Below, one piece after another: positions 1-64,000 of a DNA stretch of 64,000 bases. Under the pieces are notes generated by a model that was not told the DNA's origin, ran no database searches, and worked only from the letters and a program-made list of their open reading frames with translations. The position numbers and the translations under genes were made by a program. Within the stretch, counting starts at the first letter, position 1, and the number at the start of each line of letters is the position of its first letter. This DNA comes from a virus: IMG/VR virus record IMGVR_UViG_3300033048_000096. The stretch is one strand, 5' to 3'.

Positions 1-2172
1 GATCAAGTCCGATGATGATACGGCACCACTGTCATTTAAGATTCTGACTTGAGCCTGTATGCCAGACTCTATCGAATTTCGCTCAGCTCTCAACGAATTA
101 AGAAGAATACTGCCTCCTGATAAATTATTCGCATCAGTCAATCTTCTTATTATAGCATCTAACTCAGCTCTCCTAACTTGTAACTGCCTGATGTTTTCAT
201 TCGACTTATTTCTTAATATATTTGAATTTGCGGTCTGTAGTAATGTCTGACTGCTCATCGTCACCATTCTGTATGGACGGAAGTTACCAAAATGATTGTT
301 TTGACGACGCACGACATCAAGAACGGCAGATAATGGATCCGTGTTGTTTAAAGCAGATGAAGCTGACTGTCTGCTTATATTATGAACCTGATATGCTTGG
401 TCAATAAATGTCTGAACATTATATGGCTGGCCAACAATCAATAAACTTAATATATTCGCTATATCCAAGTTGTTTAAAACATCCTGAGCGACAGTTAATC
501 CATACGTTTGGTTATGTATCGCTTGGGTAACCTCACCCTCATTTAAAGGATCAACTGTGCTTATAGACGCAGTAGCAGTTATGATGCCCTCCTTCCATCT
601 ATACACCAATCCCTGGGGGTGTTGCATCACTTTAGTTCCTGACAGGGAGCCACTCTTGTTATATTGGCCTTGAAGCAGATTACCTTCTGTCGCTACTTGC
701 CCATTTAGGATTCCCGAATCATAAAACAATAAACCACTTTTTATTAAGCTTTTATTCTCTTCTAGAAGTTGAGGACCTCCAGCAGATAATATCATTCCCG
801 TTGCATCAGTCTTTATTTCATAAGGAGTTAGCGGATCCTCTAACACGCCTTGCGGATCCTGAAGAGCAGGCTCTATCATGAATCTTGACCATTGTAACCA
901 TCCCATGTTATCAATGCAGTTTACCTTAAGGATCCACTGACCATTATTCCATGTCTCACTTATACGAGTAATGTATCCGCCAAATACGTGACGCATCGCG
1001 AAAGAAGAATCAGAAAATTGCCTTAAGTTTTTGTATGTCTCTAAATCTAACTTACCCTTGGTGAATAAAATTCTTTCCGCTTCGAATATTGTTTCATCAA
1101 CCGATAGGAAATCCCTATCAAATATTTCTTCCTGACTTGAGAAGTTTTCTACAGTCTTATTACCTCTTATATAAAAATGAACACCATCTCCTGCATTTAT
1201 AAATGGCTTGCCAAGATAAAATATTCTCATTCTATCTCTTATGTAGTCTACATTTATTTCCGGATCCAAAGTTCCTAACCCAAGAATCTCAAGGCCAGCC
1301 CCGACTATGCTCCTGGTGTCAATGGCAGGTACCTCAGGGTTGCTTAATTCAGTTAGCAAACCTATCGTGCCAACCAAAGCCTCCTCTATGGCAACCTCTA
1401 TGTCAGCTTCTGTTATATTCATAATTCTATACGGGTCTTCTAATGAGAAGCTCGCGGAACTTGGTTCGGAATTTAAATTTATTAAAGTCGTAAAACTAGA
1501 ATACATACCAACCTCGATGACCCCAGTACCCGGCCCGGTCTCATAATTGTTAGTATTGTTTGGATCAACTATCCATGTAGTAAATGTTAGATCGCTAGCA
1601 AATGCGTTTCTCTCCAATATCATTAATACATCTTCTTTGACGTCATCATATCCTGCATCCGCTAATGTGTTTCCTAAGGCTGACAACAATTGGTTAAAAT
1701 CACTTCGTGTTCTATCTATACTTGGATCAACCGTTAAGAATTGTGAGTTATGAAGAAGCTCGGCGAATAATGATAAATTTATTTCGGATGTTTGCTCGAA
1801 TATATCCTCAACCTTAGTTAAACTTTCGTAAGCCCTAATCTGAGCAACCTTGTAAGCGAATAATGACTTGGTTGAACGTAGAAGCAACTTTTCGGTACGA
1901 TCCATCCACTGAAGATCGTTGACGTGCTTGAAGGTTGAGAAAGCTTTTTTCTTGATCAATATGGACGCCCTCGGAGATAGGGTGACTATGGCCCTCTCCT
2001 TTGGCGTTATCGCTGCCGTACGGCTCTCCCCGAGCCTTACAGATACCCCAGCACCAAATAGGTTGCTCTCGCTCGGCACGGGGCATCTCACGCTAAATTT
2101 GCCATTGCGAACATCTGCTAAAATATTTTTTATACTTAAACTTATAGTGTTTCCGAATTTCTTCCCGGCCAT
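1..2172 (-). CDS. Baseplate hub-like protein (partial, runs off the window's left end)
   Basis: ATG at 2172 directly after the stop of 2173..3111 (MAGKKFGNTISLSIK...). It is missing from the ORF track, consistent with no stop before the window edge. Contains a hub-like segment DGVHFYIRG...RHVFGGYITRISETWNNGQWILKVNCIDNMGWL and lies downstream of the TMP. Confidence 0.6.
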   Translation of the reverse strand, partial: MAGKKFGNTISLSIKNILADVRNGKFSVRCPVPSESNLFGAGVSVRLGESRTAAITPKERAIVTLSPRASILIKKKAFSTFKHVNDLQWMDRTEKLLLRSTKSLFAYKVAQIRAYESLTKVEDIFEQTSEINLSLFAELLHNSQFLTVDPSIDRTRSDFNQLLSALGNTLADAGYDDVKEDVLMILERNAFASDLTFTTWIVDPNNTNNYETGPGTGVIEVGMYSSFTTLINLNSEPSSASFSLEDPYRIMNITEADIEVAIEEALVGTIGLLTELSNPEVPAIDTRSIVGAGLEILGLGTLDPEINVDYIRDRMRIFYLGKPFINAGDGVHFYIRGNKTVENFSSQEEIFDRDFLSVDETIFEAERILFTKGKLDLETYKNLRQFSDSSFAMRHVFGGYITRISETWNNGQWILKVNCIDNMGWLQWSRFMIEPALQDPQGVLEDPLTPYEIKTDATGMILSAGGPQLLEENKSLIKSGLLFYDSGILNGQVATEGNLLQGQYNKSGSLSGTKVMQHPQGLVYRWKEGIITATASISTVDPLNEGEVTQAIHNQTYGLTVAQDVLNNLDIANILSLLIVGQPYNVQTFIDQAYQVHNISRQSASSALNNTDPLSAVLDVVRRQNNHFGNFRPYRMVTMSSQTLLQTANSNILRNKSNENIRQLQVRRAELDAIIRRLTDANNLSGGSILLNSLRAERNSIESGIQAQVRILNDSGAVSSSDLI

Positions 2173-3111
2173 TTAACTTCCTTTAATTGAACTATTTCTA
2201 TTTATGCTAACCAGATTTATATCCGGATTATTCGACTCTTGAGTCTCTCTTATAGAGGATGTTACCGAATTAGTTATTCCTGGTTCATTATTATTTTGAC
2301 TATTTCTCAATAAAGACTGCTGAGTCGTAGTCGGGAAACTAAGTTCATCTAACTTTTGACCTTCGTTAGGGGTGGATATCGTAACCGCGTTGCCACTGCT
2401 GTCAGTAGGCTTTCTATGCCAAGGCATGAAGTTACTTCTAGTGCCAGTTCTCTTGGTTATCATAAATGTAAACTTATACTCAAAGTGCCCAGGAGTTGAA
2501 GCGCTCTCATCTACGCCGAAGTTTTTGAAGTATCCAGTGAACTTTTCTCCTTGCCAATATAATATCATGCTCGTTGCGAAGGCTCCAATCGTGGGAATTA
2601 ATTCTACCGACAATGAATTGTTATCAGCTATTCCTTGAGCAGCATTAGTTATCTCCTCAATTACCGAACTTGCACCATTCACTATCCCAGAAAATCCATT
2701 TTTAGTTATCGTGTCTACTATGGATATTATTCCAGCACCAGCATTGGCCACGGCACCTAATTCGTCAAGAGAGGCTCTAGCGTTTTGATCTAACATTACC
2801 GCTCTTTCTAATAAAATATTATTAAATTGAGTTATTTCATTCCTATATACACCTCTCAATATATTTATAGCTTCTATGCCTCCTGAACCTGTAGTCCCAG
2901 ACGCTTGAATCTGACCAAGCTCCTCTCCCCAATAATGTATCGCGTATCCACCCTTTGTTAACGTTTCATTTATTATCTTTGTGTCATCTATTCCGAAGGT
3001 CTGTGGGTTTATATACAAAGGAACGATAGCTCTACCCGTAAGATCGGTCCTACCCAGTGACCCAATCGTTAAGGGTATTAAAAATTTCATAGTTCTTCTT
3101 TGCACTGTCAT
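2173..3111 (-). CDS. Baseplate / tail-tube initiator-like protein
   Basis: LYINPQ...TKGGYAIHYWGEEL..I.ASGTTG and F.GYFKNF...E....P..FEY.F.F pattern of tube-fold baseplate proteins; immediately follows the TMP. Confidence 0.6.
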   Translation of the reverse strand: MTVQRRTMKFLIPLTIGSLGRTDLTGRAIVPLYINPQTFGIDDTKIINETLTKGGYAIHYWGEELGQIQASGTTGSGGIEAINILRGVYRNEITQFNNILLERAVMLDQNARASLDELGAVANAGAGIISIVDTITKNGFSGIVNGASSVIEEITNAAQGIADNNSLSVELIPTIGAFATSMILYWQGEKFTGYFKNFGVDESASTPGHFEYKFTFMITKRTGTRSNFMPWHRKPTDSSGNAVTISTPNEGQKLDELSFPTTTQQSLLRNSQNNNEPGITNSVTSSIRETQESNNPDINLVSINRNSSIKGS

Positions 3112-3120
3112 GTTAATTCC

Positions 3121-4908
3121 TTATATTGCTTTGCCATCTCTTTTAGATATATAACTTTCCATAACTGAGACCAAAGCATCTATCGACCTCTTTAAATTAC
3201 CCGTAGCAGTATCAGCACCCTTGTTTGATACCTGCATCGTAATCCCTTTTAATGCGGAAATGATAGCTGAACTATTATCAAGACTATCTATCTTTGACTC
3301 AATCGATTTAAATGTATCGGTAATACTTCCGCCAGCCGAAGAGAATCCTTTTTGAAAATCTATAGCCAACTCCTGTGGACTTTGCGCATTAACATCTTTT
3401 AGGCTGGAGCTAATTGACTTAACGGCTTCATCTTGGAATTGAGTCACGACACCTGACAAGCTGTCTCCACTTATTCTAAATCCCTCTATTAAGTTTCTAT
3501 TCATTAAATTGATCTCGGCGAATGTCGCTTCCGTGTACTTAGCGGTCTTTTCTTGATAACCCAAAGTTTCACTTCTTCCTGCGGTAATTTCTTGCAAATC
3601 TTTCCCTAATGACTCAGCCAAGTCTATATTTCCGCTCTTAGTGGCATTCCCTAGCTCTTGTAATAGCTCAAGCGTCCTGTCCTGTGCCCCAGGGTCCTGA
3701 ATGCCGTAGAGGTCCTCTAGGAGCTTAGTCTGCGTATAGAATGTAGCTTGCAGTGCGGGGTCAGCGGCAGCTTCTTGTACCGTAACTATTTGGCCCCCAG
3801 TAAATGATGCTAATGTATCCTTTAATGCATTGGCCATTTCCATTGCTATTTTACCTTGGTCTCCACCCTCCTTATTAGATTCTAACAAGCTAGCTCTAAG
3901 ACCGATTCCTGCGCCCAACGCTCCACCTCCGCCACCCATGTCCAGCCCACCTCGTTGGAATGTTACATACGCTGCGGCATAATTTGATGTCAGCTTAACC
4001 AAAGCGCCACTTAATGATTCTGATAGCTCTATGGCATTTTCAAACCCAAGGCCCATCCCCTTTAGAGAGTCAGCAAATCCTTCCAATATAGGTTGGCCGA
4101 AATCTGCGGTTAATCCTAATTTTGAAAAATTGCCAGCTAAAGTCTGCAAACTACCAGCTACCTTATCAACTCGTAAACCAGTGCTGTTAGAAATATCACC
4201 AAACATAGCCATCTGCTCAGCGGCCTGTTGAGATGTTAGCCCCTGCTTTAGCATCGCTTGACCAATTAACTCAGTATATTTAGCTACTTCGAGCCCCAAT
4301 GATTTTGAATGCAAGAATGCTGTATTTAATAGATCCATTTTTCCAGCAGCAGATGAAATTATATCACTCATATGCTCTAACGGTATTCCTGCCTGCTCTA
4401 ACCCTTTTACTGCAGAAATTCTATCTGCAGGTGATATAAATCCAGCTTCAGCTTTTGCGAAATCTTGAGCGGAAGAAATTATGTACTCTGAAAATTGCTT
4501 AGCAGACGCAAAACTACCATTAAATTTAGACACGGATTCGTATAAAGAGGCATTTAGATTTCTGGAAAATCCAGTGACAGAGTCAATGGCTCCACCAACT
4601 CCATCCAGTAAGGCGGCTAATTTAATCGCTCCACCCATTACTGTGCCGAATGTATCACTTAATAGACCCATTCCCTTCGAAAGAATCCCCGTACCCAAAT
4701 CAAGGCCCATAGCGCTTCCTAGGTTACCAAGCCCTGAAGTTAATCTAGAGGCAGCAGCTATGCTAGAATCCATAGACTTAACCAAAGAATCGAAACCTAA
4801 TCCACCGCCTAAAGCTTTTTTATTTAAATCATCAAGAGCGGAAGATGCGGTACTTATTGATGAATTAATATCTTCTAATGATTCTAATATTTTTTTATTC
4901 TTTGCCAT
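3121..4908 (-). CDS. Tape measure protein
   Basis: 595 aa, Ala/Gly/Ser/Leu-rich and helical; directly downstream of the frameshifting chaperone pair. Confidence 0.75.
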   Translation of the reverse strand: MAKNKKILESLEDINSSISTASSALDDLNKKALGGGLGFDSLVKSMDSSIAAASRLTSGLGNLGSAMGLDLGTGILSKGMGLLSDTFGTVMGGAIKLAALLDGVGGAIDSVTGFSRNLNASLYESVSKFNGSFASAKQFSEYIISSAQDFAKAEAGFISPADRISAVKGLEQAGIPLEHMSDIISSAAGKMDLLNTAFLHSKSLGLEVAKYTELIGQAMLKQGLTSQQAAEQMAMFGDISNSTGLRVDKVAGSLQTLAGNFSKLGLTADFGQPILEGFADSLKGMGLGFENAIELSESLSGALVKLTSNYAAAYVTFQRGGLDMGGGGGALGAGIGLRASLLESNKEGGDQGKIAMEMANALKDTLASFTGGQIVTVQEAAADPALQATFYTQTKLLEDLYGIQDPGAQDRTLELLQELGNATKSGNIDLAESLGKDLQEITAGRSETLGYQEKTAKYTEATFAEINLMNRNLIEGFRISGDSLSGVVTQFQDEAVKSISSSLKDVNAQSPQELAIDFQKGFSSAGGSITDTFKSIESKIDSLDNSSAIISALKGITMQVSNKGADTATGNLKRSIDALVSVMESYISKRDGKAI

Positions 4909-5354
4909 TATTTAAAGCTCTCTAATGCGGAATGAATACTTGATAGGTTTGTAGGTAACTTAGTTTTTGGAGGCTTTTTAGACTTAACGTCTCGCCCTCC
5001 TCGTTGTTTCTTTTCTATGCTACGAATTTTCCTGACCGCATCAAGCATTGGGTTATCTTTATAATCACCAGAAATAATATGTTCCTCAAACTCTTCATCA
5101 TTCTTAAAGTTGTGTTGTTCTGCTGAATTTTTCATTTTCTTAGCCTGTCGAACTGCCTCTGGATTCCAGAAAGATGCTAAATATTCTGTTATTGCTATTT
5201 CATGATCAAGTTCTGATTTGCGATCTTGATAAATCATCTCAGAATAAAAATGCCATTGCGCCATAGTTATATCGTCAAAAATAGGATCATCAACCTTGCA
5301 TTTCCATATTTTACATAATTCCCAGCGGAGCCAGAACTCGGGCTCCTTTATTAG
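4908..5354 (-). CDS. Tail assembly chaperone, -1 frameshift extension (gpGT-like)
   Basis: The -1 frame is open from the slippery site (LIKEPEFWLRWELCKIWKCKVDDPIFDDITMAQW...) and in frame with the 4908..5264 ORF (5354-5264=90). Confidence 0.8.
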   Translation of the reverse strand, partial: LIKEPEFWLRWELCKIWKCKVDDPIFDDITMAQWHFYSEMIYQDRKSELDHEIAITEYLASFWNPEAVRQAKKMKNSAEQHNFKNDEEFEEHIISGDYKDNPMLDAVRKIRSIEKKQRGGRDVKSKKPPKTKLPTNLSSIHSALESFK

Positions 5355-5360
5355 TTTTTT
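5327..5360 (-). other. Programmed -1 ribosomal frameshift signal
   Basis: Heptamer A AAA AAC (5360-5354) just before the TAA, a 7-nt spacer, then hairpin GGAGCC-cgagttct-GGCTCC (5346-5327). Confidence 0.85.
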
Positions 5361-5896
5361 ATTTTGTCACTCAGATCACCACTTTCGAAAAAACTATTAG
5401 ACTTCTTTACCAAATCTTCGTACTTGTTAAATAATTTCTCAACTAAATTTGATTGAAATTCAGAAACAACTTCGGACTTTTTATCATCCACCGAAAGATC
5501 ATCGTCACCGTCATATAACTCCTCTAATGGTTGACCATTTATAGATTGAATAACCTGAGCTAATGTAAATTCCTTTACATTCATTAACCTCTCTTCTGCA
5601 TCTAACTTAACTAACCTTCTAACTAACTTCTTTTGCTGCCTATTATTAAGAGTTGACATTTTGAAAATAAATCCACCGGCATGAACCTCTTCTATTACCT
5701 TCCCAAACAAAACTAAATCTTTAAGCTCAGAAGGCACAGGCTCTCTTGGTAACTCAACCTCGACACTAGATTCATTCATTTCCCTTACTTTATCCAAAGC
5801 TACGCTAATTCCACTTGATGAATCATTTACGGTATCCAAAGCTTTAGACGCCTTTGACGCTGTTGAGTGATTTACATTACCATTTCTTCTTCCCAT
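5351..5896 (-). CDS. Tail assembly chaperone (gpG-like)
   Basis: Lies between tube and TMP and ends in a slippery site; TLAQVIQSINGQP...LFNKYEDL pattern. Confidence 0.75.
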   Translation of the reverse strand: MGRRNGNVNHSTASKASKALDTVNDSSSGISVALDKVREMNESSVEVELPREPVPSELKDLVLFGKVIEEVHAGGFIFKMSTLNNRQQKKLVRRLVKLDAEERLMNVKEFTLAQVIQSINGQPLEELYDGDDDLSVDDKKSEVVSEFQSNLVEKLFNKYEDLVKKSNSFFESGDLSDKIKN

Positions 5897-5898
5897 AA

Positions 5899-6510
5899 TT
5901 AAACTCCATTCTCTATAACGTTATCACTTATCTTATTACATAAACTTATGAAATCTTTATGCGATAATAAACCCTTAAATTTCTGACAGGAACGGCATGA
6001 TGAAACTATATTATTTGATACGTATCCCTCATCAGATTCAAGCAATTCTAACCTAACTGTATTAATCTGGGCATTACAATAATGACATTGCTTTTCCCAA
6101 AATAATAAAAATTCATCTAAAGTTAGACCGAACTTAAGTCCAGCCCTAATAGCCTTGTCTTTATATAAACCATACTGTCGAGCAGGCTTATAATTATGAC
6201 ACCTCTTGCATTCAGCCCTGAAAAATGGGGGATTGGGTAGCGATGAGAAGTTTGTCAGCTCTTTAAACTCATCACATCTTTTACAAATCTTACCACCATC
6301 ATTTTTGTATTTTTCCTGAGTGGATTTAGCTCTGGCAGCACCAGAACATATACGACAGCAATATATACCGTCAGCAAGTCTACGTATTACGTTATATAAC
6401 GTACCATACTTAATTTCGAACTCCTCATTACACCAACTACACTTGACGGGAATAATTTCAATATTTTTCCAAATCGATCTATCATTTTTTAAATGCTCTA
6501 ATGTGTACAA
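5899..6510 (-). CDS. Zinc-finger HNH-like protein, probably catalytically degenerate
   Basis: Several CxxC pairs; C-terminal CHYC...LELLESDEGYVSNNIVSSCRSCQKFK, compared with intact DRVDSDKGY..NVVPCC..CN in 31948..33276. Confidence 0.65.
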   Translation of the reverse strand: MYTLEHLKNDRSIWKNIEIIPVKCSWCNEEFEIKYGTLYNVIRRLADGIYCCRICSGAARAKSTQEKYKNDGGKICKRCDEFKELTNFSSLPNPPFFRAECKRCHNYKPARQYGLYKDKAIRAGLKFGLTLDEFLLFWEKQCHYCNAQINTVRLELLESDEGYVSNNIVSSCRSCQKFKGLLSHKDFISLCNKISDNVIENGV

Positions 6511-6580
6511 AATACAAGCTCCGCACCTATAAACAAAAAAGTACCATAAATTTAAAAAGCTATACTCTTTTGCTTAAAAC

Positions 6581-6607
6581 AAAAAACCCAACCAAATGGC
6601 TGGGTTT
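6581..6607 (-). terminator. Rho-independent terminator after tail tube gene
   Basis: Minus strand AAACCCAGCC-ATTT-GGTTGGGTTTTTT. Confidence 0.8.
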
Positions 6608-6628
6608 AATTAGGTTAAGTTCTATATA

Positions 6629-7234
6629 TTAAAAGCTAGCGCTAATAAGCCCGGGGAAGTCAAGTGAGCCTCTTCTTACTCCGGAGTCAGCCAATAGCTC
6701 AACCTCGTCAATTTGACCTGATATCTGACGGCTTCCACCTACGCCCTGGCTTAATGCGACGGCCTCACCACCTCTTAATGTTCTTATGTTTTCAACTTCA
6801 ATATTTACATTCTCTGTTATAATAAAGTTATTCGCATCGTATGCCTTAGATATGCTAGTAAACCAGCAATTTTCATAAGTGGTTATTATGGCGTCATCAT
6901 TGGTTCCTGTGTACTGATCAATTACGACTATATCAAAGGGGATGCGCTGAGCTTGAATATTTCTAAATCCTCTTGAAAAAGCTTCTGTCACGCTTAATCC
7001 GTCATAAACAATTCTATCAACAGTTAGCTGAAAGTTTGCTATCTCCTGAGGGACTACCTCTAGAGTACCATCCGTACCTATCTCAGCAATTCTCTTTGAT
7101 GAACGATTCTGACTCTCTTGGAATGACTGCACGGCGCCAACAGGTTCGTTATTTACCATGATAATTATTTGAGTAGATAACGCTGTTCTAGTAGCACTGT
7201 CTAATATAGAACCTGTTCTAGGGTATGTAGCCAT
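6629..7234 (-). CDS. Tail tube protein
   Basis: IMVNNEPVGAVQSFQESQNR...EIGTDG..EVVP...YENCWFTS..KAY......ITENV; directly after the sheath; GGAG RBS. Confidence 0.85.
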   Translation of the reverse strand: MATYPRTGSILDSATRTALSTQIIIMVNNEPVGAVQSFQESQNRSSKRIAEIGTDGTLEVVPQEIANFQLTVDRIVYDGLSVTEAFSRGFRNIQAQRIPFDIVVIDQYTGTNDDAIITTYENCWFTSISKAYDANNFIITENVNIEVENIRTLRGGEAVALSQGVGGSRQISGQIDEVELLADSGVRRGSLDFPGLISASF

Positions 7235-7298
7235 AATTTTCTCCTAAAGAATTTTATTACATTATTCATAATAACTATGAAATATAAATAGAACGCTT

Positions 7299-7339
7299 AA
7301 AAAAAGCCTCCGAGTGGTGAATTGCGCCACGCGGAGGCC
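7299..7339 (-). terminator. Rho-independent terminator/attenuator between sheath and tube
   Basis: Minus strand GCCTCCGCGTGG...CCACTCGGAGGC followed by T7. Confidence 0.75.
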
Positions 7340-7355
7340 GAAAAAGCAATTATAT

Positions 7356-10300
7356 TTATAAGATTCCAACCTCTAAGTCGATGAATACGAAATTGATTGG
7401 AAATGGCGGAGAATATAATAGGAAGATATCCCATTGTCTTGGATCAATTTTGTTCCTCTCGACCCTTACATTTTTGAATTCGGTAACTAATCCCCTTGAT
7501 ACTAGGGAAATCATTAATCCTACCACCCGGGAAGTCATTACGCCCTGAGTATTATTATCCTCAACGGTTCCTACAAATGGACGCATACCCTGCCTAAGCT
7601 CTTCCTTGACTCTATCCCTAACGAATCTTATTGAAATTTCTTCATCCTCAATAAATCCGGACTGACTAGTTGTTCTGCCAGCTAAAACTTGACCTCCGCC
7701 TATCACAGGTTGAACTACGGTAGCTCCCTCTGCCCCAAGCTGATTAAGTATTGTAGGTCTGAACTTCTTATCTCTTAATATAGAGAATCCTGATAACGTT
7801 TTGAAGGTTAATGGGATCGCGACATTTTGAGTCGACGCAAAATACCCAGAAGCAGCTGCCGCCATGTAGAATCCATCTATGAAGGTGTTAGTTCCATTTA
7901 TAGGTCTTACTATTTGATCGGGATAGAAGTATACAGATCTGTTACTAGTGTAATTATCACTTAACTTGAAATTCTGAAGATCTTCTGTGTTACCATCCAA
8001 TACTTCCTCGGGATCATCACCCTGAATGCCCTCAAGCACTCCAATGTCTTCTACAGCGACCTCTTCTAATCCGAGTAGAGCACTAGCAGTAACACCCTGC
8101 TGGGCACCAAACATTGTTATTCTTTCTTTCTGAATAGCTATAGTACTCATAGTCTCTACGTGCTGAATAGCTGCCCTGAAGATACCACCTCGATTCTGAA
8201 GAGGAAGAGGAATAACCATCTGGCAATCTTCAGCCTCAAGTGACTCAAAAGCCTCAAACCAGTTAGTGTCGAAGAAGTCAGCGTCTACCTCATCAATATA
8301 AGAGATCCTGACACCATCACCAACTTGCATAGCTCCGCTATCAACCAAGTCTCTATGAAGAAGTAACGAAGAACGTAGATTTGTGGTGTCAGATAGATCC
8401 TTAATGAAGAATTGAATATCTACAGCGTCAGATAGTACAATCGGAAGGCCTGTCACGTTTCCGGCTACTGTAACTGTACTATCATTGACGACCCCGGTAA
8501 TAACTAATTCGACGCCAGTGGTAGTAACACCAAATAGGTGAGCGCTTATATCATCGGATGTCGTTAGGACTGCTCCAGAAGATGTTTCCAAACTCTGTAT
8601 GACAATTACCTGACCAACATCTTCGCCGTCAAAATCAACCTCAGCTGTTGAGAATATTCCATCAGCAGCTGTTATGTCTCCATTAAAGCCCTGCCCTGTA
8701 ACCTTGGTGTCGGTATTTATTATGGTATAAGAAAATGTAGTGTCAGGACTCGATATAAACTGAGTTTGACCAGTAGGACTTTCAAGCTGAGGATTATAAA
8801 ATCCAACCTTATTAGGGAATATTTGAGTCTCCAATCCACCCCTAACTATAAATATATTTACCTGAGTCTCAATATCGGGTCTTGCTTTTTGTAACCCAGA
8901 TACCGGAAGAGGTATTACGAAAGTAAGATCATCAGCCTCGCAATCTACAGCTAAGCCTCCGCATGCCTGAAACCCTCCACTTCCGTTAGCGTCTATTTCT
9001 GGCAGAAGAGTTACACTTGTTCTTCTAGGAATGGGCGGCTTACACTGCACTGCCAGCACAAATGGTGATTGGTTCTCGAAACACAGCTTAGCACCCAAGG
9101 AAAGCGTATTTGACAAACTTTCCTGACCATGCTTAACTGATAACTCCGCAGAACTAACGAATAGCTGGGGATCATTTATATCACTGAGGGCAATGTATTT
9201 AGCCTCAAGTCTATCATTTTCCTTAAGAACTTTGGAATTAACATCTATGAAGAATTTATCCCCAACAGAGAATGGAACTAATCCTGGATTTATTCCGAAT
9301 ATAATTACACCATTTGTTTCTAGCATGTGGAACTCAAGACCAATTTCAGCCAAACCATCGGCATCATCATCTAATAAGTTGGGGAATCCTAACGCCGAAT
9401 CACTCAAAGAACTTACTCTAAGTCGTCTGGACGAAGTAACTTGATCAACTCTATAGAAACCTTGCGAATCGCCGCTGCAAATTGACAGAACTTTTCCAAG
9501 CTCACCACTAGTAAAGCTGCCTTCAGTAGTAGGCACTCCAGTAACATCATTATGAAGAACCGAGGGATCGTCGATGAATAAGTTCGTCGCTCTTATCTCC
9601 CAATCAGAAGCGGATACATCATAAGCTATGCTGTCAGTTGCTAGTGTCAATGTGGTAACATCTGTTCCTGAATCATAATCTATATCATCTATTTCAATTC
9701 CGATGTAACCATCTATGCAAAGCTCATCACCGACCAAGGCTTGGCCCTGAGCAATAAGGTTGCCAGAGAACTCAAAGAATCTGGTCGTTAGTGGCGTTGC
9801 ATCACCCACTATAGACGCTGCGGCCCCCGTCCCGAAGCCTAGGCTGTCCGCAACGACAAAGCCGTCGTCACACGCCTCTTGAGTCCCGGAAACAGCACCT
9901 GCCGTGCCAGTGTAATATGAATCATGGAATAATATTGGTTGAGCGAATGCATCGGTTAGTTGCCCAGATACCGATCCGGATACAGTAAATGTAGTTAGTC
10001 CAGGAATTGAATCACCATTGGAATCTCTTATAACTCCGATAACTCTCACCGTCCATCTTTCCTCTGGAGCATTTTCGTCAAGGATTGATATTAAATCATT
10101 AATTCCGCAAGTGCCATCTACGATAACTCCGTCACCAACATTTAAAGTGCTAGCAGAAAACTTACTTCCGTTCTGATCACCTATGCTCGCTCCCTGAAGT
10201 TCGATACAGCCGCTGCTTATATCTAGCCTGAAATCAAAATCACCATCAAATGGGCTCGAATCAATCTGATCCTCTAAGCCCCGTAGTTGATTGCCATTTA

Positions 10301-10565
10301 AGAATAGCTCTGTCCTTCCGCTTATTATTGGTGAATTTAGGAGACTGAAAAATTTTCCAGAAGCTAGACCGGTCGGGCTACAAGATGCGTCACCATCCCT
10401 ACCGTCTCCTATAGCTGCATCGATAACGGTCTCTTCTCTTAGACCCTCACCCATTATGCATGGTATTCGCAAGCCACCTGGGATAGAGACTCCCCTAGAG
10501 ATTACTCTGTCTCTAGCGAATGCGCCAGGCTGAATAAATCCTGATATTCCTGGGATTGAAGCCAT
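7356..10565 (-). CDS. Tail sheath protein with large inserted domains
   Basis: N-terminal FIQPGAFAR; C-terminal sheath core (HVETMS...ER...G, AAAASG, PLTFKTL, EISIRFVRDRV, YSPPFPINFVFI); 1069 aa; GGAGG RBS. Confidence 0.9.
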   Translation of the reverse strand: MASIPGISGFIQPGAFARDRVISRGVSIPGGLRIPCIMGEGLREETVIDAAIGDGRDGDASCSPTGLASGKFFSLLNSPIISGRTELFLNGNQLRGLEDQIDSSPFDGDFDFRLDISSGCIELQGASIGDQNGSKFSASTLNVGDGVIVDGTCGINDLISILDENAPEERWTVRVIGVIRDSNGDSIPGLTTFTVSGSVSGQLTDAFAQPILFHDSYYTGTAGAVSGTQEACDDGFVVADSLGFGTGAAASIVGDATPLTTRFFEFSGNLIAQGQALVGDELCIDGYIGIEIDDIDYDSGTDVTTLTLATDSIAYDVSASDWEIRATNLFIDDPSVLHNDVTGVPTTEGSFTSGELGKVLSICSGDSQGFYRVDQVTSSRRLRVSSLSDSALGFPNLLDDDADGLAEIGLEFHMLETNGVIIFGINPGLVPFSVGDKFFIDVNSKVLKENDRLEAKYIALSDINDPQLFVSSAELSVKHGQESLSNTLSLGAKLCFENQSPFVLAVQCKPPIPRRTSVTLLPEIDANGSGGFQACGGLAVDCEADDLTFVIPLPVSGLQKARPDIETQVNIFIVRGGLETQIFPNKVGFYNPQLESPTGQTQFISSPDTTFSYTIINTDTKVTGQGFNGDITAADGIFSTAEVDFDGEDVGQVIVIQSLETSSGAVLTTSDDISAHLFGVTTTGVELVITGVVNDSTVTVAGNVTGLPIVLSDAVDIQFFIKDLSDTTNLRSSLLLHRDLVDSGAMQVGDGVRISYIDEVDADFFDTNWFEAFESLEAEDCQMVIPLPLQNRGGIFRAAIQHVETMSTIAIQKERITMFGAQQGVTASALLGLEEVAVEDIGVLEGIQGDDPEEVLDGNTEDLQNFKLSDNYTSNRSVYFYPDQIVRPINGTNTFIDGFYMAAAASGYFASTQNVAIPLTFKTLSGFSILRDKKFRPTILNQLGAEGATVVQPVIGGGQVLAGRTTSQSGFIEDEEISIRFVRDRVKEELRQGMRPFVGTVEDNNTQGVMTSRVVGLMISLVSRGLVTEFKNVRVERNKIDPRQWDIFLLYSPPFPINFVFIDLEVGIL

Positions 10566-10631
10566 TTAATTCCTCCGATTCTTTATGTATAGACTGATCA
10601 TTTTAAATTTTTATATTAGTAGTTGTTAACT

Positions 10632-11444
10632 TTAGAGATTAATCTCTGCAATTTCAATTATATCATCAAACTTTAACGCTTGTACCGAGGATATACTTGA
10701 TACACCCGGTATGTGATGCTTTATCACATCAAAGTAAAAAATAACTTTTTCAATAACATTCTCTAGTGGTATTTCCACTCTCCACTCCGAACGCGTATTT
10801 ATCGTTATGGTATGATTAAATACGTAAGCATTCGCATAAGGTTCTGCATTTTCACCGCTAACATTTAGGGTTTTAATGAACAAACCATTTGCTCTCAATT
10901 CATTATATGAAACGTACTGTAATATCATTTTAACTATCTCTGTTATTTCTTCAAGCTCACTATGACTATCGGAATAGATAGAAATATCAAAATTCATATC
11001 CCAAGCGCCGGCATAAACTCGGTGAGTGGGTGTTTTGATTTCTGTTACTTTGCCAAACTCATTCGTTAATAAATCTTTTCGATACTTTATAGTCGAGTTT
11101 TGATTGAAAGAAATAGGATTATAAGAACCGCCACCAGACTTAACAGTTATTGCTGGATAAAACTTTATCTCAGTCCTAAAGACATCACTTATTAAGATCT
11201 TAGTCGTTGATGGATCATCTATGCTAAGACCTGTCAAATTAGGGGTCGCAGGAAATCCATACTCATCAGCTCTATATGTATATATGTTGTCGCGACTAAA
11301 ATGCTTTCTCAATATATCTATTAGTAAATTTTTAGGCTGAACTATAGATACATTCTGTATGATCTGATTGTCAGAGAAAAAATTAGAATATACCCTATGA
11401 TCTGCGTTAAATCCAGAGGGTAATGCTTGTTGATTTATTGGCAT
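10632..11444 (-). CDS. Tail terminator / tail completion protein
   Basis: YPAITV...WDMNFDISIYSDSHSELEEITEIV pattern; immediately upstream of the sheath. Confidence 0.6.
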   Translation of the reverse strand: MPINQQALPSGFNADHRVYSNFFSDNQIIQNVSIVQPKNLLIDILRKHFSRDNIYTYRADEYGFPATPNLTGLSIDDPSTTKILISDVFRTEIKFYPAITVKSGGGSYNPISFNQNSTIKYRKDLLTNEFGKVTEIKTPTHRVYAGAWDMNFDISIYSDSHSELEEITEIVKMILQYVSYNELRANGLFIKTLNVSGENAEPYANAYVFNHTITINTRSEWRVEIPLENVIEKVIFYFDVIKHHIPGVSSISSVQALKFDDIIEIAEINL

Positions 11445-11465
11445 TTGATTTTATCCTATATTACA

Positions 11466-11801
11466 TTACCGCATATTGATAGGTAAATATACCAAATCTT
11501 CTATATTTTTAGCTTGCTCGCAAAAATGCTTTATCTTAGATATATGACGATCAAGCTTATCTTTGTCCTCAAAGTCACCATCTTTGATTACAATTCTCTT
11601 CCTTATTAAAAGCTCAACAATAACGCCTTCATCACTTATGAGGTCATTTCCTGATACTATCTCTATACATGAGTTGTCTGATATTACTTTCGAATCCTCA
11701 AAATTAAGCTTATTAAATATATATGATACCACATTATCAATCGTCTTGTTGAATTCAGAACTTCGTGATTCTATCTTATTAAAGATTTTTACAGAGAACA
11801 T
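11466..11801 (-). CDS. Hypothetical protein
   Basis: 111-aa ORF translationally coupled to 11801..12313. Confidence 0.6.
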   Translation of the reverse strand: MFSVKIFNKIESRSSEFNKTIDNVVSYIFNKLNFEDSKVISDNSCIEIVSGNDLISDEGVIVELLIRKRIVIKDGDFEDKDKLDRHISKIKHFCEQAKNIEDLVYLPINMR

Positions 11802-12313
11802 TATTTCACCTCATATTCATTCATTGTTTCGTCAATTATTATATTTATATTTATCGGTCTAAATTTACTGTGAATATGGGAAGCATTTAACTCAACACCA
11901 TAAGTGCCTGAAGGTAACCTAGCCTCCCAATAACCATCAGAATCTGTCGTTCTAGTCTTTAACACTGCCCCTTCAGGAGAGAATATCTTAACGTAGACAT
12001 CTTTAATCGGCTTTTTTCTCTGATTTTTAACTCTACCAAAAACCTTTATGGTCTGAGCAATCTCAGAAACAGGCGAGGCTGAAGGGGAGGTGCGAACGAT
12101 CGGCGCGATCGGCGCGGAAGCCGATGGCGCTACCGCTGATGGCCCCCCAGCTGACCCTCCAGGTCCCGAACTGTTTTTTGACGAACTTAACTTCATAAGC
12201 TTGTTGTTCAATAACTTAATGTTACTGTCCATTACATCCAGCCTCTTATTCACTTCGGAAATTTCATCTAAAATTTTATATATAGCTTCAATGGCAGACC
12301 GCTCTTTACTCAT
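11801..12313 (-). CDS. Coiled-coil plus carboxypeptidase-regulatory-like (CnaB/transthyretin-like) beta-sandwich protein
   Basis: VFGRVKNQRKKPIKDVYVKI...TTDSDGYWEARLPSGTYGV after a Pro/Ser/Ala linker. Confidence 0.6.
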   Translation of the reverse strand: MSKERSAIEAIYKILDEISEVNKRLDVMDSNIKLLNNKLMKLSSSKNSSGPGGSAGGPSAVAPSASAPIAPIVRTSPSASPVSEIAQTIKVFGRVKNQRKKPIKDVYVKIFSPEGAVLKTRTTDSDGYWEARLPSGTYGVELNASHIHSKFRPININIIIDETMNEYEVK

Positions 12314-12325
12314 ATGTTAACTCTC

Positions 12326-15300
12326 TTATGTGCTTGTTCTAACTGTATTGCTAATCTCAATTATACCGTCAACAACAGGAACTGATGGGTACTCAATCAC
12401 TATCGATGAATTGCTGCCAAGATTTGGTGATGAATTTGTTATAATATTATTTGAAATAATTATATCCTTCATCGTGGAACTTGATGATTCAGTAAACTTA
12501 ATGGCTCCATTCTCTAATCCCATATTGTTTAATCTACATCCAGAAAAAATTAAATTTCCCATCTCAAGATCACTTTCGGGGATTAATGTTACTGAATTTT
12601 GCTGACCAATAATCATGGCGTACTCTCCGACTCGATTCGGATCGACCGCTACACCATCTATAGTACTTGGCCCATCAAAAATTATATTTTGAATTTTAAA
12701 ACTAGCTTCTCTTGACACGTCAGAACCGGACTTTGATAACGCTTGAGTTAATGCAATTACACATCCAACATTATCCAGTAATGAACTGTCGGTCTGATAA
12801 GTGAAGTTACTTACGGAAATTCCATAAATTATATCGGCAGATGAAGTGTCTGAACTAGAACCTAACATAAATAACGCAGTTCCTAAATCAACATTGTCTC
12901 CTGATAAAGATGTTCCTAAAGCAAGCGCTCCTGATTTCTTAATTATCGTTCCAGGGCCAGAACCAGAAATTGATAGGTCAAAATCTATAACTATAGTAGA
13001 ACTTACCTCGTAAGAACCATTCTCTATCAAAATCGAAGGCCTTCCCACAGTAGGGAACATTTTCCTAAACCTATTGCTGTATTTTACCGCATCACTTATT
13101 GACGTGAAATGCCCATGCCTAGGATCTACTGAAACTTTTATATCTCCCAATACTTTTAAATCCAAATTGTCAATAAATAATCTAAGATCAACCTCGGTAG
13201 CAGTAAATCCGTCATTAACGACCTCAGATAATGTCGCAACCTCTTGATCGAAAAATGGAGATATGAACTCACCAGGATTGTTGGGGTTGTCAATCGCAGG
13301 CTTAGCAACAACGCATCCTCTGCTGTCAATTATTACGTAATAATCAGAATCAGTATTCACTCTTATATCTTCCTGACCCGGAAACTCAAATCGTATCCCA
13401 TTCACTAAAGGAATTCCGGCACCCACGCTAAACGTTTGGTAAACCTCAGTGCCAGTATCAATATATATAGGGTTAGAAACTAGGCAACCCCTAACTATAC
13501 CACTAGCTCTTATCTCGTTTCTAGGGCCCTCTATGAATTTCTCTATAAAAGAATCACCTATGATCGTCGCATCAGATGTGCCAGACCGACGCTTGTCTGT
13601 TAGGACTGGTATGCCAGGATCAGTTGATGATCCAAGAATTCTACCAAGTGATGTCGAAAATCCGCCGCGAGAAAGATGATAGTTGTTTTGGCTTATCTCG
13701 TTAAAACCGTATAAAGTTACCTGCTGCTGAATTAATGGAGGGGCAGATGCACTGACATCTAATGTTATAAACGATAGACCGTCACTACCAAATATCTTAT
13801 AACTTCCTGAGGCGCCAACAAATACTTGAGAACCATCTAACAAATCTGGACCTGTTAACTTAGCAAACCCATCAGACTCAATTGTTAATACCCCAACCTC
13901 TCCAGACGTTATAAACCCTCTAGATATATCAGATACCGAAGCGAAAAAAGTGCCGCTCCTTAACGAACTCTCAATCTCCAAACGCTTCGAGTTAAATATA
14001 TTCTTTTCTTCTGACAGGAACGTATCAAATATTATCGTCCCATCTATTGACAATATCTCTTCGAAAGTTAATTCACCAACGTTAGACGTAGCTCTTATGA
14101 AGTGAATTAATGAATCGTCATCTAATGCCCCAGAAAAAGTCGTGCCAGACAAATCCAAATTAGCAACACCAAGCAAGACAGAACCAACTCTATAACTGCC
14201 ATCATCAATGGGACCGGTAGAACCAGTAACTATAGCTATGTCACCTTCTCTAATTCCACTGGATGATAAGTTTCCATCAAATAATGACAAAGTTAAAGTT
14301 CCGCTTATCATCTCAATTGATGAATTGTCAAAACTCTGAACCAAACCGAAGCCACTTAGAATGTTTCCGTTCAAATTTAAACTATTTCCAGTCTCACCCT
14401 CAAACTCAATATCCAATAAAGATGACAAACCTAATGCTGCAGTACCATCATTGGAAGAACCTAATGATACTAAAATAGTCCTGTTTATACTGTCACCAGA
14501 TATGTTAGGCATGTTATGAGATAAAGCAAGCTCATAACATTGGTTTTTTATAACCTTATATGCCGTTATATTAAGATGACTATCTACGGCTATATCATTT
14601 ATTGACTGCATTATGGAATCTATTGACTGCTCAGAAACAGAAGAGTTGTATGTATCAATAGTTACCGGAGTTCCTCCGTCAATTGTTATGTCAAATGAAC
14701 CTGATGACGAAGTTATATTGCTAGGTATAATACCTGATGAAATTATTGTGCTTGAATCAGGGTTCAATACCTGAACATCCGGAGTGTTCGTCTTGTTAGC
14801 TCTAGGTCTAACTGTAGAAATAAATCCACCCAGATTATAGGACTTGTAAGTGTTTTTAGATATTTTAATTAGTAACCCAGACTCAGGCGCACTAAGAGGT
14901 CCTCCGTGCACGATCACTGACTGCAGTAACCCGAAAGTATCTATCGTAACTTCCGAAATCTGATACTCTCTATTGTCATCTTCGCTCGTTAATCCACTTA
15001 ATGTTAAAATGTCAAACTCCGAAATGTCACCAAGAGGAGTCTCGCCGGTTGTTAACGAAAATGTGGTAAACGCAGAACCAGAAGATTGAATATATGATGC
15101 TGAGGTTAAGTCGAGCAATAGGCTGCCTAGATTATTACCCTCAAAACCATCGAAAGTTGAACCAGTTCTAACCCTACCGTTAGAACTTATATTTAATATT
15201 GTATTTTTAAAACCAACAGTCTCTATGTTAGCTAAATCATCAATGGCTCCCTGTAAATCATTCGAAAATATAACCTCAGAAGTATTCGTCGTGTCATAGA

Positions 15301-15919
15301 AAATTTGAGAAGATAAATGAGAGTTATTTAATGCTGATATATTGGCCCCAGTGTAATTAATATGAGAATTGTAAATCCCCTCAAGAGCCACCTGTAGGGT
15401 GTTTGCCGCCAAAGATAGGCCTGCAATGTCAGATGCTATGACGGACCCCTGAGAGACCGCTATGGAGGTCGCTGAGTGCCTGTTCGTTGACGTTGGCTCC
15501 ACGTGTATCGAGAATGTTGTGGATAATTCCTCCAACCCACTCCTTATTAAATCTAGATTGTTATTTAATATCGAAATCTCATCCTGAAGTAATGTGGTCG
15601 GGTAATCAAGACGCAACTTGGACTCGCTTATCGAAGCTACCTTAGATACGTCAGAGTCGATTATTGGACCAGATAAAACATTGGCACGACTAAGGGCTTC
15701 ATCTAATATGTTTCCATTGCTATCTAATGATTTATTTATCCTCTCAGATAATGTGTTGCCAGCGGAACCCTGGGGGTTTATACCTAAGGTTGATTCGATT
15801 TTAAATATAGCAGACCTAATGCTATTTATAACATCAGAACCTATCTCTGTAATATTATCTCTGACAGGAGGTATCTCAATCGATGTATCTAGCTGCTGTG
15901 GATATTTTGATTTTGGCAT
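12326..15919 (-). CDS. Tail fibre/spike-like virion protein (paralogue B)
   Basis: 1197 aa, Ser-rich. C-terminal beta-helix entry motif FTSISDAV...ILIENGSY....I.....ISGSG..TII. N-terminus paralogous to 15934..20244. Confidence 0.6.
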   Translation of the reverse strand: MPKSKYPQQLDTSIEIPPVRDNITEIGSDVINSIRSAIFKIESTLGINPQGSAGNTLSERINKSLDSNGNILDEALSRANVLSGPIIDSDVSKVASISESKLRLDYPTTLLQDEISILNNNLDLIRSGLEELSTTFSIHVEPTSTNRHSATSIAVSQGSVIASDIAGLSLAANTLQVALEGIYNSHINYTGANISALNNSHLSSQIFYDTTNTSEVIFSNDLQGAIDDLANIETVGFKNTILNISSNGRVRTGSTFDGFEGNNLGSLLLDLTSASYIQSSGSAFTTFSLTTGETPLGDISEFDILTLSGLTSEDDNREYQISEVTIDTFGLLQSVIVHGGPLSAPESGLLIKISKNTYKSYNLGGFISTVRPRANKTNTPDVQVLNPDSSTIISSGIIPSNITSSSGSFDITIDGGTPVTIDTYNSSVSEQSIDSIMQSINDIAVDSHLNITAYKVIKNQCYELALSHNMPNISGDSINRTILVSLGSSNDGTAALGLSSLLDIEFEGETGNSLNLNGNILSGFGLVQSFDNSSIEMISGTLTLSLFDGNLSSSGIREGDIAIVTGSTGPIDDGSYRVGSVLLGVANLDLSGTTFSGALDDDSLIHFIRATSNVGELTFEEILSIDGTIIFDTFLSEEKNIFNSKRLEIESSLRSGTFFASVSDISRGFITSGEVGVLTIESDGFAKLTGPDLLDGSQVFVGASGSYKIFGSDGLSFITLDVSASAPPLIQQQVTLYGFNEISQNNYHLSRGGFSTSLGRILGSSTDPGIPVLTDKRRSGTSDATIIGDSFIEKFIEGPRNEIRASGIVRGCLVSNPIYIDTGTEVYQTFSVGAGIPLVNGIRFEFPGQEDIRVNTDSDYYVIIDSRGCVVAKPAIDNPNNPGEFISPFFDQEVATLSEVVNDGFTATEVDLRLFIDNLDLKVLGDIKVSVDPRHGHFTSISDAVKYSNRFRKMFPTVGRPSILIENGSYEVSSTIVIDFDLSISGSGPGTIIKKSGALALGTSLSGDNVDLGTALFMLGSSSDTSSADIIYGISVSNFTYQTDSSLLDNVGCVIALTQALSKSGSDVSREASFKIQNIIFDGPSTIDGVAVDPNRVGEYAMIIGQQNSVTLIPESDLEMGNLIFSGCRLNNMGLENGAIKFTESSSSTMKDIIISNNIITNSSPNLGSNSSIVIEYPSVPVVDGIIEISNTVRTST

Positions 15920-15933
15920 GTTATTTTACCCCG

Positions 15934-18900
15934 TTAAAATCCTAATGTACTTTCTACATCATTTGTTTGAATAGTTAGCCGAATCCAATATACGTCTAAA
16001 TTAGAAGCTAGGTTATGAGTTATTGTTACGAAGAATAATGCGCCGCCCGAACCGGAAACGCTAAAGCTCGTAGTTCCTGATGTATTTGATATTAAATTTA
16101 TAGTTTTTATATTCGAACTTCCTGCCGTAGGGGACGAAGTACCAACCTCAGACGCTGTTAGCATATCCTGGGTAGAACTACCTCCGCCAGTAGAACCTGT
16201 AAGTATAGAACCTGTCCAGGTAACTAACTCTGATGGATCTTGCTGGACTCCTAACGTTAATCCGGTTATTACCTCTCCAGGGTGCAAATCCTCAACCCTT
16301 AACCTAAGCGTTTGGCCAGTCTCTAATTCCGCAACACCCCATATTAGATTACTTAAGTCCTGCGAATTAAGAGCACGCTCCCGATAAAGTGGCGAATCTC
16401 CAAATGTACTGAATGCATACCCAGAACCGGACGTTCCTTTGTTAAACTCATCCATAGTATAAAGCCTAGTTCTTGTCTTAGAATTATTATACTTGTAATT
16501 CTCACCCGATATGTCCGAGCCAACAGTCAATCCCCTACTTAACCTATCTCCCCAAGGAATGTTACCGTCAGGATCGATTTTAGGACCCGAAGCGTCAGAG
16601 TTCGGAAGAGCGTTGTCAGCAATTATATTGCCAAAGAAATTGATATTACTCTCAGAAGGTGAACCTGACAGATCAAATATATGACCAGAACCTTCCACTC
16701 TAACCAAATAGTTATCAGTGCCGCCAGAAGAATTAGACGCATCACCCCGGGATGTATTGTTTGTGATATTTATATTTCTCCAGTCTGATGCGCGCTGAAC
16801 AAAACTTATATGAGAATTTAAAAATTGACAATTAGAGATCGTTATATTACCAACATCAGTACCGTTAGTTACATCTACTTGCTCCATCCTTATACCAATG
16901 TTATTTGAACTAAAATTAAGATCCTCAGTTCCATCAAAAGTAACAGAATCAACTGTTATCCCGAAATTTAACTTGTTTCCAGTGTTAGGATCATCAGTCG
17001 CTGGATCAAGAACCAAAATTCTTGAATTTCTCATTCTAAAATCTTTCAGAGTTATGAAGCCATCGCTGAATACCGAAGAATCTCCAGAAGGTAAGGTCGT
17101 AAGACCAGATCCAGGGATAAGTATGCGACCCCTATATATTCCGGAATTGTTCTTGTCAGCCTGACTGGGAGTTCTGTTGTCAGTAAATGTATTGAATAAA
17201 TTTAAAACAGTAGAATCACCCTCCCCAATAAGTCTGACAGGAAAGTTAATCCATATCCCGTCGTTATACTCTGATGTGAGGGCCGCAGAATCATTGGACG
17301 CTAATGCTACTGTCGTGGGATGATCTACGTATATATTATACTCGCCAGACTTCATCTGCACTGTAGGTACTCCAGCTTTTGGAAACACCTCCGAAAATCT
17401 CTTGGCATACCTCAAGGCTTTACCAACACTAGTGAAATGAGCCATGCCAGGCTGGTTACTTACCGTAATGGAATTCAATATCTTCAAATCTAAATCATTT
17501 ATAAATAACCTAAGATCAATGTTGTTTATCACCGATCCATCAAACTCTAATGATGAAAGAATACATACCTCCGATGATTCAAATGGTGACTTGCAGTCAG
17601 ATGTTGACGCCTCAACCCTTATTATGCCATCCTCATCTATCGCTATAAATATCTTGTCAATCACAGAAGAATCAATGTCAGATATTATTACTGATATAGT
17701 ATCTATTGAAATTTTCCGACCCTTTATATAACAATACCCATTCGTAATATCAAAAGTGTATAACCCCGATGTAGTTGTCTCATTAATTATCTCTAAACCA
17801 TAAACTACACCATTAGACCTAAGCTCATTAAGCGGACTCTCAACCATAAAGCCTATAGCCTCAGATGATATATCCTTTATACCAATATTACCCCTGGAAA
17901 GTATAGATCTTATCCTGGGCGAACCAACGCCTCCATCTATCCTACCGTTGAAATTATTAAAAGCAACTCTAGATATTAAAAGATTAGAGTCCAGATTTAC
18001 ACCGCCAAATCCAAACAAATTAATCGATATATCTGTGCCGGAAGAAGTTATTTTAGTTATCAAATCAGAAACACTAGGGATCATGAACTTAAGACTTACA
18101 TTTTCTAATCCAGATTTTACCCACACATAACTGTTGTTACCTCGAACATCCACACTGTCGCCAGAATCCAAAGAAATGCTGACCGAATTTATATCGGAAG
18201 AAATCTGAAGATTAAACGCCTTGTCAGAAATATCTCCGCGGAAATCAACAAGAATCGCCAACGAAGATGAACCAAGTATAGACGCGCTATACTCAAATCG
18301 TTTCGAACTAAAAACATTTCGATCCGAAGATACGAAAATGTCAGATAATATAGAGCCGAATGTACTACTAACCTTATCAAATATTACAGAATCGAATGAT
18401 ACTATATTGGAATGAACCCTAAATCTAGTGCTATCCTGACTCGCCCCAGAAAACCCGGATGGCAACTGATCGCTACTTAAAATAAGCTGGGTTGATGTAA
18501 CTGACTCAATTACATAACTTCCGTCATCTGAGGCGTTGACCGAATCAGATATTACCAGCAAATCACCAGACTTTAAACCTAAACTTATCAGATCTAAACC
18601 AGAAGAGGAACTACCAACAATTAATGTCGTTGACAAAAATATCAACCCAGTAGAATCAAGCTTTACACTGAGACCCTCATAATTGCTGCCGTTTATATAG
18701 TACGCCGAACCATACTCTGATGATATTACTTTATCTTCTATTGATGAAAATCCACATGCATCTATACCACTGTCGGATGAACGGCTCAACGTTATTGTGT
18801 GCGTCTCCGAATCTTCATCAGGCAAATTATGAGATATAGCTACCTCAGATGACTTGTTCGAGTAATCAACTCTGTAGGCGAAAAAATTAGAGGCGTTTTC

Positions 18901-20244
18901 AGCTGATTGCTCATTAATTCTACTTACAATAGAATCAATACTCTGAGTAACTAACCCGCCAGAATATAAATCTATAGACCCAGAGGTTCCAGAATCTAAT
19001 GATATACCCAAAAACCTATTCGATGTCGTTATCTCCAAAGGTCTAATTCCAGATGAAATTACCTTCACGGAATTTGGATTGCAAATCTGTACCGTTCTCG
19101 CAGAACTAAGTAAAGCCTCCTCCCTCACAGAAGATAATAAACTTACCTGATTCGTTGTAGCTCTTATATTCTTACTTATCGTACCTAAAGTTATCGAAGT
19201 AGAGTCGGCGAAAAATAAACCATACACATCTATACTGACTAGATTTCCAGATATAATGGAAAAACTATCTATCTCGTAAGAACCAGAGTAAAGAAAACTG
19301 CTGTCACTTAAATCAGAAATGTTTAATATGTCCGACTTAGATAAATTAAAATCACCAACTGGTAGTATGTCATTTATAGTTACAGTCGATATACCTGATG
19401 AATTCCCTAAGGATATGTCAAATGATATCGATATATCCTCGGCTAATATATTACCTAGACCAGAATTTAAAGACGAATCAATCTCGCCAACATTAAGTAT
19501 ACCATTAGTATGATGCAAATTTTGATGGTCAATCTTTGAGTTTAATGCCGAATTAGCTACCTCCTCCATAGCATTTTGCATATCTACCGAAGATATGATC
19601 GCACTTACATTGTCATTGTCGAAATAAATCTGACCAGCAATATGAGAGTTGTTATCCGAAGCTATATTAACCCCTGAATATCCGATGTGAGAATCAACTA
19701 CCACCTCAAATGTCGACTGACTGCTGCCAGATGGTAAGTTTGCTAAAGCTGTATCACTAGGGGCAACTACATGTGATGATACAGAAATTGATGAAGCAGG
19801 ATGCCTGTTCGTTGAACTTGAATTTATATGCGCAGAAAGAGTCACACTTAACTCTTCCGCTTGATTAATTAAAATCTCTATGCTGGAATTAAGTATCGAA
19901 ATCTCATCCTGAAGCAATGTGGTCGGGTAATCAAGACGCAACTTAGACTCTCTTATTGATGCTACCCTCGATACATCAGCGTCAATTATTGGGCCGGATA
20001 AAATGTTGGTGCGATCAATGGCCTCTGTACGTATATTTCCGTTGCCATCTAATGATTTATTTATCCTTTCAGATAATGTGTTGCCCACAGCGCCCTGAGG
20101 GTTTATTCCTAAAACCTTTTCTATGTTAAAGATCGCAGATCTGATGCTGTTTATTGCGTCAGATCCAACCTCTAGAACATTATCTCTGACTGGCGGTATC
20201 TCTACCGATGTGTCTAATTGTTGTGGATATTTTGATTTTGGCAT
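15934..20244 (-). CDS. Tail fibre/spike-like virion protein (paralogue A)
   Basis: 1436 aa; same N-terminus (MPKSKYPQQLDTS.EIPPVRDN); beta-helix-like region (FTSVGKAL...GEY...VRLIGEGDSTVL; ITISNCQF, INITNN). Confidence 0.6.
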   Translation of the reverse strand: MPKSKYPQQLDTSVEIPPVRDNVLEVGSDAINSIRSAIFNIEKVLGINPQGAVGNTLSERINKSLDGNGNIRTEAIDRTNILSGPIIDADVSRVASIRESKLRLDYPTTLLQDEISILNSSIEILINQAEELSVTLSAHINSSSTNRHPASSISVSSHVVAPSDTALANLPSGSSQSTFEVVVDSHIGYSGVNIASDNNSHIAGQIYFDNDNVSAIISSVDMQNAMEEVANSALNSKIDHQNLHHTNGILNVGEIDSSLNSGLGNILAEDISISFDISLGNSSGISTVTINDILPVGDFNLSKSDILNISDLSDSSFLYSGSYEIDSFSIISGNLVSIDVYGLFFADSTSITLGTISKNIRATTNQVSLLSSVREEALLSSARTVQICNPNSVKVISSGIRPLEITTSNRFLGISLDSGTSGSIDLYSGGLVTQSIDSIVSRINEQSAENASNFFAYRVDYSNKSSEVAISHNLPDEDSETHTITLSRSSDSGIDACGFSSIEDKVISSEYGSAYYINGSNYEGLSVKLDSTGLIFLSTTLIVGSSSSGLDLISLGLKSGDLLVISDSVNASDDGSYVIESVTSTQLILSSDQLPSGFSGASQDSTRFRVHSNIVSFDSVIFDKVSSTFGSILSDIFVSSDRNVFSSKRFEYSASILGSSSLAILVDFRGDISDKAFNLQISSDINSVSISLDSGDSVDVRGNNSYVWVKSGLENVSLKFMIPSVSDLITKITSSGTDISINLFGFGGVNLDSNLLISRVAFNNFNGRIDGGVGSPRIRSILSRGNIGIKDISSEAIGFMVESPLNELRSNGVVYGLEIINETTTSGLYTFDITNGYCYIKGRKISIDTISVIISDIDSSVIDKIFIAIDEDGIIRVEASTSDCKSPFESSEVCILSSLEFDGSVINNIDLRLFINDLDLKILNSITVSNQPGMAHFTSVGKALRYAKRFSEVFPKAGVPTVQMKSGEYNIYVDHPTTVALASNDSAALTSEYNDGIWINFPVRLIGEGDSTVLNLFNTFTDNRTPSQADKNNSGIYRGRILIPGSGLTTLPSGDSSVFSDGFITLKDFRMRNSRILVLDPATDDPNTGNKLNFGITVDSVTFDGTEDLNFSSNNIGIRMEQVDVTNGTDVGNITISNCQFLNSHISFVQRASDWRNINITNNTSRGDASNSSGGTDNYLVRVEGSGHIFDLSGSPSESNINFFGNIIADNALPNSDASGPKIDPDGNIPWGDRLSRGLTVGSDISGENYKYNNSKTRTRLYTMDEFNKGTSGSGYAFSTFGDSPLYRERALNSQDLSNLIWGVAELETGQTLRLRVEDLHPGEVITGLTLGVQQDPSELVTWTGSILTGSTGGGSSTQDMLTASEVGTSSPTAGSSNIKTINLISNTSGTTSFSVSGSGGALFFVTITHNLASNLDVYWIRLTIQTNDVESTLGF

Positions 20245-20273
20245 ATTACCTCTTTAGCTACCGAAAAAATTTA

Positions 20274-20774
20274 TTAGAACCTCAATAGTGGAGCACTACT
20301 TAATGTATTTGGGGAACTGAACGAATTGGAACCGACAGTGTCATTTAACTTGTCAGCAATTAATATAGACCCAACCGTTACTCCCACACCAGCGCCAAAT
20401 AATACCCATCTCTCAATCTTAGTTAGATTGTTCTGCCTCTCAAGAGATCTTATCCTCGATAAATCTAAGTCGTGAAGATTGCTATACTCAGACACTTGCA
20501 AATCTTTTATCCCTATTACCGACTCTAAACCAATTACTTGCTGATTTAAATTAGAATCTAACTTTTTTAACTCAAATATTATCTGACTCTTCGTTTCTAT
20601 CGACTTCTCCAATTGAGACATCTGCTCTCTAAGCTCCTGAATCTCTTCCAGTGAAAATACATAAGAATCCTCAGAAAGAACCTCTCCGGACTTCATAACC
20701 TCACTGCCATAAGCGTAAGGAGCTAACAAAGAGATAACCAAACCTGTGACTATAAACTTACTGAAGATCTTCAT
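20274..20774 (-). CDS. Secreted/membrane coiled-coil protein (spanin-like)
   Basis: N-terminal signal-like segment, coiled coil, C-terminal hydrophobic WVLFGAGVGVTVGSILIA. Confidence 0.45.
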   Translation of the reverse strand: MKIFSKFIVTGLVISLLAPYAYGSEVMKSGEVLSEDSYVFSLEEIQELREQMSQLEKSIETKSQIIFELKKLDSNLNQQVIGLESVIGIKDLQVSEYSNLHDLDLSRIRSLERQNNLTKIERWVLFGAGVGVTVGSILIADKLNDTVGSNSFSSPNTLSSAPLLRF

Positions 20775-21003
20775 CGATTACCCCAACTAAACCTATGTCT
20801 GGCTCCGGAAACGAAAACTCACTAGGAACAATTAGCGACTTTAACTCCCATAAGTCTATGCTAACTCGCTCGTCCAAAACAGTATGAGCTATCTTGACAG
20901 AAATCTTGTCATCGGAATATCTAAATATAGCCAATGCTAGCCTCTTCTTTAAACTATTTTTACTGAACTTTAAATAACTTAACAAATTACCTAACTCAGA
21001 CAT
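20758..21003 (-). CDS. Hypothetical protein
   Basis: 81-aa ORF coupled to both neighbours. Confidence 0.55.
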   Translation of the reverse strand: MSELGNLLSYLKFSKNSLKKRLALAIFRYSDDKISVKIAHTVLDERVSIDLWELKSLIVPSEFSFPEPDIGLVGVIDEDLQ

Positions 21004-21332
21004 TATAAATCCCTCTCTTTGAAAAAATTCTCAAGATCTTTTACGGATAGGTCAATTCTCTCCTCACGCTTCTTGTCCTCAAGAAACTTAATCTTCTCTC
21101 TGATCAAAGACTCCTCCTCCTTTAGGTTACTAACCATAAGAAGCTTCTCCTCGGAGTCTTCAGATAAGTTTGCTATCTCAATCTCAGAACTTACTCTAGA
21201 TAACTCATAATCCATCTTGTCCTTAGCGCTAATCTTAGATCTTATAAAGAAATATAATACAAAACTTAATATACCCAAAATAGAAGCCGCTATAGCTTTA
21301 ACCTTCATACTCATTTTGTTGAAAAAATTCAT
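21003..21332 (-). CDS. Single-TM coiled-coil protein (i-spanin-like)
   Basis: N-terminal TM AIAASILGILSFVLYFFI followed by a charged coiled coil. Confidence 0.45.
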   Translation of the reverse strand: MNFFNKMSMKVKAIAASILGILSFVLYFFIRSKISAKDKMDYELSRVSSEIEIANLSEDSEEKLLMVSNLKEEESLIREKIKFLEDKKREERIDLSVKDLENFFKERDL

Positions 21333-21335
21333 GAC

Positions 21336-21614
21336 TTAAACCTCATCTGCGTTACCAGGCTTTCCATTGTTAGGTAAGAACTTGCTGTCAGTCCATCGCC
21401 TAGATACATATGCCGTAAATGTAGCACCTAAGTATACAGCCATAACTGAACTGTCCAAAGCTTGAAGCTCAAAGCTATATTCACCTAGGTTAACCGAACC
21501 AAATGTCGACAAAAGAACATTAAAAGTTACTATAACAAATGACCACAAAGCAAATGTTAACATAGCATCTGGCTTTCCATTAGTATTTTTAATCCACCAA
21601 GTCTTATTTTCCAT
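21336..21614 (-). CDS. Two-TM holin-like membrane protein
   Basis: Start reassigned to MENKTWW (AAGGAG RBS, TGgTACAAT extended -10 upstream); two hydrophobic helices. Confidence 0.5.
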   Translation of the reverse strand: MENKTWWIKNTNGKPDAMLTFALWSFVIVTFNVLLSTFGSVNLGEYSFELQALDSSVMAVYLGATFTAYVSRRWTDSKFLPNNGKPGNADEV

Positions 21615-21630
21615 ATTAATCTCCTTATTG

Positions 21631-23643
21631 TTATTGTACCACAGGTATGTTGGATAAGTTAAAATCATAAGTGTAAACTATATCAGTCTTATCCAACCTC
21701 TTCAATGCTATAGTCTGTTTGCCAAATCTCCTGTTAAATATCTTCTCCCTACCAACACTTAACACTTCATATATAAACTCAAAATCTTCAGTAAAGTCAA
21801 ATCTCAAAATTAAATCCCGATCTCTAATCGCTGGTATCGGTGTCGTCCAACAACTAGGCTCAAACTCTTGCCGCAAATGAGACTGCTCACCAAGGGATAA
21901 ATCTTCCGATGCCTCACTATATGATACCAAAATTCTCCTATCTGTTCTTCTTAAATTATCATACTGAAGGTAACCTCCAGAATATCCGGTGCCATAACAC
22001 TCCTGACAAGACTTCACCTTAGGGCTCATCTTTCTGCTATCCATGCAAGTGCAGGTTATACCATCCCATATCCTCTTTAAAAGAATTACCGGCTCACCTG
22101 TTACACCCAACAAAACCTCTTCGCGATTTAACATTCTATCATAAAGATTGAATCCGCGGAATCCATTAAACTCACCACCAATGTAGCTGCCGCAATCAGC
22201 ACCACTCTTACCTGTTAATACCTCTTCCGGTCTCGGATCATGCCATCCGCAAAAATCAAAACCCGTGTAAAATACCTTGTCATTGTCAGAATAATCCGTA
22301 ACAACAACTCCCTCGCCATTAACAAATCTCTCAAAATCATAACCGTCCTGATATGTCGGGGTTGACATAACTATTACCGTATTCACATCAGTGCAATCTA
22401 AAAATAATTTAACCGAATCACCAGGAAGATAAAAACCAGGAGAAGTCTCCAATATACCACGCCCATTTATGCTGACAGAGAATGTATTCGTTACACGATC
22501 CAAACTGTCATACCTTATTACCTCATTACCTATTATAATTATACCAGCATTAGGGTAACCATATACAGAATCTACTGTTATAAATAAACCAGATGGCTCA
22601 ACATTAGAAATTACTGTAGATGACTCAGGCAATCTGTAAAATCCGCTGTCAACCTCCTCCATTCCTACTAAATCAAATACGTCAACCGAAACCTCCAATG
22701 ACCGGGCGCCAAATGATAGAGAAACACCAGCAGCTAAACCACTTAAGTTAGCCTCTCTTATACCAGGAAGAGAAATGTACTTTGGATTGTCAAAAACATT
22801 CAACCTAAAACTATCCTCGTAAACTATGACAAATGACTCGTTTTTATAATTCTTTTGAATAGACTCGTTCCACTCTATAAATACCGAATCACCACTGCCA
22901 ACATCAGATACGCGCTCTATGCCTTGGAAAAATCCAGAGAAACCACTCTGTGGGAATATTGGAGGCAATATTAAATCTTTTAAACTTACGCTGAAATTAA
23001 TGTCCGATATTAAAAAATTACCCGTAGTGTCAGAAATACTATAGCGGAGATTGATAGAACCATTTCTTAAGGATTCAATCGGATCTATCCTGACAAAACA
23101 ACTCGTGCCACTTATCGTTATATCAGATAATGGGCCGTTATGCTCCAAATCAACCGATCCATCCAATATGTAATTTAAGCCATTTAAAGATATTGTCACG
23201 GAATCCTTGTCTATTCCGTCAATTATATCCTCAAACTCAAAATATAAAACTTGAGGGCTAAATAAAACCTCGCCGTCATTGGGGGACGAAGTTACCAATA
23301 TAGGCTCGTTAGGTATCGTCTTAAATGAATACGTTCTGTTTAAATATACTCCAGCAAAATTACGTACCTGTATCTTTACATCATAAGCTTTCCCAACTAA
23401 AAAATTAGACTCAGGGTCAACCACAACGATAAAGTTGGCTCCTTCAGGCAATATAGATGATAAGGCTCCGTCAAATCCACTCTCAAACGATGTGCCGCTT
23501 ATTGACCTAAATCCCTTTATCTCAACTATAAGCGTAGATATATCTATGCCGGTGCCGTCATCAACTAAGGTGAACTCAACCGGAGAATCTAAAGATACTA
23601 ACTTCTCTCCCGGTGATGGGGAAATTCCTGTCAATAAGATCAT
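21631..23643 (-). CDS. Neck/head-closure protein with N-terminal Ig-like domains
   Basis: Two Ig-like repeats (SP..GE...S....F...D...GID..T/S); C-terminal GEPVILLKR..G..CTC...CQECYGTGY.GGY...P.IRDRDLI. Confidence 0.6.
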   Translation of the reverse strand: MILLTGISPSPGEKLVSLDSPVEFTLVDDGTGIDISTLIVEIKGFRSISGTSFESGFDGALSSILPEGANFIVVVDPESNFLVGKAYDVKIQVRNFAGVYLNRTYSFKTIPNEPILVTSSPNDGEVLFSPQVLYFEFEDIIDGIDKDSVTISLNGLNYILDGSVDLEHNGPLSDITISGTSCFVRIDPIESLRNGSINLRYSISDTTGNFLISDINFSVSLKDLILPPIFPQSGFSGFFQGIERVSDVGSGDSVFIEWNESIQKNYKNESFVIVYEDSFRLNVFDNPKYISLPGIREANLSGLAAGVSLSFGARSLEVSVDVFDLVGMEEVDSGFYRLPESSTVISNVEPSGLFITVDSVYGYPNAGIIIIGNEVIRYDSLDRVTNTFSVSINGRGILETSPGFYLPGDSVKLFLDCTDVNTVIVMSTPTYQDGYDFERFVNGEGVVVTDYSDNDKVFYTGFDFCGWHDPRPEEVLTGKSGADCGSYIGGEFNGFRGFNLYDRMLNREEVLLGVTGEPVILLKRIWDGITCTCMDSRKMSPKVKSCQECYGTGYSGGYLQYDNLRRTDRRILVSYSEASEDLSLGEQSHLRQEFEPSCWTTPIPAIRDRDLILRFDFTEDFEFIYEVLSVGREKIFNRRFGKQTIALKRLDKTDIVYTYDFNLSNIPVVQ

Positions 23644-23680
23644 ATCTGCTCCTCTATGATATATATAAACTAATAATATA

Positions 23681-24184
23681 TCATTGAGTTTTTTCTAATA
23701 GCTCTCTTTTCTTCTCTTCTCGGTTTTCAATCGGAATCTCGTGGTACTCTATTAAATCCTCGACGTAATCTTCCGCCTCATCAAATCCACGCTCATCAGC
23801 TTCGTACTCTATCTGATACTGAAACGCCTCAATCTCATCACCGCGATCTAAATAATCCTGCTCCTCTAATGACTCAAGACCCTTTAACTTCATGTGCTGA
23901 AGTGAATGAACCAACTCGTGAATAGCATACCTCATTATAGTCTCGAACTCCTCATCCATTAAACTCGAATTAAGCTGAATCGCAGAATCAATCGTCTTCG
24001 CTGAAGCCTCCAAATTATCAACAAACTCAAATGATATGCCATCTATAATGTCTGTTCCGAAACCATACTCCTTACATATCTCTTTCGCTATACTGTTGGC
24101 TCGTAACTCGCGCTTAACCTTAGCCAAAAGCTCTATCGTGTTCTGAAGATTAGATTTTGACTTATTTGATATTACTGTTATCAC
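23681..24184 (-). CDS. HExxH zinc metallopeptidase-like protein
   Basis: YAIHELVHSLQH...YLDRGDEIEAF. Confidence 0.7.
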   Translation of the reverse strand: MITVISNKSKSNLQNTIELLAKVKRELRANSIAKEICKEYGFGTDIIDGISFEFVDNLEASAKTIDSAIQLNSSLMDEEFETIMRYAIHELVHSLQHMKLKGLESLEEQDYLDRGDEIEAFQYQIEYEADERGFDEAEDYVEDLIEYHEIPIENREEKKRELLEKTQ

Positions 24185-24362
24185 TTAAACCCTCCTCTAT
24201 CGTTACTTTAACCAAATAACTACTCTGCCTTAATGTAGACATACGCTTCTTAGCCTCGTAAATTGCTGTCTCTAATCCCAAAATCTCAAACTCTAACTCA
24301 TTTGGAGTCTGCGGAGACTTATATCCACAATACTTAATCTCGCAAAGATCAGGATCCCTCAT
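24162..24362 (-). CDS. Hypothetical protein
   Basis: 66-aa ORF with overlapping start/stop coupling. Confidence 0.5.
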   Translation of the reverse strand: MRDPDLCEIKYCGYKSPQTPNELEFEILGLETAIYEAKKRMSTLRQSSYLVKVTIEEGLSDNSNIK

Positions 24363-24544
24363 GCACTCTCCTCTTCTTTAATATCCTCTGTAATCGAACT
24401 CTCATGATCCTCAAGATTCTCATGATGCTCTAACTCTTTCAATAACTCAAGCATTATCTTTGCCATCTTCATGTCTAACGAATGACAACGATCTTTTAAC
24501 TTCATTATGTCATACTCACTGCTCTCAAACTTCTCATTAACCAT
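24359..24544 (-). CDS. Hypothetical protein
   Basis: 61-aa ORF with GGAG RBS, coupled to neighbours. Confidence 0.5.
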   Translation of the reverse strand: MVNEKFESSEYDIMKLKDRCHSLDMKMAKIMLELLKELEHHENLEDHESSITEDIKEEESA

Positions 24545-24545
24545 A

Positions 24546-25181
24546 TTATTCTCCGCTATCTCTGGATTTTAACAAAAACTTTATCTTCTCTAGAGCCAGT
24601 ATCAAATCTGTAACTGTCTTGTTGTAATTCTCTAATAATTCACGCAACTCTATAACACGATCACTATTCACCTTCTGCAAACGATCCTCAAAATCCGATC
24701 GCAATGAATCGTTTACCTGGGTTATATTCGTCTGCAATGACTGAACTGATAACTCAAGCTTGCTAATTGAATCCTCTAGAGATTTTCTGACATACCAAAC
24801 AGGGACTCCGTCACTGTCACGAATGCTATGCCACTCCCATAAATCCTGGGTCTTCCTCTCCACCTGAGATATCTTCGTGTCAACTTCTAATATCTGAGTA
24901 CCTAACTTCTCGATATTTAATAACTCCGTCTTCTCTAAATCAACTATCTGCTCTACCATCGGTATCATAGAATTTAAACTCGAACAAGCATCCTCCTGAC
25001 GCTTCTTCATATCCTCAACTATATATAATATCTTGTCAATGTCAGAACTGTCATTAGACTTCTTCGGAGAACTCTTGTTGAATAACTGCTTCTCACGAAA
25101 CGTAATCCAAGCTATTGATATCGCCAAAAGGACTCCAAACATACCGCCCTTCTCAATTAGATATGTTATGATAAGTTCCAT
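24546..25181 (-). CDS. N-terminal TM plus long coiled-coil membrane protein (holin/spanin-like)
   Basis: Start reassigned to MELIITYL (GGGAG RBS); TM GGMFGVLLAISIAWITF. Confidence 0.5.
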   Translation of the reverse strand: MELIITYLIEKGGMFGVLLAISIAWITFREKQLFNKSSPKKSNDSSDIDKILYIVEDMKKRQEDACSSLNSMIPMVEQIVDLEKTELLNIEKLGTQILEVDTKISQVERKTQDLWEWHSIRDSDGVPVWYVRKSLEDSISKLELSVQSLQTNITQVNDSLRSDFEDRLQKVNSDRVIELRELLENYNKTVTDLILALEKIKFLLKSRDSGE

Positions 25182-25325
25182 ACGATACACTCCCAACTCT
25201 TGTGTTTGTACATTGACAAACCAAATATTATTAGAAACTAACTCTTTACTTAACTTATTCTCTAATATATAGGAACATACCGCCAATCAGCCTAAGAGCC
25301 CGCATAGAGGCCTATACAACCGAAG

Positions 25326-27104
25326 CTAAACCGCAGGCACTAAGCCTAACGAAAAAGCCCCAGAGGGCTTCTGAGGCTGCGCAATCGCTGTCTTAATTAA
25401 TATCTCCACCTTGCTAAACTCAAAATAAGGAATCCGCAACAAACCAATGCCACTATCCTCGCAAAACTTATTCTTAATCTCATCTCTACGCTTAATAAAC
25501 TCCAATGACTCCTCGGGGTTCTTCCACCAACCCTCATAATGCTGCTTGCCATCATACTCTATGCATAAATTATAGTCGGGCAAATAAAAATCAAATCTTA
25601 GACAGGCTTTATCAGCACACTCTGCGAATGTTTTCTGACAGGAAAACTCTATATTCAATTTGTTAAGAATCTCTCTTACCTTGATTTCACCCTTGCTTGA
25701 ACGGCACCCGGGGCAGCCATCGCCACTTAGATGATTGCTAGGCTTCTGCGCAAATTCCCCATGAACCTCGCATATAATGGTAACTTTAGTTTTTGAGTTA
25801 CTATAATCAACTTTCGAATAATTATATTTGGATCCATGAATCGCTTTTGCTTTCTCTGTAAAAGCTGCCGTCGTTGAGGTTCTGGAGCTAGCTGCATCTT
25901 CTCTGCTACACTTTCGGCAGCCTTTACGATCGAGATGATTGCCAGCGATTTGCTCGAATTCACCATGAGCCTCGCATATAATGGTAACTTTATCACCAGT
26001 TCTTTTGTAATCAACTTTCGAATAGTCATAACGATTTTTATGTATTTCTCTTGCCTTACTTATAAAAGTCTCGGTGTTACCAGCTTTTGACTCAGATATA
26101 CTTATGAATCCGCACTCAAAACACCCCCGGCCTAGAGCATGATATTTTGGGGTCTGGAAAAATTCACCATGGATCCCGCATATGATGACGACTTTTGATA
26201 AGGACCTAGTATAATTTACATATCTGTAATCATACCTATCTCCATGCACAAGTCTAGCTTTTTTCACGAACTCAATGGTTTTTGCTGCTTTATCTTTAGG
26301 CAAACTTTCTGCGATGCATTTACAACATCCCAAACCCACACAATGACCTTTTGGTGATTGTGAAAATTTTCCATGTACTTTACAGATTATTATAATTTTT
26401 TCTTTAGAATTATAGTTGGATTCTGAGTAGTCATAACGCTCTCCATGGGTTAGTTTAGCTTCTTTTACAAACTCAGTGGTATTTAAAAATTTATATGATT
26501 TATTTTTATTACATAATACGCATCCATATCCACTAAGATGATCGTTGGGGGTTTGTAAAAACTCACCGTGAATATCGCATATAGGAGTGACTTTTGTTTT
26601 CGAATCAATATAATCAACTTTTGAGTAATCATATTTAGATCCATGCATAGCTTTCGCTTTTTTTATAAAATCTGATGTGCTTAACCTTTTTGAATTAGCT
26701 GTCCGTTCCCGACCACATTTTCGACACCCCGACCCTGACAGATGGCGGTTTGGTATTTGCTCAAAACTACCATGCACGTTGCATATAATTGTTATCTTAT
26801 TTTTGCTGCCCGTATATATAGTTTTCGAATAATCATATTTTCCACTATGAACTGCTAAAGATTTTTGGATAAAATCTTCGGTGGTTAACTTTTTCAAGTT
26901 ACCCATTTCACATCTGCTACATAATTTGCAACCTTTTGTGTTGATATGATTATCAGGAACTTGACAAAACTCTCCATGCTTAGGGCAGATTATAGTTACC
27001 GCTGTTTTTGCGTTAATATAATTTACCATTGAATAATCATATTTACCATTATGAATAAAGTTGCTTTTCTCTATAAAACTTGCTTTTCTTGATTTTTTTA
27101 CCAT
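25326..27104 (-). CDS. Free-standing homing endonuclease: 7 zinc-binding repeats (DUF723-like) plus a Vsr/DUF559-like PD-(D/E)XK domain
   Basis: Seven F..KA..IHG.KYDYS.V.Y......V.I.C..HG.F.Q.P..H..G.GC..C repeats; C-terminal SKGE...LRFDFYLPDYNLCIEYDGKQH...RDEIKN.FC...I.LLRIPY. Start moved to 27104 because of the promoter. Confidence 0.85.
   Translation of the reverse strand: MVKKSRKASFIEKSNFIHNGKYDYSMVNYINAKTAVTIICPKHGEFCQVPDNHINTKGCKLCSRCEMGNLKKLTTEDFIQKSLAVHSGKYDYSKTIYTGSKNKITIICNVHGSFEQIPNRHLSGSGCRKCGRERTANSKRLSTSDFIKKAKAMHGSKYDYSKVDYIDSKTKVTPICDIHGEFLQTPNDHLSGYGCVLCNKNKSYKFLNTTEFVKEAKLTHGERYDYSESNYNSKEKIIIICKVHGKFSQSPKGHCVGLGCCKCIAESLPKDKAAKTIEFVKKARLVHGDRYDYRYVNYTRSLSKVVIICGIHGEFFQTPKYHALGRGCFECGFISISESKAGNTETFISKAREIHKNRYDYSKVDYKRTGDKVTIICEAHGEFEQIAGNHLDRKGCRKCSREDAASSRTSTTAAFTEKAKAIHGSKYNYSKVDYSNSKTKVTIICEVHGEFAQKPSNHLSGDGCPGCRSSKGEIKVREILNKLNIEFSCQKTFAECADKACLRFDFYLPDYNLCIEYDGKQHYEGWWKNPEESLEFIKRRDEIKNKFCEDSGIGLLRIPYFEFSKVEILIKTAIAQPQKPSGAFSLGLVPAV
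25352..25379 (-). terminator. Terminator hairpin (copy 2) inside the endonuclease 3' end
   Basis: Minus strand CAGCCTCAGA-AGCCC-TCTGGGGCTTTTT; near-duplicate of 27382..27414. Confidence 0.65.
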
Positions 27105-27110
27105 GCACAT

Positions 27111-27139
27111 ATTATACCGAAAATCCAAATTTCTGACAA
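27111..27139 (-). promoter_or_regulatory. Sigma70-type promoter, likely giving leaderless mRNA
   Basis: TTGTCA-17 nt-TATAAT, then 6 nt and the ATG at 27104; no Shine-Dalgarno. Confidence 0.75.
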
Positions 27140-27148
27140 CAAGAGCAT

Positions 27149-27368
27149 AGACTCGCTGACAACATGCCAGAGCGCAGAGATTCGCTAACATGCACAGAGC
27201 GCGGAAACTCGCTAAAGCAGGGCAGAAAAATAACAGAGGCCAGCTAACAACAAAGCAGAAAAAACAACGCAGAGATTCTCTGACAACATGCGCAGAGCCT
27301 CGCTGGAAACAGGCCGAAAATAACATAGAAGGCCAGCAGAGAAAATACCCCAGAGATTCGCTGACGCC
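27149..27368. repeat. Degenerate dispersed direct repeats (CAGAGATTCGCTGACAACATG-like)
   Basis: Copies near 27149, 27175, 27202, 27270, 27299 and 27351; strongly A/C-rich and T-poor on the plus strand. Confidence 0.7.
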
Positions 27369-27381
27369 CAAAAATTTAAGC

Positions 27382-27414
27382 AAAAAAAAGCCCCAGAAGG
27401 GCTCTCTGAGGCTG
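27382..27414 (-). terminator. Rho-independent terminator after head-tail adaptor gene (copy 1)
   Basis: Minus strand CAGCCTCAGAGAGCCCTTCTGGGGC followed by T8. Confidence 0.8.
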
Positions 27415-27422
27415 ACCGTGAC

Positions 27423-28349
27423 TTAGACTATACGACGGGCCCGTAGGTGCCGCAAACGCGTGTAGGCAGGGCTAGAACCGCCCAAATTGGTATGCGTGCC
27501 GTACCCGCGTGGTCCAGGGCGTATGCTGTTCTTGACGAACTTTAATTTTTCCCTGTACGAAGACAGCCAAGTGCCGTACGTGCTCGAAAGAAAGTCGGCC
27601 AACTGAGGCGGCTGGTAACTCACACCGCCATCAGATATTTGGAATTCCCTACCCTTTTCTACCAAACTCTGGGACGCGATCGCAAAGATAAATGAGCCTT
27701 CCACAACTAGCTGACTTAGGGTCGTTTTAATCAGATCGTCGCTAAAGAGGTATGCAGTAAAGAATGGCGTGGAATTTAGTTCGTGCAAAGCTTGTAAAAG
27801 AAAGCAGATCAATATTTCGTCCTCGAAAACGTTGCAAGCTTCGGTTACGATCTCCCCCGCGTCATCTAGGACGTAAGATCCGTTAATATCCCTTACGGGC
27901 TTCTTTCCAGTGGATCTTAGTCTTGACTTCAAATATTTCAGTAAGATATTGACACCGACAATTTCTTCTGGTGAGAAATCGAAAACAACATCATCTGCCA
28001 AACTAACCTTACCTGGGCCAGTATTAGCGGACAGCCCAGTGGATGGAGATATTACTGTAAAGATAAATGATGTAGATAACGGAGATTCATCAATCACGGC
28101 ATTCCAGTCATCTGTCCAAAGTCCAGCATCACCCAGGGGATCGACACGATAAATATATTGATATAATCCGTCGCCGAGATGATCAACATTTTCGTTTGTA
28201 CTGGCAAGTATGATATTGCCATCAAGATCGGAGATTTGTACAGAAGGAGTATCGTCGGCCATAACTTTGTCTCCGCATACATCAAAGTATTGTATTTGTA
28301 ACGCTACCTCTTGTCCTTGTACAGCAGAGTCTCTTGGATTGCATGGCAT
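27423..28349 (-). CDS. Head-tail adaptor/neck protein with N-terminal Ig-like domain
   Basis: N-terminal beta-sandwich (HLGDGLYQYIY...GLWTDDW); helical C-terminal part with F.DE.L..FL..AL..LN..P and FQISDGGVSY. Confidence 0.6.
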   Translation of the reverse strand: MPCNPRDSAVQGQEVALQIQYFDVCGDKVMADDTPSVQISDLDGNIILASTNENVDHLGDGLYQYIYRVDPLGDAGLWTDDWNAVIDESPLSTSFIFTVISPSTGLSANTGPGKVSLADDVVFDFSPEEIVGVNILLKYLKSRLRSTGKKPVRDINGSYVLDDAGEIVTEACNVFEDEILICFLLQALHELNSTPFFTAYLFSDDLIKTTLSQLVVEGSFIFAIASQSLVEKGREFQISDGGVSYQPPQLADFLSSTYGTWLSSYREKLKFVKNSIRPGPRGYGTHTNLGGSSPAYTRLRHLRARRIV

Positions 28350-28358
28350 ATTGACCTC

Positions 28359-28586
28359 TTATTTTGTGTATAGGATTTTCTTTATAGATCTGATGGTATT
28401 ATCAAACTTACAAAATTCGCTATTTATATAATCAATGGATAGCTGGGAAGCATCTTGATTTGGATCATTTAGAATAAACTCAAATCTGCCGCCAGGAAGT
28501 TTTACAGCCCTTTGAAGACTTAACCCGCTTATAACTAAAAAAGCAGCTAGAGGTAAATCTGATGTAGTAAAGGTATCTTCTTCCAT
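28359..28586 (-). CDS. DUF5659-like small protein
   Basis: FTTSDLPLAAFLV..G..L........RFEF pattern. Confidence 0.6.
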   Translation of the reverse strand: MEEDTFTTSDLPLAAFLVISGLSLQRAVKLPGGRFEFILNDPNQDASQLSIDYINSEFCKFDNTIRSIKKILYTK

Positions 28587-28625
28587 ATTGAACTCCCATT
28601 CAAAAGATCTCTAATTTATTAATAG

Positions 28626-29216
28626 TTATTCGTTGCGCTTTTTGAACATTTTACGATGAGTGTTGCAATAAGGGCTTTTTTTAGGAGCCTGCTTCTTACA
28701 GGGCTCATCATTAGGCTTAATGTAGGCGCAGTGCTTAAATTTAAATCCATTTTTCTCCGTATAAGAACTCTCCTTAATGGGCTTGGGAACTGCATCTAAC
28801 TCAACCTCTTCCACCTCTTCGACCCCTTCCACCTCTTCCACCTCTTCGACCTCTTCCACCTCTTCGACCTCTTCCACCTCTTCGAACATTAAAAAACTTG
28901 ACTCATCTCCTGACTTAATATCCTCCTCAAACATTAAAAAACTTGACTCATCTCCTAACTTAATATCCTCCGAAATCGCAGAATTCTCGGCCTTTATTTT
29001 CGCAGATAATATTCGCTCAGTTTGTATTCTCGCAGCTTCCATTTCTGACAAATCCTCTTCAAAATCATAAAAGGACTCAAACTCACTAATCTCATACTCA
29101 GATACATTGTCGACATTTCCAGTGCTGCGCCTACCGCGGTTCCCTGACAAAGGCTTATTTCTTAATGGAGTGGCTTTTATAAACTTTAATTTTTTCCTAA
29201 GCTCATCTCTCGTCAC
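28626..29216 (-). CDS. Acidic repeat protein with C-terminal C3H zinc finger
   Basis: (EEV)n tract, duplicated EDIK.GDESSFLMFEE, and C-x9-C-x9-C-x2-H. Confidence 0.6.
   Translation of the reverse strand: MTRDELRKKLKFIKATPLRNKPLSGNRGRRSTGNVDNVSEYEISEFESFYDFEEDLSEMEAARIQTERILSAKIKAENSAISEDIKLGDESSFLMFEEDIKSGDESSFLMFEEVEEVEEVEEVEEVEEVEGVEEVEEVELDAVPKPIKESSYTEKNGFKFKHCAYIKPNDEPCKKQAPKKSPYCNTHRKMFKKRNE
28803..28972. repeat. 9-bp tandem array plus 42-bp tandem duplication within CDS
   Basis: (ACCTCTTCS)n from about 28803 to 28885; AACATTAAAAAACTTGACTCATCTCC occurs twice, 45 nt apart. Confidence 0.7.
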
Positions 29217-29403
29217 AACTATCCTCCTTAATAATTCTCTTTATATCTTTAATTAAAATCTTTACCCAAACATCCCTGCCGAAATTTAATATATTTAAAT
29301 AATCCGAAGGTGTAATGTACTTATTACAAGATATGTAACTCAGGCTTCTCTTGTTATAAATGTTCGCAGCCTTAATAAGCCTCTTTTCTAAATCATCTGT
29401 CAT
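29203..29403 (-). CDS. Hypothetical protein
   Basis: 66-aa ORF with GAGGAG RBS. Confidence 0.55.
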   Translation of the reverse strand: MTDDLEKRLIKAANIYNKRSLSYISCNKYITPSDYLNILNFGRDVWVKILIKDIKRIIKEDSCDER

Positions 29404-29552
29404 TTACAATGCTCCTCATCGATAATCCTCTTTACATATTCCGGCCAGGTCTCTATTTCAAAGTCCATTGCGATAAAATTCTGAGGGCTAATTTTATATA
29501 TTTTATTATACTTCGCCTGACACTCCTAAAAAATCAGACTCGTTAGCTTTAA

Positions 29553-30239
29553 TCATATACTTAACCATGGATTATTATCATAAATAACTGCGACTTTCTT
29601 AGGTAATGACATTCTAACATAACTATAATTAACGCGGTTCCACTTACCCTCTGAATGTAGATATATTAATCCCAAATCGTCAATCTTGATATTATGTCTT
29701 GGGGATAAAACTTCGCCAAACATAAAACCCGAGGTCCAACCATCACACAGAAGATCTACCGTAATCGTTCTCCTAACACAACCCCTCTCTTGCTCTGAGA
29801 TGATGCCACAGGGCTTGCAGCCTCCCTTCTTAGGCCCAGGTTTGCCGCAGGTGCCGCAAGCCTCAGGCGGCTCCTCAACGCTATTGGCAAACTTCGCACT
29901 TAACCTCTTAAACTCAGCACGCTCAGCTGCCTCAATCTCAGCCTCTTCAACCTCTTTAGCCTCTTTATACTTTATCGCTAATAAATCCAAAGGTACCGAA
30001 TACTCCGCGGGACCTAATTCGTAAATGTCAAGAGAGGTGTATCTAAAATGATCGTCACATAACCTTAGAGGATTTACAAAATCAGTCGAGCTATCTTTAT
30101 TGTTAGATAAAAGACTTTCCTCAATATTTAACCTCATCTTATCAATTGATTCTGCACGATCAAACCAATAATTAATCCCGCAACCAACCGTGTTATCACA
30201 ACTAGACTCCTGTCTAGCAACTATTAAAAATCTCTTCAC
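29553..30239 (-). CDS. Hypothetical protein with CxxC motifs
   Basis: The likely start is the GTG at 30239 overlapping the TGA of 30236..30481, not 30359. Confidence 0.55.
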   Translation of the reverse strand: MKRFLIVARQESSCDNTVGCGINYWFDRAESIDKMRLNIEESLLSNNKDSSTDFVNPLRLCDDHFRYTSLDIYELGPAEYSVPLDLLAIKYKEAKEVEEAEIEAAERAEFKRLSAKFANSVEEPPEACGTCGKPGPKKGGCKPCGIISEQERGCVRRTITVDLLCDGWTSGFMFGEVLSPRHNIKIDDLGLIYLHSEGKWNRVNYSYVRMSLPKKVAVIYDNNPWLSI

Positions 30240-30475
30240 TCTGAACCATCCCTTATTATATCTTTTATTTCTCTTATTGTATCTTTTAGCTTTTCTTCTT
30301 TGGATTTTGCCATCTTCAGAGTAAACATACTTACAGGAGCTATCTCGTGAATCATCCAACCTGCAGTAGGTGTCTTAATAGGCTCAGAAGGTACGCTCTT
30401 AGATAGTTTTCTGACAGGACCGCTCCCGTGTCTTTTAATCTCCGCTTCCGATGGTATTATGATTTTATTTCCCAT
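30236..30475 (-). CDS. Hypothetical protein
   Basis: MGNKIIIPS... preceded by a GGGGG RBS-like run; divergent from the plus-strand ART gene. Confidence 0.55.
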   Translation of the reverse strand: MGNKIIIPSEAEIKRHGSGPVRKLSKSVPSEPIKTPTAGWMIHEIAPVSMFTLKMAKSKEEKLKDTIREIKDIIRDGSE

Positions 30476-30562
30476 AAACAAACCCCCACATATATCTTAC
30501 CCATAATACATTAACGTAACAATAAAATGTTAATTACATTCTAATAATTAAATCACACTAAA

Positions 30563-31669
30563 ATGAGGGCGATAATGAAAGAACAACTAGACACGCTGCG
30601 AAAATGGCTGAAACAAAATAACTTCCGAAAAGAAGCAAATATCGTACGTAAACTAATTAACAAAAAATCTATGCTCATTAACGGCGAACCAAATGACTCA
30701 GGAATAATCGCATACAAAGAAAATATATGGCGGCTCTCAGAATATGAAGAAATAGACGAAAATATTAGAAAAGAAATAAATGAAAAACTTGGCACAAAAG
30801 AATGGCTCGACTTCAATGACCTACGCGAAGAACTAGACGAATTAGAAAGATTCGACGTTCTAATTGGCACACTCGATGACGGAGACCTCTACATATATAA
30901 TACTACTCTAACCATGGACCCCAAATCCTCTGTCCTAGTTAAAAAAGTTACCAAAGAATTAAAACTAAATAATGTATACTTATATGCAGAAGAAATAGGC
31001 GACGAAGAAAGAATACCAAGATATATCATGAAAGGAAAAACTATAGATGTCGCTTATCATGGAACCTCTACCAAATATCTTCAAAGCATACTCAAATTCG
31101 GGATCGCTCCAAATAAAGAAAAATCAAACTATAAAGATATAGAACACCCAGATGCTATATTCTTCTCATCAAGATTCCTCGAAGCTAAAAATCATGCAAC
31201 ACATACCGCTACCAAGAACGGTGGCGATCCAATGATTCTCGAATTTAAAATACCAAACAAAAATCTCCTAATACCAGACTATGACGTCGATATTAAATCA
31301 GGAGAATCAGGCATCTATGACTATATCCCAAGCAGGGTCAGAGAAGATAACGCCAGTAACTCCGAAATGAAAGGATCAAGCAACTCCTTGTCTAGAGAAT
31401 TCGGAATCTATGGCTATAAAGGAAGAATTCCAAGCTCATTCATTGACTTCTATTATATACTCATGAACTCAGACGAAAACTACGAAGAAGACACCTCATA
31501 CAAATCAAAAGAACATTACACTAAAGCAACTAAAGAAGAAGCCGCTGTATATGCCAGAACCAAAGAAGAATTTGGATTCGGAATGATCGAATATGATGAA
31601 GAAGACTACGAAGAAGAAGATGATGAAGAATACGAAGAATACGAAGAAGATAACCAGCTGAACTCGTAA
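30563..31669 (+). CDS. ADP-ribosyltransferase-fold protein (HGT motif; Tpt1/KptA- or PARP-like)
   Basis: AYHGTS..L.SILKFGI.P...AIFFS....A..HA......GGDPMILEFKIP...YKGRIP; acidic tail; the only substantial plus-strand gene. Confidence 0.7.
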   Translation: MRAIMKEQLDTLRKWLKQNNFRKEANIVRKLINKKSMLINGEPNDSGIIAYKENIWRLSEYEEIDENIRKEINEKLGTKEWLDFNDLREELDELERFDVLIGTLDDGDLYIYNTTLTMDPKSSVLVKKVTKELKLNNVYLYAEEIGDEERIPRYIMKGKTIDVAYHGTSTKYLQSILKFGIAPNKEKSNYKDIEHPDAIFFSSRFLEAKNHATHTATKNGGDPMILEFKIPNKNLLIPDYDVDIKSGESGIYDYIPSRVREDNASNSEMKGSSNSLSREFGIYGYKGRIPSSFIDFYYILMNSDENYEEDTSYKSKEHYTKATKEEAAVYARTKEEFGFGMIEYDEEDYEEEDDEEYEEYEEDNQLNS

Positions 31670-31712
31670 ACATAATTAAACTGTCTATGCAAAATCCTGA
31701 CAAAAGAACTCT

Positions 31713-31970
31713 CTACTCCTTACAACTCGAATCATACTTGACTCGCTCATTCTCCTCTCTTATTATTCGCTTTATATACTTATCCGCAGACTCTAATTCC
31801 GGGTAATAAAGAGCCACATAGTCTAATATATTCTTCTTCATAATTCCCTGCATACCGCCGCGACAACTATATGCACTTAATAAGTTGCTTAACTTATTCT
31901 TAACCAACTTATTCTCAACCAACTTATTCTTAACCAACTTGCTTACCTCACTCACTAATACCTCCATCAT
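31713..31970 (-). CDS. Hypothetical protein with 15-bp tandem repeats
   Basis: (KLVKN/KLVEN) repeats encoded by AACTTATTCTYAACC x3 at 31891-31935. Confidence 0.55.
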   Translation of the reverse strand: MMEVLVSEVSKLVKNKLVENKLVKNKLSNLLSAYSCRGGMQGIMKKNILDYVALYYPELESADKYIKRIIREENERVKYDSSCKE

Positions 31971-33276
31971 TACTCATCTTTTTAACCATCTTCTTTATGT
32001 GATCCAAAATAAACTCCGGCGTATGGACGTGCTTTACGAAATTACAAGTTCCACAACATGGTACCACATTGTCTTCCGTATAGCCACCGTCAGAATCTAT
32101 CCTGTCAAAACGGGACATGTCAAGCTCAACGCCGCAGTAATGACACTCCGCATTCCAATTAGAAATAACAAACTCCTTCGTTAACCCAAAATATATGCCG
32201 CGACGATCAGCGCCACGCCTCAATGATGTAAAACGCTCCCCAGGGGCCACACCATATCTCTTGCCGTTACGACTCCTCGCTCTCTTTAAAGGCTTCTGCT
32301 TACTACCTTTTTTATAACCAAAATTATTGCACTCATGATCGGAATTGTTGCCAAACTCCATGATCTTGTTTTTATCCATCTGCTTAATCATCTTTCTTAA
32401 ATGTGCTAAAAGAAACTCGGGCGTGTGAGTAAGCTTCACATAATTACAGTTCTTACAACAGGGAACCACGTTGGCCTCCGTATATCCCTTGTCCGAATCT
32501 ACCCGATCAAAACGAGCTATGTCAAGCTTCACTCCGCAGTAATTACAATCCGCATTCCAATTGGCAATCATAAACTCCTTCGTTAACTCAAAATATATAC
32601 CGCGAGACTTGGCACCGGACCTTAATGAAACAAAACGACCATTGTGAGTTAGGCTATGCTCCTTATGCCTTTTTAATATCCTCTTCCTGTTCTTTTTGTA
32701 ATGCTCCTTTCCTATGTTCGGATTCGCTTCCTTATATTTAGCCGAACTTATGCGGGCAGCCGCTTTAGCGTGATCGCTCTTCATATATTCAACATTATAT
32801 TTTGTGTGGCAATCCTTACAAGAGGTGCTAAAGCCGTCATCTCTTGTACTATCTTTTGAGAATTTATGAATAGACCTTTCCTCTTTGCACTTAGAACATT
32901 TTTTGCTCGTCTTTATGACCCCACTCGCATGATAAGCTGCTGCATTTTGCTTTCTCTTATTTGTGCGGCAACTCCTGCAGGTCCCTTCTCGACCATCTCT
33001 AGTCATGCCAGACTTATTAAAGCTAGAAAGGTGAAATGTTTCCTTACAGGCATTACAGGCTTTATATGCTTTTATAACGTACTTCGGTTTAGGATTTAAA
33101 GCATTTTTGGCATCTCTCTTTATCTTCCTAGCTATACTATAGCATGGCTTACATTTATTACTGTATCCATCTCTAGTAGCCTTGTTTACAGTGTAACTGT
33201 CGTATCCTAATAATTCTCCGCAGTCATTGCATTGTTTCTTTTTATCTTCACTCATTTCGCTATTCCTTAATCTCAC
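31948..33276 (-). CDS. Homing endonuclease: 3 zinc-finger repeats plus two tandem HNH-like domains
   Basis: Three KxCxxC...F......DG....CxxC units; two copies of C.YCG......FDR.DSD.GYTE.NVVPCC..CN.VK. Confidence 0.85.
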   Translation of the reverse strand: MRLRNSEMSEDKKKQCNDCGELLGYDSYTVNKATRDGYSNKCKPCYSIARKIKRDAKNALNPKPKYVIKAYKACNACKETFHLSSFNKSGMTRDGREGTCRSCRTNKRKQNAAAYHASGVIKTSKKCSKCKEERSIHKFSKDSTRDDGFSTSCKDCHTKYNVEYMKSDHAKAAARISSAKYKEANPNIGKEHYKKNRKRILKRHKEHSLTHNGRFVSLRSGAKSRGIYFELTKEFMIANWNADCNYCGVKLDIARFDRVDSDKGYTEANVVPCCKNCNYVKLTHTPEFLLAHLRKMIKQMDKNKIMEFGNNSDHECNNFGYKKGSKQKPLKRARSRNGKRYGVAPGERFTSLRRGADRRGIYFGLTKEFVISNWNAECHYCGVELDMSRFDRIDSDGGYTEDNVVPCCGTCNFVKHVHTPEFILDHIKKMVKKMSNDGGISE

Positions 33277-33891
33277 TCATCTTTTTAACCATATCACTTC
33301 TGTCTTTTTAATATTCTTCTGTAATGCTCTTTTCCCGCGCCCGAACCTCCGTATTGTTATGTTTACGCGATCATACTATTTGACGTAATTATTCCTAATA
33401 TGCCCTGATTGATATTTTGCATGGCAATCCTTACAGGAGGTGTTGAAGCCGTCACCTCTTGTACTATCTTTTGAGAATTTATGAATAGACCTTTCCTCTT
33501 TGCACTTAGAACATTTTTTACTTGTTTTTATAATTTCCTTCGCATGATAAGCTGCTGCATTTTGCTTCCGCCTATTTATTCGGCAACTCCTGCAGGAACC
33601 CTCCCTACCGTCTCTAGTTAGCTTAGACCTATCAAAGTTAGAAAGGTGAAATGTTTCCTTGCAAGCCTTGCAGGCTTTATATGCTTTTATAACGTACTTC
33701 GGTTTAGGATTTAAAGCATTTTTGGCATCTCTCTTTATCTTCCTAGCTCTGCTATAGCATACCTTACATTTATTACTGTATCCGTCTCTAGTAGCCTTGT
33801 TCACGCTGTAACTGTCGTATCCCAATAATTCTCCGCAGTCATTGCATTGTTTCTTTTTATCTTCACTCATTTCGCTATTCCTTAATCTCAC
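33275..33891 (-). pseudogene. Truncated, decayed tandem duplicate of the 31948..33276 HNH gene
   Basis: The first ~160 aa are nearly identical. A frameshifted remnant KEHYRRILKRQK follows, then 18 nt identical to the intact gene's 3' end (33275-33292 = 31972-31989). Both HNH domains are deleted. Confidence 0.8.
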
Positions 33892-34020
33892 ATTAACATT
33901 ACTCTTACCAGCCTCGATTAGCAGCAGATCCTCATGTTATGAGTATACCTCGTGCGCTAAAAAAAAACTATGCTATTTTTAAAATTATTTTAGGAAAAAT
34001 GACGCGGTTGCCTCACCGGC

Positions 34021-34085
34021 AAGCACCCAGAGCACCGAAACCTAGGCTCAGAGATTCGAACCTAAGCTCAGAGATTCGAACCTAA
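34021..34085. repeat. 20-bp tandem repeats (CCTARGCTCAGAGATTCGAA x2 plus partial copies) beside an AT-rich tract
   Basis: 34041-34060 and 34061-34080 differ at one base; degenerate copy at 34021; AT-rich stretch 33959-34000. Confidence 0.85.
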
Positions 34086-34088
34086 AAC

Positions 34089-34119
34089 AAAAAAAAAGAC
34101 TCTAGCCGAAGCTAAAGTC
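34089..34119 (-). terminator. Rho-independent terminator after major capsid gene
   Basis: Minus strand GACTTTAGC-TTCG-GCTAGAGTC followed by T9; cUUCGg tetraloop. Confidence 0.9.
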
Positions 34120-34155
34120 ACTCTAGTTTGCATAATGCGCCCAAAATGGGGGTTA

Positions 34156-35178
34156 TTAGTCGGTTACGTAACCGCTAGCAACGCCTCTGGGGTTAACTAT
34201 GCCGATTCCCAATATCTCAGATACCACCCATCCTAGCTTCAGCTGCTTGGGTTCATCAGCGGGAAGAACTTCAATATCTTGCCTTATGGGCATAACTCCT
34301 ACGAATTCTGGATCCGCGGTAGCAAAGACTTGTTTAGGCGGCACGATTTTGGAGACGATAATATCTGCCCCAAAGAGGTGTCCATAGAGTCCAGTTTGAA
34401 GTAGTTCACGTTGGGTCACAGGATCGACCTGAGAGGCACCAGCGGCACCAGCGGATTCCCAGTTAAGCATATCAGTAAATTCACGAATATTCATGAAGTA
34501 CTTAGCAGTAACATTATCCCAGCCATCGATTTCGCGCTTAAGTCTGAGTAATCCTTGCTTAGACAGTTCGGAAGTTACGATACCATTATCAAGAGTTTGC
34601 AGGCTATTTTCACCACCACGAGCGGCATCAGAAGCGAAATCTAGAGCAGCGAAGACATTGGAGTCTTCTTGCGCTTGAATTTCCTGACGAGCTTTCTGTT
34701 GAGCACGATCGATTACATTGAATCTACGTCTCTTAACTTCAGCGATACGCACAGTAGGATTAGAAACGATTTCGAATTCGGGAACAGAAACTCTATCACC
34801 GAACACGCGTGATTCGGGTACAGAGCCGTTGCTAGAAATAACAACAGCGCTGACATCGATATCACGATCATATATAGCGAGAGCGCCTTGCGGGAGCGGA
34901 TCAACTACGAGAGCTTTACGTCCGACACCTTGATAATCGAGGTTTCTTCGGATTGGGTTAGCCATAGCTTGTCCTAATGCAATTTTCCCTTCCATGGTAG
35001 AAAGAGCTTGATGAATCATCTCGTCTCTTTGTGACTCATTGAATGAGGGTGATTGAGTTAGGCTAGAACTGGATGGGCTAAGTTCATCGATAATTGAGGC
35101 GTACTTAACAATTTTGCTTAGAGCATCCTTGACATTACCTGCACTTAGTTCACCTTGTGTATTAAATATATTAGACAT
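34156..35178 (-). CDS. Major capsid protein (HK97 fold)
   Basis: 340 aa; MANPIRRNLDYQGVGRKALVVDPLPQG, PEFEIVSNP, EIQAQED, G.LFGADIIVS..VP, GW..SE..GIGIVNPRGV; AGGAG RBS; strong terminator. Confidence 0.9.
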   Translation of the reverse strand: MSNIFNTQGELSAGNVKDALSKIVKYASIIDELSPSSSSLTQSPSFNESQRDEMIHQALSTMEGKIALGQAMANPIRRNLDYQGVGRKALVVDPLPQGALAIYDRDIDVSAVVISSNGSVPESRVFGDRVSVPEFEIVSNPTVRIAEVKRRRFNVIDRAQQKARQEIQAQEDSNVFAALDFASDAARGGENSLQTLDNGIVTSELSKQGLLRLKREIDGWDNVTAKYFMNIREFTDMLNWESAGAAGASQVDPVTQRELLQTGLYGHLFGADIIVSKIVPPKQVFATADPEFVGVMPIRQDIEVLPADEPKQLKLGWVVSEILGIGIVNPRGVASGYVTD

Positions 35179-35187
35179 AATATCTCC

Positions 35188-35844
35188 TTATACGCCTACG
35201 CCAAGTAGGTAAAGTGCACAGTGCTCGACTTGTGGAGTGCCAAGACCTGCGTAAGAAGCTGTGGTTGACACTAGTGACTTATCTGACACTAGGCCTAGAG
35301 CGCGCGCGACAGTGTCACCGACTCCTGTGGTGGTAAGCTTACCGCGATCAGCAGCCGCACCAGCGACAGCGAAGACATCGTCACCGAGAACGGCAGCATC
35401 AAATTCTGCTGAATCGCTCCAAGCATCTGAAGTGACTCCATAGAGACCTGGTTTGGTCCACAGGGTAGCTTTTCCTGAGCCACGAATGGTTGAGGGTCCG
35501 ATAACGACAGTACCGACACCGGGCATACCACCTACGCCAGTTCCCTGACCTACGGTAGCTCCGATAACTTGTCCGAACATAGTTCCGTATCCTTTTCTGC
35601 CGAGACCTGCTGAGCTACCTTCATCAAGTAGTCCATACACATCTGTGGTTGAGTCTAAAGCAGTATCCGCTAGGCGCAAGTGCACAGCTGGTCCGTTCTG
35701 AAATACATCAGCGGCGTAACCATCTGTAGCATAATCGATAGCGCGAAAAATGGCTAGTTCGCCACCAACAACTAAGTCAGTGTCGTCATCTTCGATATCG
35801 AATTGCCCTAGGGGCTCAATTCCTGGTTGTAGTAAAATTAACAT
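35188..35844 (-). CDS. Capsid decoration/cement-like protein
   Basis: Gly-rich 218 aa immediately upstream of the MCP; GSGKATLW..PGLYGV motif paralogous to GSGRVTVF..RGFYAT in 39049..39741. Confidence 0.6.
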   Translation of the reverse strand: MLILLQPGIEPLGQFDIEDDDTDLVVGGELAIFRAIDYATDGYAADVFQNGPAVHLRLADTALDSTTDVYGLLDEGSSAGLGRKGYGTMFGQVIGATVGQGTGVGGMPGVGTVVIGPSTIRGSGKATLWTKPGLYGVTSDAWSDSAEFDAAVLGDDVFAVAGAAADRGKLTTTGVGDTVARALGLVSDKSLVSTTASYAGLGTPQVEHCALYLLGVGV

Positions 35845-35919
35845 TTTTCCAGTTCTCCCTAAAAATTATTGTTTTAAGATATGATATCACCATAAGATTG
35901 GTGAGATCAAGAGTTTGTT

Positions 35920-38538
35920 TTAAATAGACATCAGCTTTTGAAGAGCATTGTCTATAAGATCTGAGGCTTCGTTCAATCCTGAATCGTCAGCCTGGTCTCC
36001 TAACTTAACTAAGTTTTGTATAACCCAGGCGTGTCTTCCTCTGAAGTTACCTGAAGGCATGCTTAACGCAACGCCTTTGTTATGTCTATGTTGTTCGATT
36101 TGGTTTTCAACAACTCCTCCCTTCCCCATGGCATCAGCGATATCGATGGTTTTCGGATGAGCGGCTCCAATCAGATCGGCACCTGACTCGTTATGAACCT
36201 TATAAAGCTTAACGAAGTCAGCTTCAGATTTGCCAAGTTTATTATCATACATGCTTTTTAGCCCTGCATAATAAGATTTAGCGTATTGGTCCTCAAGACC
36301 TGCGACAGCATCTTGGAAGTATTGTTTTGAAATTTGATCTGCTTTCTTATGCATATCTTTATTAATCCCATTGTCATAAATAACACTTGATTCGTTAGAA
36401 TTAGCAGGTTTCGTAAATTTTTGTGTAAAAAAGTTATTATTTTTTTGATTAGCATATTTTCCTAACTTCCCTCTATAAAACTTGACAGCATTTTTCCACC
36501 CGCTCATTCGTTTCCTTCCGACCTTATCTAGGTTTTGCCTTACAAATTTTCTAAGATCGGTTCTATTGAATATTTTATTGAGGTATAGATATTTTAGAGA
36601 TCTAAGATAATCATTTTGATTATTCTGAGTTTTGGTAAGCCACCCGCCCCATTTATTCTCTGGGTCAGTAAAGGCTAAACCTTCTGGTGTGTTTAGTACT
36701 TTCTTGATGATTCTTGGGGCGGCGCTTCTCATTCCTCTGCTTAGGCGGCTTATATCTATATCTTCATTGTTGATGGAGACAATTTGAGGGTAGGGATTAT
36801 CTTTATTTGAGAGAGGCTCTTCTGTGTTTTGTTGGTTAGTGTTTTCTGCTGGTCTAGCTATTGGTTGATTTATGCCTCTGGATTCTTCTTTTTGGTTATC
36901 ACTTGGTTCGTCTAACAGTTCGTCTGAGTATTGCATAGCTTGCATCATTATTTCTTTGAATTCGAGTGTATTTTCTGACAAAGCAGTTAGAGCATTAATA
37001 GCTTCGTCAAATCCATTCCCTGCGTTTAGGTCTTGTTTTATATCTTCTTGTAGTTTTAGGTAGTTATCTACATAGGCTTCCATAGTTGTAAGATCAGTGA
37101 GAGCGTCAAAGAATTCTGCTTTGGATAGGTCTTCTTTCTTTAAGTTATCTAGTGAGTTGAATGATTTGAGTATAATTTCAATTAGTTCTGATGTTTGATT
37201 AAGGCCATTGGATCCTTCTTTGAAGTTAAGCTCCCTTAATTTTCTTATTGCATTATATTGGTTAGCTCTAAGTTGGTCTATTTCTTCTTCGGCTAATTGG
37301 AAGTTACTTCTGAGCCAATTAATCCAAGCATAAACTGCTCCTTCGCTAACTAATCCTGCTATAGCTAAGAAGGTCAATCCTTTTATCAGTGTTGCCGAGG
37401 TTCCCAGTATTTTTGGGCTATTCTTAAGAAACAATTTCATAATAAATGCTGTAGCTGTGGACGGTCTTGATGGTTTTGAAGTTACTTTAGCGACTTCTTT
37501 GGCTGCTTTTGCTGCGCCTTCCTTTGATGCCTTGGCTGTTGCTTTAGATACGGTCTTAGCGGCCGCTGGGGAGGCTTTGGTTACAGCTTTGGTTGCTGAC
37601 GCGGTATCCTTTGAGGCTTGTCGTGCGGCCGCTGAGGTTGCTTTTGCCGCGAAAGAGTTTTCTCCCGCCGCTTCTTTCGCTGCTTTAGCTAGCCCCTCTA
37701 GGTATCCAGCTTTTCTTGATTCATCTATAGCTTTTGCGAGTTCTTTCTTATGTTTAGCTGCAAGCTTTATTCCTTCTTCTGAGAGGTTTTTTATTGTACT
37801 TTCCAGTCCGCTTATATTGTCGGCACCTTTGGCTACATCATCTTTGAGTGTTTTTATTAGATTCCCTTTTTCATCTAGTTTCCCTCCGAGATCTAATATT
37901 TTTTTCTCTAAGGTATCGACCATTGCTTCTGATTTTTTAAGAACAAAGATTGATTTTTTATATAATTCTTCTAGATTAAGTTTTTCATTTAGCAATTCGC
38001 TTGTTTCTTTGGATGCTTTTAGTAGCGCATTTTTAGCTTTGGTAGCTTGCCCTGCCATTGAGGCTCTGCTTCTTTTTAGGTTAACCATCATCAATGCTAC
38101 TTCATCTACGCTTTTGTCACCTATTAGCTTCATCCCTTGAGCTATTTTGGAGATCACTGATATTTGCTCAGTCATTATGTTTGCTGCGTTAATTAATTCT
38201 GGAGCAAGCTTAGATACCTTTGGTGCGTTTTTAACGCCTAGTTCGACAACTTCTTTTCCTGCATTCATTAGTTTATTAATTTCATTAATATTTTTGCCGG
38301 TAAGTTTGGATATTTCTTCTGGCGTTATCATGCCTGACTTAAGAGCTTTAATTATAAAATCATCCAGTGTCATTCCGGCAGCGCTTAGTAGTGTCTTGAG
38401 AGAACTTAGCCCTGATTCTTTAAGAGCCTTGATCATAGGCGCCATAACGTTAGCTTGTTTTTTGAGCATATATTTTTGCATTACTGCAGAATATTCGTCA
38501 AAGACTTCTGATGATGCTGTTTTTTGAATCCTAGACAT
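35920..38538 (-). CDS. Large coiled-coil internal head / ejection-like protein
   Basis: 872 aa; coiled coils, Ala/Lys-rich linker and one hydrophobic segment (LIKGLTFLAIAGLVSEGAVYAWINWL); located in the head module. Confidence 0.5.
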   Translation of the reverse strand: MSRIQKTASSEVFDEYSAVMQKYMLKKQANVMAPMIKALKESGLSSLKTLLSAAGMTLDDFIIKALKSGMITPEEISKLTGKNINEINKLMNAGKEVVELGVKNAPKVSKLAPELINAANIMTEQISVISKIAQGMKLIGDKSVDEVALMMVNLKRSRASMAGQATKAKNALLKASKETSELLNEKLNLEELYKKSIFVLKKSEAMVDTLEKKILDLGGKLDEKGNLIKTLKDDVAKGADNISGLESTIKNLSEEGIKLAAKHKKELAKAIDESRKAGYLEGLAKAAKEAAGENSFAAKATSAAARQASKDTASATKAVTKASPAAAKTVSKATAKASKEGAAKAAKEVAKVTSKPSRPSTATAFIMKLFLKNSPKILGTSATLIKGLTFLAIAGLVSEGAVYAWINWLRSNFQLAEEEIDQLRANQYNAIRKLRELNFKEGSNGLNQTSELIEIILKSFNSLDNLKKEDLSKAEFFDALTDLTTMEAYVDNYLKLQEDIKQDLNAGNGFDEAINALTALSENTLEFKEIMMQAMQYSDELLDEPSDNQKEESRGINQPIARPAENTNQQNTEEPLSNKDNPYPQIVSINNEDIDISRLSRGMRSAAPRIIKKVLNTPEGLAFTDPENKWGGWLTKTQNNQNDYLRSLKYLYLNKIFNRTDLRKFVRQNLDKVGRKRMSGWKNAVKFYRGKLGKYANQKNNNFFTQKFTKPANSNESSVIYDNGINKDMHKKADQISKQYFQDAVAGLEDQYAKSYYAGLKSMYDNKLGKSEADFVKLYKVHNESGADLIGAAHPKTIDIADAMGKGGVVENQIEQHRHNKGVALSMPSGNFRGRHAWVIQNLVKLGDQADDSGLNEASDLIDNALQKLMSI

Positions 38539-38540
38539 AT

Positions 38541-38963
38541 TTAGTCCTCATCGTATATGATTGAATCTATTGCTCTCTCGATTTTATATGCAACTTTGTA
38601 GTTACCCGAGTGGGAAGCCTCTGCTGCCATTTGTCCTAATTCTTCTAACAGGGATGCTTTAGCTATAGATTCTTCTTCTTGTCTTTTAGCTAGCTCTTCT
38701 TTTTCTGTTGGTTCAATTTCATCTTCGGCTAAGTTTTCTGCCATATCCATGAAGCTTCCTAACTCCTTTGATGCCGTCTGGGTATCTTTGCTAACTTGCT
38801 GAAGCTTTTGGGAGACCTGTCCAGCTTGCTGAGCTTCCACGAACTTTTCAGCTTTTTTGATTTGCATGATGGCCGCCTTTTCGATAAGAATTTTAAACTC
38901 ATCCATTGTGGTTATCTGCGCCTCATTCCATTTTTCTTTGTAATCAACATATTGTCTAGCCAT
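38541..38963 (-). CDS. Putative internal head protein
   Basis: Start MARQY with AAGGGG RBS; C-terminal helical-hairpin motif shared with neighbours. Confidence 0.5.
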   Translation of the reverse strand: MARQYVDYKEKWNEAQITTMDEFKILIEKAAIMQIKKAEKFVEAQQAGQVSQKLQQVSKDTQTASKELGSFMDMAENLAEDEIEPTEKEELAKRQEEESIAKASLLEELGQMAAEASHSGNYKVAYKIERAIDSIIYDED

Positions 38964-39048
38964 AATAAACCCCTTACCTATCAAGAAAAATAATTAGTAT
39001 TTAACTATTTTAGTTACCGCGTATATAATATTTTATCCATATTAATTC

Positions 39049-39741
39049 TTACAGCAAAAGGAATTCTAATGTTGAGTTAATTGCGGATGGAGGTCCCGTA
39101 ACGATAGCTACTCCTGGGTGATTAGCGGTAGGCTGTTTTGACGTAAGCTTACCACCTAGGCTGACATATAGTGTTACATTAAGTGCGTATGATTGATTCG
39201 CCTCGAACTGGTCTGTCGCATAGAAGCCACGTCCGTAGAATACAGTTACGCGACCACTCCCGGCTGTCGAATCATCCCCTGGCATATTAGGGATTCTGTA
39301 ACTATAATTCACTACAACCTTGAATGAATCAAGATCTCCATCTTCATTAGCATCATAATTCAGTTCAGTTCCTGCGGGTATTATTATAGCTCCATTGGAT
39401 GAGTTAAGCACCACGGGAATTGTTGAAGTGAAGCTACTTTCTATTATGCTTGGATTATTTAAGAATCCGATTTCGTCTCTTGAGTTAACTATTCTTCCAT
39501 TGGAGTCTAGCTCTGTATCAATAACGGGGACTTCAACTATTTCATCAATCTGTGTCGTAGTGAATGCACTTGTTCTGACGTCATCTATTACGCCTAGCGG
39601 AGCAGTTCCGTCACTTACACCACAGACGATATCATTACCGATGACCTTCAATTGAGCGAACATACCTGGCTCAAATTCTGCGGTTGGGTCTAGCGGCCAA
39701 CTTCCCGGCAACCCATTTCCTACGTGAACTATTCTTAACAT
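39049..39741 (-). CDS. Second capsid decoration-like protein
   Basis: EFEPGMFAQL...SDGTAPLGVIDD...DDSTAGSGRVTV...YATDQFE..Y..N..LYVS..GKLT; GGAG RBS. Confidence 0.6.
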   Translation of the reverse strand: MLRIVHVGNGLPGSWPLDPTAEFEPGMFAQLKVIGNDIVCGVSDGTAPLGVIDDVRTSAFTTTQIDEIVEVPVIDTELDSNGRIVNSRDEIGFLNNPSIIESSFTSTIPVVLNSSNGAIIIPAGTELNYDANEDGDLDSFKVVVNYSYRIPNMPGDDSTAGSGRVTVFYGRGFYATDQFEANQSYALNVTLYVSLGGKLTSKQPTANHPGVAIVTGPPSAINSTLEFLLL

Positions 39742-39759
39742 ATAATCTCCATATTAGAC

Positions 39760-39789
39760 AAAAAGGAGGAATCTTTACGATCCCTCCTT
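39760..39789 (-). terminator. Rho-independent terminator
   Basis: Minus strand AAGGAGGGATC-GTAAA-GATTCCTCCTTTTT. Confidence 0.7.
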
Positions 39790-39823
39790 ATATTATACTT
39801 ATTTTAGCAAATTAATGCTTTAA

Positions 39824-40414
39824 TTATCCTTGCTTTTTGATATTTTGTATTGTGGTAGTGACTACGTCTCCCGTCATCCTATCACCTTTACTATAAGCAT
39901 CAGCAGCCATTTTTTGAAGTCCTGAGACAACTCTTAATTTATTAGCAGCTTTTTTGAGGGCATTATTTTTTATGTTTTTAGCTGTAGACAATATCATATC
40001 AGCCGCGAAATTTTTATCTTTAGCTCTCATTTCTCCTGCGATCTTTCCAAGTTCATGCAAAACATACTGTGCTCTTCTATCTACCAAGTATGACGTATCA
40101 TTAGCCATTGATTCAGGCCTTTCTTGTTCGCAGCCATCTTCAGCCATATGCTCCTTGTTGCACTTGCCGCAAGGTCCATCACTAGCATAAGAAGATACTT
40201 CTTTGATTTTCCTATCAAGTTGATCGCCATGAACATCCACCTCTTCGGCAGGGCTAACTAGAAAGTCCTCTGGACTTACTTGAGCAAGCTTTGAAGCGAG
40301 TTCCTCTTCTTTTTTCCTAACAAGAGATGCTTCCTTCTTAATGTTATTAAGTTTAGACATACTCTGATGGAAGCTTTTCGCAAGCTCTTCTGCTGCATAT
40401 TTATTTCCAAACAT
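39824..40414 (-). CDS. Putative internal head protein with two helical-hairpin motifs
   Basis: AAGGAG RBS; two copies of the shared L..MA..-G...A.. motif. Confidence 0.55.
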   Translation of the reverse strand: MFGNKYAAEELAKSFHQSMSKLNNIKKEASLVRKKEEELASKLAQVSPEDFLVSPAEEVDVHGDQLDRKIKEVSSYASDGPCGKCNKEHMAEDGCEQERPESMANDTSYLVDRRAQYVLHELGKIAGEMRAKDKNFAADMILSTAKNIKNNALKKAANKLRVVSGLQKMAADAYSKGDRMTGDVVTTTIQNIKKQG

Positions 40415-40424
40415 AGTATACTCC

Positions 40425-43400
40425 TTAATCCCACATCGAGGCTAGAGTCTTATGGTTAATGCCATCTCTATTCGTTGAGTTTTGTCCAGGCTCATCAGTT
40501 ACTCCAATATTAAGGCCGGTAACATCAGAGGCAATCTTTACTGACGTATGGCCAGTAAAGGATGCGACACTTCTCTTGAATGACTCAAAGGCTTTATCAT
40601 CAAAGTCCATCATATTATCGACTTGACGATTAAGTGCGGGTCGCGTACCTGCAAGCATACCTTTTCGTTGCATTTCCATAGCGACGTCATAAGCTCTACG
40701 AAGTCTTATCTTGTAAGCATCTCTTTCGTCTTCGGCCTTTTTGTAGAGGAAACTCTTATTTAGCTTTGACTGAACAGAACTTAGTTGATCAGCCGCGTCA
40801 CTTTCTTTGTCATGAAGGCTCTCTTCGTGCTTATCAACCTCTTCTTCGGCAACCTCCTCAACTTCCTCTCTCTCCTTAGCGCTAAGATCATCTTCTGCGG
40901 AATTTTGAAGTCTTCCATCATCAGCGGCATGCTGTTGAACGGATGTTACTGATTTTTCTGCGACTTGACGTGACGGAGTGCTTGGATAGCTGTCGTACTG
41001 GTTAGCGTCTTGGTTACCATGGGAAGGTGCTGGCTTATGCTCACCACCGGTCGGGTTTTTATTGGCTATATCTTCGGCCATATCAGTGGTTACTCCGGAT
41101 ACTTGAGCATTCTCCTTCATTCCGATGCCGTCATGAGCCTCATTCTCCCGAGCCTCATCACCCTCAACCTCTTTATCGTCAGCATACGCTTCGGAAGCCT
41201 CATCACCATTCTCAAGATCCATACCGTTAGCTCTAAGTCTAGCTTGAGCTTTCTTTAATAGTTCTTGACGACGCTGCTTTCTCAGCTTCATTGCGCTAGC
41301 GATTAACTCACTCTCTCCTGAAACCGGAGCTTTAGCGGGAGTCACAATTGCTGCCGATTCCGTATACTCGGATACCTTAACCATGGATGTCGAAATAGTG
41401 TTGGCCATGCTGACTAACGCTTTTGATTGACCTACGATCGTAGAGAAGTCACGAAGCGCTGCTCCAGAAAGACCCTTAAGATCGCGCCTCTGAGTAGAGG
41501 AAAGCTTTCCGTATCTTTCGTAGGTTTCGGCTATTAGCGCTAACTCATCCGCGGAATCTTTCGCTTCAGCCAGAACAATCTTTAGCTGACCAAAAATCGT
41601 GCTAGAAAGCTTCATACTTTCTTCTGGCATATCCGGCATATCAACACCTTCGCCAACATTAATGGTAACATCACCGTCGGAATCTCCAAGATCACCAAGT
41701 GCACTTCGGATTTGCTCGATCGTATCTTCCATCGCGAGTAATGAATCTTCAATTTCCGACTTGGGAGTGCCTTCGCTCTCAAGCTCTTCGCCTTCCACCG
41801 GAAGCTCTTCACCCATATCTAAGGGGGCCTCTTCCATTGGGGCGGGAGGAAGCTCTGCACCCAACTCCGCACCAGGCATTTCGGCGCCTAGGTCCTGAGC
41901 AGTTCTTGTTAGATTGTATCCAACAAATCCTATTCCATCTTCTCGGATAGCAGCAACTACTGCTTTCGCGTAGTCAGTGCTTTTTAAGAATTCCCAATTA
42001 GCCTCAAGATTTTTACCGAAAATGTTTTTAGCAGTAGTTGCAATAACTAACTTGCCACCAGAGTAAACTTCGAAGCCAGAAGCAGCCTTATTTATGCTTC
42101 CATCTAGAGCGCGCTTTTGCTTAAACTTGGTAGAAAGCGAGGGACCTTTATACTTAGATCTTTTTTGAAGTTGCTTTATAGCGTCATCTCCAGGAAACAT
42201 GCCCTTGTCACCGCCCATATTTCCGGTCTGCAGCATATGCTTGTCAGAATCCCAGTACTTATGATAATCTTCTGAGGTGAACGTAGAAGGCTCAACGGAA
42301 GGGGCCGCTCCACCGAAGTAGTAAGCTCGCTTTTCAGTAGCGACATTCTTATCTTCAGCTCTAAGTTGCTTCTCTTTTATCTCTTTATCACCGGGAACCA
42401 TCCCGTCGGGACCGCCAAGGTTAGTTGGGTTTGCATGCATTTGTTTATCATCCTGTTCGCGAATTTTCTTTTGTAAAGCACCCTCATCCTTGTAGGTACT
42501 CGGTTCTGATGCTGGAGCCGCTCCTCCCTGAGGATAGGCTAGACGGCGACGAAGCGCAGCCCTTTTACGTAATCTTGACTCATTCATAATGTCCTCCGTT
42601 ATGGAACTTAATTTAATTTTATCATTTATCTTCTCTTGTGAAAAAGCATAATTTTCAGGCCCTACACCGTCTCCCTTAAATGAATCAGGATTTGGCTCAC
42701 TAACACCTGCGACCAGACCGGAAGACCCGGTGCCAGTATAATCACTAACGTCACCATCATCTTTCATAGTAATGGTATCACCACCAGAAGCGTTTTCGCC
42801 ACTAGTAAATACTTCGCCGAGTGGATCCGAAAGATCATCACCAGCAATTAACTCGTCGCTAAAGAAGCTTCTGAATAACTCAGGAGCTTGCTCCATAGTC
42901 TTGCCGGTAGCTGAAGCGAAATCTGCCATAGCTTTAGCAAGTTCATTTCTGTCTTGAGCATTCTTTTTACTGGCAGATTTTGTGAATCCACCGGTAGACA
43001 AATATCCCTTAACAATTCTCTCTCTCTGCTCTAAAGAGCAGCTTCCCGCACTACAAACAGAATTAAGCAATAAATCTAAGTTATTAACCTCTTTGGCACT
43101 AAGCTTTTTGAGATCCAAATCTACTCCGTAAGAACTCAACTCTTCTTTGTGCTTATTAATCGAAGCGAAGCATCTCAACAAGATCGAGCCAGGTTCTGCC
43201 GGATGAACTACTAGGCTATATTCAATTGGACTCAGACCTACGTTAATCTCTCCCCAAGCTTGTCTCGTCATTATATGACTACAATATTCTTTAGGAGTAG
43301 TTGCCGGCTTTCCACATTCAGTACAAATTGATGTAGCTACCGCAGTTCCCATCGAACCATAGCGAACTACGCCAGTAGATACTTTTCTTGCTAAATCCGG

Positions 43401-43916
43401 ATAATTAACTTTATCCAAAGCGCAAAGCCCAACGACTTGCTTTAACCTCTCATCATAATGAGTGTCTAGAATTATTCCCCTTACACCATCTACAGTATCA
43501 GACTTGTGATCAACACATAGGGGTCTTCCAATCCAATCCCTTGCGGCCTTCTTTAACTCAGACTCAGGAAAAATATCTCCATTATTATTTTTATGAGCTT
43601 TTACGTTGCCGTGCCACTTCCACTTTTCATCAAAATATCCCCAAGCATTATCTTTACCAACTTTCTTTAGATTTCCCTCTCCGTCGATTAACGAAGACTC
43701 TGCAGCCTTTAGAAAGATAATGCTGAAGTATAGAAAGTCGTCAGATTTCGGAGCAATAGTCTTTATTGTTTGTGCAAACTTATTTAATCTATTTAATATA
43801 TCTTCGCTAGCTAATTTGGTGTCAAACTCTGATGGACTTATTTCGCTTACCACGCTCATCTCTGTATGTCCAAATTTAACAATTTGCTTACTAATCATAC
43901 TTGCCCTCGATTTCAA
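40425..43916 (-). CDS. Prohead maturation protease fused to scaffold-like region
   Basis: N.NGDIFPESEL...WIGRPLCVDH...RGIILD...GSMG...CTECG...CSH...EIN.GL..IEYSLV.HPAEP (His...Ser protease with Zn insertion), followed by about 850 aa of acidic and coiled-coil sequence. Confidence 0.75.
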   Translation of the reverse strand: MKSRASMISKQIVKFGHTEMSVVSEISPSEFDTKLASEDILNRLNKFAQTIKTIAPKSDDFLYFSIIFLKAAESSLIDGEGNLKKVGKDNAWGYFDEKWKWHGNVKAHKNNNGDIFPESELKKAARDWIGRPLCVDHKSDTVDGVRGIILDTHYDERLKQVVGLCALDKVNYPDLARKVSTGVVRYGSMGTAVATSICTECGKPATTPKEYCSHIMTRQAWGEINVGLSPIEYSLVVHPAEPGSILLRCFASINKHKEELSSYGVDLDLKKLSAKEVNNLDLLLNSVCSAGSCSLEQRERIVKGYLSTGGFTKSASKKNAQDRNELAKAMADFASATGKTMEQAPELFRSFFSDELIAGDDLSDPLGEVFTSGENASGGDTITMKDDGDVSDYTGTGSSGLVAGVSEPNPDSFKGDGVGPENYAFSQEKINDKIKLSSITEDIMNESRLRKRAALRRRLAYPQGGAAPASEPSTYKDEGALQKKIREQDDKQMHANPTNLGGPDGMVPGDKEIKEKQLRAEDKNVATEKRAYYFGGAAPSVEPSTFTSEDYHKYWDSDKHMLQTGNMGGDKGMFPGDDAIKQLQKRSKYKGPSLSTKFKQKRALDGSINKAASGFEVYSGGKLVIATTAKNIFGKNLEANWEFLKSTDYAKAVVAAIREDGIGFVGYNLTRTAQDLGAEMPGAELGAELPPAPMEEAPLDMGEELPVEGEELESEGTPKSEIEDSLLAMEDTIEQIRSALGDLGDSDGDVTINVGEGVDMPDMPEESMKLSSTIFGQLKIVLAEAKDSADELALIAETYERYGKLSSTQRRDLKGLSGAALRDFSTIVGQSKALVSMANTISTSMVKVSEYTESAAIVTPAKAPVSGESELIASAMKLRKQRRQELLKKAQARLRANGMDLENGDEASEAYADDKEVEGDEARENEAHDGIGMKENAQVSGVTTDMAEDIANKNPTGGEHKPAPSHGNQDANQYDSYPSTPSRQVAEKSVTSVQQHAADDGRLQNSAEDDLSAKEREEVEEVAEEEVDKHEESLHDKESDAADQLSSVQSKLNKSFLYKKAEDERDAYKIRLRRAYDVAMEMQRKGMLAGTRPALNRQVDNMMDFDDKAFESFKRSVASFTGHTSVKIASDVTGLNIGVTDEPGQNSTNRDGINHKTLASMWD

Positions 43917-43960
43917 GATTATACAATCTTATTAGTTGTTTTAAAATTTTGTGTAAAAAA

Positions 43961-45808
43961 TTAATCAGATAATATAAGTAATCCTAAAATATCTGAATTT
44001 ATATATTCCATGCCCCGATCTATCGAAGAGTGTAAGTCTTCAATAACTCTCTCGTACTCATCAACCTTTTCTGACAAGACCTTATGAAAGTCGCCTGACT
44101 CAATTTCATCAATAAGATCGAATATAGCTTCTATTGAATCCGAAGCTGTTTTGGCCGAATTAGCTAGCCCATCTATAATCTCTGATGTTGTTGAGATATC
44201 TTTAATTTCATTAAATATCTTTATGGCGTCACGTATCTTAATTAAATAATTTCTAACTATCCTCGTGTTACTCCTGACAGACTGGTTGTACTGACCCTTA
44301 CTTCTTGTTACCGCGCCCGAATCGGCTTTTATCTTATCATATTCCACTAGATTCTTTTTCATATTATCCAGGGATGTATCAGACAATTCTTTGGCCGCAT
44401 CTAATAACTTATATACTCTTTTCGCGCGGCTTTTTACAGAGTCCGGGACCGGAGTGCCTGCTCTTTTAAGAAGGCTCTTGTCACTAAATACTTTTATATC
44501 TACATTTCCGCACGCAATCTTTATGGCACCAACAACATCATAAGCGTCAGAATCTTTTGAAACTTTAATTACTTCCATATTAATCGGCTCCCCAAACTGA
44601 AGACTTAGTCTGGCGCAAACCATTGACTTTAGATATTCGGGATTAGGTGATCTTGTTACCACGATCACTCTTGAGTTAGATTTCGAGGCAGCTTTTCTGA
44701 CCTCATTAAATATCTTTGTTGCGTTGTTAATTATTTTTTTATCATTAAGGAAATATGAAAAACTCTTATTCAGGCTAGCTAGTATGGATTCATTACTTTC
44801 TATACCATTTGACATTATCTCATATAGATGAACATCTCTGTATATTTCATTGCCGTCCGATGTCTTATCTATAGATACGGCATGGCCATCTATTCTTATG
44901 AATGGAATATCTTCATCAGAACATTCTGAAGTCTTATATACTCTAACAGTAGGCGAATCCTCTATCATTCCGTCAAAATCAAATGCATATACACTTCTGT
45001 TATCAGAGTGTGTGAACTTACTTACCAGATCCGATATTAAGTGATCCTCGCTAGCTACTTTTTCAAACTTGTCATTTACCGACAATATGGGGTATCCCTT
45101 CCAGTTATGAAACCCCGGCCTAAAAGTATTTGAATACTGAACAATTATATCCCTCCTGATACCAAGTTTGCTTGATATTTTATTAAGAGCACTTACACTA
45201 GATAATTCAGAATCTTTTCCATGTGATATATCAACACTATGTCCGACGCTTATTCCTAGCCTATCAGAAAGGCCTCCAGCGATCTCTAATACATTTTTAA
45301 CATTAGCACAGCCAAATGTTCCTAAAGTTCCAGGCTTTATATCTTTATATATTTTTTTAATCTTATCGTCACCATCGATGAACACTATATCTATAGGGAA
45401 AGATACCGTCCCCATATGGTAAATGACGTCTTCAGGATTGTTATAAGGGAAAATTAACCCGGCCGTATCGGCTAACCCAGAATAAGGCTGGAGGCCCGAT
45501 ACCTTGTCTTTAAATGTATTAGCTATGTTGCATGCGAAGTTTGCCAATATACCTTCGTCATCCGACACCTCCACACTTGCTTTCTCGCTACCATTATCGT
45601 CAGCCAGAGAAACATCTTCGACGGGACTTATCATTCCGTTTTCGTACGTCACTGAACTGGCCTGATCATCTAATACAGACTTGTCAGGAACTAAACCGTC
45701 TGACGGTTGATGACTCTCTTCTATTCTGTCTTTGTAGCTTCCATCAGGAGAGCCTGAGCCCATCTCATGCTCAGTGCTACCGATCCACGGCCATGCGATT
45801 TTTTTCAT
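43961..45808 (-). CDS. DUF192 domain plus HAD-like domain plus coiled-coil protein
   Basis: GL..YSGL....GLIF......YHMGTVSFPIDIVFID...VLEI.GG....GI.VG; then YAFDFDGMI...VIVVTRS. Confidence 0.65.
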   Translation of the reverse strand: MKKIAWPWIGSTEHEMGSGSPDGSYKDRIEESHQPSDGLVPDKSVLDDQASSVTYENGMISPVEDVSLADDNGSEKASVEVSDDEGILANFACNIANTFKDKVSGLQPYSGLADTAGLIFPYNNPEDVIYHMGTVSFPIDIVFIDGDDKIKKIYKDIKPGTLGTFGCANVKNVLEIAGGLSDRLGISVGHSVDISHGKDSELSSVSALNKISSKLGIRRDIIVQYSNTFRPGFHNWKGYPILSVNDKFEKVASEDHLISDLVSKFTHSDNRSVYAFDFDGMIEDSPTVRVYKTSECSDEDIPFIRIDGHAVSIDKTSDGNEIYRDVHLYEIMSNGIESNESILASLNKSFSYFLNDKKIINNATKIFNEVRKAASKSNSRVIVVTRSPNPEYLKSMVCARLSLQFGEPINMEVIKVSKDSDAYDVVGAIKIACGNVDIKVFSDKSLLKRAGTPVPDSVKSRAKRVYKLLDAAKELSDTSLDNMKKNLVEYDKIKADSGAVTRSKGQYNQSVRSNTRIVRNYLIKIRDAIKIFNEIKDISTTSEIIDGLANSAKTASDSIEAIFDLIDEIESGDFHKVLSEKVDEYERVIEDLHSSIDRGMEYINSDILGLLILSD

Positions 45809-45809
45809 A

Positions 45810-46097
45810 TTATAACCCCTTATTAAGCTCGTCAATAACCGTTTTTATAAAATAAGGATCTCGACCATTTAAAATATTCTTAACCAAACTTATACTGGTC
45901 CCTATATAAGAGCCTCCGGGCTGATTCTTTGAGGACATATCGGGTATGTTTAATTCGAGAAATTTTCTTTTCAAATTAGGATAAGCACTTTGCTGAGAGT
46001 CAATCGACATTCTACCAATCATAACATCTATTATGTCACGTATTTGATTTGCTACAAATTTAGGATCATGTGGAAATCCACGAGCTTCTTTTTTCAT
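45810..46097 (-). CDS. Hypothetical head-module protein
   Basis: 95-aa ORF in a tightly packed operon. Confidence 0.55.
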   Translation of the reverse strand: MKKEARGFPHDPKFVANQIRDIIDVMIGRMSIDSQQSAYPNLKRKFLELNIPDMSSKNQPGGSYIGTSISLVKNILNGRDPYFIKTVIDELNKGL

Positions 46098-46101
46098 TTT
46101 A

Positions 46102-46626
46102 TTACTCGGAAAGATACTGATCAGCTCTTGTTAGAGTTTTCTTGTAGGCTGATTCTTTTGATTTATTTAAGTTACCATTTTTCATGTGCTCAAGGACCAA
46201 TGTTCTGCTATATATTTTCGCTAGCTTCTTCAAAACTTCATTCGTGTTAACTATCTCCGCATTATTAACTTTTATCATTAATTGATTAAACAAATCGGTA
46301 TAGTTGATCTTATTTGATTGGGCAAATTTATTAATTAAAAAATCAGCAAAACCTGCGAAAGCTTCCTCGCCAGAATTATCCATCTCGTCCCCTAGCGTAA
46401 CCAAAAGATCCATGATATTTTTATCTAATGTCATCTCACCACTATCAAACTCGTAAGTATCATAAATGTCCGGATCTGTATGATCGAAGTCCGAAGTCAT
46501 TTCTGTCAAACCAAATCCTCTACCTCCTGATTCCGTCGCGGTCTCTTTATCGACTAAATCAGTGGAAGGACCAGTTACCTGAGCCTCCTCTCCAGGCTTA
46601 GCTACACTATAAGAAGCTTTGTTCAC
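46102..46626 (-). CDS. Putative internal head protein
   Basis: Contains LLVTLGDEMDNSGEEAFAGFADFLINKFAQ; AGGAGG RBS. Confidence 0.55.
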   Translation of the reverse strand: MNKASYSVAKPGEEAQVTGPSTDLVDKETATESGGRGFGLTEMTSDFDHTDPDIYDTYEFDSGEMTLDKNIMDLLVTLGDEMDNSGEEAFAGFADFLINKFAQSNKINYTDLFNQLMIKVNNAEIVNTNEVLKKLAKIYSRTLVLEHMKNGNLNKSKESAYKKTLTRADQYLSE

Positions 46627-46826
46627 TCACTCCTCCTTACTTTACCAAACTCTTTGCTAGTCACTTGATCAGACAAAGAATAAAGTTTATAAGGTTTCTT
46701 GGGCTTGTAACCAGCGACAATCTCTTGTGCAGAAAATTCCTTACCAGAAGCGTCAATATATCTAGACTGAGTTCCTGACGCATTAGCGCTCTTTACAAAC
46801 TCTTTATCTTTATTATCTTTTGACAT
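46623..46826 (-). CDS. Hypothetical protein
   Basis: 67 aa; GAGG RBS. Confidence 0.5.
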   Translation of the reverse strand: MSKDNKDKEFVKSANASGTQSRYIDASGKEFSAQEIVAGYKPKKPYKLYSLSDQVTSKEFGKVRRSE

Positions 46827-46894
46827 ATATATACCTCTATCATTTAGATGTTAAATTACCAGATAGGAACCGCTCACTAGGGCCCTACAGGGGG

Positions 46895-48673
46895 TTAACC
46901 GGGTGGTCCGCCTTCCGGTAGTTCAGGAGGCATGTCACCGCCTAAGTCGCCCCCTCCTAAGCCTCCTGGACCTCCTGGGTCCATAGGCGGACCACTACCG
47001 CCTGACATTCCTGGAAGCTCTAAGCCCATGTCATCTCCGGATTCACTATCCATACCCGGTAATCCCCCTGAACCACTGTCAGGTGGTTCAGGTATTATTC
47101 CGTCAGCATCTAGATTCTCCAACTCTCTTAATCTCATTGATTGAAGTGACTCCAATTCCTTAGTTCTAATTACCTCATCAATAGCTTCTTCTCGTAGTCT
47201 ACGCTTTTCTTCTTCGTAACTCAAGTCTAAGCTTCTATATAACGTCTGCAATGAAACTTGCTTATTGGATACGAAATTACTTACTCCCTGAACGTAATCA
47301 TTCATGTCATATAAATTCATGTGATTGAAGTCAATCGTCGGAACTAATAATACTTTTTGACCATCTTTAAATTCGAAGAAATCTTGCATTTCGCATATTG
47401 GTGCAAATATTTTTTGCTCTAACCACTTCTTTATCATATTTCTAAATATATCATACCTCTGCCTGAGAACCTCTAAACCTATTGACGAACTGGCGTACGA
47501 AGCAGATTCCTGATCCATTAAGGCTTTTGGAACCATCAAGCCTGTGTAAAGATTGTTCATGATTAACTCTATATCAGAAGATATATCAAGCACACCTCCC
47601 GAATAACCAACCCTCTCTATGGTGACTCCATCATGAGTAACGATCTTGAAATCCTTGTCATACTGCGACTCTTCCAAAACGCTTCTCATTTCTTCTATGT
47701 CAGATTGAGTCGGCCTATAATCATTTCCGTTTCCTAATTTAACTAAAGTAAGGGGATTGATCATGCTGTCAGCTTGGGCAAACTTAGACTCTCTAAGCTT
47801 ATCATAAAGCATTAAATCTTTATATATAGATACAATTACAGAAGTTCCTCTAACGTCATACGGAGAACTCAATAATTTCAAGTGTGATACATTTATGTTA
47901 TCCAAAGGTATTGACTGACCTTTCTTTACGGCATCAATTATATGCCTGGGTAATCTTCTCTTAAGCTTTAGATCTGAAGGTGAATTAGAATTAACCAACC
48001 TACCTAGAGCGGCATCTGGCTTTAATGATATTATAGTCTGGTCACCTATTGCCGCTTTCTTAACATGAACAAAGTCTGGATTAAGAATTGTTATTCGTTT
48101 CCAGGAACCAGTTTCTTTATCTAACTCTGCGTAAGGAAACACCTCACCCATTTTCCAGAACTCCAACGAAGCTCCGTAAACGACTGAATACAGATCAAGC
48201 TCTTCTGCCATCTGAAGGAAATATTCTTGAACTTCTTTTACGGGATGACTTATATTTATTTTGCTTATCGGGAATGATGCATGCAAGTTTATAGCATTTC
48301 TTACGATCGGATGTGTATCGTAAAATATTCTGTTCCACGCATTCATCGTGACACGGTCTCTTGGGAGGTTTAAATTCGCTAACTGGAATAATGGAGAATA
48401 TACTTCCGGACCCATCATATCAGATAAACCCTTCGTTGTAGGTAACGTTGAAGCTCCGCCCATAGCTCTCTTCGTCATCAAACCCCTATAAGCCGAACTA
48501 TGAGATACAACCGAATGTCTGCTGCCACCAACTCGCTCTTCATCATTAACCCTTTCCGTTTCCGCATCTTGAATTTGGGCTCTTCTTAATCCTGATAACT
48601 TCTTGAAACCATCTTTGGATAACGAATCGCTAATATTACTGATGATTTTACTCTCTTTTCTTCTGTTTTTCAC
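46895..48673 (-). CDS. Portal protein
   Basis: Directly after TerL; PIVRNAINLH..FP, GEVFPY, ILNPDFV, H.K.....YDVRGTS.I; Gly/Pro/acidic C-terminal tail. Confidence 0.85.
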   Translation of the reverse strand: MKNRRKESKIISNISDSLSKDGFKKLSGLRRAQIQDAETERVNDEERVGGSRHSVVSHSSAYRGLMTKRAMGGASTLPTTKGLSDMMGPEVYSPLFQLANLNLPRDRVTMNAWNRIFYDTHPIVRNAINLHASFPISKINISHPVKEVQEYFLQMAEELDLYSVVYGASLEFWKMGEVFPYAELDKETGSWKRITILNPDFVHVKKAAIGDQTIISLKPDAALGRLVNSNSPSDLKLKRRLPRHIIDAVKKGQSIPLDNINVSHLKLLSSPYDVRGTSVIVSIYKDLMLYDKLRESKFAQADSMINPLTLVKLGNGNDYRPTQSDIEEMRSVLEESQYDKDFKIVTHDGVTIERVGYSGGVLDISSDIELIMNNLYTGLMVPKALMDQESASYASSSIGLEVLRQRYDIFRNMIKKWLEQKIFAPICEMQDFFEFKDGQKVLLVPTIDFNHMNLYDMNDYVQGVSNFVSNKQVSLQTLYRSLDLSYEEEKRRLREEAIDEVIRTKELESLQSMRLRELENLDADGIIPEPPDSGSGGLPGMDSESGDDMGLELPGMSGGSGPPMDPGGPGGLGGGDLGGDMPPELPEGGPPG

Positions 48674-48680
48674 TTTTGCC

Positions 48681-50462
48681 TCACATTTTAAGTCTAGGTG
48701 CGTAAGCTAATGAAGGCCTTGGCATTGTAGATTTCGTCTTCTTGCCAGGCTTAAGGGTAAACCTTTCTGTTGAGTCAAATTTCCAAGCCATATATGCATA
48801 CATTAAAGCCATTAACCCATCATTAGGTGTCGTGCCCTTAACGTATGTTTTTACTTGTTGACCCCCACCCTTTATGCGAATAGATGTACCCATAGAGGTG
48901 CAGTGATCAATTAACCATTCCACATGCTCATAGCTCTTCCACGGAAATCTTATTTTACCCTTTCTTATTTTATCAAACAATTCCTCAATCATAAGATCTT
49001 TATTGTACGAAACCATTAGCTCATCTTCTCTGTATTTTAAAGGGTTTAGTAAAGCTCCGCTTCCCTGTGCCCCAAGTAACCTATCACCCATTCCGGCCTG
49101 TATATCTCTAACAACATCCTGACCGAAGAAGAAATCTGATACCCCCTGTTTTATACCGAATCTCTTATACATTTCCAAGACTGTTTCTTTTTTATATCCA
49201 AAACTTCTCTCTCTAAGCTTATGTGCGTGCTCAACCAGTAGAGTTCCGTCTCCTGCGTCCGAAAGAATAACGACGCACGAATATGACTGTCCTCGGCCAT
49301 CTTTCTCAACCTTATCCCCCCAGTCAACACCTAAATATGTGTTCTTATCTCGGGAACTTATACGCCGCGAAAAACTCCTGTCAGGATCTTTACAGTACAT
49401 CTCGATTTGAGTTCTTGTTAATGGCATGCCTACACCGGCATAAAACTCGCCAACAACTTCGTTATTCCAAACTCGCTCAGATTGATTTGGATTATTTTCC
49501 GGCATTAGATCATTTATGTATTCCCTATTTAGATTCGGAATATAAAGCTGATTAATATGAAAACCAACATACTTGCAGTCATCTGGATTTCTGGAAGGAA
49601 CCCACTTACCTAGCTCAATGGCATCAACCTTCTTGCTTATAGCCCCACAATGAGGACACCTAAAATCATATCCCTTAATCCATATATCTTTCCAACCATC
49701 ATCCTCGGGTTGATAAAATGGGTACGTACCTTTACACCCTACACATCCTAAATGATAATACCTCTGATCAGACATGTTCCAGGTTGTCTCAAACCAACTT
49801 CCTTTCTCCTTGGGCGTCCCGAAATATACCTGCACACCTTTTCCGTTTTGACCATACTTTGCGGCAGTCAATGTCTTTGTGGTGTTACCTATCCCAATTG
49901 CTGTCATATCCTGACACTCATCAAAGAAGGATATGTCAATCGTCATACCACGCGTCCTATCACCTTCGGCACCTATGCTTTCGATCCATAGGGTTCCTGT
50001 CTTGAACTGTTTCATCGTCAGGTTATCAACGGCGGTTGGCCCCACTAACTTATTCTTATTTATAAAGTCATCCTTTGCGCTTCTTATTAAACCTTCCAAC
50101 TTGTCTTGCGTAAATCTCTTAACCATAGCTAATGCTGGGAACAAATGAGCTACGCGTATCGGGGGGTTGGTAAATAAACCGCTATTAGTGAAGTATAGGT
50201 CTAACGCTCCAGCCATCATTGTGGCGCCCACCTGCCGGCCTTTCTTTATCACAACTGGCTTACCGTTTTTTCTAGAAGCTTGCAGAGCTATATACCTATA
50301 GACATCCGCCATGAATTTCCACCCATTCCCTATAACACTGAAAGGCTCACCATCGAGAGTTAAATTGTTCTCGATAAAATGAGCCGGATCGTAGTCCAAA
50401 AAACTGGTCTTTACTTTGCTAAATAACTTTCTTTCTTCATTCTTTAAATTTTTCTGAGCCAT
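48681..50462 (-). CDS. terL: Terminase large subunit (lambda GpA-like)
   Basis: Walker A-like KKGRQVGAT, Walker B FFDECQD, FGTP, CxxC...CPHC ribbon, GFHINQL, nuclease GVDWG and ND.LMA. Confidence 0.92.
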   Translation of the reverse strand: MAQKNLKNEERKLFSKVKTSFLDYDPAHFIENNLTLDGEPFSVIGNGWKFMADVYRYIALQASRKNGKPVVIKKGRQVGATMMAGALDLYFTNSGLFTNPPIRVAHLFPALAMVKRFTQDKLEGLIRSAKDDFINKNKLVGPTAVDNLTMKQFKTGTLWIESIGAEGDRTRGMTIDISFFDECQDMTAIGIGNTTKTLTAAKYGQNGKGVQVYFGTPKEKGSWFETTWNMSDQRYYHLGCVGCKGTYPFYQPEDDGWKDIWIKGYDFRCPHCGAISKKVDAIELGKWVPSRNPDDCKYVGFHINQLYIPNLNREYINDLMPENNPNQSERVWNNEVVGEFYAGVGMPLTRTQIEMYCKDPDRSFSRRISSRDKNTYLGVDWGDKVEKDGRGQSYSCVVILSDAGDGTLLVEHAHKLRERSFGYKKETVLEMYKRFGIKQGVSDFFFGQDVVRDIQAGMGDRLLGAQGSGALLNPLKYREDELMVSYNKDLMIEELFDKIRKGKIRFPWKSYEHVEWLIDHCTSMGTSIRIKGGGQQVKTYVKGTTPNDGLMALMYAYMAWKFDSTERFTLKPGKKTKSTMPRPSLAYAPRLKM

Positions 50463-50470
50463 TACTATCC

Positions 50471-51106
50471 TTAGGATAAATTTGGTTCCGCATGATTATA
50501 ATATTCCGCCACAGAATCTTCAGCATCTCTTTCTTGATGCTTAGAACTATCAGAGGGAATATATGAAACTAAACTACTGAAACTATCATCATGCGCACCA
50601 AGTAAGTCTTTTACGTAGCCAATTAATTTACCTTTATCTATCTTACTCTCTAAATCATTATATCTTAAACCATCCTCCTGCTTGCAACGAGAGATTACGG
50701 TGGATGCGTCCAAGTGAGGCTCATGCTGAACCATATCTTTAATGTATGTTAAAATGTTTCTCATTAATTCCACATCTCTATGCGGATGAGCCATGGCTGT
50801 TTTTATAGAACAAGCGCAAGAAGAACTTGAATGCTTACACTCGCATCTATTTAATGCCATTTTTTCATTGCTTACTTTCTCCATTTCATTAACAATCTTT
50901 ATTGTTAAATCAAAACCAAGTCTTTCTCTGAAATCAGCCATCTTCTCATCTATACTGCCGAATTTCTTATCCTTATGTATCTTGTTAAGATATTCCCTTA
51001 GATAATCAATGTTTTGTGCATTTTTATCCAGATCGTGAGCAAATTCGTATAACCACATCGCGGTTATTTTACTCTTTTCGTTTAAGCTATGTCTTTTAAT
51101 TTTCAT
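50471..51106 (-). CDS. Hypothetical head-module protein
   Basis: 211 aa with several K-x-A/S motifs. Confidence 0.6.
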   Translation of the reverse strand: MKIKRHSLNEKSKITAMWLYEFAHDLDKNAQNIDYLREYLNKIHKDKKFGSIDEKMADFRERLGFDLTIKIVNEMEKVSNEKMALNRCECKHSSSSCACSIKTAMAHPHRDVELMRNILTYIKDMVQHEPHLDASTVISRCKQEDGLRYNDLESKIDKGKLIGYVKDLLGAHDDSFSSLVSYIPSDSSKHQERDAEDSVAEYYNHAEPNLS

Positions 51107-51115
51107 AATTATTCC

Positions 51116-52141
51116 TTATGCAAAGTAATTCTTCATAAAATCAACTCCCTCACCATCACCGTCATTATCAGATTCGCCTATAGAACCTCTATCCTTGAAA
51201 ATAGGCTGGCCCATATCCATAAGAATTTGCAAAATAGCCAACTCTTCTCTGTCAGTAAATTTATACTTCTTCTTTAGGAACTCATAAACATCCTCAAAAG
51301 GTTTTCCGGCGGATACTACCGAGTTAATTATCATGCCTGTTATTGCTCGCTCCCATGGAGTCATTATGAGCTGAATCTGCGCAGTACCTGCTTCCTTCTT
51401 TATGCTAACAGAACCGGTTCCGCCCTTCTTGTGCCTTTTGTTAAGCTTTTTAATATGTTCTTTTAAGGTAACCATATCTCTTATCATATTGACTCTTATA
51501 CCTTCTAGGGTCGGTAGATCCAATGCATCATTCTTGTCACTTCTTAATGCTTCGGATATCTCCTTATTTCTGTGAGTCAAGAATAAAATAGCTCTCTCGC
51601 ATCCCAATGTAGAGCTTCCGTCATGGGCGGGAATTCCGTCGGGATATGCCGTCTTAATATACTCCATGAAATGGGAGGGGTCTCTGTCGTTAATCCAGTC
51701 AGTTACTTTATCCGCAACCTCTTCTTTAACTTCACTATCCTTATTGTCATCAACATAGTCCGTAGCACCAGGTAATCTAAATGAACTTGGAGAATCTATT
51801 GTCTCATCGCTCTCGGTGCCTGGAAGACCAAAACTTCCGCTCATATCAAAAGTCTCATCAGACTCCTTATTTTTTTCGCCAGACTCTCCCTCGATAAATT
51901 CAATCATATCATCTAAGCTGCCTTTATCACCAACATCATCTAACGGCAATATTAAAACCTCAGGCTCAGAGCAGCTCTCTTCATCTTCATCTTCATCTTC
52001 GAACATATGCTCATCGAAGGTTATGATCAAAGGGCTGTCACCACCTGGGAACCCATGATCTTTGTCAGAGATAGAACCTAAATTAAATTCCTGCGCAGTC
52101 TTGCTCTGCTCAATATACTCTGTAACAATAACTTTTGACAT
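51116..52141 (-). CDS. Hypothetical acidic head-module protein
   Basis: Likely start MSKVIV (AGGAG RBS); acidic N-terminal half. Confidence 0.6.
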   Translation of the reverse strand: MSKVIVTEYIEQSKTAQEFNLGSISDKDHGFPGGDSPLIITFDEHMFEDEDEDEESCSEPEVLILPLDDVGDKGSLDDMIEFIEGESGEKNKESDETFDMSGSFGLPGTESDETIDSPSSFRLPGATDYVDDNKDSEVKEEVADKVTDWINDRDPSHFMEYIKTAYPDGIPAHDGSSTLGCERAILFLTHRNKEISEALRSDKNDALDLPTLEGIRVNMIRDMVTLKEHIKKLNKRHKKGGTGSVSIKKEAGTAQIQLIMTPWERAITGMIINSVVSAGKPFEDVYEFLKKKYKFTDREELAILQILMDMGQPIFKDRGSIGESDNDGDGEGVDFMKNYFA

Positions 52142-52151
52142 CACTCTTCTC

Positions 52152-52424
52152 CTATCCATAAAAACTTGTAAGTAACCCGGTCCATGTTCTGCTTATATTA
52201 TCATCTACGTATTCTGACTCGTTAAACTGCCCTTGTAATGGCTTGGCAGAGTCACCAACATACACCCTGGGGTACAAAGGACTACCACTTAAAGGAATAT
52301 TAACAGAAGATTCTTCGTCATCAATCTCATACTCTTCGGGGTCATATTCGCCCTCCTCTTCGTACGCAATGATTTCGTCATCAAGATAATTTTTAAAATG
52401 TTTTTTGTTCATAATATTATTCAT
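52152..52424 (-). CDS. Hypothetical acidic protein
   Basis: About 90-aa ORF in the operon; start uncertain. Confidence 0.5.
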   Translation of the reverse strand: MNNIMNKKHFKNYLDDEIIAYEEEGEYDPEEYEIDDEESSVNIPLSGSPLYPRVYVGDSAKPLQGQFNESEYVDDNISRTWTGLLTSFYG

Positions 52425-52436
52425 AAATATCAACAG

Positions 52437-54143
52437 CTATTGTTGGTAGCCGCTTAACTTAATTAACCTTTCTTTTCTATTATTAATATTAGCAAGTTTA
52501 TTTTTCCTCCCAAGAATAGATACGTGATAATGAGGACCGGCCATTTTAGTCTCGTCAACAATCTTTATGTTAAAATCATTATCTATACGCATCGCACTTA
52601 ACACCTCTTTTATACCGGAAGTTAACGAAAAATCCAAGGCTTGTCCTGGGTCCGTAATATGATGGCTTCCTACAGTTCTGCTTCTTATAACCTTAGCACC
52701 TAACTCTTGAGCATCTTTTCCTACCCCATAACTCTCAAATATATCTGACATCTTGCTTCCATAACTTTTTCCGTATAGCCCTTCCAGATACTCTCTTCCG
52801 CCATTCATTCCGCCATTATCATTCCAGTTTCTTCCCATCAAGGCGGATTGGTTTCTTATAGATCTCCAACCACTAGTTATTATTGGGGTCTGAACACCCA
52901 TCTCCTTAGCTTTATTACCTATAGCCTCAATGAAATCTTTTACATCTTGGGTTACATTATTAATATTAACCCCGGGTTTAGTATAAACATTTCCTCTGGA
53001 TACAGAAGTGTACCCAGAGGCTCGCTCCGGTACCCTGTTGGAACTTAAATTTCTATCCGGTATAATGAGATTATAAAGCTTATTTCTTCTCTCTCTAAAG
53101 CCTTCCGTTAATGATGGCGGAATTAAAGAACTAACTCCCCAGTTAGAACCGCTTAGCTCATTTTTCATTATACTAAGAGTCTCTTCTGGGCTTTTATGAA
53201 TATTATTCCACTCGTTTTTATATTTATTAGAATACCAAGATGCCCAACTATTATACGACGGACTAGATTGTTCTGAGATATTATTGTAATTAGCCTTCCA
53301 CCACTCTTCTAGTTTTTTATATTCAGGGCCCTGCGATACATACGAGTTCCAATTATTAGCCAAGAAAGCAAACTTGTTATCTAATGCAGGGCTGCCGAGG
53401 TAATCAACCAAAATCTTCTTCTCTATCAATATATCTTTAAAATATCCTGACAAGGGAACGTTCTTAAATAAGCCCAGATCTTTAAGCAATTTGAGCGTTA
53501 GATCTTGATTTGCCTTAAGGGCTTTTCCAATTTTAACAGCTATATACTTGTCTTTTACGTTGCCCGAACTAAATAATGATGGATTGCTGATTGTGAACTC
53601 TTTAATCTCAGGAGCGATATCAAAATCATATCGTGCTGCAAGATTTATCGCGCGGTAAACTCTACGAGGATCATCGGTTAACGTAATTTCCGGAGGAACC
53701 GGGGTACGAATCAATTTACTTCTCATATCCTCAAAGCCTTGGCCAGTGGGATCCGTTATCTCCCCAGAAATTAAATCCTGATGCAAAGCATTTATCGTGA
53801 AGTCTCTACTGAATGCTTCCTCAAAGCCCTCGTTAGCCCCATTTAAATGTTTCACTACCCCGTCAGATACGAAATTGCTTGAAAAGTCTAAATCAAATTC
53901 TTCAGAAAATACTGTAACATGACCGTCGTCAGAAAGCTCGAAAGTAACATTTAATTCTTCGGCCAATAAAATTCCCAGTCTTAAAACCTCAGATGAATTA
54001 GTTGTTAGATCTATATCTGTAGTCTTTACGTTAGGGATATCCATAAATATATCTCTGGGTAACCCACCAACAACAAAAGTCTTGTCAATAAGGTATTTAT
54101 TAGCTATGCTATCAATAAACTTAAGCGTATCTTTTAAACTCAT
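52437..54143 (-). CDS. Class II (CCA/poly(A) polymerase-like) nucleotidyltransferase fused to an M15/Hedgehog-like Zn peptidase
   Basis: VVGG.PRD...DIDLTT, SRDFTINAL, DPTGQG..D......IRTP, DDPRRVYRA; C-terminal ITSGWRS..NQ...SHH...GQALDF...HYHVS. Confidence 0.8.
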   Translation of the reverse strand: MSLKDTLKFIDSIANKYLIDKTFVVGGLPRDIFMDIPNVKTTDIDLTTNSSEVLRLGILLAEELNVTFELSDDGHVTVFSEEFDLDFSSNFVSDGVVKHLNGANEGFEEAFSRDFTINALHQDLISGEITDPTGQGFEDMRSKLIRTPVPPEITLTDDPRRVYRAINLAARYDFDIAPEIKEFTISNPSLFSSGNVKDKYIAVKIGKALKANQDLTLKLLKDLGLFKNVPLSGYFKDILIEKKILVDYLGSPALDNKFAFLANNWNSYVSQGPEYKKLEEWWKANYNNISEQSSPSYNSWASWYSNKYKNEWNNIHKSPEETLSIMKNELSGSNWGVSSLIPPSLTEGFRERRNKLYNLIIPDRNLSSNRVPERASGYTSVSRGNVYTKPGVNINNVTQDVKDFIEAIGNKAKEMGVQTPIITSGWRSIRNQSALMGRNWNDNGGMNGGREYLEGLYGKSYGSKMSDIFESYGVGKDAQELGAKVIRSRTVGSHHITDPGQALDFSLTSGIKEVLSAMRIDNDFNIKIVDETKMAGPHYHVSILGRKNKLANINNRKERLIKLSGYQQ

Positions 54144-54153
54144 TTAGAACCCC

Positions 54154-55662
54154 TTAAACTAATGGCTCGTCTGGCTGCTTAACTGGAGAAACTTTAGACT
54201 CCTCAATTCCCTGCTGTATAGCTGCGGCACCTCTATCTGTCTCATCTTCATTCTCTGGCTCGAAAACCTTTCTAACCTCTTTCTTCGTGCGGCTATTTAA
54301 TTCATTCTTTTTAGCGTCAGATATCTCAATCAAGCTCTTGCCACTAGCCAACATTCCAAGCATCTTAGTGACACGAGTTAAGGCATATGAATTACCATCA
54401 ATTAGCTTACTTTGAGCTTCAGCTAATTCGGGAAACATTGCAGCGATACCAATCTTGTCAATCATAATATCAAACTCAGCTAACATACGAATGGTTCTTC
54501 TGTCTGATAACCTTCCAGCGATCTCCTCAAGTTTAATGACGGCATCAGTTAATGTTATGGGACCACCTAACTGCTCATACTCACCCTCTCTAGCCTGAGA
54601 ACCGCCAGACAAAGCTTTGCTTAATGAGCTTTCGTTAACCTCTTCTGACTCATTTCTATCAGGTGTCAGCTCAGAAATTCCTTCTGATATGGGTTCAGGG
54701 ACATCATCTAATGTGGGCTCTAGGACATCCTCTGATATGGTGTCTGGAATATTCTCTGATATGGGCTCAGGAACATCCTCTCTGTTCTCTAATGGACCTG
54801 GAGATAGATCCTGAGAGAATTTCATTAGCTCATCATGGCCTTTTGAGAATCCAGCTTTCTTAAACTTATTTGCATATTTAAATGATAAATCCGATGCAGT
54901 TACCTCATGCTTAAGACTTCTAACCTCTTGATCAAAATGATGAAGCAGGTCGGCCAAGTCTCTATGCGTTTCCTTATCTATGTGATCATCACTTTGCCTA
55001 AGAAGCTTATCAATCCTTCTTATCGCAGAATATAACTTGCTGCGCCATTCTATATACTCACCCTTAGAATCGTGCTTTTTAAATGATGGATTGTTTTTAG
55101 GAACAATAGCGTTATCAGGCCCGTAAGTACCTGGGCCCATTAGCGGAAATTGAAATCCATTTTTCTTTATATTGTCTTCTTCGTCAGAACTGTATTTTAG
55201 ATGCTCCCCTTTTTGATAATACTGAATCCATTTTTTGAACTTTTCATCCTCGGAGGTTTTAAGATCTAAACTGCCAGCATAATAATCTATAGCGCTAGGT
55301 AAATTCATGTCGCCGCTACTTACAGCGTCATAAATCTTATGAACCAACCCTGACCACTTATCTATGTCAAATTCCTGATCACCTTCCTGAGGGCCAAACA
55401 TCATCGGATAAGAGAACTTTTTAATCTCCCTATTTTCCATCGCTGACTTGAATATTAAATAATAATAATCGTTCAATGTTTTTAGACTGTAATCATCCTT
55501 ATTGTCAAATGACTCAATGACCAATTTTGGATTTAGACGGCTACCAAAAGTTGCCTCAATTATATTATGAATATTTACAAGATCTCTATAATCAGACGAA
55601 GACTTAACAAGCACTTCCGGGTACAAGATCATAACTTTTTTTAAATCTTTTTTAAAGCTCAT
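54154..55662 (-). CDS. Hypothetical head-module protein with short acidic repeats
   Basis: VPEPISE-type repeats around 54680-54780; several K-x-S motifs; start uncertain. Confidence 0.6.
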   Translation of the reverse strand: MSFKKDLKKVMILYPEVLVKSSSDYRDLVNIHNIIEATFGSRLNPKLVIESFDNKDDYSLKTLNDYYYLIFKSAMENREIKKFSYPMMFGPQEGDQEFDIDKWSGLVHKIYDAVSSGDMNLPSAIDYYAGSLDLKTSEDEKFKKWIQYYQKGEHLKYSSDEEDNIKKNGFQFPLMGPGTYGPDNAIVPKNNPSFKKHDSKGEYIEWRSKLYSAIRRIDKLLRQSDDHIDKETHRDLADLLHHFDQEVRSLKHEVTASDLSFKYANKFKKAGFSKGHDELMKFSQDLSPGPLENREDVPEPISENIPDTISEDVLEPTLDDVPEPISEGISELTPDRNESEEVNESSLSKALSGGSQAREGEYEQLGGPITLTDAVIKLEEIAGRLSDRRTIRMLAEFDIMIDKIGIAAMFPELAEAQSKLIDGNSYALTRVTKMLGMLASGKSLIEISDAKKNELNSRTKKEVRKVFEPENEDETDRGAAAIQQGIEESKVSPVKQPDEPLV

Positions 55663-55912
55663 TTTTCTTCTCAACATTTTTGATAGCATCTATCCAGGAT
55701 TCCAGCTGTCTAATCAACTTTAGCCAAAAAGAATTATCAATATCTTTGGCATTAGACACAGCCCTCTTAATATAAGTAAGAAATATTAACAAGTGCTCAT
55801 CAGGAATCTTCTTATCTTCATATATCTCTGCAATGTTTTCTTTTAGCCACAATCTAAATGATTCTATATTCTTTAAATTGTCTTGTGTTATGAAGTTATA
55901 CCTATTATGCAT
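55652..55912 (-). CDS. Hypothetical protein
   Basis: 86 aa, coupled to neighbours. Confidence 0.55.
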   Translation of the reverse strand: MHNRYNFITQDNLKNIESFRLWLKENIAEIYEDKKIPDEHLLIFLTYIKRAVSNAKDIDNSFWLKLIRQLESWIDAIKNVEKKNEL

Positions 55913-56606
55913 CTATAACTTCCAATCTGTTGTAATTATTATAACTTTCAGAATTATGCTTCGTGTTAATAAGTTTTGAGTTTACCTTCTCAACGAACAT
56001 AGGTATCAACGACGGGTCCAAATCTTGAAGGACCTCGAATACAATGTTCTTTAGAACAGTTACTTGTTCGTTAACGACAGTTATGTTTATGTTGTGATCG
56101 ATGGTCTTATCCGCGACTCCCTCAACATACTTTTTCCAATCCTGAACTAATCCGCGCTGAGTGTTAAGAAGATCAATTAACATCTTATCCTCCTTTAGAC
56201 TGCCATTGTTAGTTTGCAATGTGTTGAAATAAAACTCAATTCTAGTGCTCACAAGCGTAAGCATCTCAAGAATCTTTCTGTTAGCGTCTAACTCGGTAGA
56301 TACAATCTCATCTAACTTCTGCTGATATGCTGATGAATTTGAGATAATTGATCTGGCATTTAAAGCGTCAGAATCGCTATCACTTTCTTTTCTTGCTGTC
56401 TTTAAGTTATCAAGAACCTCTCCATGTACACCTAAATGCTCTTTTCTGAATTTCTGCAATGTGGCGTAAGAAATTTGAAGGCGTCTTTTTCTGGGATGTT
56501 TCCTTTTTAACCAAGCTTCAACTTTTTTCACAGACTCTCCGTTAAGAAGCTTCTTGATAATCTCTTCCCTCTCTGGGTGCCCAAATACTTTGTTCTGCTT
56601 TTCCAT
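55905..56606 (-). CDS. Putative terminase small subunit
   Basis: N-terminal HTH (HPEREEIIKKLLNGESVKKVEAWL...ISYATLQKFRKEH) plus helical oligomerisation-like region; first gene of the transcription unit containing TerL. Confidence 0.45.
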   Translation of the reverse strand: MEKQNKVFGHPEREEIIKKLLNGESVKKVEAWLKRKHPRKRRLQISYATLQKFRKEHLGVHGEVLDNLKTARKESDSDSDALNARSIISNSSAYQQKLDEIVSTELDANRKILEMLTLVSTRIEFYFNTLQTNNGSLKEDKMLIDLLNTQRGLVQDWKKYVEGVADKTIDHNINITVVNEQVTVLKNIVFEVLQDLDPSLIPMFVEKVNSKLINTKHNSESYNNYNRLEVIDA

Positions 56607-56624
56607 TATTTATACCTCAAAAAC

Positions 56625-56652
56625 AAAAGCCCGCTAATAATCGTAGCAGGCT
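56625..56652 (-). terminator. Rho-independent terminator
   Basis: Minus strand AGCCTGCTA...TAGCGGGCTTTTGTTTTT. Confidence 0.6.
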
Positions 56653-56685
56653 AATCATGTAAATATATTATACCAATTAAATCTC

Positions 56686-57150
56686 TCAGCTTCTATTTAA
56701 AATGTCCGTCTGCAAAGAAACTCTGCCTCCGACAAACGTCTCCCCATCTTCCGTTTTGAAGCCATCGTTCCAATCGTAAATTTTATTAGTTATTGGGTCC
56801 TGAAAAACACCGTCAGAAACTCTGCGGGCCTGAACACCAACTCTATCAGGTGAGTATCTTGTCGACAATGAACGATCAAATACGTCCGTAGAAAGATCGG
56901 TCTTTTTGTGATCAGATAATCCAACGCCGTATAGCTTGGAACTATCGTCATCGCCTCCACGCTCTACTGTCTTATGGCCGCGAGTATCATACTCAGATGA
57001 GGTACCTCGGGAATTCTGTAAAATCCCGTACTCTTCTGCCGTCTTAAGGATTGAATGTAATGCAGTTATTCTCATTGCTCTGGCAAGCTTTTTGTTTTTT
57101 AATTTATTAGCCTGCTTTAACACTAACCCAACTTTAGTCTCTTTACTCAT
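56686..57150 (-). CDS. Hypothetical (head-associated) protein
   Basis: 154 aa; AGGAG RBS; KQA and KTA motifs. Confidence 0.6.
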   Translation of the reverse strand: MSKETKVGLVLKQANKLKNKKLARAMRITALHSILKTAEEYGILQNSRGTSSEYDTRGHKTVERGGDDDSSKLYGVGLSDHKKTDLSTDVFDRSLSTRYSPDRVGVQARRVSDGVFQDPITNKIYDWNDGFKTEDGETFVGGRVSLQTDILNRS

Positions 57151-57158
57151 TAGATCTC

Positions 57159-58736
57159 CTAGGTAAGTAATATTCTGCTTGTATTAATTGAATTACTTTC
57201 AATTTGATTATCCGCTCTAAGCCTTCTACCCTTAGGGATCACTCTGCCTTTCTCGTCAAAAGAAATTTTGCTGACAGGTAGGGCCAGGTGCGGGCTGTAA
57301 AGCTCTACGGAGGTTGGGACCTTAATTAAATCTCCGCGATCAAATGCCGCCTTAATAAGCTCCTTTCTTTTTGAACTGTCAGAAGAATACTTTATCATCT
57401 CAGAATACTTATCAAAAGCCGCTACGTACTGATCACTACCAAAACGATGATTTATCGTCTGTAAGGCGTCCTCAGCTAATTTGTAATCTTGCTTAGCTAC
57501 ACCATCAAGAACCCGATCCATCAGCTGGTGATACGACATGGACGCTAGTATGCCTGTATGTCTAGCCACATTAAGCGATTCGCTTTTCGTACTCAAACCG
57601 TTGGCGAAGTTTTCAAAACCTTCCTTGCTGAAGTCAAAAACTTTCTGCTCATCTGACGCAACATTCGCCGCAAATCTATTGGGCAATAAAGGCATTCCGT
57701 TAGAAATCTCCACAGGAACATGCACTACCGAATTCCCTAGTCTCGTAGGAATGTGAACATCAAACAAAATCCCGCGTTCACTCGATGAAGCGATCTTTAT
57801 ATTAGTACTTGCCGCGCCGAATGACGCAAACTCAGCACCAAGCATTCCTATCGCTAACTGAATATGGTTAGCGTCGAATTTACTCGCTGCAGCCACTAAC
57901 GCATTTTCTAAGTCAGCAAACTGCTCTAAGCTATTAGGAATAACAGACTTTCTCATCTCTAATGATGGGGCACCGTCTCCTCTCGCTGTGGCGAAACGTC
58001 TATTCTGATTGGCCTTGAGACTCTTCTCCTGCTCCTTGATCGCTAAATACAAATTTCTGCCGTCAAGCTCAACGGCCTCTTCTGCAATTATAATATGCTT
58101 AGGCTCTCTAGCTACACCATCCGTTATCTGAACAGGTATTAGTGTCGTTACACTAGATAAGTTGCTAGTCTTATGAGTTGCTGCGCAAAGAGCGAAGTGC
58201 TCGTTAGACTCTACTATATCAACGCCCGATGGCATATACCCCAAACCACTCAGCTTAGCTATTACCGCCTTTTTAACACTCTTGTCTTCACCGGGCTTAT
58301 ATGTGCCGAATGATGCACTCCTTCCTAATGAGAATAGAACCGAAAAAGCGTCGGAAAGCTCAGAATCCTTATTGATAGGCTCCAATGGATTTTCTGACAT
58401 CTTACGCTTATTCGATCCAGCATGGACAATTTTGGCGAACCGTCTATTGGGAGGTAGCAAATCCTCTAATGTGTCTCTAAATGCAGTGTGACCACCGGAC
58501 ATACCATATAGTTGGTCATAAAGCTTTCCAATCTCACTTTGCTTTATATACTCTCTGTTTTTAGCCACCTTAACTAAAACATCACGCATGTTGCATATCA
58601 GCTGATCAGTTGAGTTTTCATTGGCAGCTTTTTGAAGTCTAATAACAACATAATCAGCTGGGTATGTTTTGCCAGACTCCATCTGAGCTAATGCCTCTTG
58701 GGCTTCTTTTAAAATTTTTCTAATTTCTTTACTCAT
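57159..58736 (-). CDS. Hypothetical (head-associated) protein with an internal duplicated domain
   Basis: 525 aa; TTLIPVQITDGVAREPKH resembles VVHVPVEISNGMPLLPNR. Confidence 0.6.
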   Translation of the reverse strand: MSKEIRKILKEAQEALAQMESGKTYPADYVVIRLQKAANENSTDQLICNMRDVLVKVAKNREYIKQSEIGKLYDQLYGMSGGHTAFRDTLEDLLPPNRRFAKIVHAGSNKRKMSENPLEPINKDSELSDAFSVLFSLGRSASFGTYKPGEDKSVKKAVIAKLSGLGYMPSGVDIVESNEHFALCAATHKTSNLSSVTTLIPVQITDGVAREPKHIIIAEEAVELDGRNLYLAIKEQEKSLKANQNRRFATARGDGAPSLEMRKSVIPNSLEQFADLENALVAAASKFDANHIQLAIGMLGAEFASFGAASTNIKIASSSERGILFDVHIPTRLGNSVVHVPVEISNGMPLLPNRFAANVASDEQKVFDFSKEGFENFANGLSTKSESLNVARHTGILASMSYHQLMDRVLDGVAKQDYKLAEDALQTINHRFGSDQYVAAFDKYSEMIKYSSDSSKRKELIKAAFDRGDLIKVPTSVELYSPHLALPVSKISFDEKGRVIPKGRRLRADNQIESNSINTSRILLT

Positions 58737-58748
58737 TTTAACAACCCT

Positions 58749-59255
58749 TTATAAAAACTTTTTTAATTCTGGAAAAGTACTGGCTAATGCTAATCTTTTT
58801 GCCTTAGGCTGCTCGTCGAAAACATCCTTAACAAATGCTTCATCATTCGTCGCGCTATCAAGTAATGCAGCTTTAAATGTTATTATATCATTAGATGAAA
58901 AGCCGTACTTGTCAGATGAAAAGCCGGCTACAGGTACCTTATTATATGATAGTGTGACGTTGTTTTTGTCGTAATTGCTAGTTACCGTCCAGTTGCCATC
59001 ACCAGACTTATCATACTGCGGATCTGAAGCTCGGACTAGATGGGGGCTTCCGTCGACATCCTGAACAACCCACAAACCATCGTAAGGATCATTCTCCATT
59101 CTGAAAACATCAAATGCAACACGCTTAATCGTTCCGTTACTCTCTAACTCTTCAGAATAAGCAATTTTATTTTTATTGCTAACACTACTTGATGTTCTTT
59201 CAATAACATCCTGTAAAACCCTATCAATGTTCGCTAAGTATTTTTCTTTAGACAT
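58749..59255 (-). CDS. Hypothetical protein
   Basis: Likely start MSKEKY (GAGGG RBS). Confidence 0.6.
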   Translation of the reverse strand: MSKEKYLANIDRVLQDVIERTSSSVSNKNKIAYSEELESNGTIKRVAFDVFRMENDPYDGLWVVQDVDGSPHLVRASDPQYDKSGDGNWTVTSNYDKNNVTLSYNKVPVAGFSSDKYGFSSNDIITFKAALLDSATNDEAFVKDVFDEQPKAKRLALASTFPELKKFL

Positions 59256-59309
59256 TTCAAGCCCTCGTATGTAATTTTCCAATGTTATTAATAGAAATTC
59301 TATTGTAGA

Positions 59310-59744
59310 TTAATCCTGAATTCCATTCTTTACGTTATTGATTTTTATCAATATATGCTGTATATTTCCGTTATTCTTGCAAATCTTTCTTAATTTCTTA
59401 ATAATACCGCCATAACGCTTCTTGTTGTTTTTATAATCTATATTTCCGTGCATTGCCTTATGTACAGCCGATTGGGTTATCCCTAGATGGTCAGCTATCT
59501 CATTTTGAGTCTTCCCCATAAGCCTCATTAATAGTATTTTTTTCTGATGCTCCGTTAAAAACTCGCCGTGGACCACGTCATATAGCTCCTCCATCAAGGT
59601 TTCTCTCAAATCAGCGATCTTCTCGTTCGTTGTAGTCTCCGATAAAATGTGACCGATTCCGCGCTCCATCGGAAAATTACTCAACTTTGCCTGGTCAAAG
59701 GATATCTCCACAATCTTATGCTGGTATAACTTACTCTTGTTCAT
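59310..59744 (-). CDS. HTH transcription regulator (sigma-70 region 4-like)
   Basis: LTEHQKKILLMRLMGKTQNEIADHLGITQSAVHK. Confidence 0.75.
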   Translation of the reverse strand: MNKSKLYQHKIVEISFDQAKLSNFPMERGIGHILSETTTNEKIADLRETLMEELYDVVHGEFLTEHQKKILLMRLMGKTQNEIADHLGITQSAVHKAMHGNIDYKNNKKRYGGIIKKLRKICKNNGNIQHILIKINNVKNGIQD

Positions 59745-61281
59745 AATAATTCCCCTTATTAAACTCTTCTTCTAATATAACTTCAATATTCTTTAGATCA
59801 AAATGAGAAATCCTTAACAAGTTGATTTCAAACTTCTCACAATAATCGTTCTTTATCTTATCTAACTTCTTGATATAACTTAAGCTATCCTCGTTACCGC
59901 CCCAACCAGTTATGTGCTGTAAGCCGTCATACTCAATGCATAAATTATGCTCCTTAACATAAAAATCAAACTTTAACTCACGCTTATTTCTGCAGTCACT
60001 AAACTTCTTCTGAGTCTCAAATGATAAACACCTGCTCTTTAAAAATTTAAAGACGCTTCTCTCTCCAATACTCTGCTTGCAGTCAGCGCAACCGTGACCC
60101 GATAAATGATCTGACGGCCATTGACTAAAATCACCATGATTAACGCAAGTTATGATAACCTTTGCCTTCGATGACGTATAATTCAAATTAGGATACTCAT
60201 ATAGATTCTGATGTATACCTCTGGCTAGTGATATAAACTCCTCATTGCTATATTTTCGGTCATGGCTCTTTGATAGCATTATACTCTCTCCACATTTCTG
60301 ACACCCATGCGTCCTTAAGTGATTTGTCGGTGTTTGCTCAAATATGCCATGCTTCGCGCATGACATCCTATATAGAAAACTCATTCCTCTGTAATTTTCT
60401 TCACTATATATATACTTATCCCCATGAACCTCGTTGGCTTTTTTTATAAACTCATTAAAATCATCCCTATTCTTATTTGCAGCTGAATTAATTCCGCAAA
60501 GCTTGCAACCAAACCCTACGATGTGAGCCTTCGGTGTTTGATAAAACTTTCCATGCTCATTACATATTATACCAACTTTGATCCCAGAATTCTTGTAAAT
60601 AATATCATCATAATTATACAGGCTTCCGTGAACCTTAAAAGCCTTCTCCTTGAATGTCGAAAATAAACCACTCCTCCTCTTTTCTAACTTGCAAGAATTG
60701 CAACCACCACTGCCCTTTAAATGAAGATTATTCTTAATCCATACTCTACCATGATCGTTGCAATAAATCTCAATCTCTTTTCCGAGCTTATAATGATAAT
60801 TATCTCCATGAATCTTTTTAGCATTAATAACGAAGTCTGAAAAATTAAACGATGAACGCAAAGAACGCTCCTTCCTTGAGCAATCTTTGCAACCTTGATC
60901 TCCATACAAATGATTAAAAGGAGCTTGGTAAAATTTACCGTGCTCCTTACATATAATTTTTATTCTTATTTTCGATGTTATATAATCAACCTCACTATAA
61001 TCATACCTACCCGAATATAACCCGTAAGCTTTCTTTAGAAATATTTCAAAGTTTCCGCTTCGCCTTTTCGCGTTCCTAACCTCAGCGCGACATAACTTGC
61101 AACCTCCATATTTACTCAGAAACGTCCCGGGCTTCTGAGAGAAATCTCCATGAGTTAAACAGGTTATTATGACATCCTCCCAAGAACCTAAATATTTCAC
61201 TCGCTCATAAGAATATAATTCCCCATATAACTTAATGGCCTTATCTAAGAAATTATAACTTAAACTACTTTTCATTGCCAA
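59731..61281 (-). CDS. Free-standing homing endonuclease: 6 zinc-binding repeats plus a Vsr/DUF559-like domain
   Basis: Six C..HG.F.Q....H....GC..C repeats; SIGE...LKFDFYV....CIEYDGLQH...DKIKN.YC....I.LLRI. Confidence 0.85.
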   Translation of the reverse strand: MAMKSSLSYNFLDKAIKLYGELYSYERVKYLGSWEDVIITCLTHGDFSQKPGTFLSKYGGCKLCRAEVRNAKRRSGNFEIFLKKAYGLYSGRYDYSEVDYITSKIRIKIICKEHGKFYQAPFNHLYGDQGCKDCSRKERSLRSSFNFSDFVINAKKIHGDNYHYKLGKEIEIYCNDHGRVWIKNNLHLKGSGGCNSCKLEKRRSGLFSTFKEKAFKVHGSLYNYDDIIYKNSGIKVGIICNEHGKFYQTPKAHIVGFGCKLCGINSAANKNRDDFNEFIKKANEVHGDKYIYSEENYRGMSFLYRMSCAKHGIFEQTPTNHLRTHGCQKCGESIMLSKSHDRKYSNEEFISLARGIHQNLYEYPNLNYTSSKAKVIITCVNHGDFSQWPSDHLSGHGCADCKQSIGERSVFKFLKSRCLSFETQKKFSDCRNKRELKFDFYVKEHNLCIEYDGLQHITGWGGNEDSLSYIKKLDKIKNDYCEKFEINLLRISHFDLKNIEVILEEEFNKGNYYEQE

Positions 61282-62033
61282 CCTGGTATGTACTTATCTA
61301 GATCCTCGGAAAATGACTCGGCAGTCCCTCCCTTTAGAAAATAATCGTCTATGTCCTTGCAGTTAGGGGGTAAGGATAAAAATCTTAACTTAATCCCCTT
61401 ATTGCAATATTTTAAATATATCCTCTCCATAGATTTTCGACCGCCATCATCCCGGTCCAATACGAATGTTATCTTGTCTGTATATCTAGACAACTTAAGC
61501 ATGTGATTCTTTGAGAATGATGTTCCACATATAGCAACCGAATTGTTAATGCCGTTCGAATCTAATGCTATATGATCAAAATATCCCTCAACTACATAAG
61601 CATTGCTCTCGCGAAACATACTGCCACGAGACTTATCTAGACCGTATAAATAATCTCCCTTTTTAAATGTACTGTTATTATACTTGGGCAAATTAAACAC
61701 ACCGCGCTCTATAGGATCCAATAAGCATCTGCCACCTATACCGATCGGCTCACCATATTCGGAAAAAATAGGAAATATTAAATGAAAAAATTCCGAGAAC
61801 TTGCTGTTCCCAGAATAATCTACTATACTTAATTTGTTCAAAACACCTTCAGACACAAACTCTATTAACTTGGAAACACTCTGGGGGAAATATCCAATCT
61901 TATACTTCTCTATCGACTCCAAAGATAAACCGCGCTCACTCTGTAAATAATTTAAACTCTCATTAGAATTGGTTAGGTTTAGGTGGCAAATATCTATTAA
62001 CTTGCTCATTTCAGCTTGCTCATCTTTATTCAT
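61272..62033 (-). CDS. dnaG: DNA primase catalytic core (DnaG-like Toprim, no zinc-binding domain)
   Basis: YL..ERGLS..SIEKYKIGY, IFPI....G..IG..GR, KY.NS...K...LYGL, VVEGYFD, CGTS, LDRDDGG. Confidence 0.88.
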   Translation of the reverse strand: MNKDEQAEMSKLIDICHLNLTNSNESLNYLQSERGLSLESIEKYKIGYFPQSVSKLIEFVSEGVLNKLSIVDYSGNSKFSEFFHLIFPIFSEYGEPIGIGGRCLLDPIERGVFNLPKYNNSTFKKGDYLYGLDKSRGSMFRESNAYVVEGYFDHIALDSNGINNSVAICGTSFSKNHMLKLSRYTDKITFVLDRDDGGRKSMERIYLKYCNKGIKLRFLSLPPNCKDIDDYFLKGGTAESFSEDLDKYIPGWQ

Positions 62034-62051
62034 TTAACTTAACTGCTCCAC

Positions 62052-62402
62052 TTAATCTTTGTCGTCAGATATTTTGTCACCCTGAATTTGACGTCTCGCA
62101 TATATCGAAAATTTAGAAACGTTGAATTTACAATCACAAGACTCACAGTCTACTCCAACTAAACTACTTCCAACTACCTTAGTCTCTACATTCTTTTCGC
62201 AAATAAGACATTCATACTTAAATGACTTCTTAGAATTATTTCTAACTATATCTCCAAGACTCTTCATGCTGGCTTTGGTGAACGGTGAAACCTTTAAGCA
62301 TTCACCGCATAACTCACAAACTACTTCGTCTTTACTGACATCCAGAGATGCCGTTGTTGTTGATTTTTTTCCCGCACACCCCGGGTTGCAGTTGATAAGC
62401 AT
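62052..62402 (-). CDS. Zinc-ribbon protein
   Basis: CNPGC, CELC, CLIC and CESCDC motifs. Confidence 0.6.
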   Translation of the reverse strand: MLINCNPGCAGKKSTTTASLDVSKDEVVCELCGECLKVSPFTKASMKSLGDIVRNNSKKSFKYECLICEKNVETKVVGSSLVGVDCESCDCKFNVSKFSIYARRQIQGDKISDDKD

Positions 62403-62417
62403 AAATATTCTCCCTCA

Positions 62418-63343
62418 TTAGTAGATTTCAAAGCGTAAACTCGCTCTAATTAATTTTTCTATATTGTTAAACTCAAAGTATGGTATTCTTAGTAGACCAA
62501 TACCGTTATCCTCGCAAAATTTATTCTTAATCTCATCTCTACGCTTCGTGCCAGCTAATGACTTCTCGGGATTTCTCCACCAGCCTCTGTAGTGCTGGAT
62601 CCCATCATACTCGATACATAGATTGTAATCAGGCAAATAAAAATCAAATTTAAGTTTGCTCTTGTTAATGCATCCAGTGAATGTTTTCTGACAGACAAAC
62701 TCTATGTTTTGCCCCTTAAGTACTTCAAGCACTTTCTTCTCACCTCTACTGAGACTGCATTTGGGGCAGCCTGACCCGCTATAGTGATAGGCCGCAATCT
62801 GATGGAATATACCATGCTTCTTGCATATAATAGCGACTTCACTCTTATTCCCTGTGTAGTTGACCTCAGAGTAATCGTAAAGATCGCCGTGAATAGCTTT
62901 TACCTTAATTATAAATTCTTCTGTATTTGATCTTCTTGCCGAAGATATCCTATTTAATCCACACAGCTTACAACCTCGACCACCCAAATGAGACTTTGGA
63001 GATTGTAAAAATTCTCCATGAATTTTGCAAATTATAATTACCCTTAAATCAGAACTAATATAGTCAACCGCTGAGTAATCATAAATGAACTCATGAATAA
63101 TGCCAGCCTTAGCTGCGAAGCAATCCTTGGAGGATGATAACTTTTTAGAGATCGCTTCTAACCCGCACTGATTGCATTTATATCCGCTAAGATGATTATT
63201 CGGCCTCTGCCTATACTCACCATGATCGGGACATATTATAGTGACTTTTTTTTTGATCCCACATAATCAACCTTGGAATAATCATACTTGCTACCATGAA
63301 CCTTTATGGCGCGCTCTATGAAGATTTCTGTGGTAATCCGCAT
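62418..63343 (-). pseudogene. Homing endonuclease (3 zinc-binding repeats plus Vsr-like domain) interrupted by a frameshift in an A9 run
   Basis: ATG at 63343 (MRITTEIFIERAIKVHGSKYDYSKVDYVGSK). The frame breaks at A9 (63254-63246); the -1 frame continues VTIICPDHGEY... into the 62418..62987 ORF. Total 926 nt, one short of a multiple of 3. Confidence 0.8.
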
Positions 63344-63345
63344 GC

Positions 63346-64000
63346 TTAGAACATTCCCTCAATAGTGTCGGGCATAATCATCTCCTCAATTACTTCGGTG
63401 CTATGATCGTTGTTCATATATTGCTCACGAATCTGACCCTCAAGCTCGCCCTTATTTTTCTCAATATATTCCAAAGCCAAACTCTTAGAGGTAATGGAGT
63501 TTCCGTTAATTATATATGTACGATTATTTGGACGAGTTATTACCCCCTCCAAAACGCCCGTCTCTAAAATCTGCTCACTCACCATCGTCACTCCTCTAGT
63601 AAAGTCAATGAAAAACTCGGCCTTCTTATGAGGGCGGCCCAACTTATTCTTGTCAACCTTGATTCGAACTTTGTGTCCTATTTTTTCTTGGTTCGAATCT
63701 AGGATCATATTATCCACTCCTGACAGCGAGGATACCGAAAGCTTTACCGAGCATGCGTGTGATAACGCACTTCCACCTGGGGTCGATGTTCCGGCATACA
63801 TACCTATTCCAACTTTGAGATGATTGATGCCTACGAAGCATACATTTGATAGAGCAATTGCTGGTGTCAAGCTTTTAAGCTCTGCGGTCAAAAACCTTGA
63901 TAGGGTGGCGACATTTATTTTGCCAACTTCGCTTTGCGCCTCCTGCGGCACCTGCATGCTCGCTATTGAGTCGAGAACGATAATTCCCATTTTCCCCAAA
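63346..64000 (-). CDS. recA: RecA/UvsX-like recombinase (C-terminal part; start outside the window)
   Basis: Walker B IIVLDSIA, FVGINH, TPGG.AL.H..SV.L, IGH......KNKL..P...AEF.I.F..G. Confidence 0.9.
   Translation of the reverse strand, partial: LGKMGIIVLDSIASMQVPQEAQSEVGKINVATLSRFLTAELKSLTPAIALSNVCFVGINHLKVGIGMYAGTSTPGGSALSHACSVKLSVSSLSGVDNMILDSNQEKIGHKVRIKVDKNKLGRPHKKAEFFIDFTRGVTMVSEQILETGVLEGVITRPNNRTYIINGNSITSKSLALEYIEKNKGELEGQIREQYMNNDHSTEVIEEMIMPDTIEGMF

What the first reader, a model, noticed from the sequence alone, without database searches (positions are those of the whole stretch)
30563..55000. Shared ~28-aa helical-hairpin tag in otherwise unrelated proteins: candidate capsid-addressing system
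Seen: VIQNLVKLGDQADDSGLNEASDLIDNALQKL (C-terminus of 35920..38538); LLEELGQMAAEASHSGNYKVAYKIERAIDSI (38541); VLHELGKIAGEMRAKDKNFAADMILSTAKNI and VVSGLQKMAADAYSKGDRMTGDVVTTTIQNI (39824); IMDLLVTLGDEMDNSGEEAFAGFADFLINKFAQ (46102); DLSFKYANKFKKAGFSKGHDELMKFSQ (54154); weaker EQLDTLRKWLKQNNFRKEANIVRKLINK (N-terminus of the ART). Consensus h-x2-L-x2-h-[AG]-x2-h-x3-G-x4-A-x2-h-x3-h. I did not see it in tail or replication proteins. Inference: a portable module that co-assembles proteins into the prohead core, analogous in function to the T4 capsid-targeting sequence but a folded hairpin. It would let the phage load enzyme cargo such as the ART for injection, and could be an engineerable packaging tag.
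Basis: partly seen in the sequence, partly recalled or inferred. Interest (0 to 1): 0.8.

Follow-up and report, generated by a model that had tools for sequence, protein, structure and literature searches.

The report
Shared helical-hairpin module in phage head proteins
Four otherwise unrelated proteins in the head-assembly gene block of an uncultured marine giant phage share a conserved 31-residue helical hairpin, most likely the handle by which scaffold and internal proteins are built into the young capsid; relatives attach it to enzymes, but the claimed copy on this phage's ADP-ribosyltransferase is not supported.

Summary
Five of the seven quoted copies are real; two are not. [quoted passage not shown] Profiles recover it in orthologues on dozens of related contigs with no decoy hits, always in frame and nearly always within 9 residues of the C-terminus. 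AlphaFold2 models it as a helix-turn-helix hairpin (pLDDT 86-97). The ART N-terminus and the 511-aa segment score like background.

The window belongs to an uncultured clade of about 330-kb marine jumbo phages (capsid protein 51% identical to Bacillus phage G). The module was found only in this clade. In one complete relative it marks 4 of 12 head-block genes against 5 of 367 others. The others include fusions to a superoxide dismutase, a zinc-protease-like protein and a membrane-active protein.

Best reading (about 0.5): a scaffold-type capsid- or core-binding hairpin, like the P22 scaffolding C-terminus, shared by several prohead components and possibly reused as a cargo tag. No binding or packaging evidence exists. 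The scan held no earlier finding of this module on other DNA.

The parts
39824..40414 (-). 196-aa scaffold-like protein, immediately downstream of the prohead protease gene. It has a conserved N-terminal ~20 aa, a variable acidic linker and two module copies at the C-terminus.
   Evidence: module is the most conserved part; AF2 pLDDT 86-97 over aa 113-195 with two hairpins; copy number is 2-4 in homologues.
39971..40063 (-). Module copy 1 of the 196-aa protein (VLHELGKIAGEMRAKDKNFAADMILSTAKNI).
39839..39931 (-). Module copy 2 of the 196-aa protein (VVSGLQKMAADAYSKGDRMTGDVVTTTIQNI).
   Evidence: hhalign score 47.5.
38541..38963 (-). 147-aa ORF (140 aa from the likely ATG): a scaffold-like protein with a long N-terminal helix, an acidic linker and a C-terminal module.
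   Evidence: Alignment A4. AF2 gives H2-78, a disordered linker, H87-118, a turn and H122-137, with pLDDT 94-96 in the module.
38559..38651 (-). Module of the 147-aa protein (LLEELGQMAAEASHSGNYKVAYKIERAIDSI).
   Evidence: hhalign score 43.6; KLAYKIERTI is nearly invariant in orthologues.
35920..38538 (-). 872-aa protein with a central hydrophobic Gly/Ala-rich segment and a C-terminal module; candidate internal or ejection protein.
   Evidence: A TM-like segment is present in every orthologue examined. No homologue in distant relatives.
35932..36024 (-). Module of the 872-aa protein (VIQNLVKLGDQADDSGLNEASDLIDNALQKL). This is the subtype closest to the N-terminal 'KEAD' modules of relatives.
   Evidence: A KEAD-only HMM retrieves it as top hit, E 1.1e-4. 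Alignment A5.
46102..46626 (-). 174-aa protein encoded just after the portal gene, carrying an internal module.
   Evidence: orthologues in L082, G001 and G004 keep FADFLI.
46324..46416 (-). Internal module of the 174-aa protein (IMDLLVTLGDEMDNSGEEAFAGFADFLINKF).
   Evidence: hhalign score 29.8, P 4e-6.
40425..43916 (-). 1163-aa prohead protease fusion protein; context gene with no module.
   Evidence: phrog_18299 head maturation protease, aa 122-219; 33% identical to the phage G gp19 region; no module.
34156..35178 (-). Major capsid protein; context and candidate binding partner. It has about 45 extra N-terminal residues compared with phage G gp27.
   Evidence: phrog_2522, E 3e-72; 51% identical to phage G gp27 from residue 46.
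46895..48673 (-). Portal protein; start of the head block.
   Evidence: phrog_16240, E 4e-48; matches phage G portal gp14.
30581..30664 (+). ART N-terminal segment claimed as a weak copy: not supported.
   Evidence: hhalign rank 14 of 72, P 0.07; not hit by any HMM; no family in clade DNA.
54811..54891 (-). Segment of the 511-aa protein claimed as a weak copy: a conserved helix-Gly-helix, but not significantly related to the module.
   Evidence: P 0.13; rank 36.

Best explanation
The module is a small folded alpha-hairpin domain: helix 1 is h..L.K[LM]A..h, a tight turn falls at the conserved Gly16, and helix 2 is .AAD[LMV][IV]..T[IA]..I. It arose in one clade of about 330-kb marine jumbo phages. 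In the window it ends three proteins encoded between prohead protease and capsid protein. Two are small, acidic and coiled-coil scaffold-like; one is large with a membrane-like segment. It also sits inside a small protein encoded just after the portal gene. Most likely it is the assembly-interaction domain of the scaffold system. On this reading it docks its carrier onto the inner face of the capsid-protein lattice, or onto other module-bearing core proteins. Scaffold and internal proteins would then be co-incorporated into the prohead, as with the C-terminal helix-turn-helix of P22 scaffolding protein. Variable copy number (2-4) in the 196-aa family would give multivalent binding to a repetitive lattice. 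Shown: the module is real, conserved, hairpin-shaped, enriched in the head block and portable in relatives. Inferred: its binding partner, its role in packaging, and that enzyme fusions in relatives are packaged cargo.
For: 1. Position. All four window carriers lie in the 12-gene portal-to-capsid block (4 of 12 against 0 of 60, P 5e-4). In the complete relative G001 the figures are 4 of 12 against 5 of 367 (odds ratio 36, P 7e-5). 2. Terminal location. In 100 of 105 carriers near capsid genes the module ends 1-9 residues from the C-terminus. 3. Architecture. The 147- and 196-aa families have a conserved N-terminal helix, an indel-rich acidic linker, then the module as the best-conserved part. 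AF2 models a long helix, a disordered linker and a C-terminal hairpin at pLDDT 86-97. 4. Precedent. P22 scaffolding protein binds coat through a C-terminal helix-turn-helix, and HSV capsid protein binds the C-terminal 25 residues of UL26 and UL26.5 (PMC12005531). 5. The 872-aa carrier has a TM-like segment in every orthologue examined, as ejection proteins do. 6. Portability. Relatives fuse the module to Fe/Mn SOD (conserved between G001 and G003 at 41% identity), an HExxH protein, a glycine-zipper protein matching tape-measure and virion-lysin families, an M15-like peptidase and LysM. Several of these are enzyme types known from virions. 7. The module and this capsid lineage co-occur. All placeable carrier contigs are fragments of about 330-kb genomes of this clade, and five more distant capsid relatives lack it.
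Against: There is no direct evidence of binding, encapsidation or virion presence. Carriers outside the head block in G001 and G002 lie among non-structural genes (DNA ligase, methyltransferase, GroEL, PurZ-like). One carrier (P0162) has a lipobox-like hydrophobic segment right after the module, which suggests export rather than packaging. No conserved protease site flanks the module. The prohead protease itself lacks the module. The module profile matches de novo designed helical repeats at E 1e-9, so it is close to a generic idealised hairpin that could serve any protein-protein contact. There is no sequence or fold match to any known scaffolding protein.
Confidence: 0.5

Rival explanations
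1. A generic self- or hetero-association hairpin: two hairpins form a four-helix bundle. The clade would reuse it wherever oligomerisation is useful, with no specific link to capsids. Its presence on scaffold-like proteins would then reflect scaffold oligomerisation only.
For: The module resembles idealised designed helical hairpins. It occurs at N-termini, C-termini and internally, sometimes at both ends of one protein. Many carriers lie among non-structural genes. phi29-type and P22 scaffolds also use helical segments to oligomerise (PMC12005531).
Against: There is a 36-fold enrichment in the head block and a strict C-terminal position in head carriers. Subtype-specific conservation is strong, for example KLAYKIERTI, which suggests specific partners.
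Confidence: 0.25
2. A cell-envelope or lysis-related targeting element: the module marks proteins that act on or in the host envelope and has nothing to do with packaging.
For: Partners include an M15-like peptidase, LysM, a lipobox-like segment, a glycine-zipper membrane segment and TM-like segments in the 872-aa family.
Against: The small acidic coiled-coil carriers next to the protease have no envelope features. SOD and HExxH fusions do not fit. The module is amphipathic and acidic, unlike export signals. Envelope-active enzymes are also typical of ejected virion proteins, so this evidence does not discriminate.
Confidence: 0.07
3. A recruitment tag for the phage-encoded GroEL-type chaperonin, marking proteins that need assisted folding.
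For: The clade encodes GroEL (two paralogues in four of the five relatives tested; one copy found in G001), one about 2 kb from two carriers in G001. In T4 the capsid protein N-terminus directs proteins to GroEL (cited in PMC10052503). Phage G, Rctr197k, Tunturi_5 and PaBG lack both GroEL and the module.
Against: LR745208 has GroEL but no module. The carriers are small helical proteins unlikely to need a chaperonin. The hypothesis does not explain the C-terminal position or the multi-copy forms.
Confidence: 0.05
4. No common origin or function: similar amphipathic hairpins arose independently, or the match is chance.
For: The motif is short and low in complexity. Leave-one-out E-values with four seeds are weak (0.018-0.5 for three of four). 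There are matches to designed proteins.
Against: There were no decoy or wrong-frame hits in about 10,000 ORFs. Subtypes retrieve one another: a KEAD-only HMM finds the 872-aa C-terminus at E 1e-4. There is a clean score gap, and Gly16, AAD and T-I positions are shared across subtypes.
Confidence: 0.05

Closest known systems
C-terminal helix-turn-helix coat-binding domain of phage P22 scaffolding protein gp8 (and C-terminal coat-binding ends of T7, SPP1 and 80alpha scaffolds)
   Same: A small helical hairpin at the extreme C-terminus of an elongated, helical, acidic protein encoded next to protease and capsid genes. The P22 domain is portable in practice, being used as an encapsulation tag in P22 particles (PMC9962691, from its title and abstract; PMC12005531).
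   Different: No sequence or fold-search relationship. Here the same hairpin is on several unrelated proteins, in 1-4 copies, and in relatives also at N-termini of enzymes. Binding to coat is not shown.
T4 capsid targeting sequence (CTS) of internal proteins IPI-III and Alt
   Same: One short element shared by otherwise diverse proteins, which in T4 directs them into the scaffolding core (PMC3012670).
   Different: By my own knowledge, not checked here, the CTS is a roughly 10-residue N-terminal peptide removed by the prohead protease. The module is a 31-residue folded hairpin, C-terminal in the window, with no conserved adjacent cleavage site. The window's ART, the would-be Alt analogue, does not carry it.
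Herpesvirus UL26 / UL26.5 shared C-terminal capsid-binding tail
   Same: Several prohead-core proteins share one C-terminal element that binds the major capsid protein (PMC12005531).
   Different: In herpesviruses the sharing comes from nested genes and includes the protease. Here the carriers are separate unrelated genes and the protease lacks the module.
Encapsulin cargo-loading peptides
   Same: Terminal tags that load diverse enzymes, including oxidative-stress enzymes, into an HK97-fold shell (my own knowledge, not checked here). The module-SOD fusion in relatives is reminiscent.
   Different: Cargo-loading peptides are short and unstructured. They have no relation to scaffolding proteins and no sequence similarity.
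N-terminal propeptides of giant-phage head proteins (SPN3US, phiKZ)
   Same: Giant phages load many internal and ejection proteins, and terminal regions are suspected to target them to the prohead (PMC10052503).
   Different: Those propeptides are 20-254 residues, mostly N-terminal, defined by protease cleavage, and not a single shared recognisable domain.

Membership tests
P22-type scaffolding protein with C-terminal helix-turn-helix coat-binding domain | Gene lies between portal or protease and the major capsid protein gene | tested here: met
   The gene order is portal, 67, 174, 95, 624, protease, 196, 230, 147, 872, 218, capsid protein. The same order is seen in G001.
P22-type scaffolding protein with C-terminal helix-turn-helix coat-binding domain | Elongated alpha-helical protein ending in a helix-turn-helix | tested here: met
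   AF2 models of the 196-aa and 147-aa proteins.
P22-type scaffolding protein with C-terminal helix-turn-helix coat-binding domain | Sequence or fold relationship to a known scaffolding family | tested here: not met
   No Pfam hit. No natural scaffold among PDB sequence hits. Foldseek found nothing at E <= 0.001.
P22-type scaffolding protein with C-terminal helix-turn-helix coat-binding domain | [quoted passage not shown] | not testable with these tools
   No multimer prediction, proteomics or cultured host is available.
T4 capsid targeting sequence | Short N-terminal peptide on internal proteins | tested here: not met
   The module is a 31-aa folded hairpin. It is C-terminal or internal in all window carriers.
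T4 capsid targeting sequence | Adjacent prohead-protease cleavage site that removes the tag | tested here: inconclusive
   Flanks carry at most 0.8 bits per position and no shared motif. The protease's specificity is unknown.
T4 capsid targeting sequence | Shared by otherwise unrelated proteins | tested here: met
   With the module masked, the four window carriers do not cluster together. Relatives fuse it to SOD, an HExxH protein, an M15-like peptidase and LysM.
Herpesvirus UL26/UL26.5 shared C-terminal tail | Protease and scaffold carry the same C-terminal capsid-binding element | tested here: not met
   The 1163-aa protease protein has no module: its best hhalign score is 14.5, P 0.08, and the match is internal.
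EF-hand (helix-loop-helix calcium site) | 12-residue DxDxDG-type loop between the helices | tested here: not met
   AF2 gives a 2-3 residue turn. Centrin hits are only weak, E 0.04-0.9. No EF-hand Pfam hit on the module.

The most novel reading that the evidence does not exclude
A whole clade of about 330-kb marine jumbo phages uses one folded 31-residue hairpin as a universal address label for the prohead interior. The label would be carried by scaffold proteins and by a changing set of injected cargo: superoxide dismutase, peptidases, membrane-active proteins and many small proteins of unknown function (more than ten per genome in some members). If so, the injected proteome could be read from sequence, and the hairpin would be an engineerable packaging tag.
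Probability: 0.3. Interest if true: 0.75.

Novelty: new variant of a known kind. Interest (0 to 1): 0.55.

Why it matters
How giant phages load their many internal and ejected proteins is largely unknown. In the SPN3US and phiKZ systems only heterogeneous propeptides have been described. A single recognisable domain shared by scaffold-position proteins and by enzyme fusions would give a sequence-level handle for predicting capsid contents in uncultured jumbo phages. It would also point to a compact candidate tag for loading proteins into HK97-fold shells. Even on the conservative reading, this is an undescribed domain family. It has no Pfam model and at least 1000 cluster representatives in public metagenomes, nearly all labelled hypothetical. 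It annotates four previously blank genes in a conserved head operon.

Tried and rejected
1. ART N-terminus and the 511-aa segment as module copies: rejected statistically.
2. Phage G and four other distant capsid relatives: no module, so cultured-phage proteomics cannot be borrowed. tblastn of a KEAD module and of P0010 against cultured phages found nothing.
3. Fold search of the 196-aa model against PDB: only generic helical bundles. The protein atlas gave only a weak lead, TM 0.30 to an HK97-family capsid protein.
4. PDB sequence profiles: hits only to designed helical repeats and weak centrin matches. The EF-hand reading was rejected.
5. Conserved cleavage motif next to the module: none found.
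6. Promoter sharing between head genes and non-head carriers: TTCTAATAAT is not enriched. The enriched AACTCTAAAAA motif belongs to a separate small-gene cluster, and the carriers lie inside operons. This was inconclusive.
7. Neighbourhood of non-head carriers: non-structural genes, so it gives no support.
8. GroEL co-occurrence: partial only.
A degenerate DNA pattern and an extended alignment replaced them.
10. No whole genome is held for the window, so the window's own non-head carriers could not be sought.
11. PMC9723584 describes similar freshwater phages, but its 'phage g' hits were the word 'phage genomes'. It was not used as evidence.
Full report
WHAT THE WINDOW IS. The window is part of an uncultured jumbo phage. 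On the minus strand it encodes large terminase (48681-50462), portal (46895-48673), a 1163-aa protein with a prohead-protease domain (40425-43916) and the major capsid protein (34156-35178). Tail genes follow downstream; a tail sheath lies at 7356-10565. The capsid protein is 51% identical to gp27 of Bacillus phage G. It is 74-91% identical to capsid proteins on 298 IMG/VR contigs. One of these, G001, is a complete 335,169-bp genome with terminal repeats. No whole genome is held for the window itself.

THE OBSERVATION. All seven quoted peptides exist. An HMM of the five strong copies, tested by leaving each protein out, ranks the omitted copy first among non-seeds in three of four tests, but weakly. 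Related contigs supplied the missing depth. Iterated over 9,241 six-frame ORFs, the profile converged on 143 domains in 105 ORFs. There were no hits in reversed decoys. Every locus hit was on the capsid-gene strand. In 100 of 105 carriers the last copy ended 1-9 residues from the C-terminus. With the module masked, the carriers fall into the same four orthologous families seen in the window. hhalign of 72 window ORFs against the module profile separates the four carriers (scores 29.8-47.5) from a background that tops out at 15.9. The ART N-terminus ranks 14th (P 0.07) and the 511-aa protein 36th. The 511-aa segment is conserved in six orthologues and is hhalign's best local match, but P is 0.13. 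The ART element has a single look-alike in 1.9 Mb of clade DNA. Five copies are therefore confirmed and two are not.

ANATOMY. In the 196-aa and 147-aa families the module is the best-conserved part. A short conserved N-terminal segment and a variable, acidic, indel-rich linker precede it. AlphaFold2 models the 196-aa protein with helices 113-131, 135-176 and 179-195 at pLDDT 86-97. That makes two hairpins, with turns at the conserved Gly/Asp position. The 147-aa protein is modelled as a helix of about 77 residues, a disordered linker and a C-terminal hairpin at pLDDT 94-96. The 872-aa family keeps a hydrophobic Gly/Ala-rich segment in every orthologue examined. None of the carriers has a homologue in phage G or other distant relatives, whereas portal and protease do.

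DISTRIBUTION. Whole-record scans of five relatives found strong hits only in the head block. They also found weaker hits elsewhere. Those weaker hits are a distinct 'KEAD' subtype, for example MIKELIKLANELDSRGLVKEADYLDSIIKK, at N-termini, C-termini or internal positions of other proteins. A profile built only from those proteins retrieves the window's 872-aa C-terminus as its top hit (E 1e-4), so the subtypes are one family. A profile search of 1.84 billion representatives gave at least 1000 hits at E <= 0.001, with one to four copies per protein. An annotated search gave 302 hits. Nearly all were 'hypothetical', without Pfam domains, and from marine metagenomes including Tara Oceans.

A six-frame scan of complete G001 found nine carrier proteins. 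Four lie in the 12-gene portal-to-capsid block, which is syntenic with the window. Five lie elsewhere: an HEIGH-motif protein, a glycine-zipper protein matching tape-measure and virion-lysin families, an 85-aa protein, an Fe/Mn superoxide dismutase with an N-terminal module, and its 408-aa neighbour. The enrichment is 36-fold (P 7e-5); in the window it is 4 of 12 against 0 of 60 (P 5e-4). The module-SOD fusion is conserved in G003 at 41% identity. Other wild carriers include a module-LysM protein and a protein with two modules around an M15-like peptidase. That peptidase is homologous to the module-less C-terminal domain of the window's 568-aa protein. G002 has at least 11 N-terminal carriers in one 26-kb region.

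CLADE RESTRICTION. A degenerate DNA pattern for the module core found 45 loci in IMG/VR. The ten long new contigs tested are all rated 19-68% complete, which implies genomes of about 330-350 kb. One carries the capsid gene at 78% identity and another ends in its first 20 codons. Phage G, LR745208, Rctr197k, Tunturi_5 and PaBG have no hit at E <= 1, with the same tool and near-identical profiles (A1, A2) that scored G001-G005.

MECHANISM. Several features match classical scaffolding proteins: the gene position, the helical and acidic architecture, the strict C-terminal placement and the variable copy number. The C-terminal helix-turn-helix of P22 scaffolding protein binds the coat lattice, and herpesvirus scaffold proteins share a C-terminal capsid-binding tail (PMC12005531). 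I therefore read the module as the assembly-interaction domain of the scaffold system, shared with a large membrane-active internal protein and a portal-proximal protein. Reuse on enzymes in relatives fits a cargo-addressing role in the manner of the T4 capsid targeting sequence (PMC3012670) and of giant-phage propeptides (PMC10052503). That step is inference.

Several observations count against it. Non-head carriers sit among non-structural genes. One carrier has a lipobox-like segment after the module. No cleavage motif adjoins the module. The protease lacks the module. The module also resembles idealised designed hairpins, so a generic association role remains a serious rival. Fold and sequence searches found no known scaffold relative. 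Promoter analysis and chaperonin co-occurrence did not discriminate between the readings.

VERDICT. This is a real, undescribed, clade-specific hairpin domain, strongly tied to the head-assembly block. It is probably a scaffold-type capsid- or core-binding element and possibly a cargo tag. The claim that it loads this phage's ART is unsupported. It is a new variant of a known kind. Interest is moderate to high but depends on experiments, because no binding or packaging data exist and the clade has no cultured member.

Noticed in passing
window 31948-33276 and 33376-33891 (-): Two adjacent Cys-rich, HNH-like ORFs share a nearly identical N-terminus of about 150 aa. This is a recent duplication or truncated copy next to the capsid gene.
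   Followed up: no
window 52437-54143 (-): A poly(A)/CCA nucleotidyltransferase head domain (PF01743) is fused to an M15-like peptidase. The peptidase is homologous (27% identity, E 2e-15) to the centre of environmental protein P0119, which carries the hairpin module on both sides; the window protein has none.
   Followed up: partly
window 43961-45835 (-): A DUF192 domain (PF02643, E 8e-19) sits inside a 624-aa protein of the head block, between portal and protease.
   Followed up: no
window 25326-27383 and 59731-61281 (-): Two large HNH homing-endonuclease-like genes (phrog_559 and phrog_681, E down to 1e-134).
   Followed up: no
G001 90249-94109 (loci L171 and L172): The portal ORF of the complete relative is 1286 aa, against 592 aa in the window. 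Only residues 3-296 align in the first segment, which suggests an insertion or fusion.
   Followed up: no
G001 258.9-283 kb (loci L181 and L182): Thirteen small genes are each preceded, 40-87 nt upstream, by AACTCTAAAAA[GAT]ATAT. Its core 8-mer CTCTAAAA occurs in 13 upstream regions against about 1 expected. It is a candidate promoter class of a small-gene cluster.
   Followed up: partly
G001 23367-24953 and 30803-32635; G002, G004, G005, G007: Four of the five relatives tested carry two GroEL-type chaperonin paralogues (52-53% and 36-39% identical to the G001 copy). G001 has a PurZ-like adenylosuccinate-synthetase gene next to a DHH phosphoesterase, which hints at modified DNA bases.
   Followed up: partly
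L002 3254-3706 and L004 675-1127: The two closest relatives (capsid protein 90-91% identical) have an extra 151-aa protein with a C-terminal module between the 872-like gene and the gene before the capsid gene. The window lacks it.
   Followed up: partly
window 34156-35178 (-), residues 1-45: The capsid protein has about 45 N-terminal residues that phage G gp27 lacks, including a predicted amphipathic stretch (NVKDALSKIVKYASIIDEL). This could be the docking site for the hairpin; it was not tested.
   Followed up: no
L114 2-412 (-), G002 about 153.0-153.4 kb: A 130-aa ORF contains LSALRRWLLKGNYSEFKKVASLL, the only look-alike of the window ART's N-terminal segment found in 1.9 Mb of clade DNA.
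   Followed up: partly

Follow-up and report, generated by a model that had tools for sequence, protein, structure and literature searches.

Class II CCA-, CC-, and A-adding enzymes (PDB 4wby, 3h37, 1miv, and 3wfo; PF01743), including the phage CCA enzymes of PHROG 2244, are among the described systems closest to the transferase reported here. A basic/acidic (B/A) motif and a flexible loop are features of class II CCA enzymes; CC-adding enzymes have the loop deleted and five core motifs kept, and loss of the B/A motif or loop is their marker (PMC7014341). Escherichia coli poly(A) polymerase (PAP) tolerates changes of the loop and of the template Glu/Asp but needs the template Arg, whereas CCA enzymes do not tolerate such changes (PMC2532741). 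Phage CCA enzymes are already known, and in jumbo phages they have been counted among the RNA-repair genes (PMC7824862).

Virion-associated wall hydrolases and head cargo cut by a protease are likewise known kinds of phage proteins. In SPN3US, whose processing by the head protease gp245 forms, together with T4 gp21, the basis of the analogy drawn below, the N-terminal pieces cut off mostly leave the head, and 42 head proteins are uncut (PMC10052503). In vivo, the substrates of T4 gp21 include a host protein that is not part of the virion (PMC12991175). Particle preparations of phage G contained gp22, an endolysin encoded in the head block, along with many replication enzymes (PMC12484599). Here, we describe a class II nucleotidyltransferase that is fused to a predicted zinc peptidase in a relative of phage G.

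Results

The window (i.e., the entire stretch of 64,000 nucleotides that was analyzed) corresponds to the structural block of a jumbo myophage that has not been cultured, with nearly all genes on the minus strand. Together with other uncultured jumbo phages, it forms a clade related to Bacillus phage G; near-complete relatives are 317 to 395 kb in size. The fused ORF is located between g511 and the genes leading to those for the terminase large subunit (TerL) and the portal (Table 1). An assembly chimera or sequencing error, named as a possible refutation in the original prediction, can be dismissed with near certainty, since the protein recurred on four contigs, ∼35 homologues aligned with it from end to end at 33 to 68% identity, and pN was far below pS in all three domains, as expected under purifying selection. 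An AlphaFold model consisted of three confident parts and two low-confidence stretches (aa 252 to 260 and aa 333 to 367).

Table 1. Features of the fused ORF and of its genomic surroundings (positions are those of the window)
Feature	Position	Strand	Remark
Fused ORF, 568 aa	52437..54143	(-)	Recurs on four contigs
Class II nucleotidyltransferase, aa 1-250 (head, neck, and beginning of body)	53394..54143	(-)	Equals stand-alone core gene of relatives
Catalytic D43-x-D45	54009..54017	(-)	125/125 family members
Third carboxylate D86	53886..53888	(-)	CCA-enzyme B/A motif and flexible loop after D86 replaced
Motif B, S112-R113-D114	53802..53810	(-)	Central Arg invariant (125/125)
Template motif D157-D-P-R-R161	53661..53675	(-)	Last Arg alone fixed family-wide
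K257-F-A259, candidate head-protease site in low-confidence linker aa 252-260	53367..53375	(-)	Homologous to N-terminal leader of split peptidases
Trp-rich helical module, aa 262-332	53148..53360	(-)	Always precedes wall-enzyme domain
Variable, disordered linker, aa 333-367	53043..53147	(-)	
Predicted M15/LAS (Hedgehog-fold) zinc peptidase, aa 368-546	52506..53042	(-)	R427, H495, D504, H538, H540
C-terminal basic helix, aa 549-567	52443..52499	(-)	Starts with K549-L-A551
g93, next gene, conserved neighbour	52152..52433	(-)	Fused to transferase in other lineages
TerL	48681..50462	(-)	
Portal	46895..48673	(-)	Homologous to phage G gp14 (E 4.5e-71)
Head maturation protease/scaffold gene	40425..43916	(-)	Candidate cutter; phrog_18299, E 1e-13; phage G gp19, E 2.6e-29
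Major capsid protein (MCP)	34156..35178	(-)	51% identity to phage G gp27
Sheath	7356-10565		

In a survey of 80 loci found using the fused ORF as query, the gene order from g525 to the portal was invariant. A second set, for which TerL was chosen as query against circularity, comprised 95 distinct loci spanning g233 to TerL. In all 95 of them the transferase was present at the same position, four genes upstream of TerL and usually alone. The family was not found in any cultured phage, and neither phage G nor Tunturiibacter phage Tunturi_5 had a match, although the MCP, portal, and protease are homologous to those of phage G. In the literature covered, mostly open-access papers, we found no report of the transferase family or of a transferase-peptidase fusion.

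Several other genes of the block and its surroundings were noted. g233 (55905-56606) resembled a small terminase subunit by eye (N-terminal helical domain, C-terminal strand), with no family match found. Between portal and protease, a gene rich in K-x-A (43961-45835) combined a DUF192 domain, a HAD-like stretch, and a coiled coil; its counterpart in L134 carried an additional methyltransferase. The sole plus-strand gene among the structural genes (30563-31669; phrog_11974) showed a weak PARP/ART match (E 0.02). Genes resembling Cys/His repeat-array endonucleases were inserted in the structural and replication blocks (25326-27383, 31948-33891, 59731-61281, and 62418-62987). TerL (∼950 aa) and portal (930 to 1,290 aa) were much longer in some relatives (L002, L003, L005, and L011), consistent with intein insertions. 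g93 (52152-52433; L019:10814-11245) is what remains, at the C-terminal end, of a conserved protein of ∼140 aa that has four invariant Cys residues. The lineage with the acquired peptidase cassette has lost the Cys domain, and fusion of this gene to the transferase occurred in several lineages.

The N-terminal part matched Pfam PolyA_pol (aa 23 to 146, E 8e-12), and in structure comparisons aa 1 to 258 aligned with class II tRNA nucleotidyltransferases and PAP (Z 15.6 to 21.1). The fold predicted for the first half is that of a class II nucleotidyltransferase, with Z 21 to CCA/A-adding enzymes, and a head-neck fold with DxD and third carboxylate places it in the class II (PF01743) superfamily. 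The head and neck were shared with the class II enzymes over ∼228 residues (Z 17.7 to 21.1), as were GG-x-x-RD, DxD, the third carboxylate, the central Arg of motif B, and the template Arg. A profile search yielded ∼150 proteins at E up to 1e-30, of which 125 near-full-length members were used; the family is divergent, forming at least 125 clusters at 50% identity. D43-x-D45, D86, S112-R-D114, and D157-D-P-R-R161 were near-invariant among homologues of the fused ORF. Family-wide, the template Arg was kept in 117/125 near-full-length members, while the template Glu/Asp had drifted to Asn, Ser, Gln, His, Tyr, and others, with Asp kept in about half; the subclade of the fused ORF retained both the template Asp and the Arg.

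Alignment with canonical enzymes also revealed clear differences. The R-x-E-x-Y stretch of the B/A motif was replaced by DFSS-N/H-F, and motif E (S-x-E-R-x-x-x-E) by KDKYIAVK. A helix (aa 94 to 100) occupied the position of the flexible loop in the model, the first Arg of motif B was Ser (S-R-D in place of R-R-D), and the tail was missing. The original prediction had listed DxD, (S)RD, and DDxxR as retained and R-x-E and motif E as missing, and had doubted that the product is a canonical CCA enzyme; all of this agrees with the alignment. Judged by its sequence, the transferase is not a normal CCA-adding enzyme and is predicted to extend RNA ends. Nor does it have the anatomy of bacterial CC-adding enzymes, since the loop is replaced rather than simply deleted and motif E is lost. 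All NCBIfam cut-offs were far above its scores and no curated model was reached, including TIGR01942 (PcnB; 48.2 bits versus a cut-off of 305.65).

PcnB enzymes carry a G-R-R-F-type signature before the third carboxylate. At the corresponding place, the transferase has D-D-G-H-V-T-V-F, and the Arg-rich C-terminal domain of PcnB is lacking as well. On the other hand, the fold resembles that of PcnB (PDB 3aqk-3aqn; Z 15.8), and with the template Arg fixed, the Glu/Asp drifting, and the loop replaced, the conservation pattern is PAP-like, following the dependence on Arg rather than on Glu/Asp or loop described for the E. coli enzyme (PMC2532741). We consider the chances about even that the transferase works like a PAP, extending RNA 3′ ends by A-rich tails or by single nucleotides, rather than building CCA. 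The template Asp and Arg present together in the fused subclade are also compatible with C addition.

Three of the four near-complete relatives encoded a second PF01743 enzyme elsewhere, near tRNA genes. Two of these were short and possessed the B/A motif, the loop, and E-D-x-x-R; the third was longer and contained an HD domain. Moreover, CCA was encoded in 74/85 tRNA calls of the near-complete relatives. The head-block transferase would thus not be needed for maturation of the phage tRNAs and is unlikely to be an ordinary CCA enzyme. One relative (G002) had 22 tRNAs and no second CCA enzyme, which counts against a PAP-like function. Very short (248 to 250 aa), motif-complete CCA-type enzymes that end right after the neck or start of the body were found at L128:1685-2428 and L129:1690-2439. 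Two relatives carried tRNA genes with a CUA (amber-reading) anticodon (L115:4560-4637 and L122:5776-5851), and their head genes read normally under table 11.

In a model that follows the original prediction, the fused ORF would be a purpose-built, packaged polyprotein, the transferase of which would repair tRNA 3′ ends (by CC or A addition) against a tRNA-targeting defense. The closest sequence matches were indeed tRNA nucleotidyltransferases, with an S. pombe cca1 entry as the best. The intact template Asp and Arg of the subclade, the use of B/A-motif or loop loss as a marker of CC-adding enzymes (PMC7014341), and the RNA-repair role ascribed to CCA enzymes in jumbo phages (PMC7824862) point in the same direction. 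However, the transferase is a universal, position-fixed core gene (95/95 loci) and not a patchy accessory one, its template Asp is not conserved family-wide, and a canonical CCA enzyme is encoded separately, near tRNA genes, in 3/4 genomes. As it also differs from CCA- and CC-adding enzymes in its motifs, and the tRNAs themselves encode CCA, a counterdefense by tRNA repair fits poorly and appears improbable; PAP-like tailing is the better fit.

For the C-terminal part, the original prediction had taken S-G-x-R, SxH-x-A-x-D, and HxH as signs of an M15/Hedgehog-type peptidase. S424-G-W-R427, H495, D504, E531, and H538-Y-H540 were invariant in 39 homologues, and R427, H495, D504, H538, and H540 would supply the substrate Arg and the His, Asp, and His zinc ligands. 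Folded alone, aa 366 to 568 gave a pLDDT of 94, and the best 14 of 48,161 chains compared all had the LAS/Hedgehog fold, at middling Z scores (7.8 to 5.4; best root mean square deviation, 2.5 Å over 96 residues), so that the fold foreseen for this half was recovered too. The best Foldseek matches were VanY-type (E 7e-3). A VanY profile matched at E 3e-4, the score against Pfam VanY was below the cut-off (15.3 versus 25 bits), and Peptidase_M15_3 was above its cut-off in one homologue (P0041). Despite the middling Z scores, the VanY profile, the P0041 match, and the invariant residues agree in assigning the predicted peptidase to M15/LAS.

VanY-type D,D-carboxypeptidases end in E-x-x-H. This ending was not found in the peptidase, which ends in H-x-H, in contrast to VanY and Ply500. 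Fold, S-G-x-R, H..D, and final His are shared with VanY (5hnm), the Streptomyces Zn D,D-peptidase (1lbu), and MepA (1tzp), and the same likeness extends to Ply500 (2vo9), the T5 endolysin (8p3a), and the Hedgehog N-domain. The peptidase differs from these by an inserted helical segment, by two additional residues separating H495 from D504, and by a Trp-rich module in front. Neighbors fused to LysM or PG_binding_1 are in line with a wall enzyme, and in relatives the peptidase was replaced or supplemented by other wall-enzyme-like domains (e.g., a phage tail lysozyme in L014).

The Trp-rich module (70 aa, between the two enzymes) had been overlooked in the original prediction. No family or fold match was found for it as modeled within the fused ORF. 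In L014 (10001-12349) it was present twice, before the M15 peptidase and before the phage tail lysozyme, which suggests that it acts as a carrier for wall enzymes. The C-terminal helix was missing in several homologues and in all split forms, whereas P0040 has lost the peptidase but still carries the helix.

Stand-alone transferases (250 to 290 aa) were the usual form and ended where the linker of the fused form begins. The peptidase module was detected in 9 of the 95 TerL-found loci, separate in six and fused in three. Separate peptidase genes overlapped the transferase stop and, in L007, L011, L012, L015, and L017, had their own ribosome-binding site. In the transferase tree, split forms were nested among fused ones, with at least three changes forced by well-supported branches (midpoint root, which does not give their direction). 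The survey of homologues proposed along with the original prediction revealed that C-terminal passengers do vary: besides the peptidase plus phage tail lysozyme (L014), they included a HAD domain (P0038) and PcfJ-like, ART-PolyVal, and g93-like sequences. A distant clade displayed the same fused/split switch with an unrelated passenger. By eye, the passengers of P0042, P0037, and P0038 looked lysozyme-like, SLT-like, and L,D-transpeptidase-like, with no Pfam match to support this. The tails of P0139, P0141, P0144, and P0156 contained a recurrent small basic module starting with N-F-D-Y-G directly after K-x-A-Q, either fused or separate, which is a candidate DNA-binding internal peptide. The tail of the distant clade resembled repeats of the protease gene by eye only; this resemblance was not significant and was discarded.

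The joint between transferase and passenger carried a conserved motif, which was K-x-A in 30/35 close homologues and K-x-S in the other five; among 42 diverse fusions, 25 had K-x-A at the joint versus 9.5 ± 2.6 expected. K-x-A was also located within the first eight residues of the separate peptidases of L007, L012, and L015. In the distant clade, K-x-A/S/G occurred within the first ten residues of separate passengers, and fused genes kept the motif at the joint. Among 400 X-x-Y motifs, K-x-A ranked first in the head-block ORFs (85 versus 45.9 ± 5.6 in shuffles) but was not enriched in tail and replication ORFs (30 versus 38.7). Its top rank recurred in phage G (58 versus 31.4) and Tunturi_5 (40 versus 19.9), the head blocks of which share the enrichment. 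From the enrichment across the head block (34156-59282), maturation sites would be expected, for instance, at K25-Y-A of the MCP leader. Within the transferase of the fused clade K-x-A was depleted (12 versus 32.8), a weak signal among related sequences.

As in T4 (IPI-III, Alt; gp21, I/L-x-E) and SPN3US/phiKZ cargo (A-x-E), a short motif is enriched in head-block proteins, leaders are short, and the head protease is encoded within the same block. The differences are the motif itself (K-x-A/S/G), the phage G gp19-type protease, and the intact enzyme, rather than a disposable propeptide, that is N-terminal to the site. The same mostly open-access literature contained neither a K-x-A rule nor a paper on cleavage sites of this protease family. 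Given the head-block enrichment and the presence of K-x-A at the joint in 30/35 homologues, a phage-G-type head protease, by analogy, probably cuts after K257-F-A259. Of the cut sites originally proposed to flank the second part, this one was conserved, whereas those near the C terminus were weaker: K549-L-A551 was mostly R-x-A in homologues, R-x-A was not enriched in head proteins (28 versus 21.8, p 0.09), and the helix itself was often missing, leaving these sites weak as conserved cuts.

Could the protein simply remain uncut? In such a neutral fusion, the M15 domain would be an accessory endolysin released at lysis, with the transferase acting in the cytoplasm while still attached. Both are late genes of one operon, and they fuse and separate often. 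Many endolysins are M15 peptidases (Ply500, T5, and LysB4 were among the fold matches), and the phage G head block also contains endolysin genes. This would, however, explain neither K-x-A/S at the joint in 35/35 homologues, within an otherwise variable linker, nor K-x-A at the start of split genes, and we regard it as unlikely. Production of the peptidase from an internal in-frame start would also make cleavage unnecessary. A Met shortly before K-x-A was present in 7/35 homologues, but the fused ORF and most sampled homologues had no start codon with ribosome-binding site there, and an in-frame start at the joint was not conserved, which makes this route very improbable.

Stand-alone transferases had a terminal K-x-A in only 2/77 cases, no leader, and no avoidance of K-x-A, and a capsid-targeting N-terminal leader was absent from fused and stand-alone transferases alike. 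The site therefore appears to travel with the passenger, and packaging of the transferase we can only infer. Because the site corresponds to the leader of the peptidase gene and predates the fusion, the polyprotein does not appear to be built for delivering the transferase, as had originally been proposed. Conversely, absence of a site does not exclude packaging, since 42 SPN3US head proteins are uncut, and cutting alone does not prove it, since T4 gp21 also cuts a non-virion protein. Detection of gp22 in phage G particles is a weak precedent in view of the many replication enzymes in the same preparations.

Discussion

Taken together, we lean towards the following explanation, which we hold to be somewhat better than an even guess. 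Two adjacent late genes would have become one when an overlapping stop/start was lost. One of them is the clade's core gene, putatively a minimal class II ribonucleotidyltransferase; the second, which is optional, would be a wall-hydrolase cassette composed of the Trp-rich module and the M15 zinc peptidase, with its own short K-x-A leader. A cut after K257-F-A259 would restore the same two products that arise by direct synthesis in split relatives. This may be why the fusion comes and goes, and the fusion looks opportunistic rather than purpose-built. By a slight preference, we regard the peptidase as virion cargo that would nick peptidoglycan at entry, rather than as an endolysin. The transferase may be carried into the prohead together with the peptidase and then be injected, a step that we consider plausible but rather doubtful. 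The main hint of a destination shared with leader-bearing genes, and an indirect one, is that the transferase is often fused to them and that such fusions are tolerated. RNA tailing would serve the core program, e.g., RNA turnover or host shut-off.

Alternatively, the transferase might use an acceptor other than RNA (a DNA end or a protein) during head assembly or DNA packaging, with the fusion being incidental. Its location four genes upstream of TerL, unchanged across 95/95 loci, would be in favor of this. Its repeated fusion to the adjoining g93-like gene and the lack of the tRNA-binding motif E and tail would suit such a role. Yet position alone does not imply packaging, since GroEL, RecA, primase, and a sigma-like factor are encoded in the same conserved block. 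Furthermore, the class II head and neck are kept along with the arginines of motifs B and D, and phage G shares the head genes but yielded no transferase homologue. We therefore judge this role to be rather improbable. The PAP-like reading could also be extended to the whole clade: phage-G-like heads would mature at K-x-A, and an essential, virion-delivered PAP-like transferase of an undescribed family would act on host RNA within minutes of the start of infection, being co-packaged here with the entry peptidase as a single precursor. In this full form, it is an unlikely proposal.

The nucleotidyltransferase-peptidase fusion itself is the lesser part of the finding. Phage tRNA nucleotidyltransferases are usually classed as accessory tRNA-repair genes, whereas here such an enzyme is a fixed core gene of the head block rather than located among tRNA genes. 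Its fixed position, the coexistence with a true CCA enzyme, and the lost CCA switch suggest that it probably does something else, which is indispensable to these phages. The switching between fused and split forms, in turn, points to a K-x-A maturation rule that is directly testable in the cultured phages G and Tunturi_5. If true, this rule would make the internal head cargo of the lineage readable from sequence.
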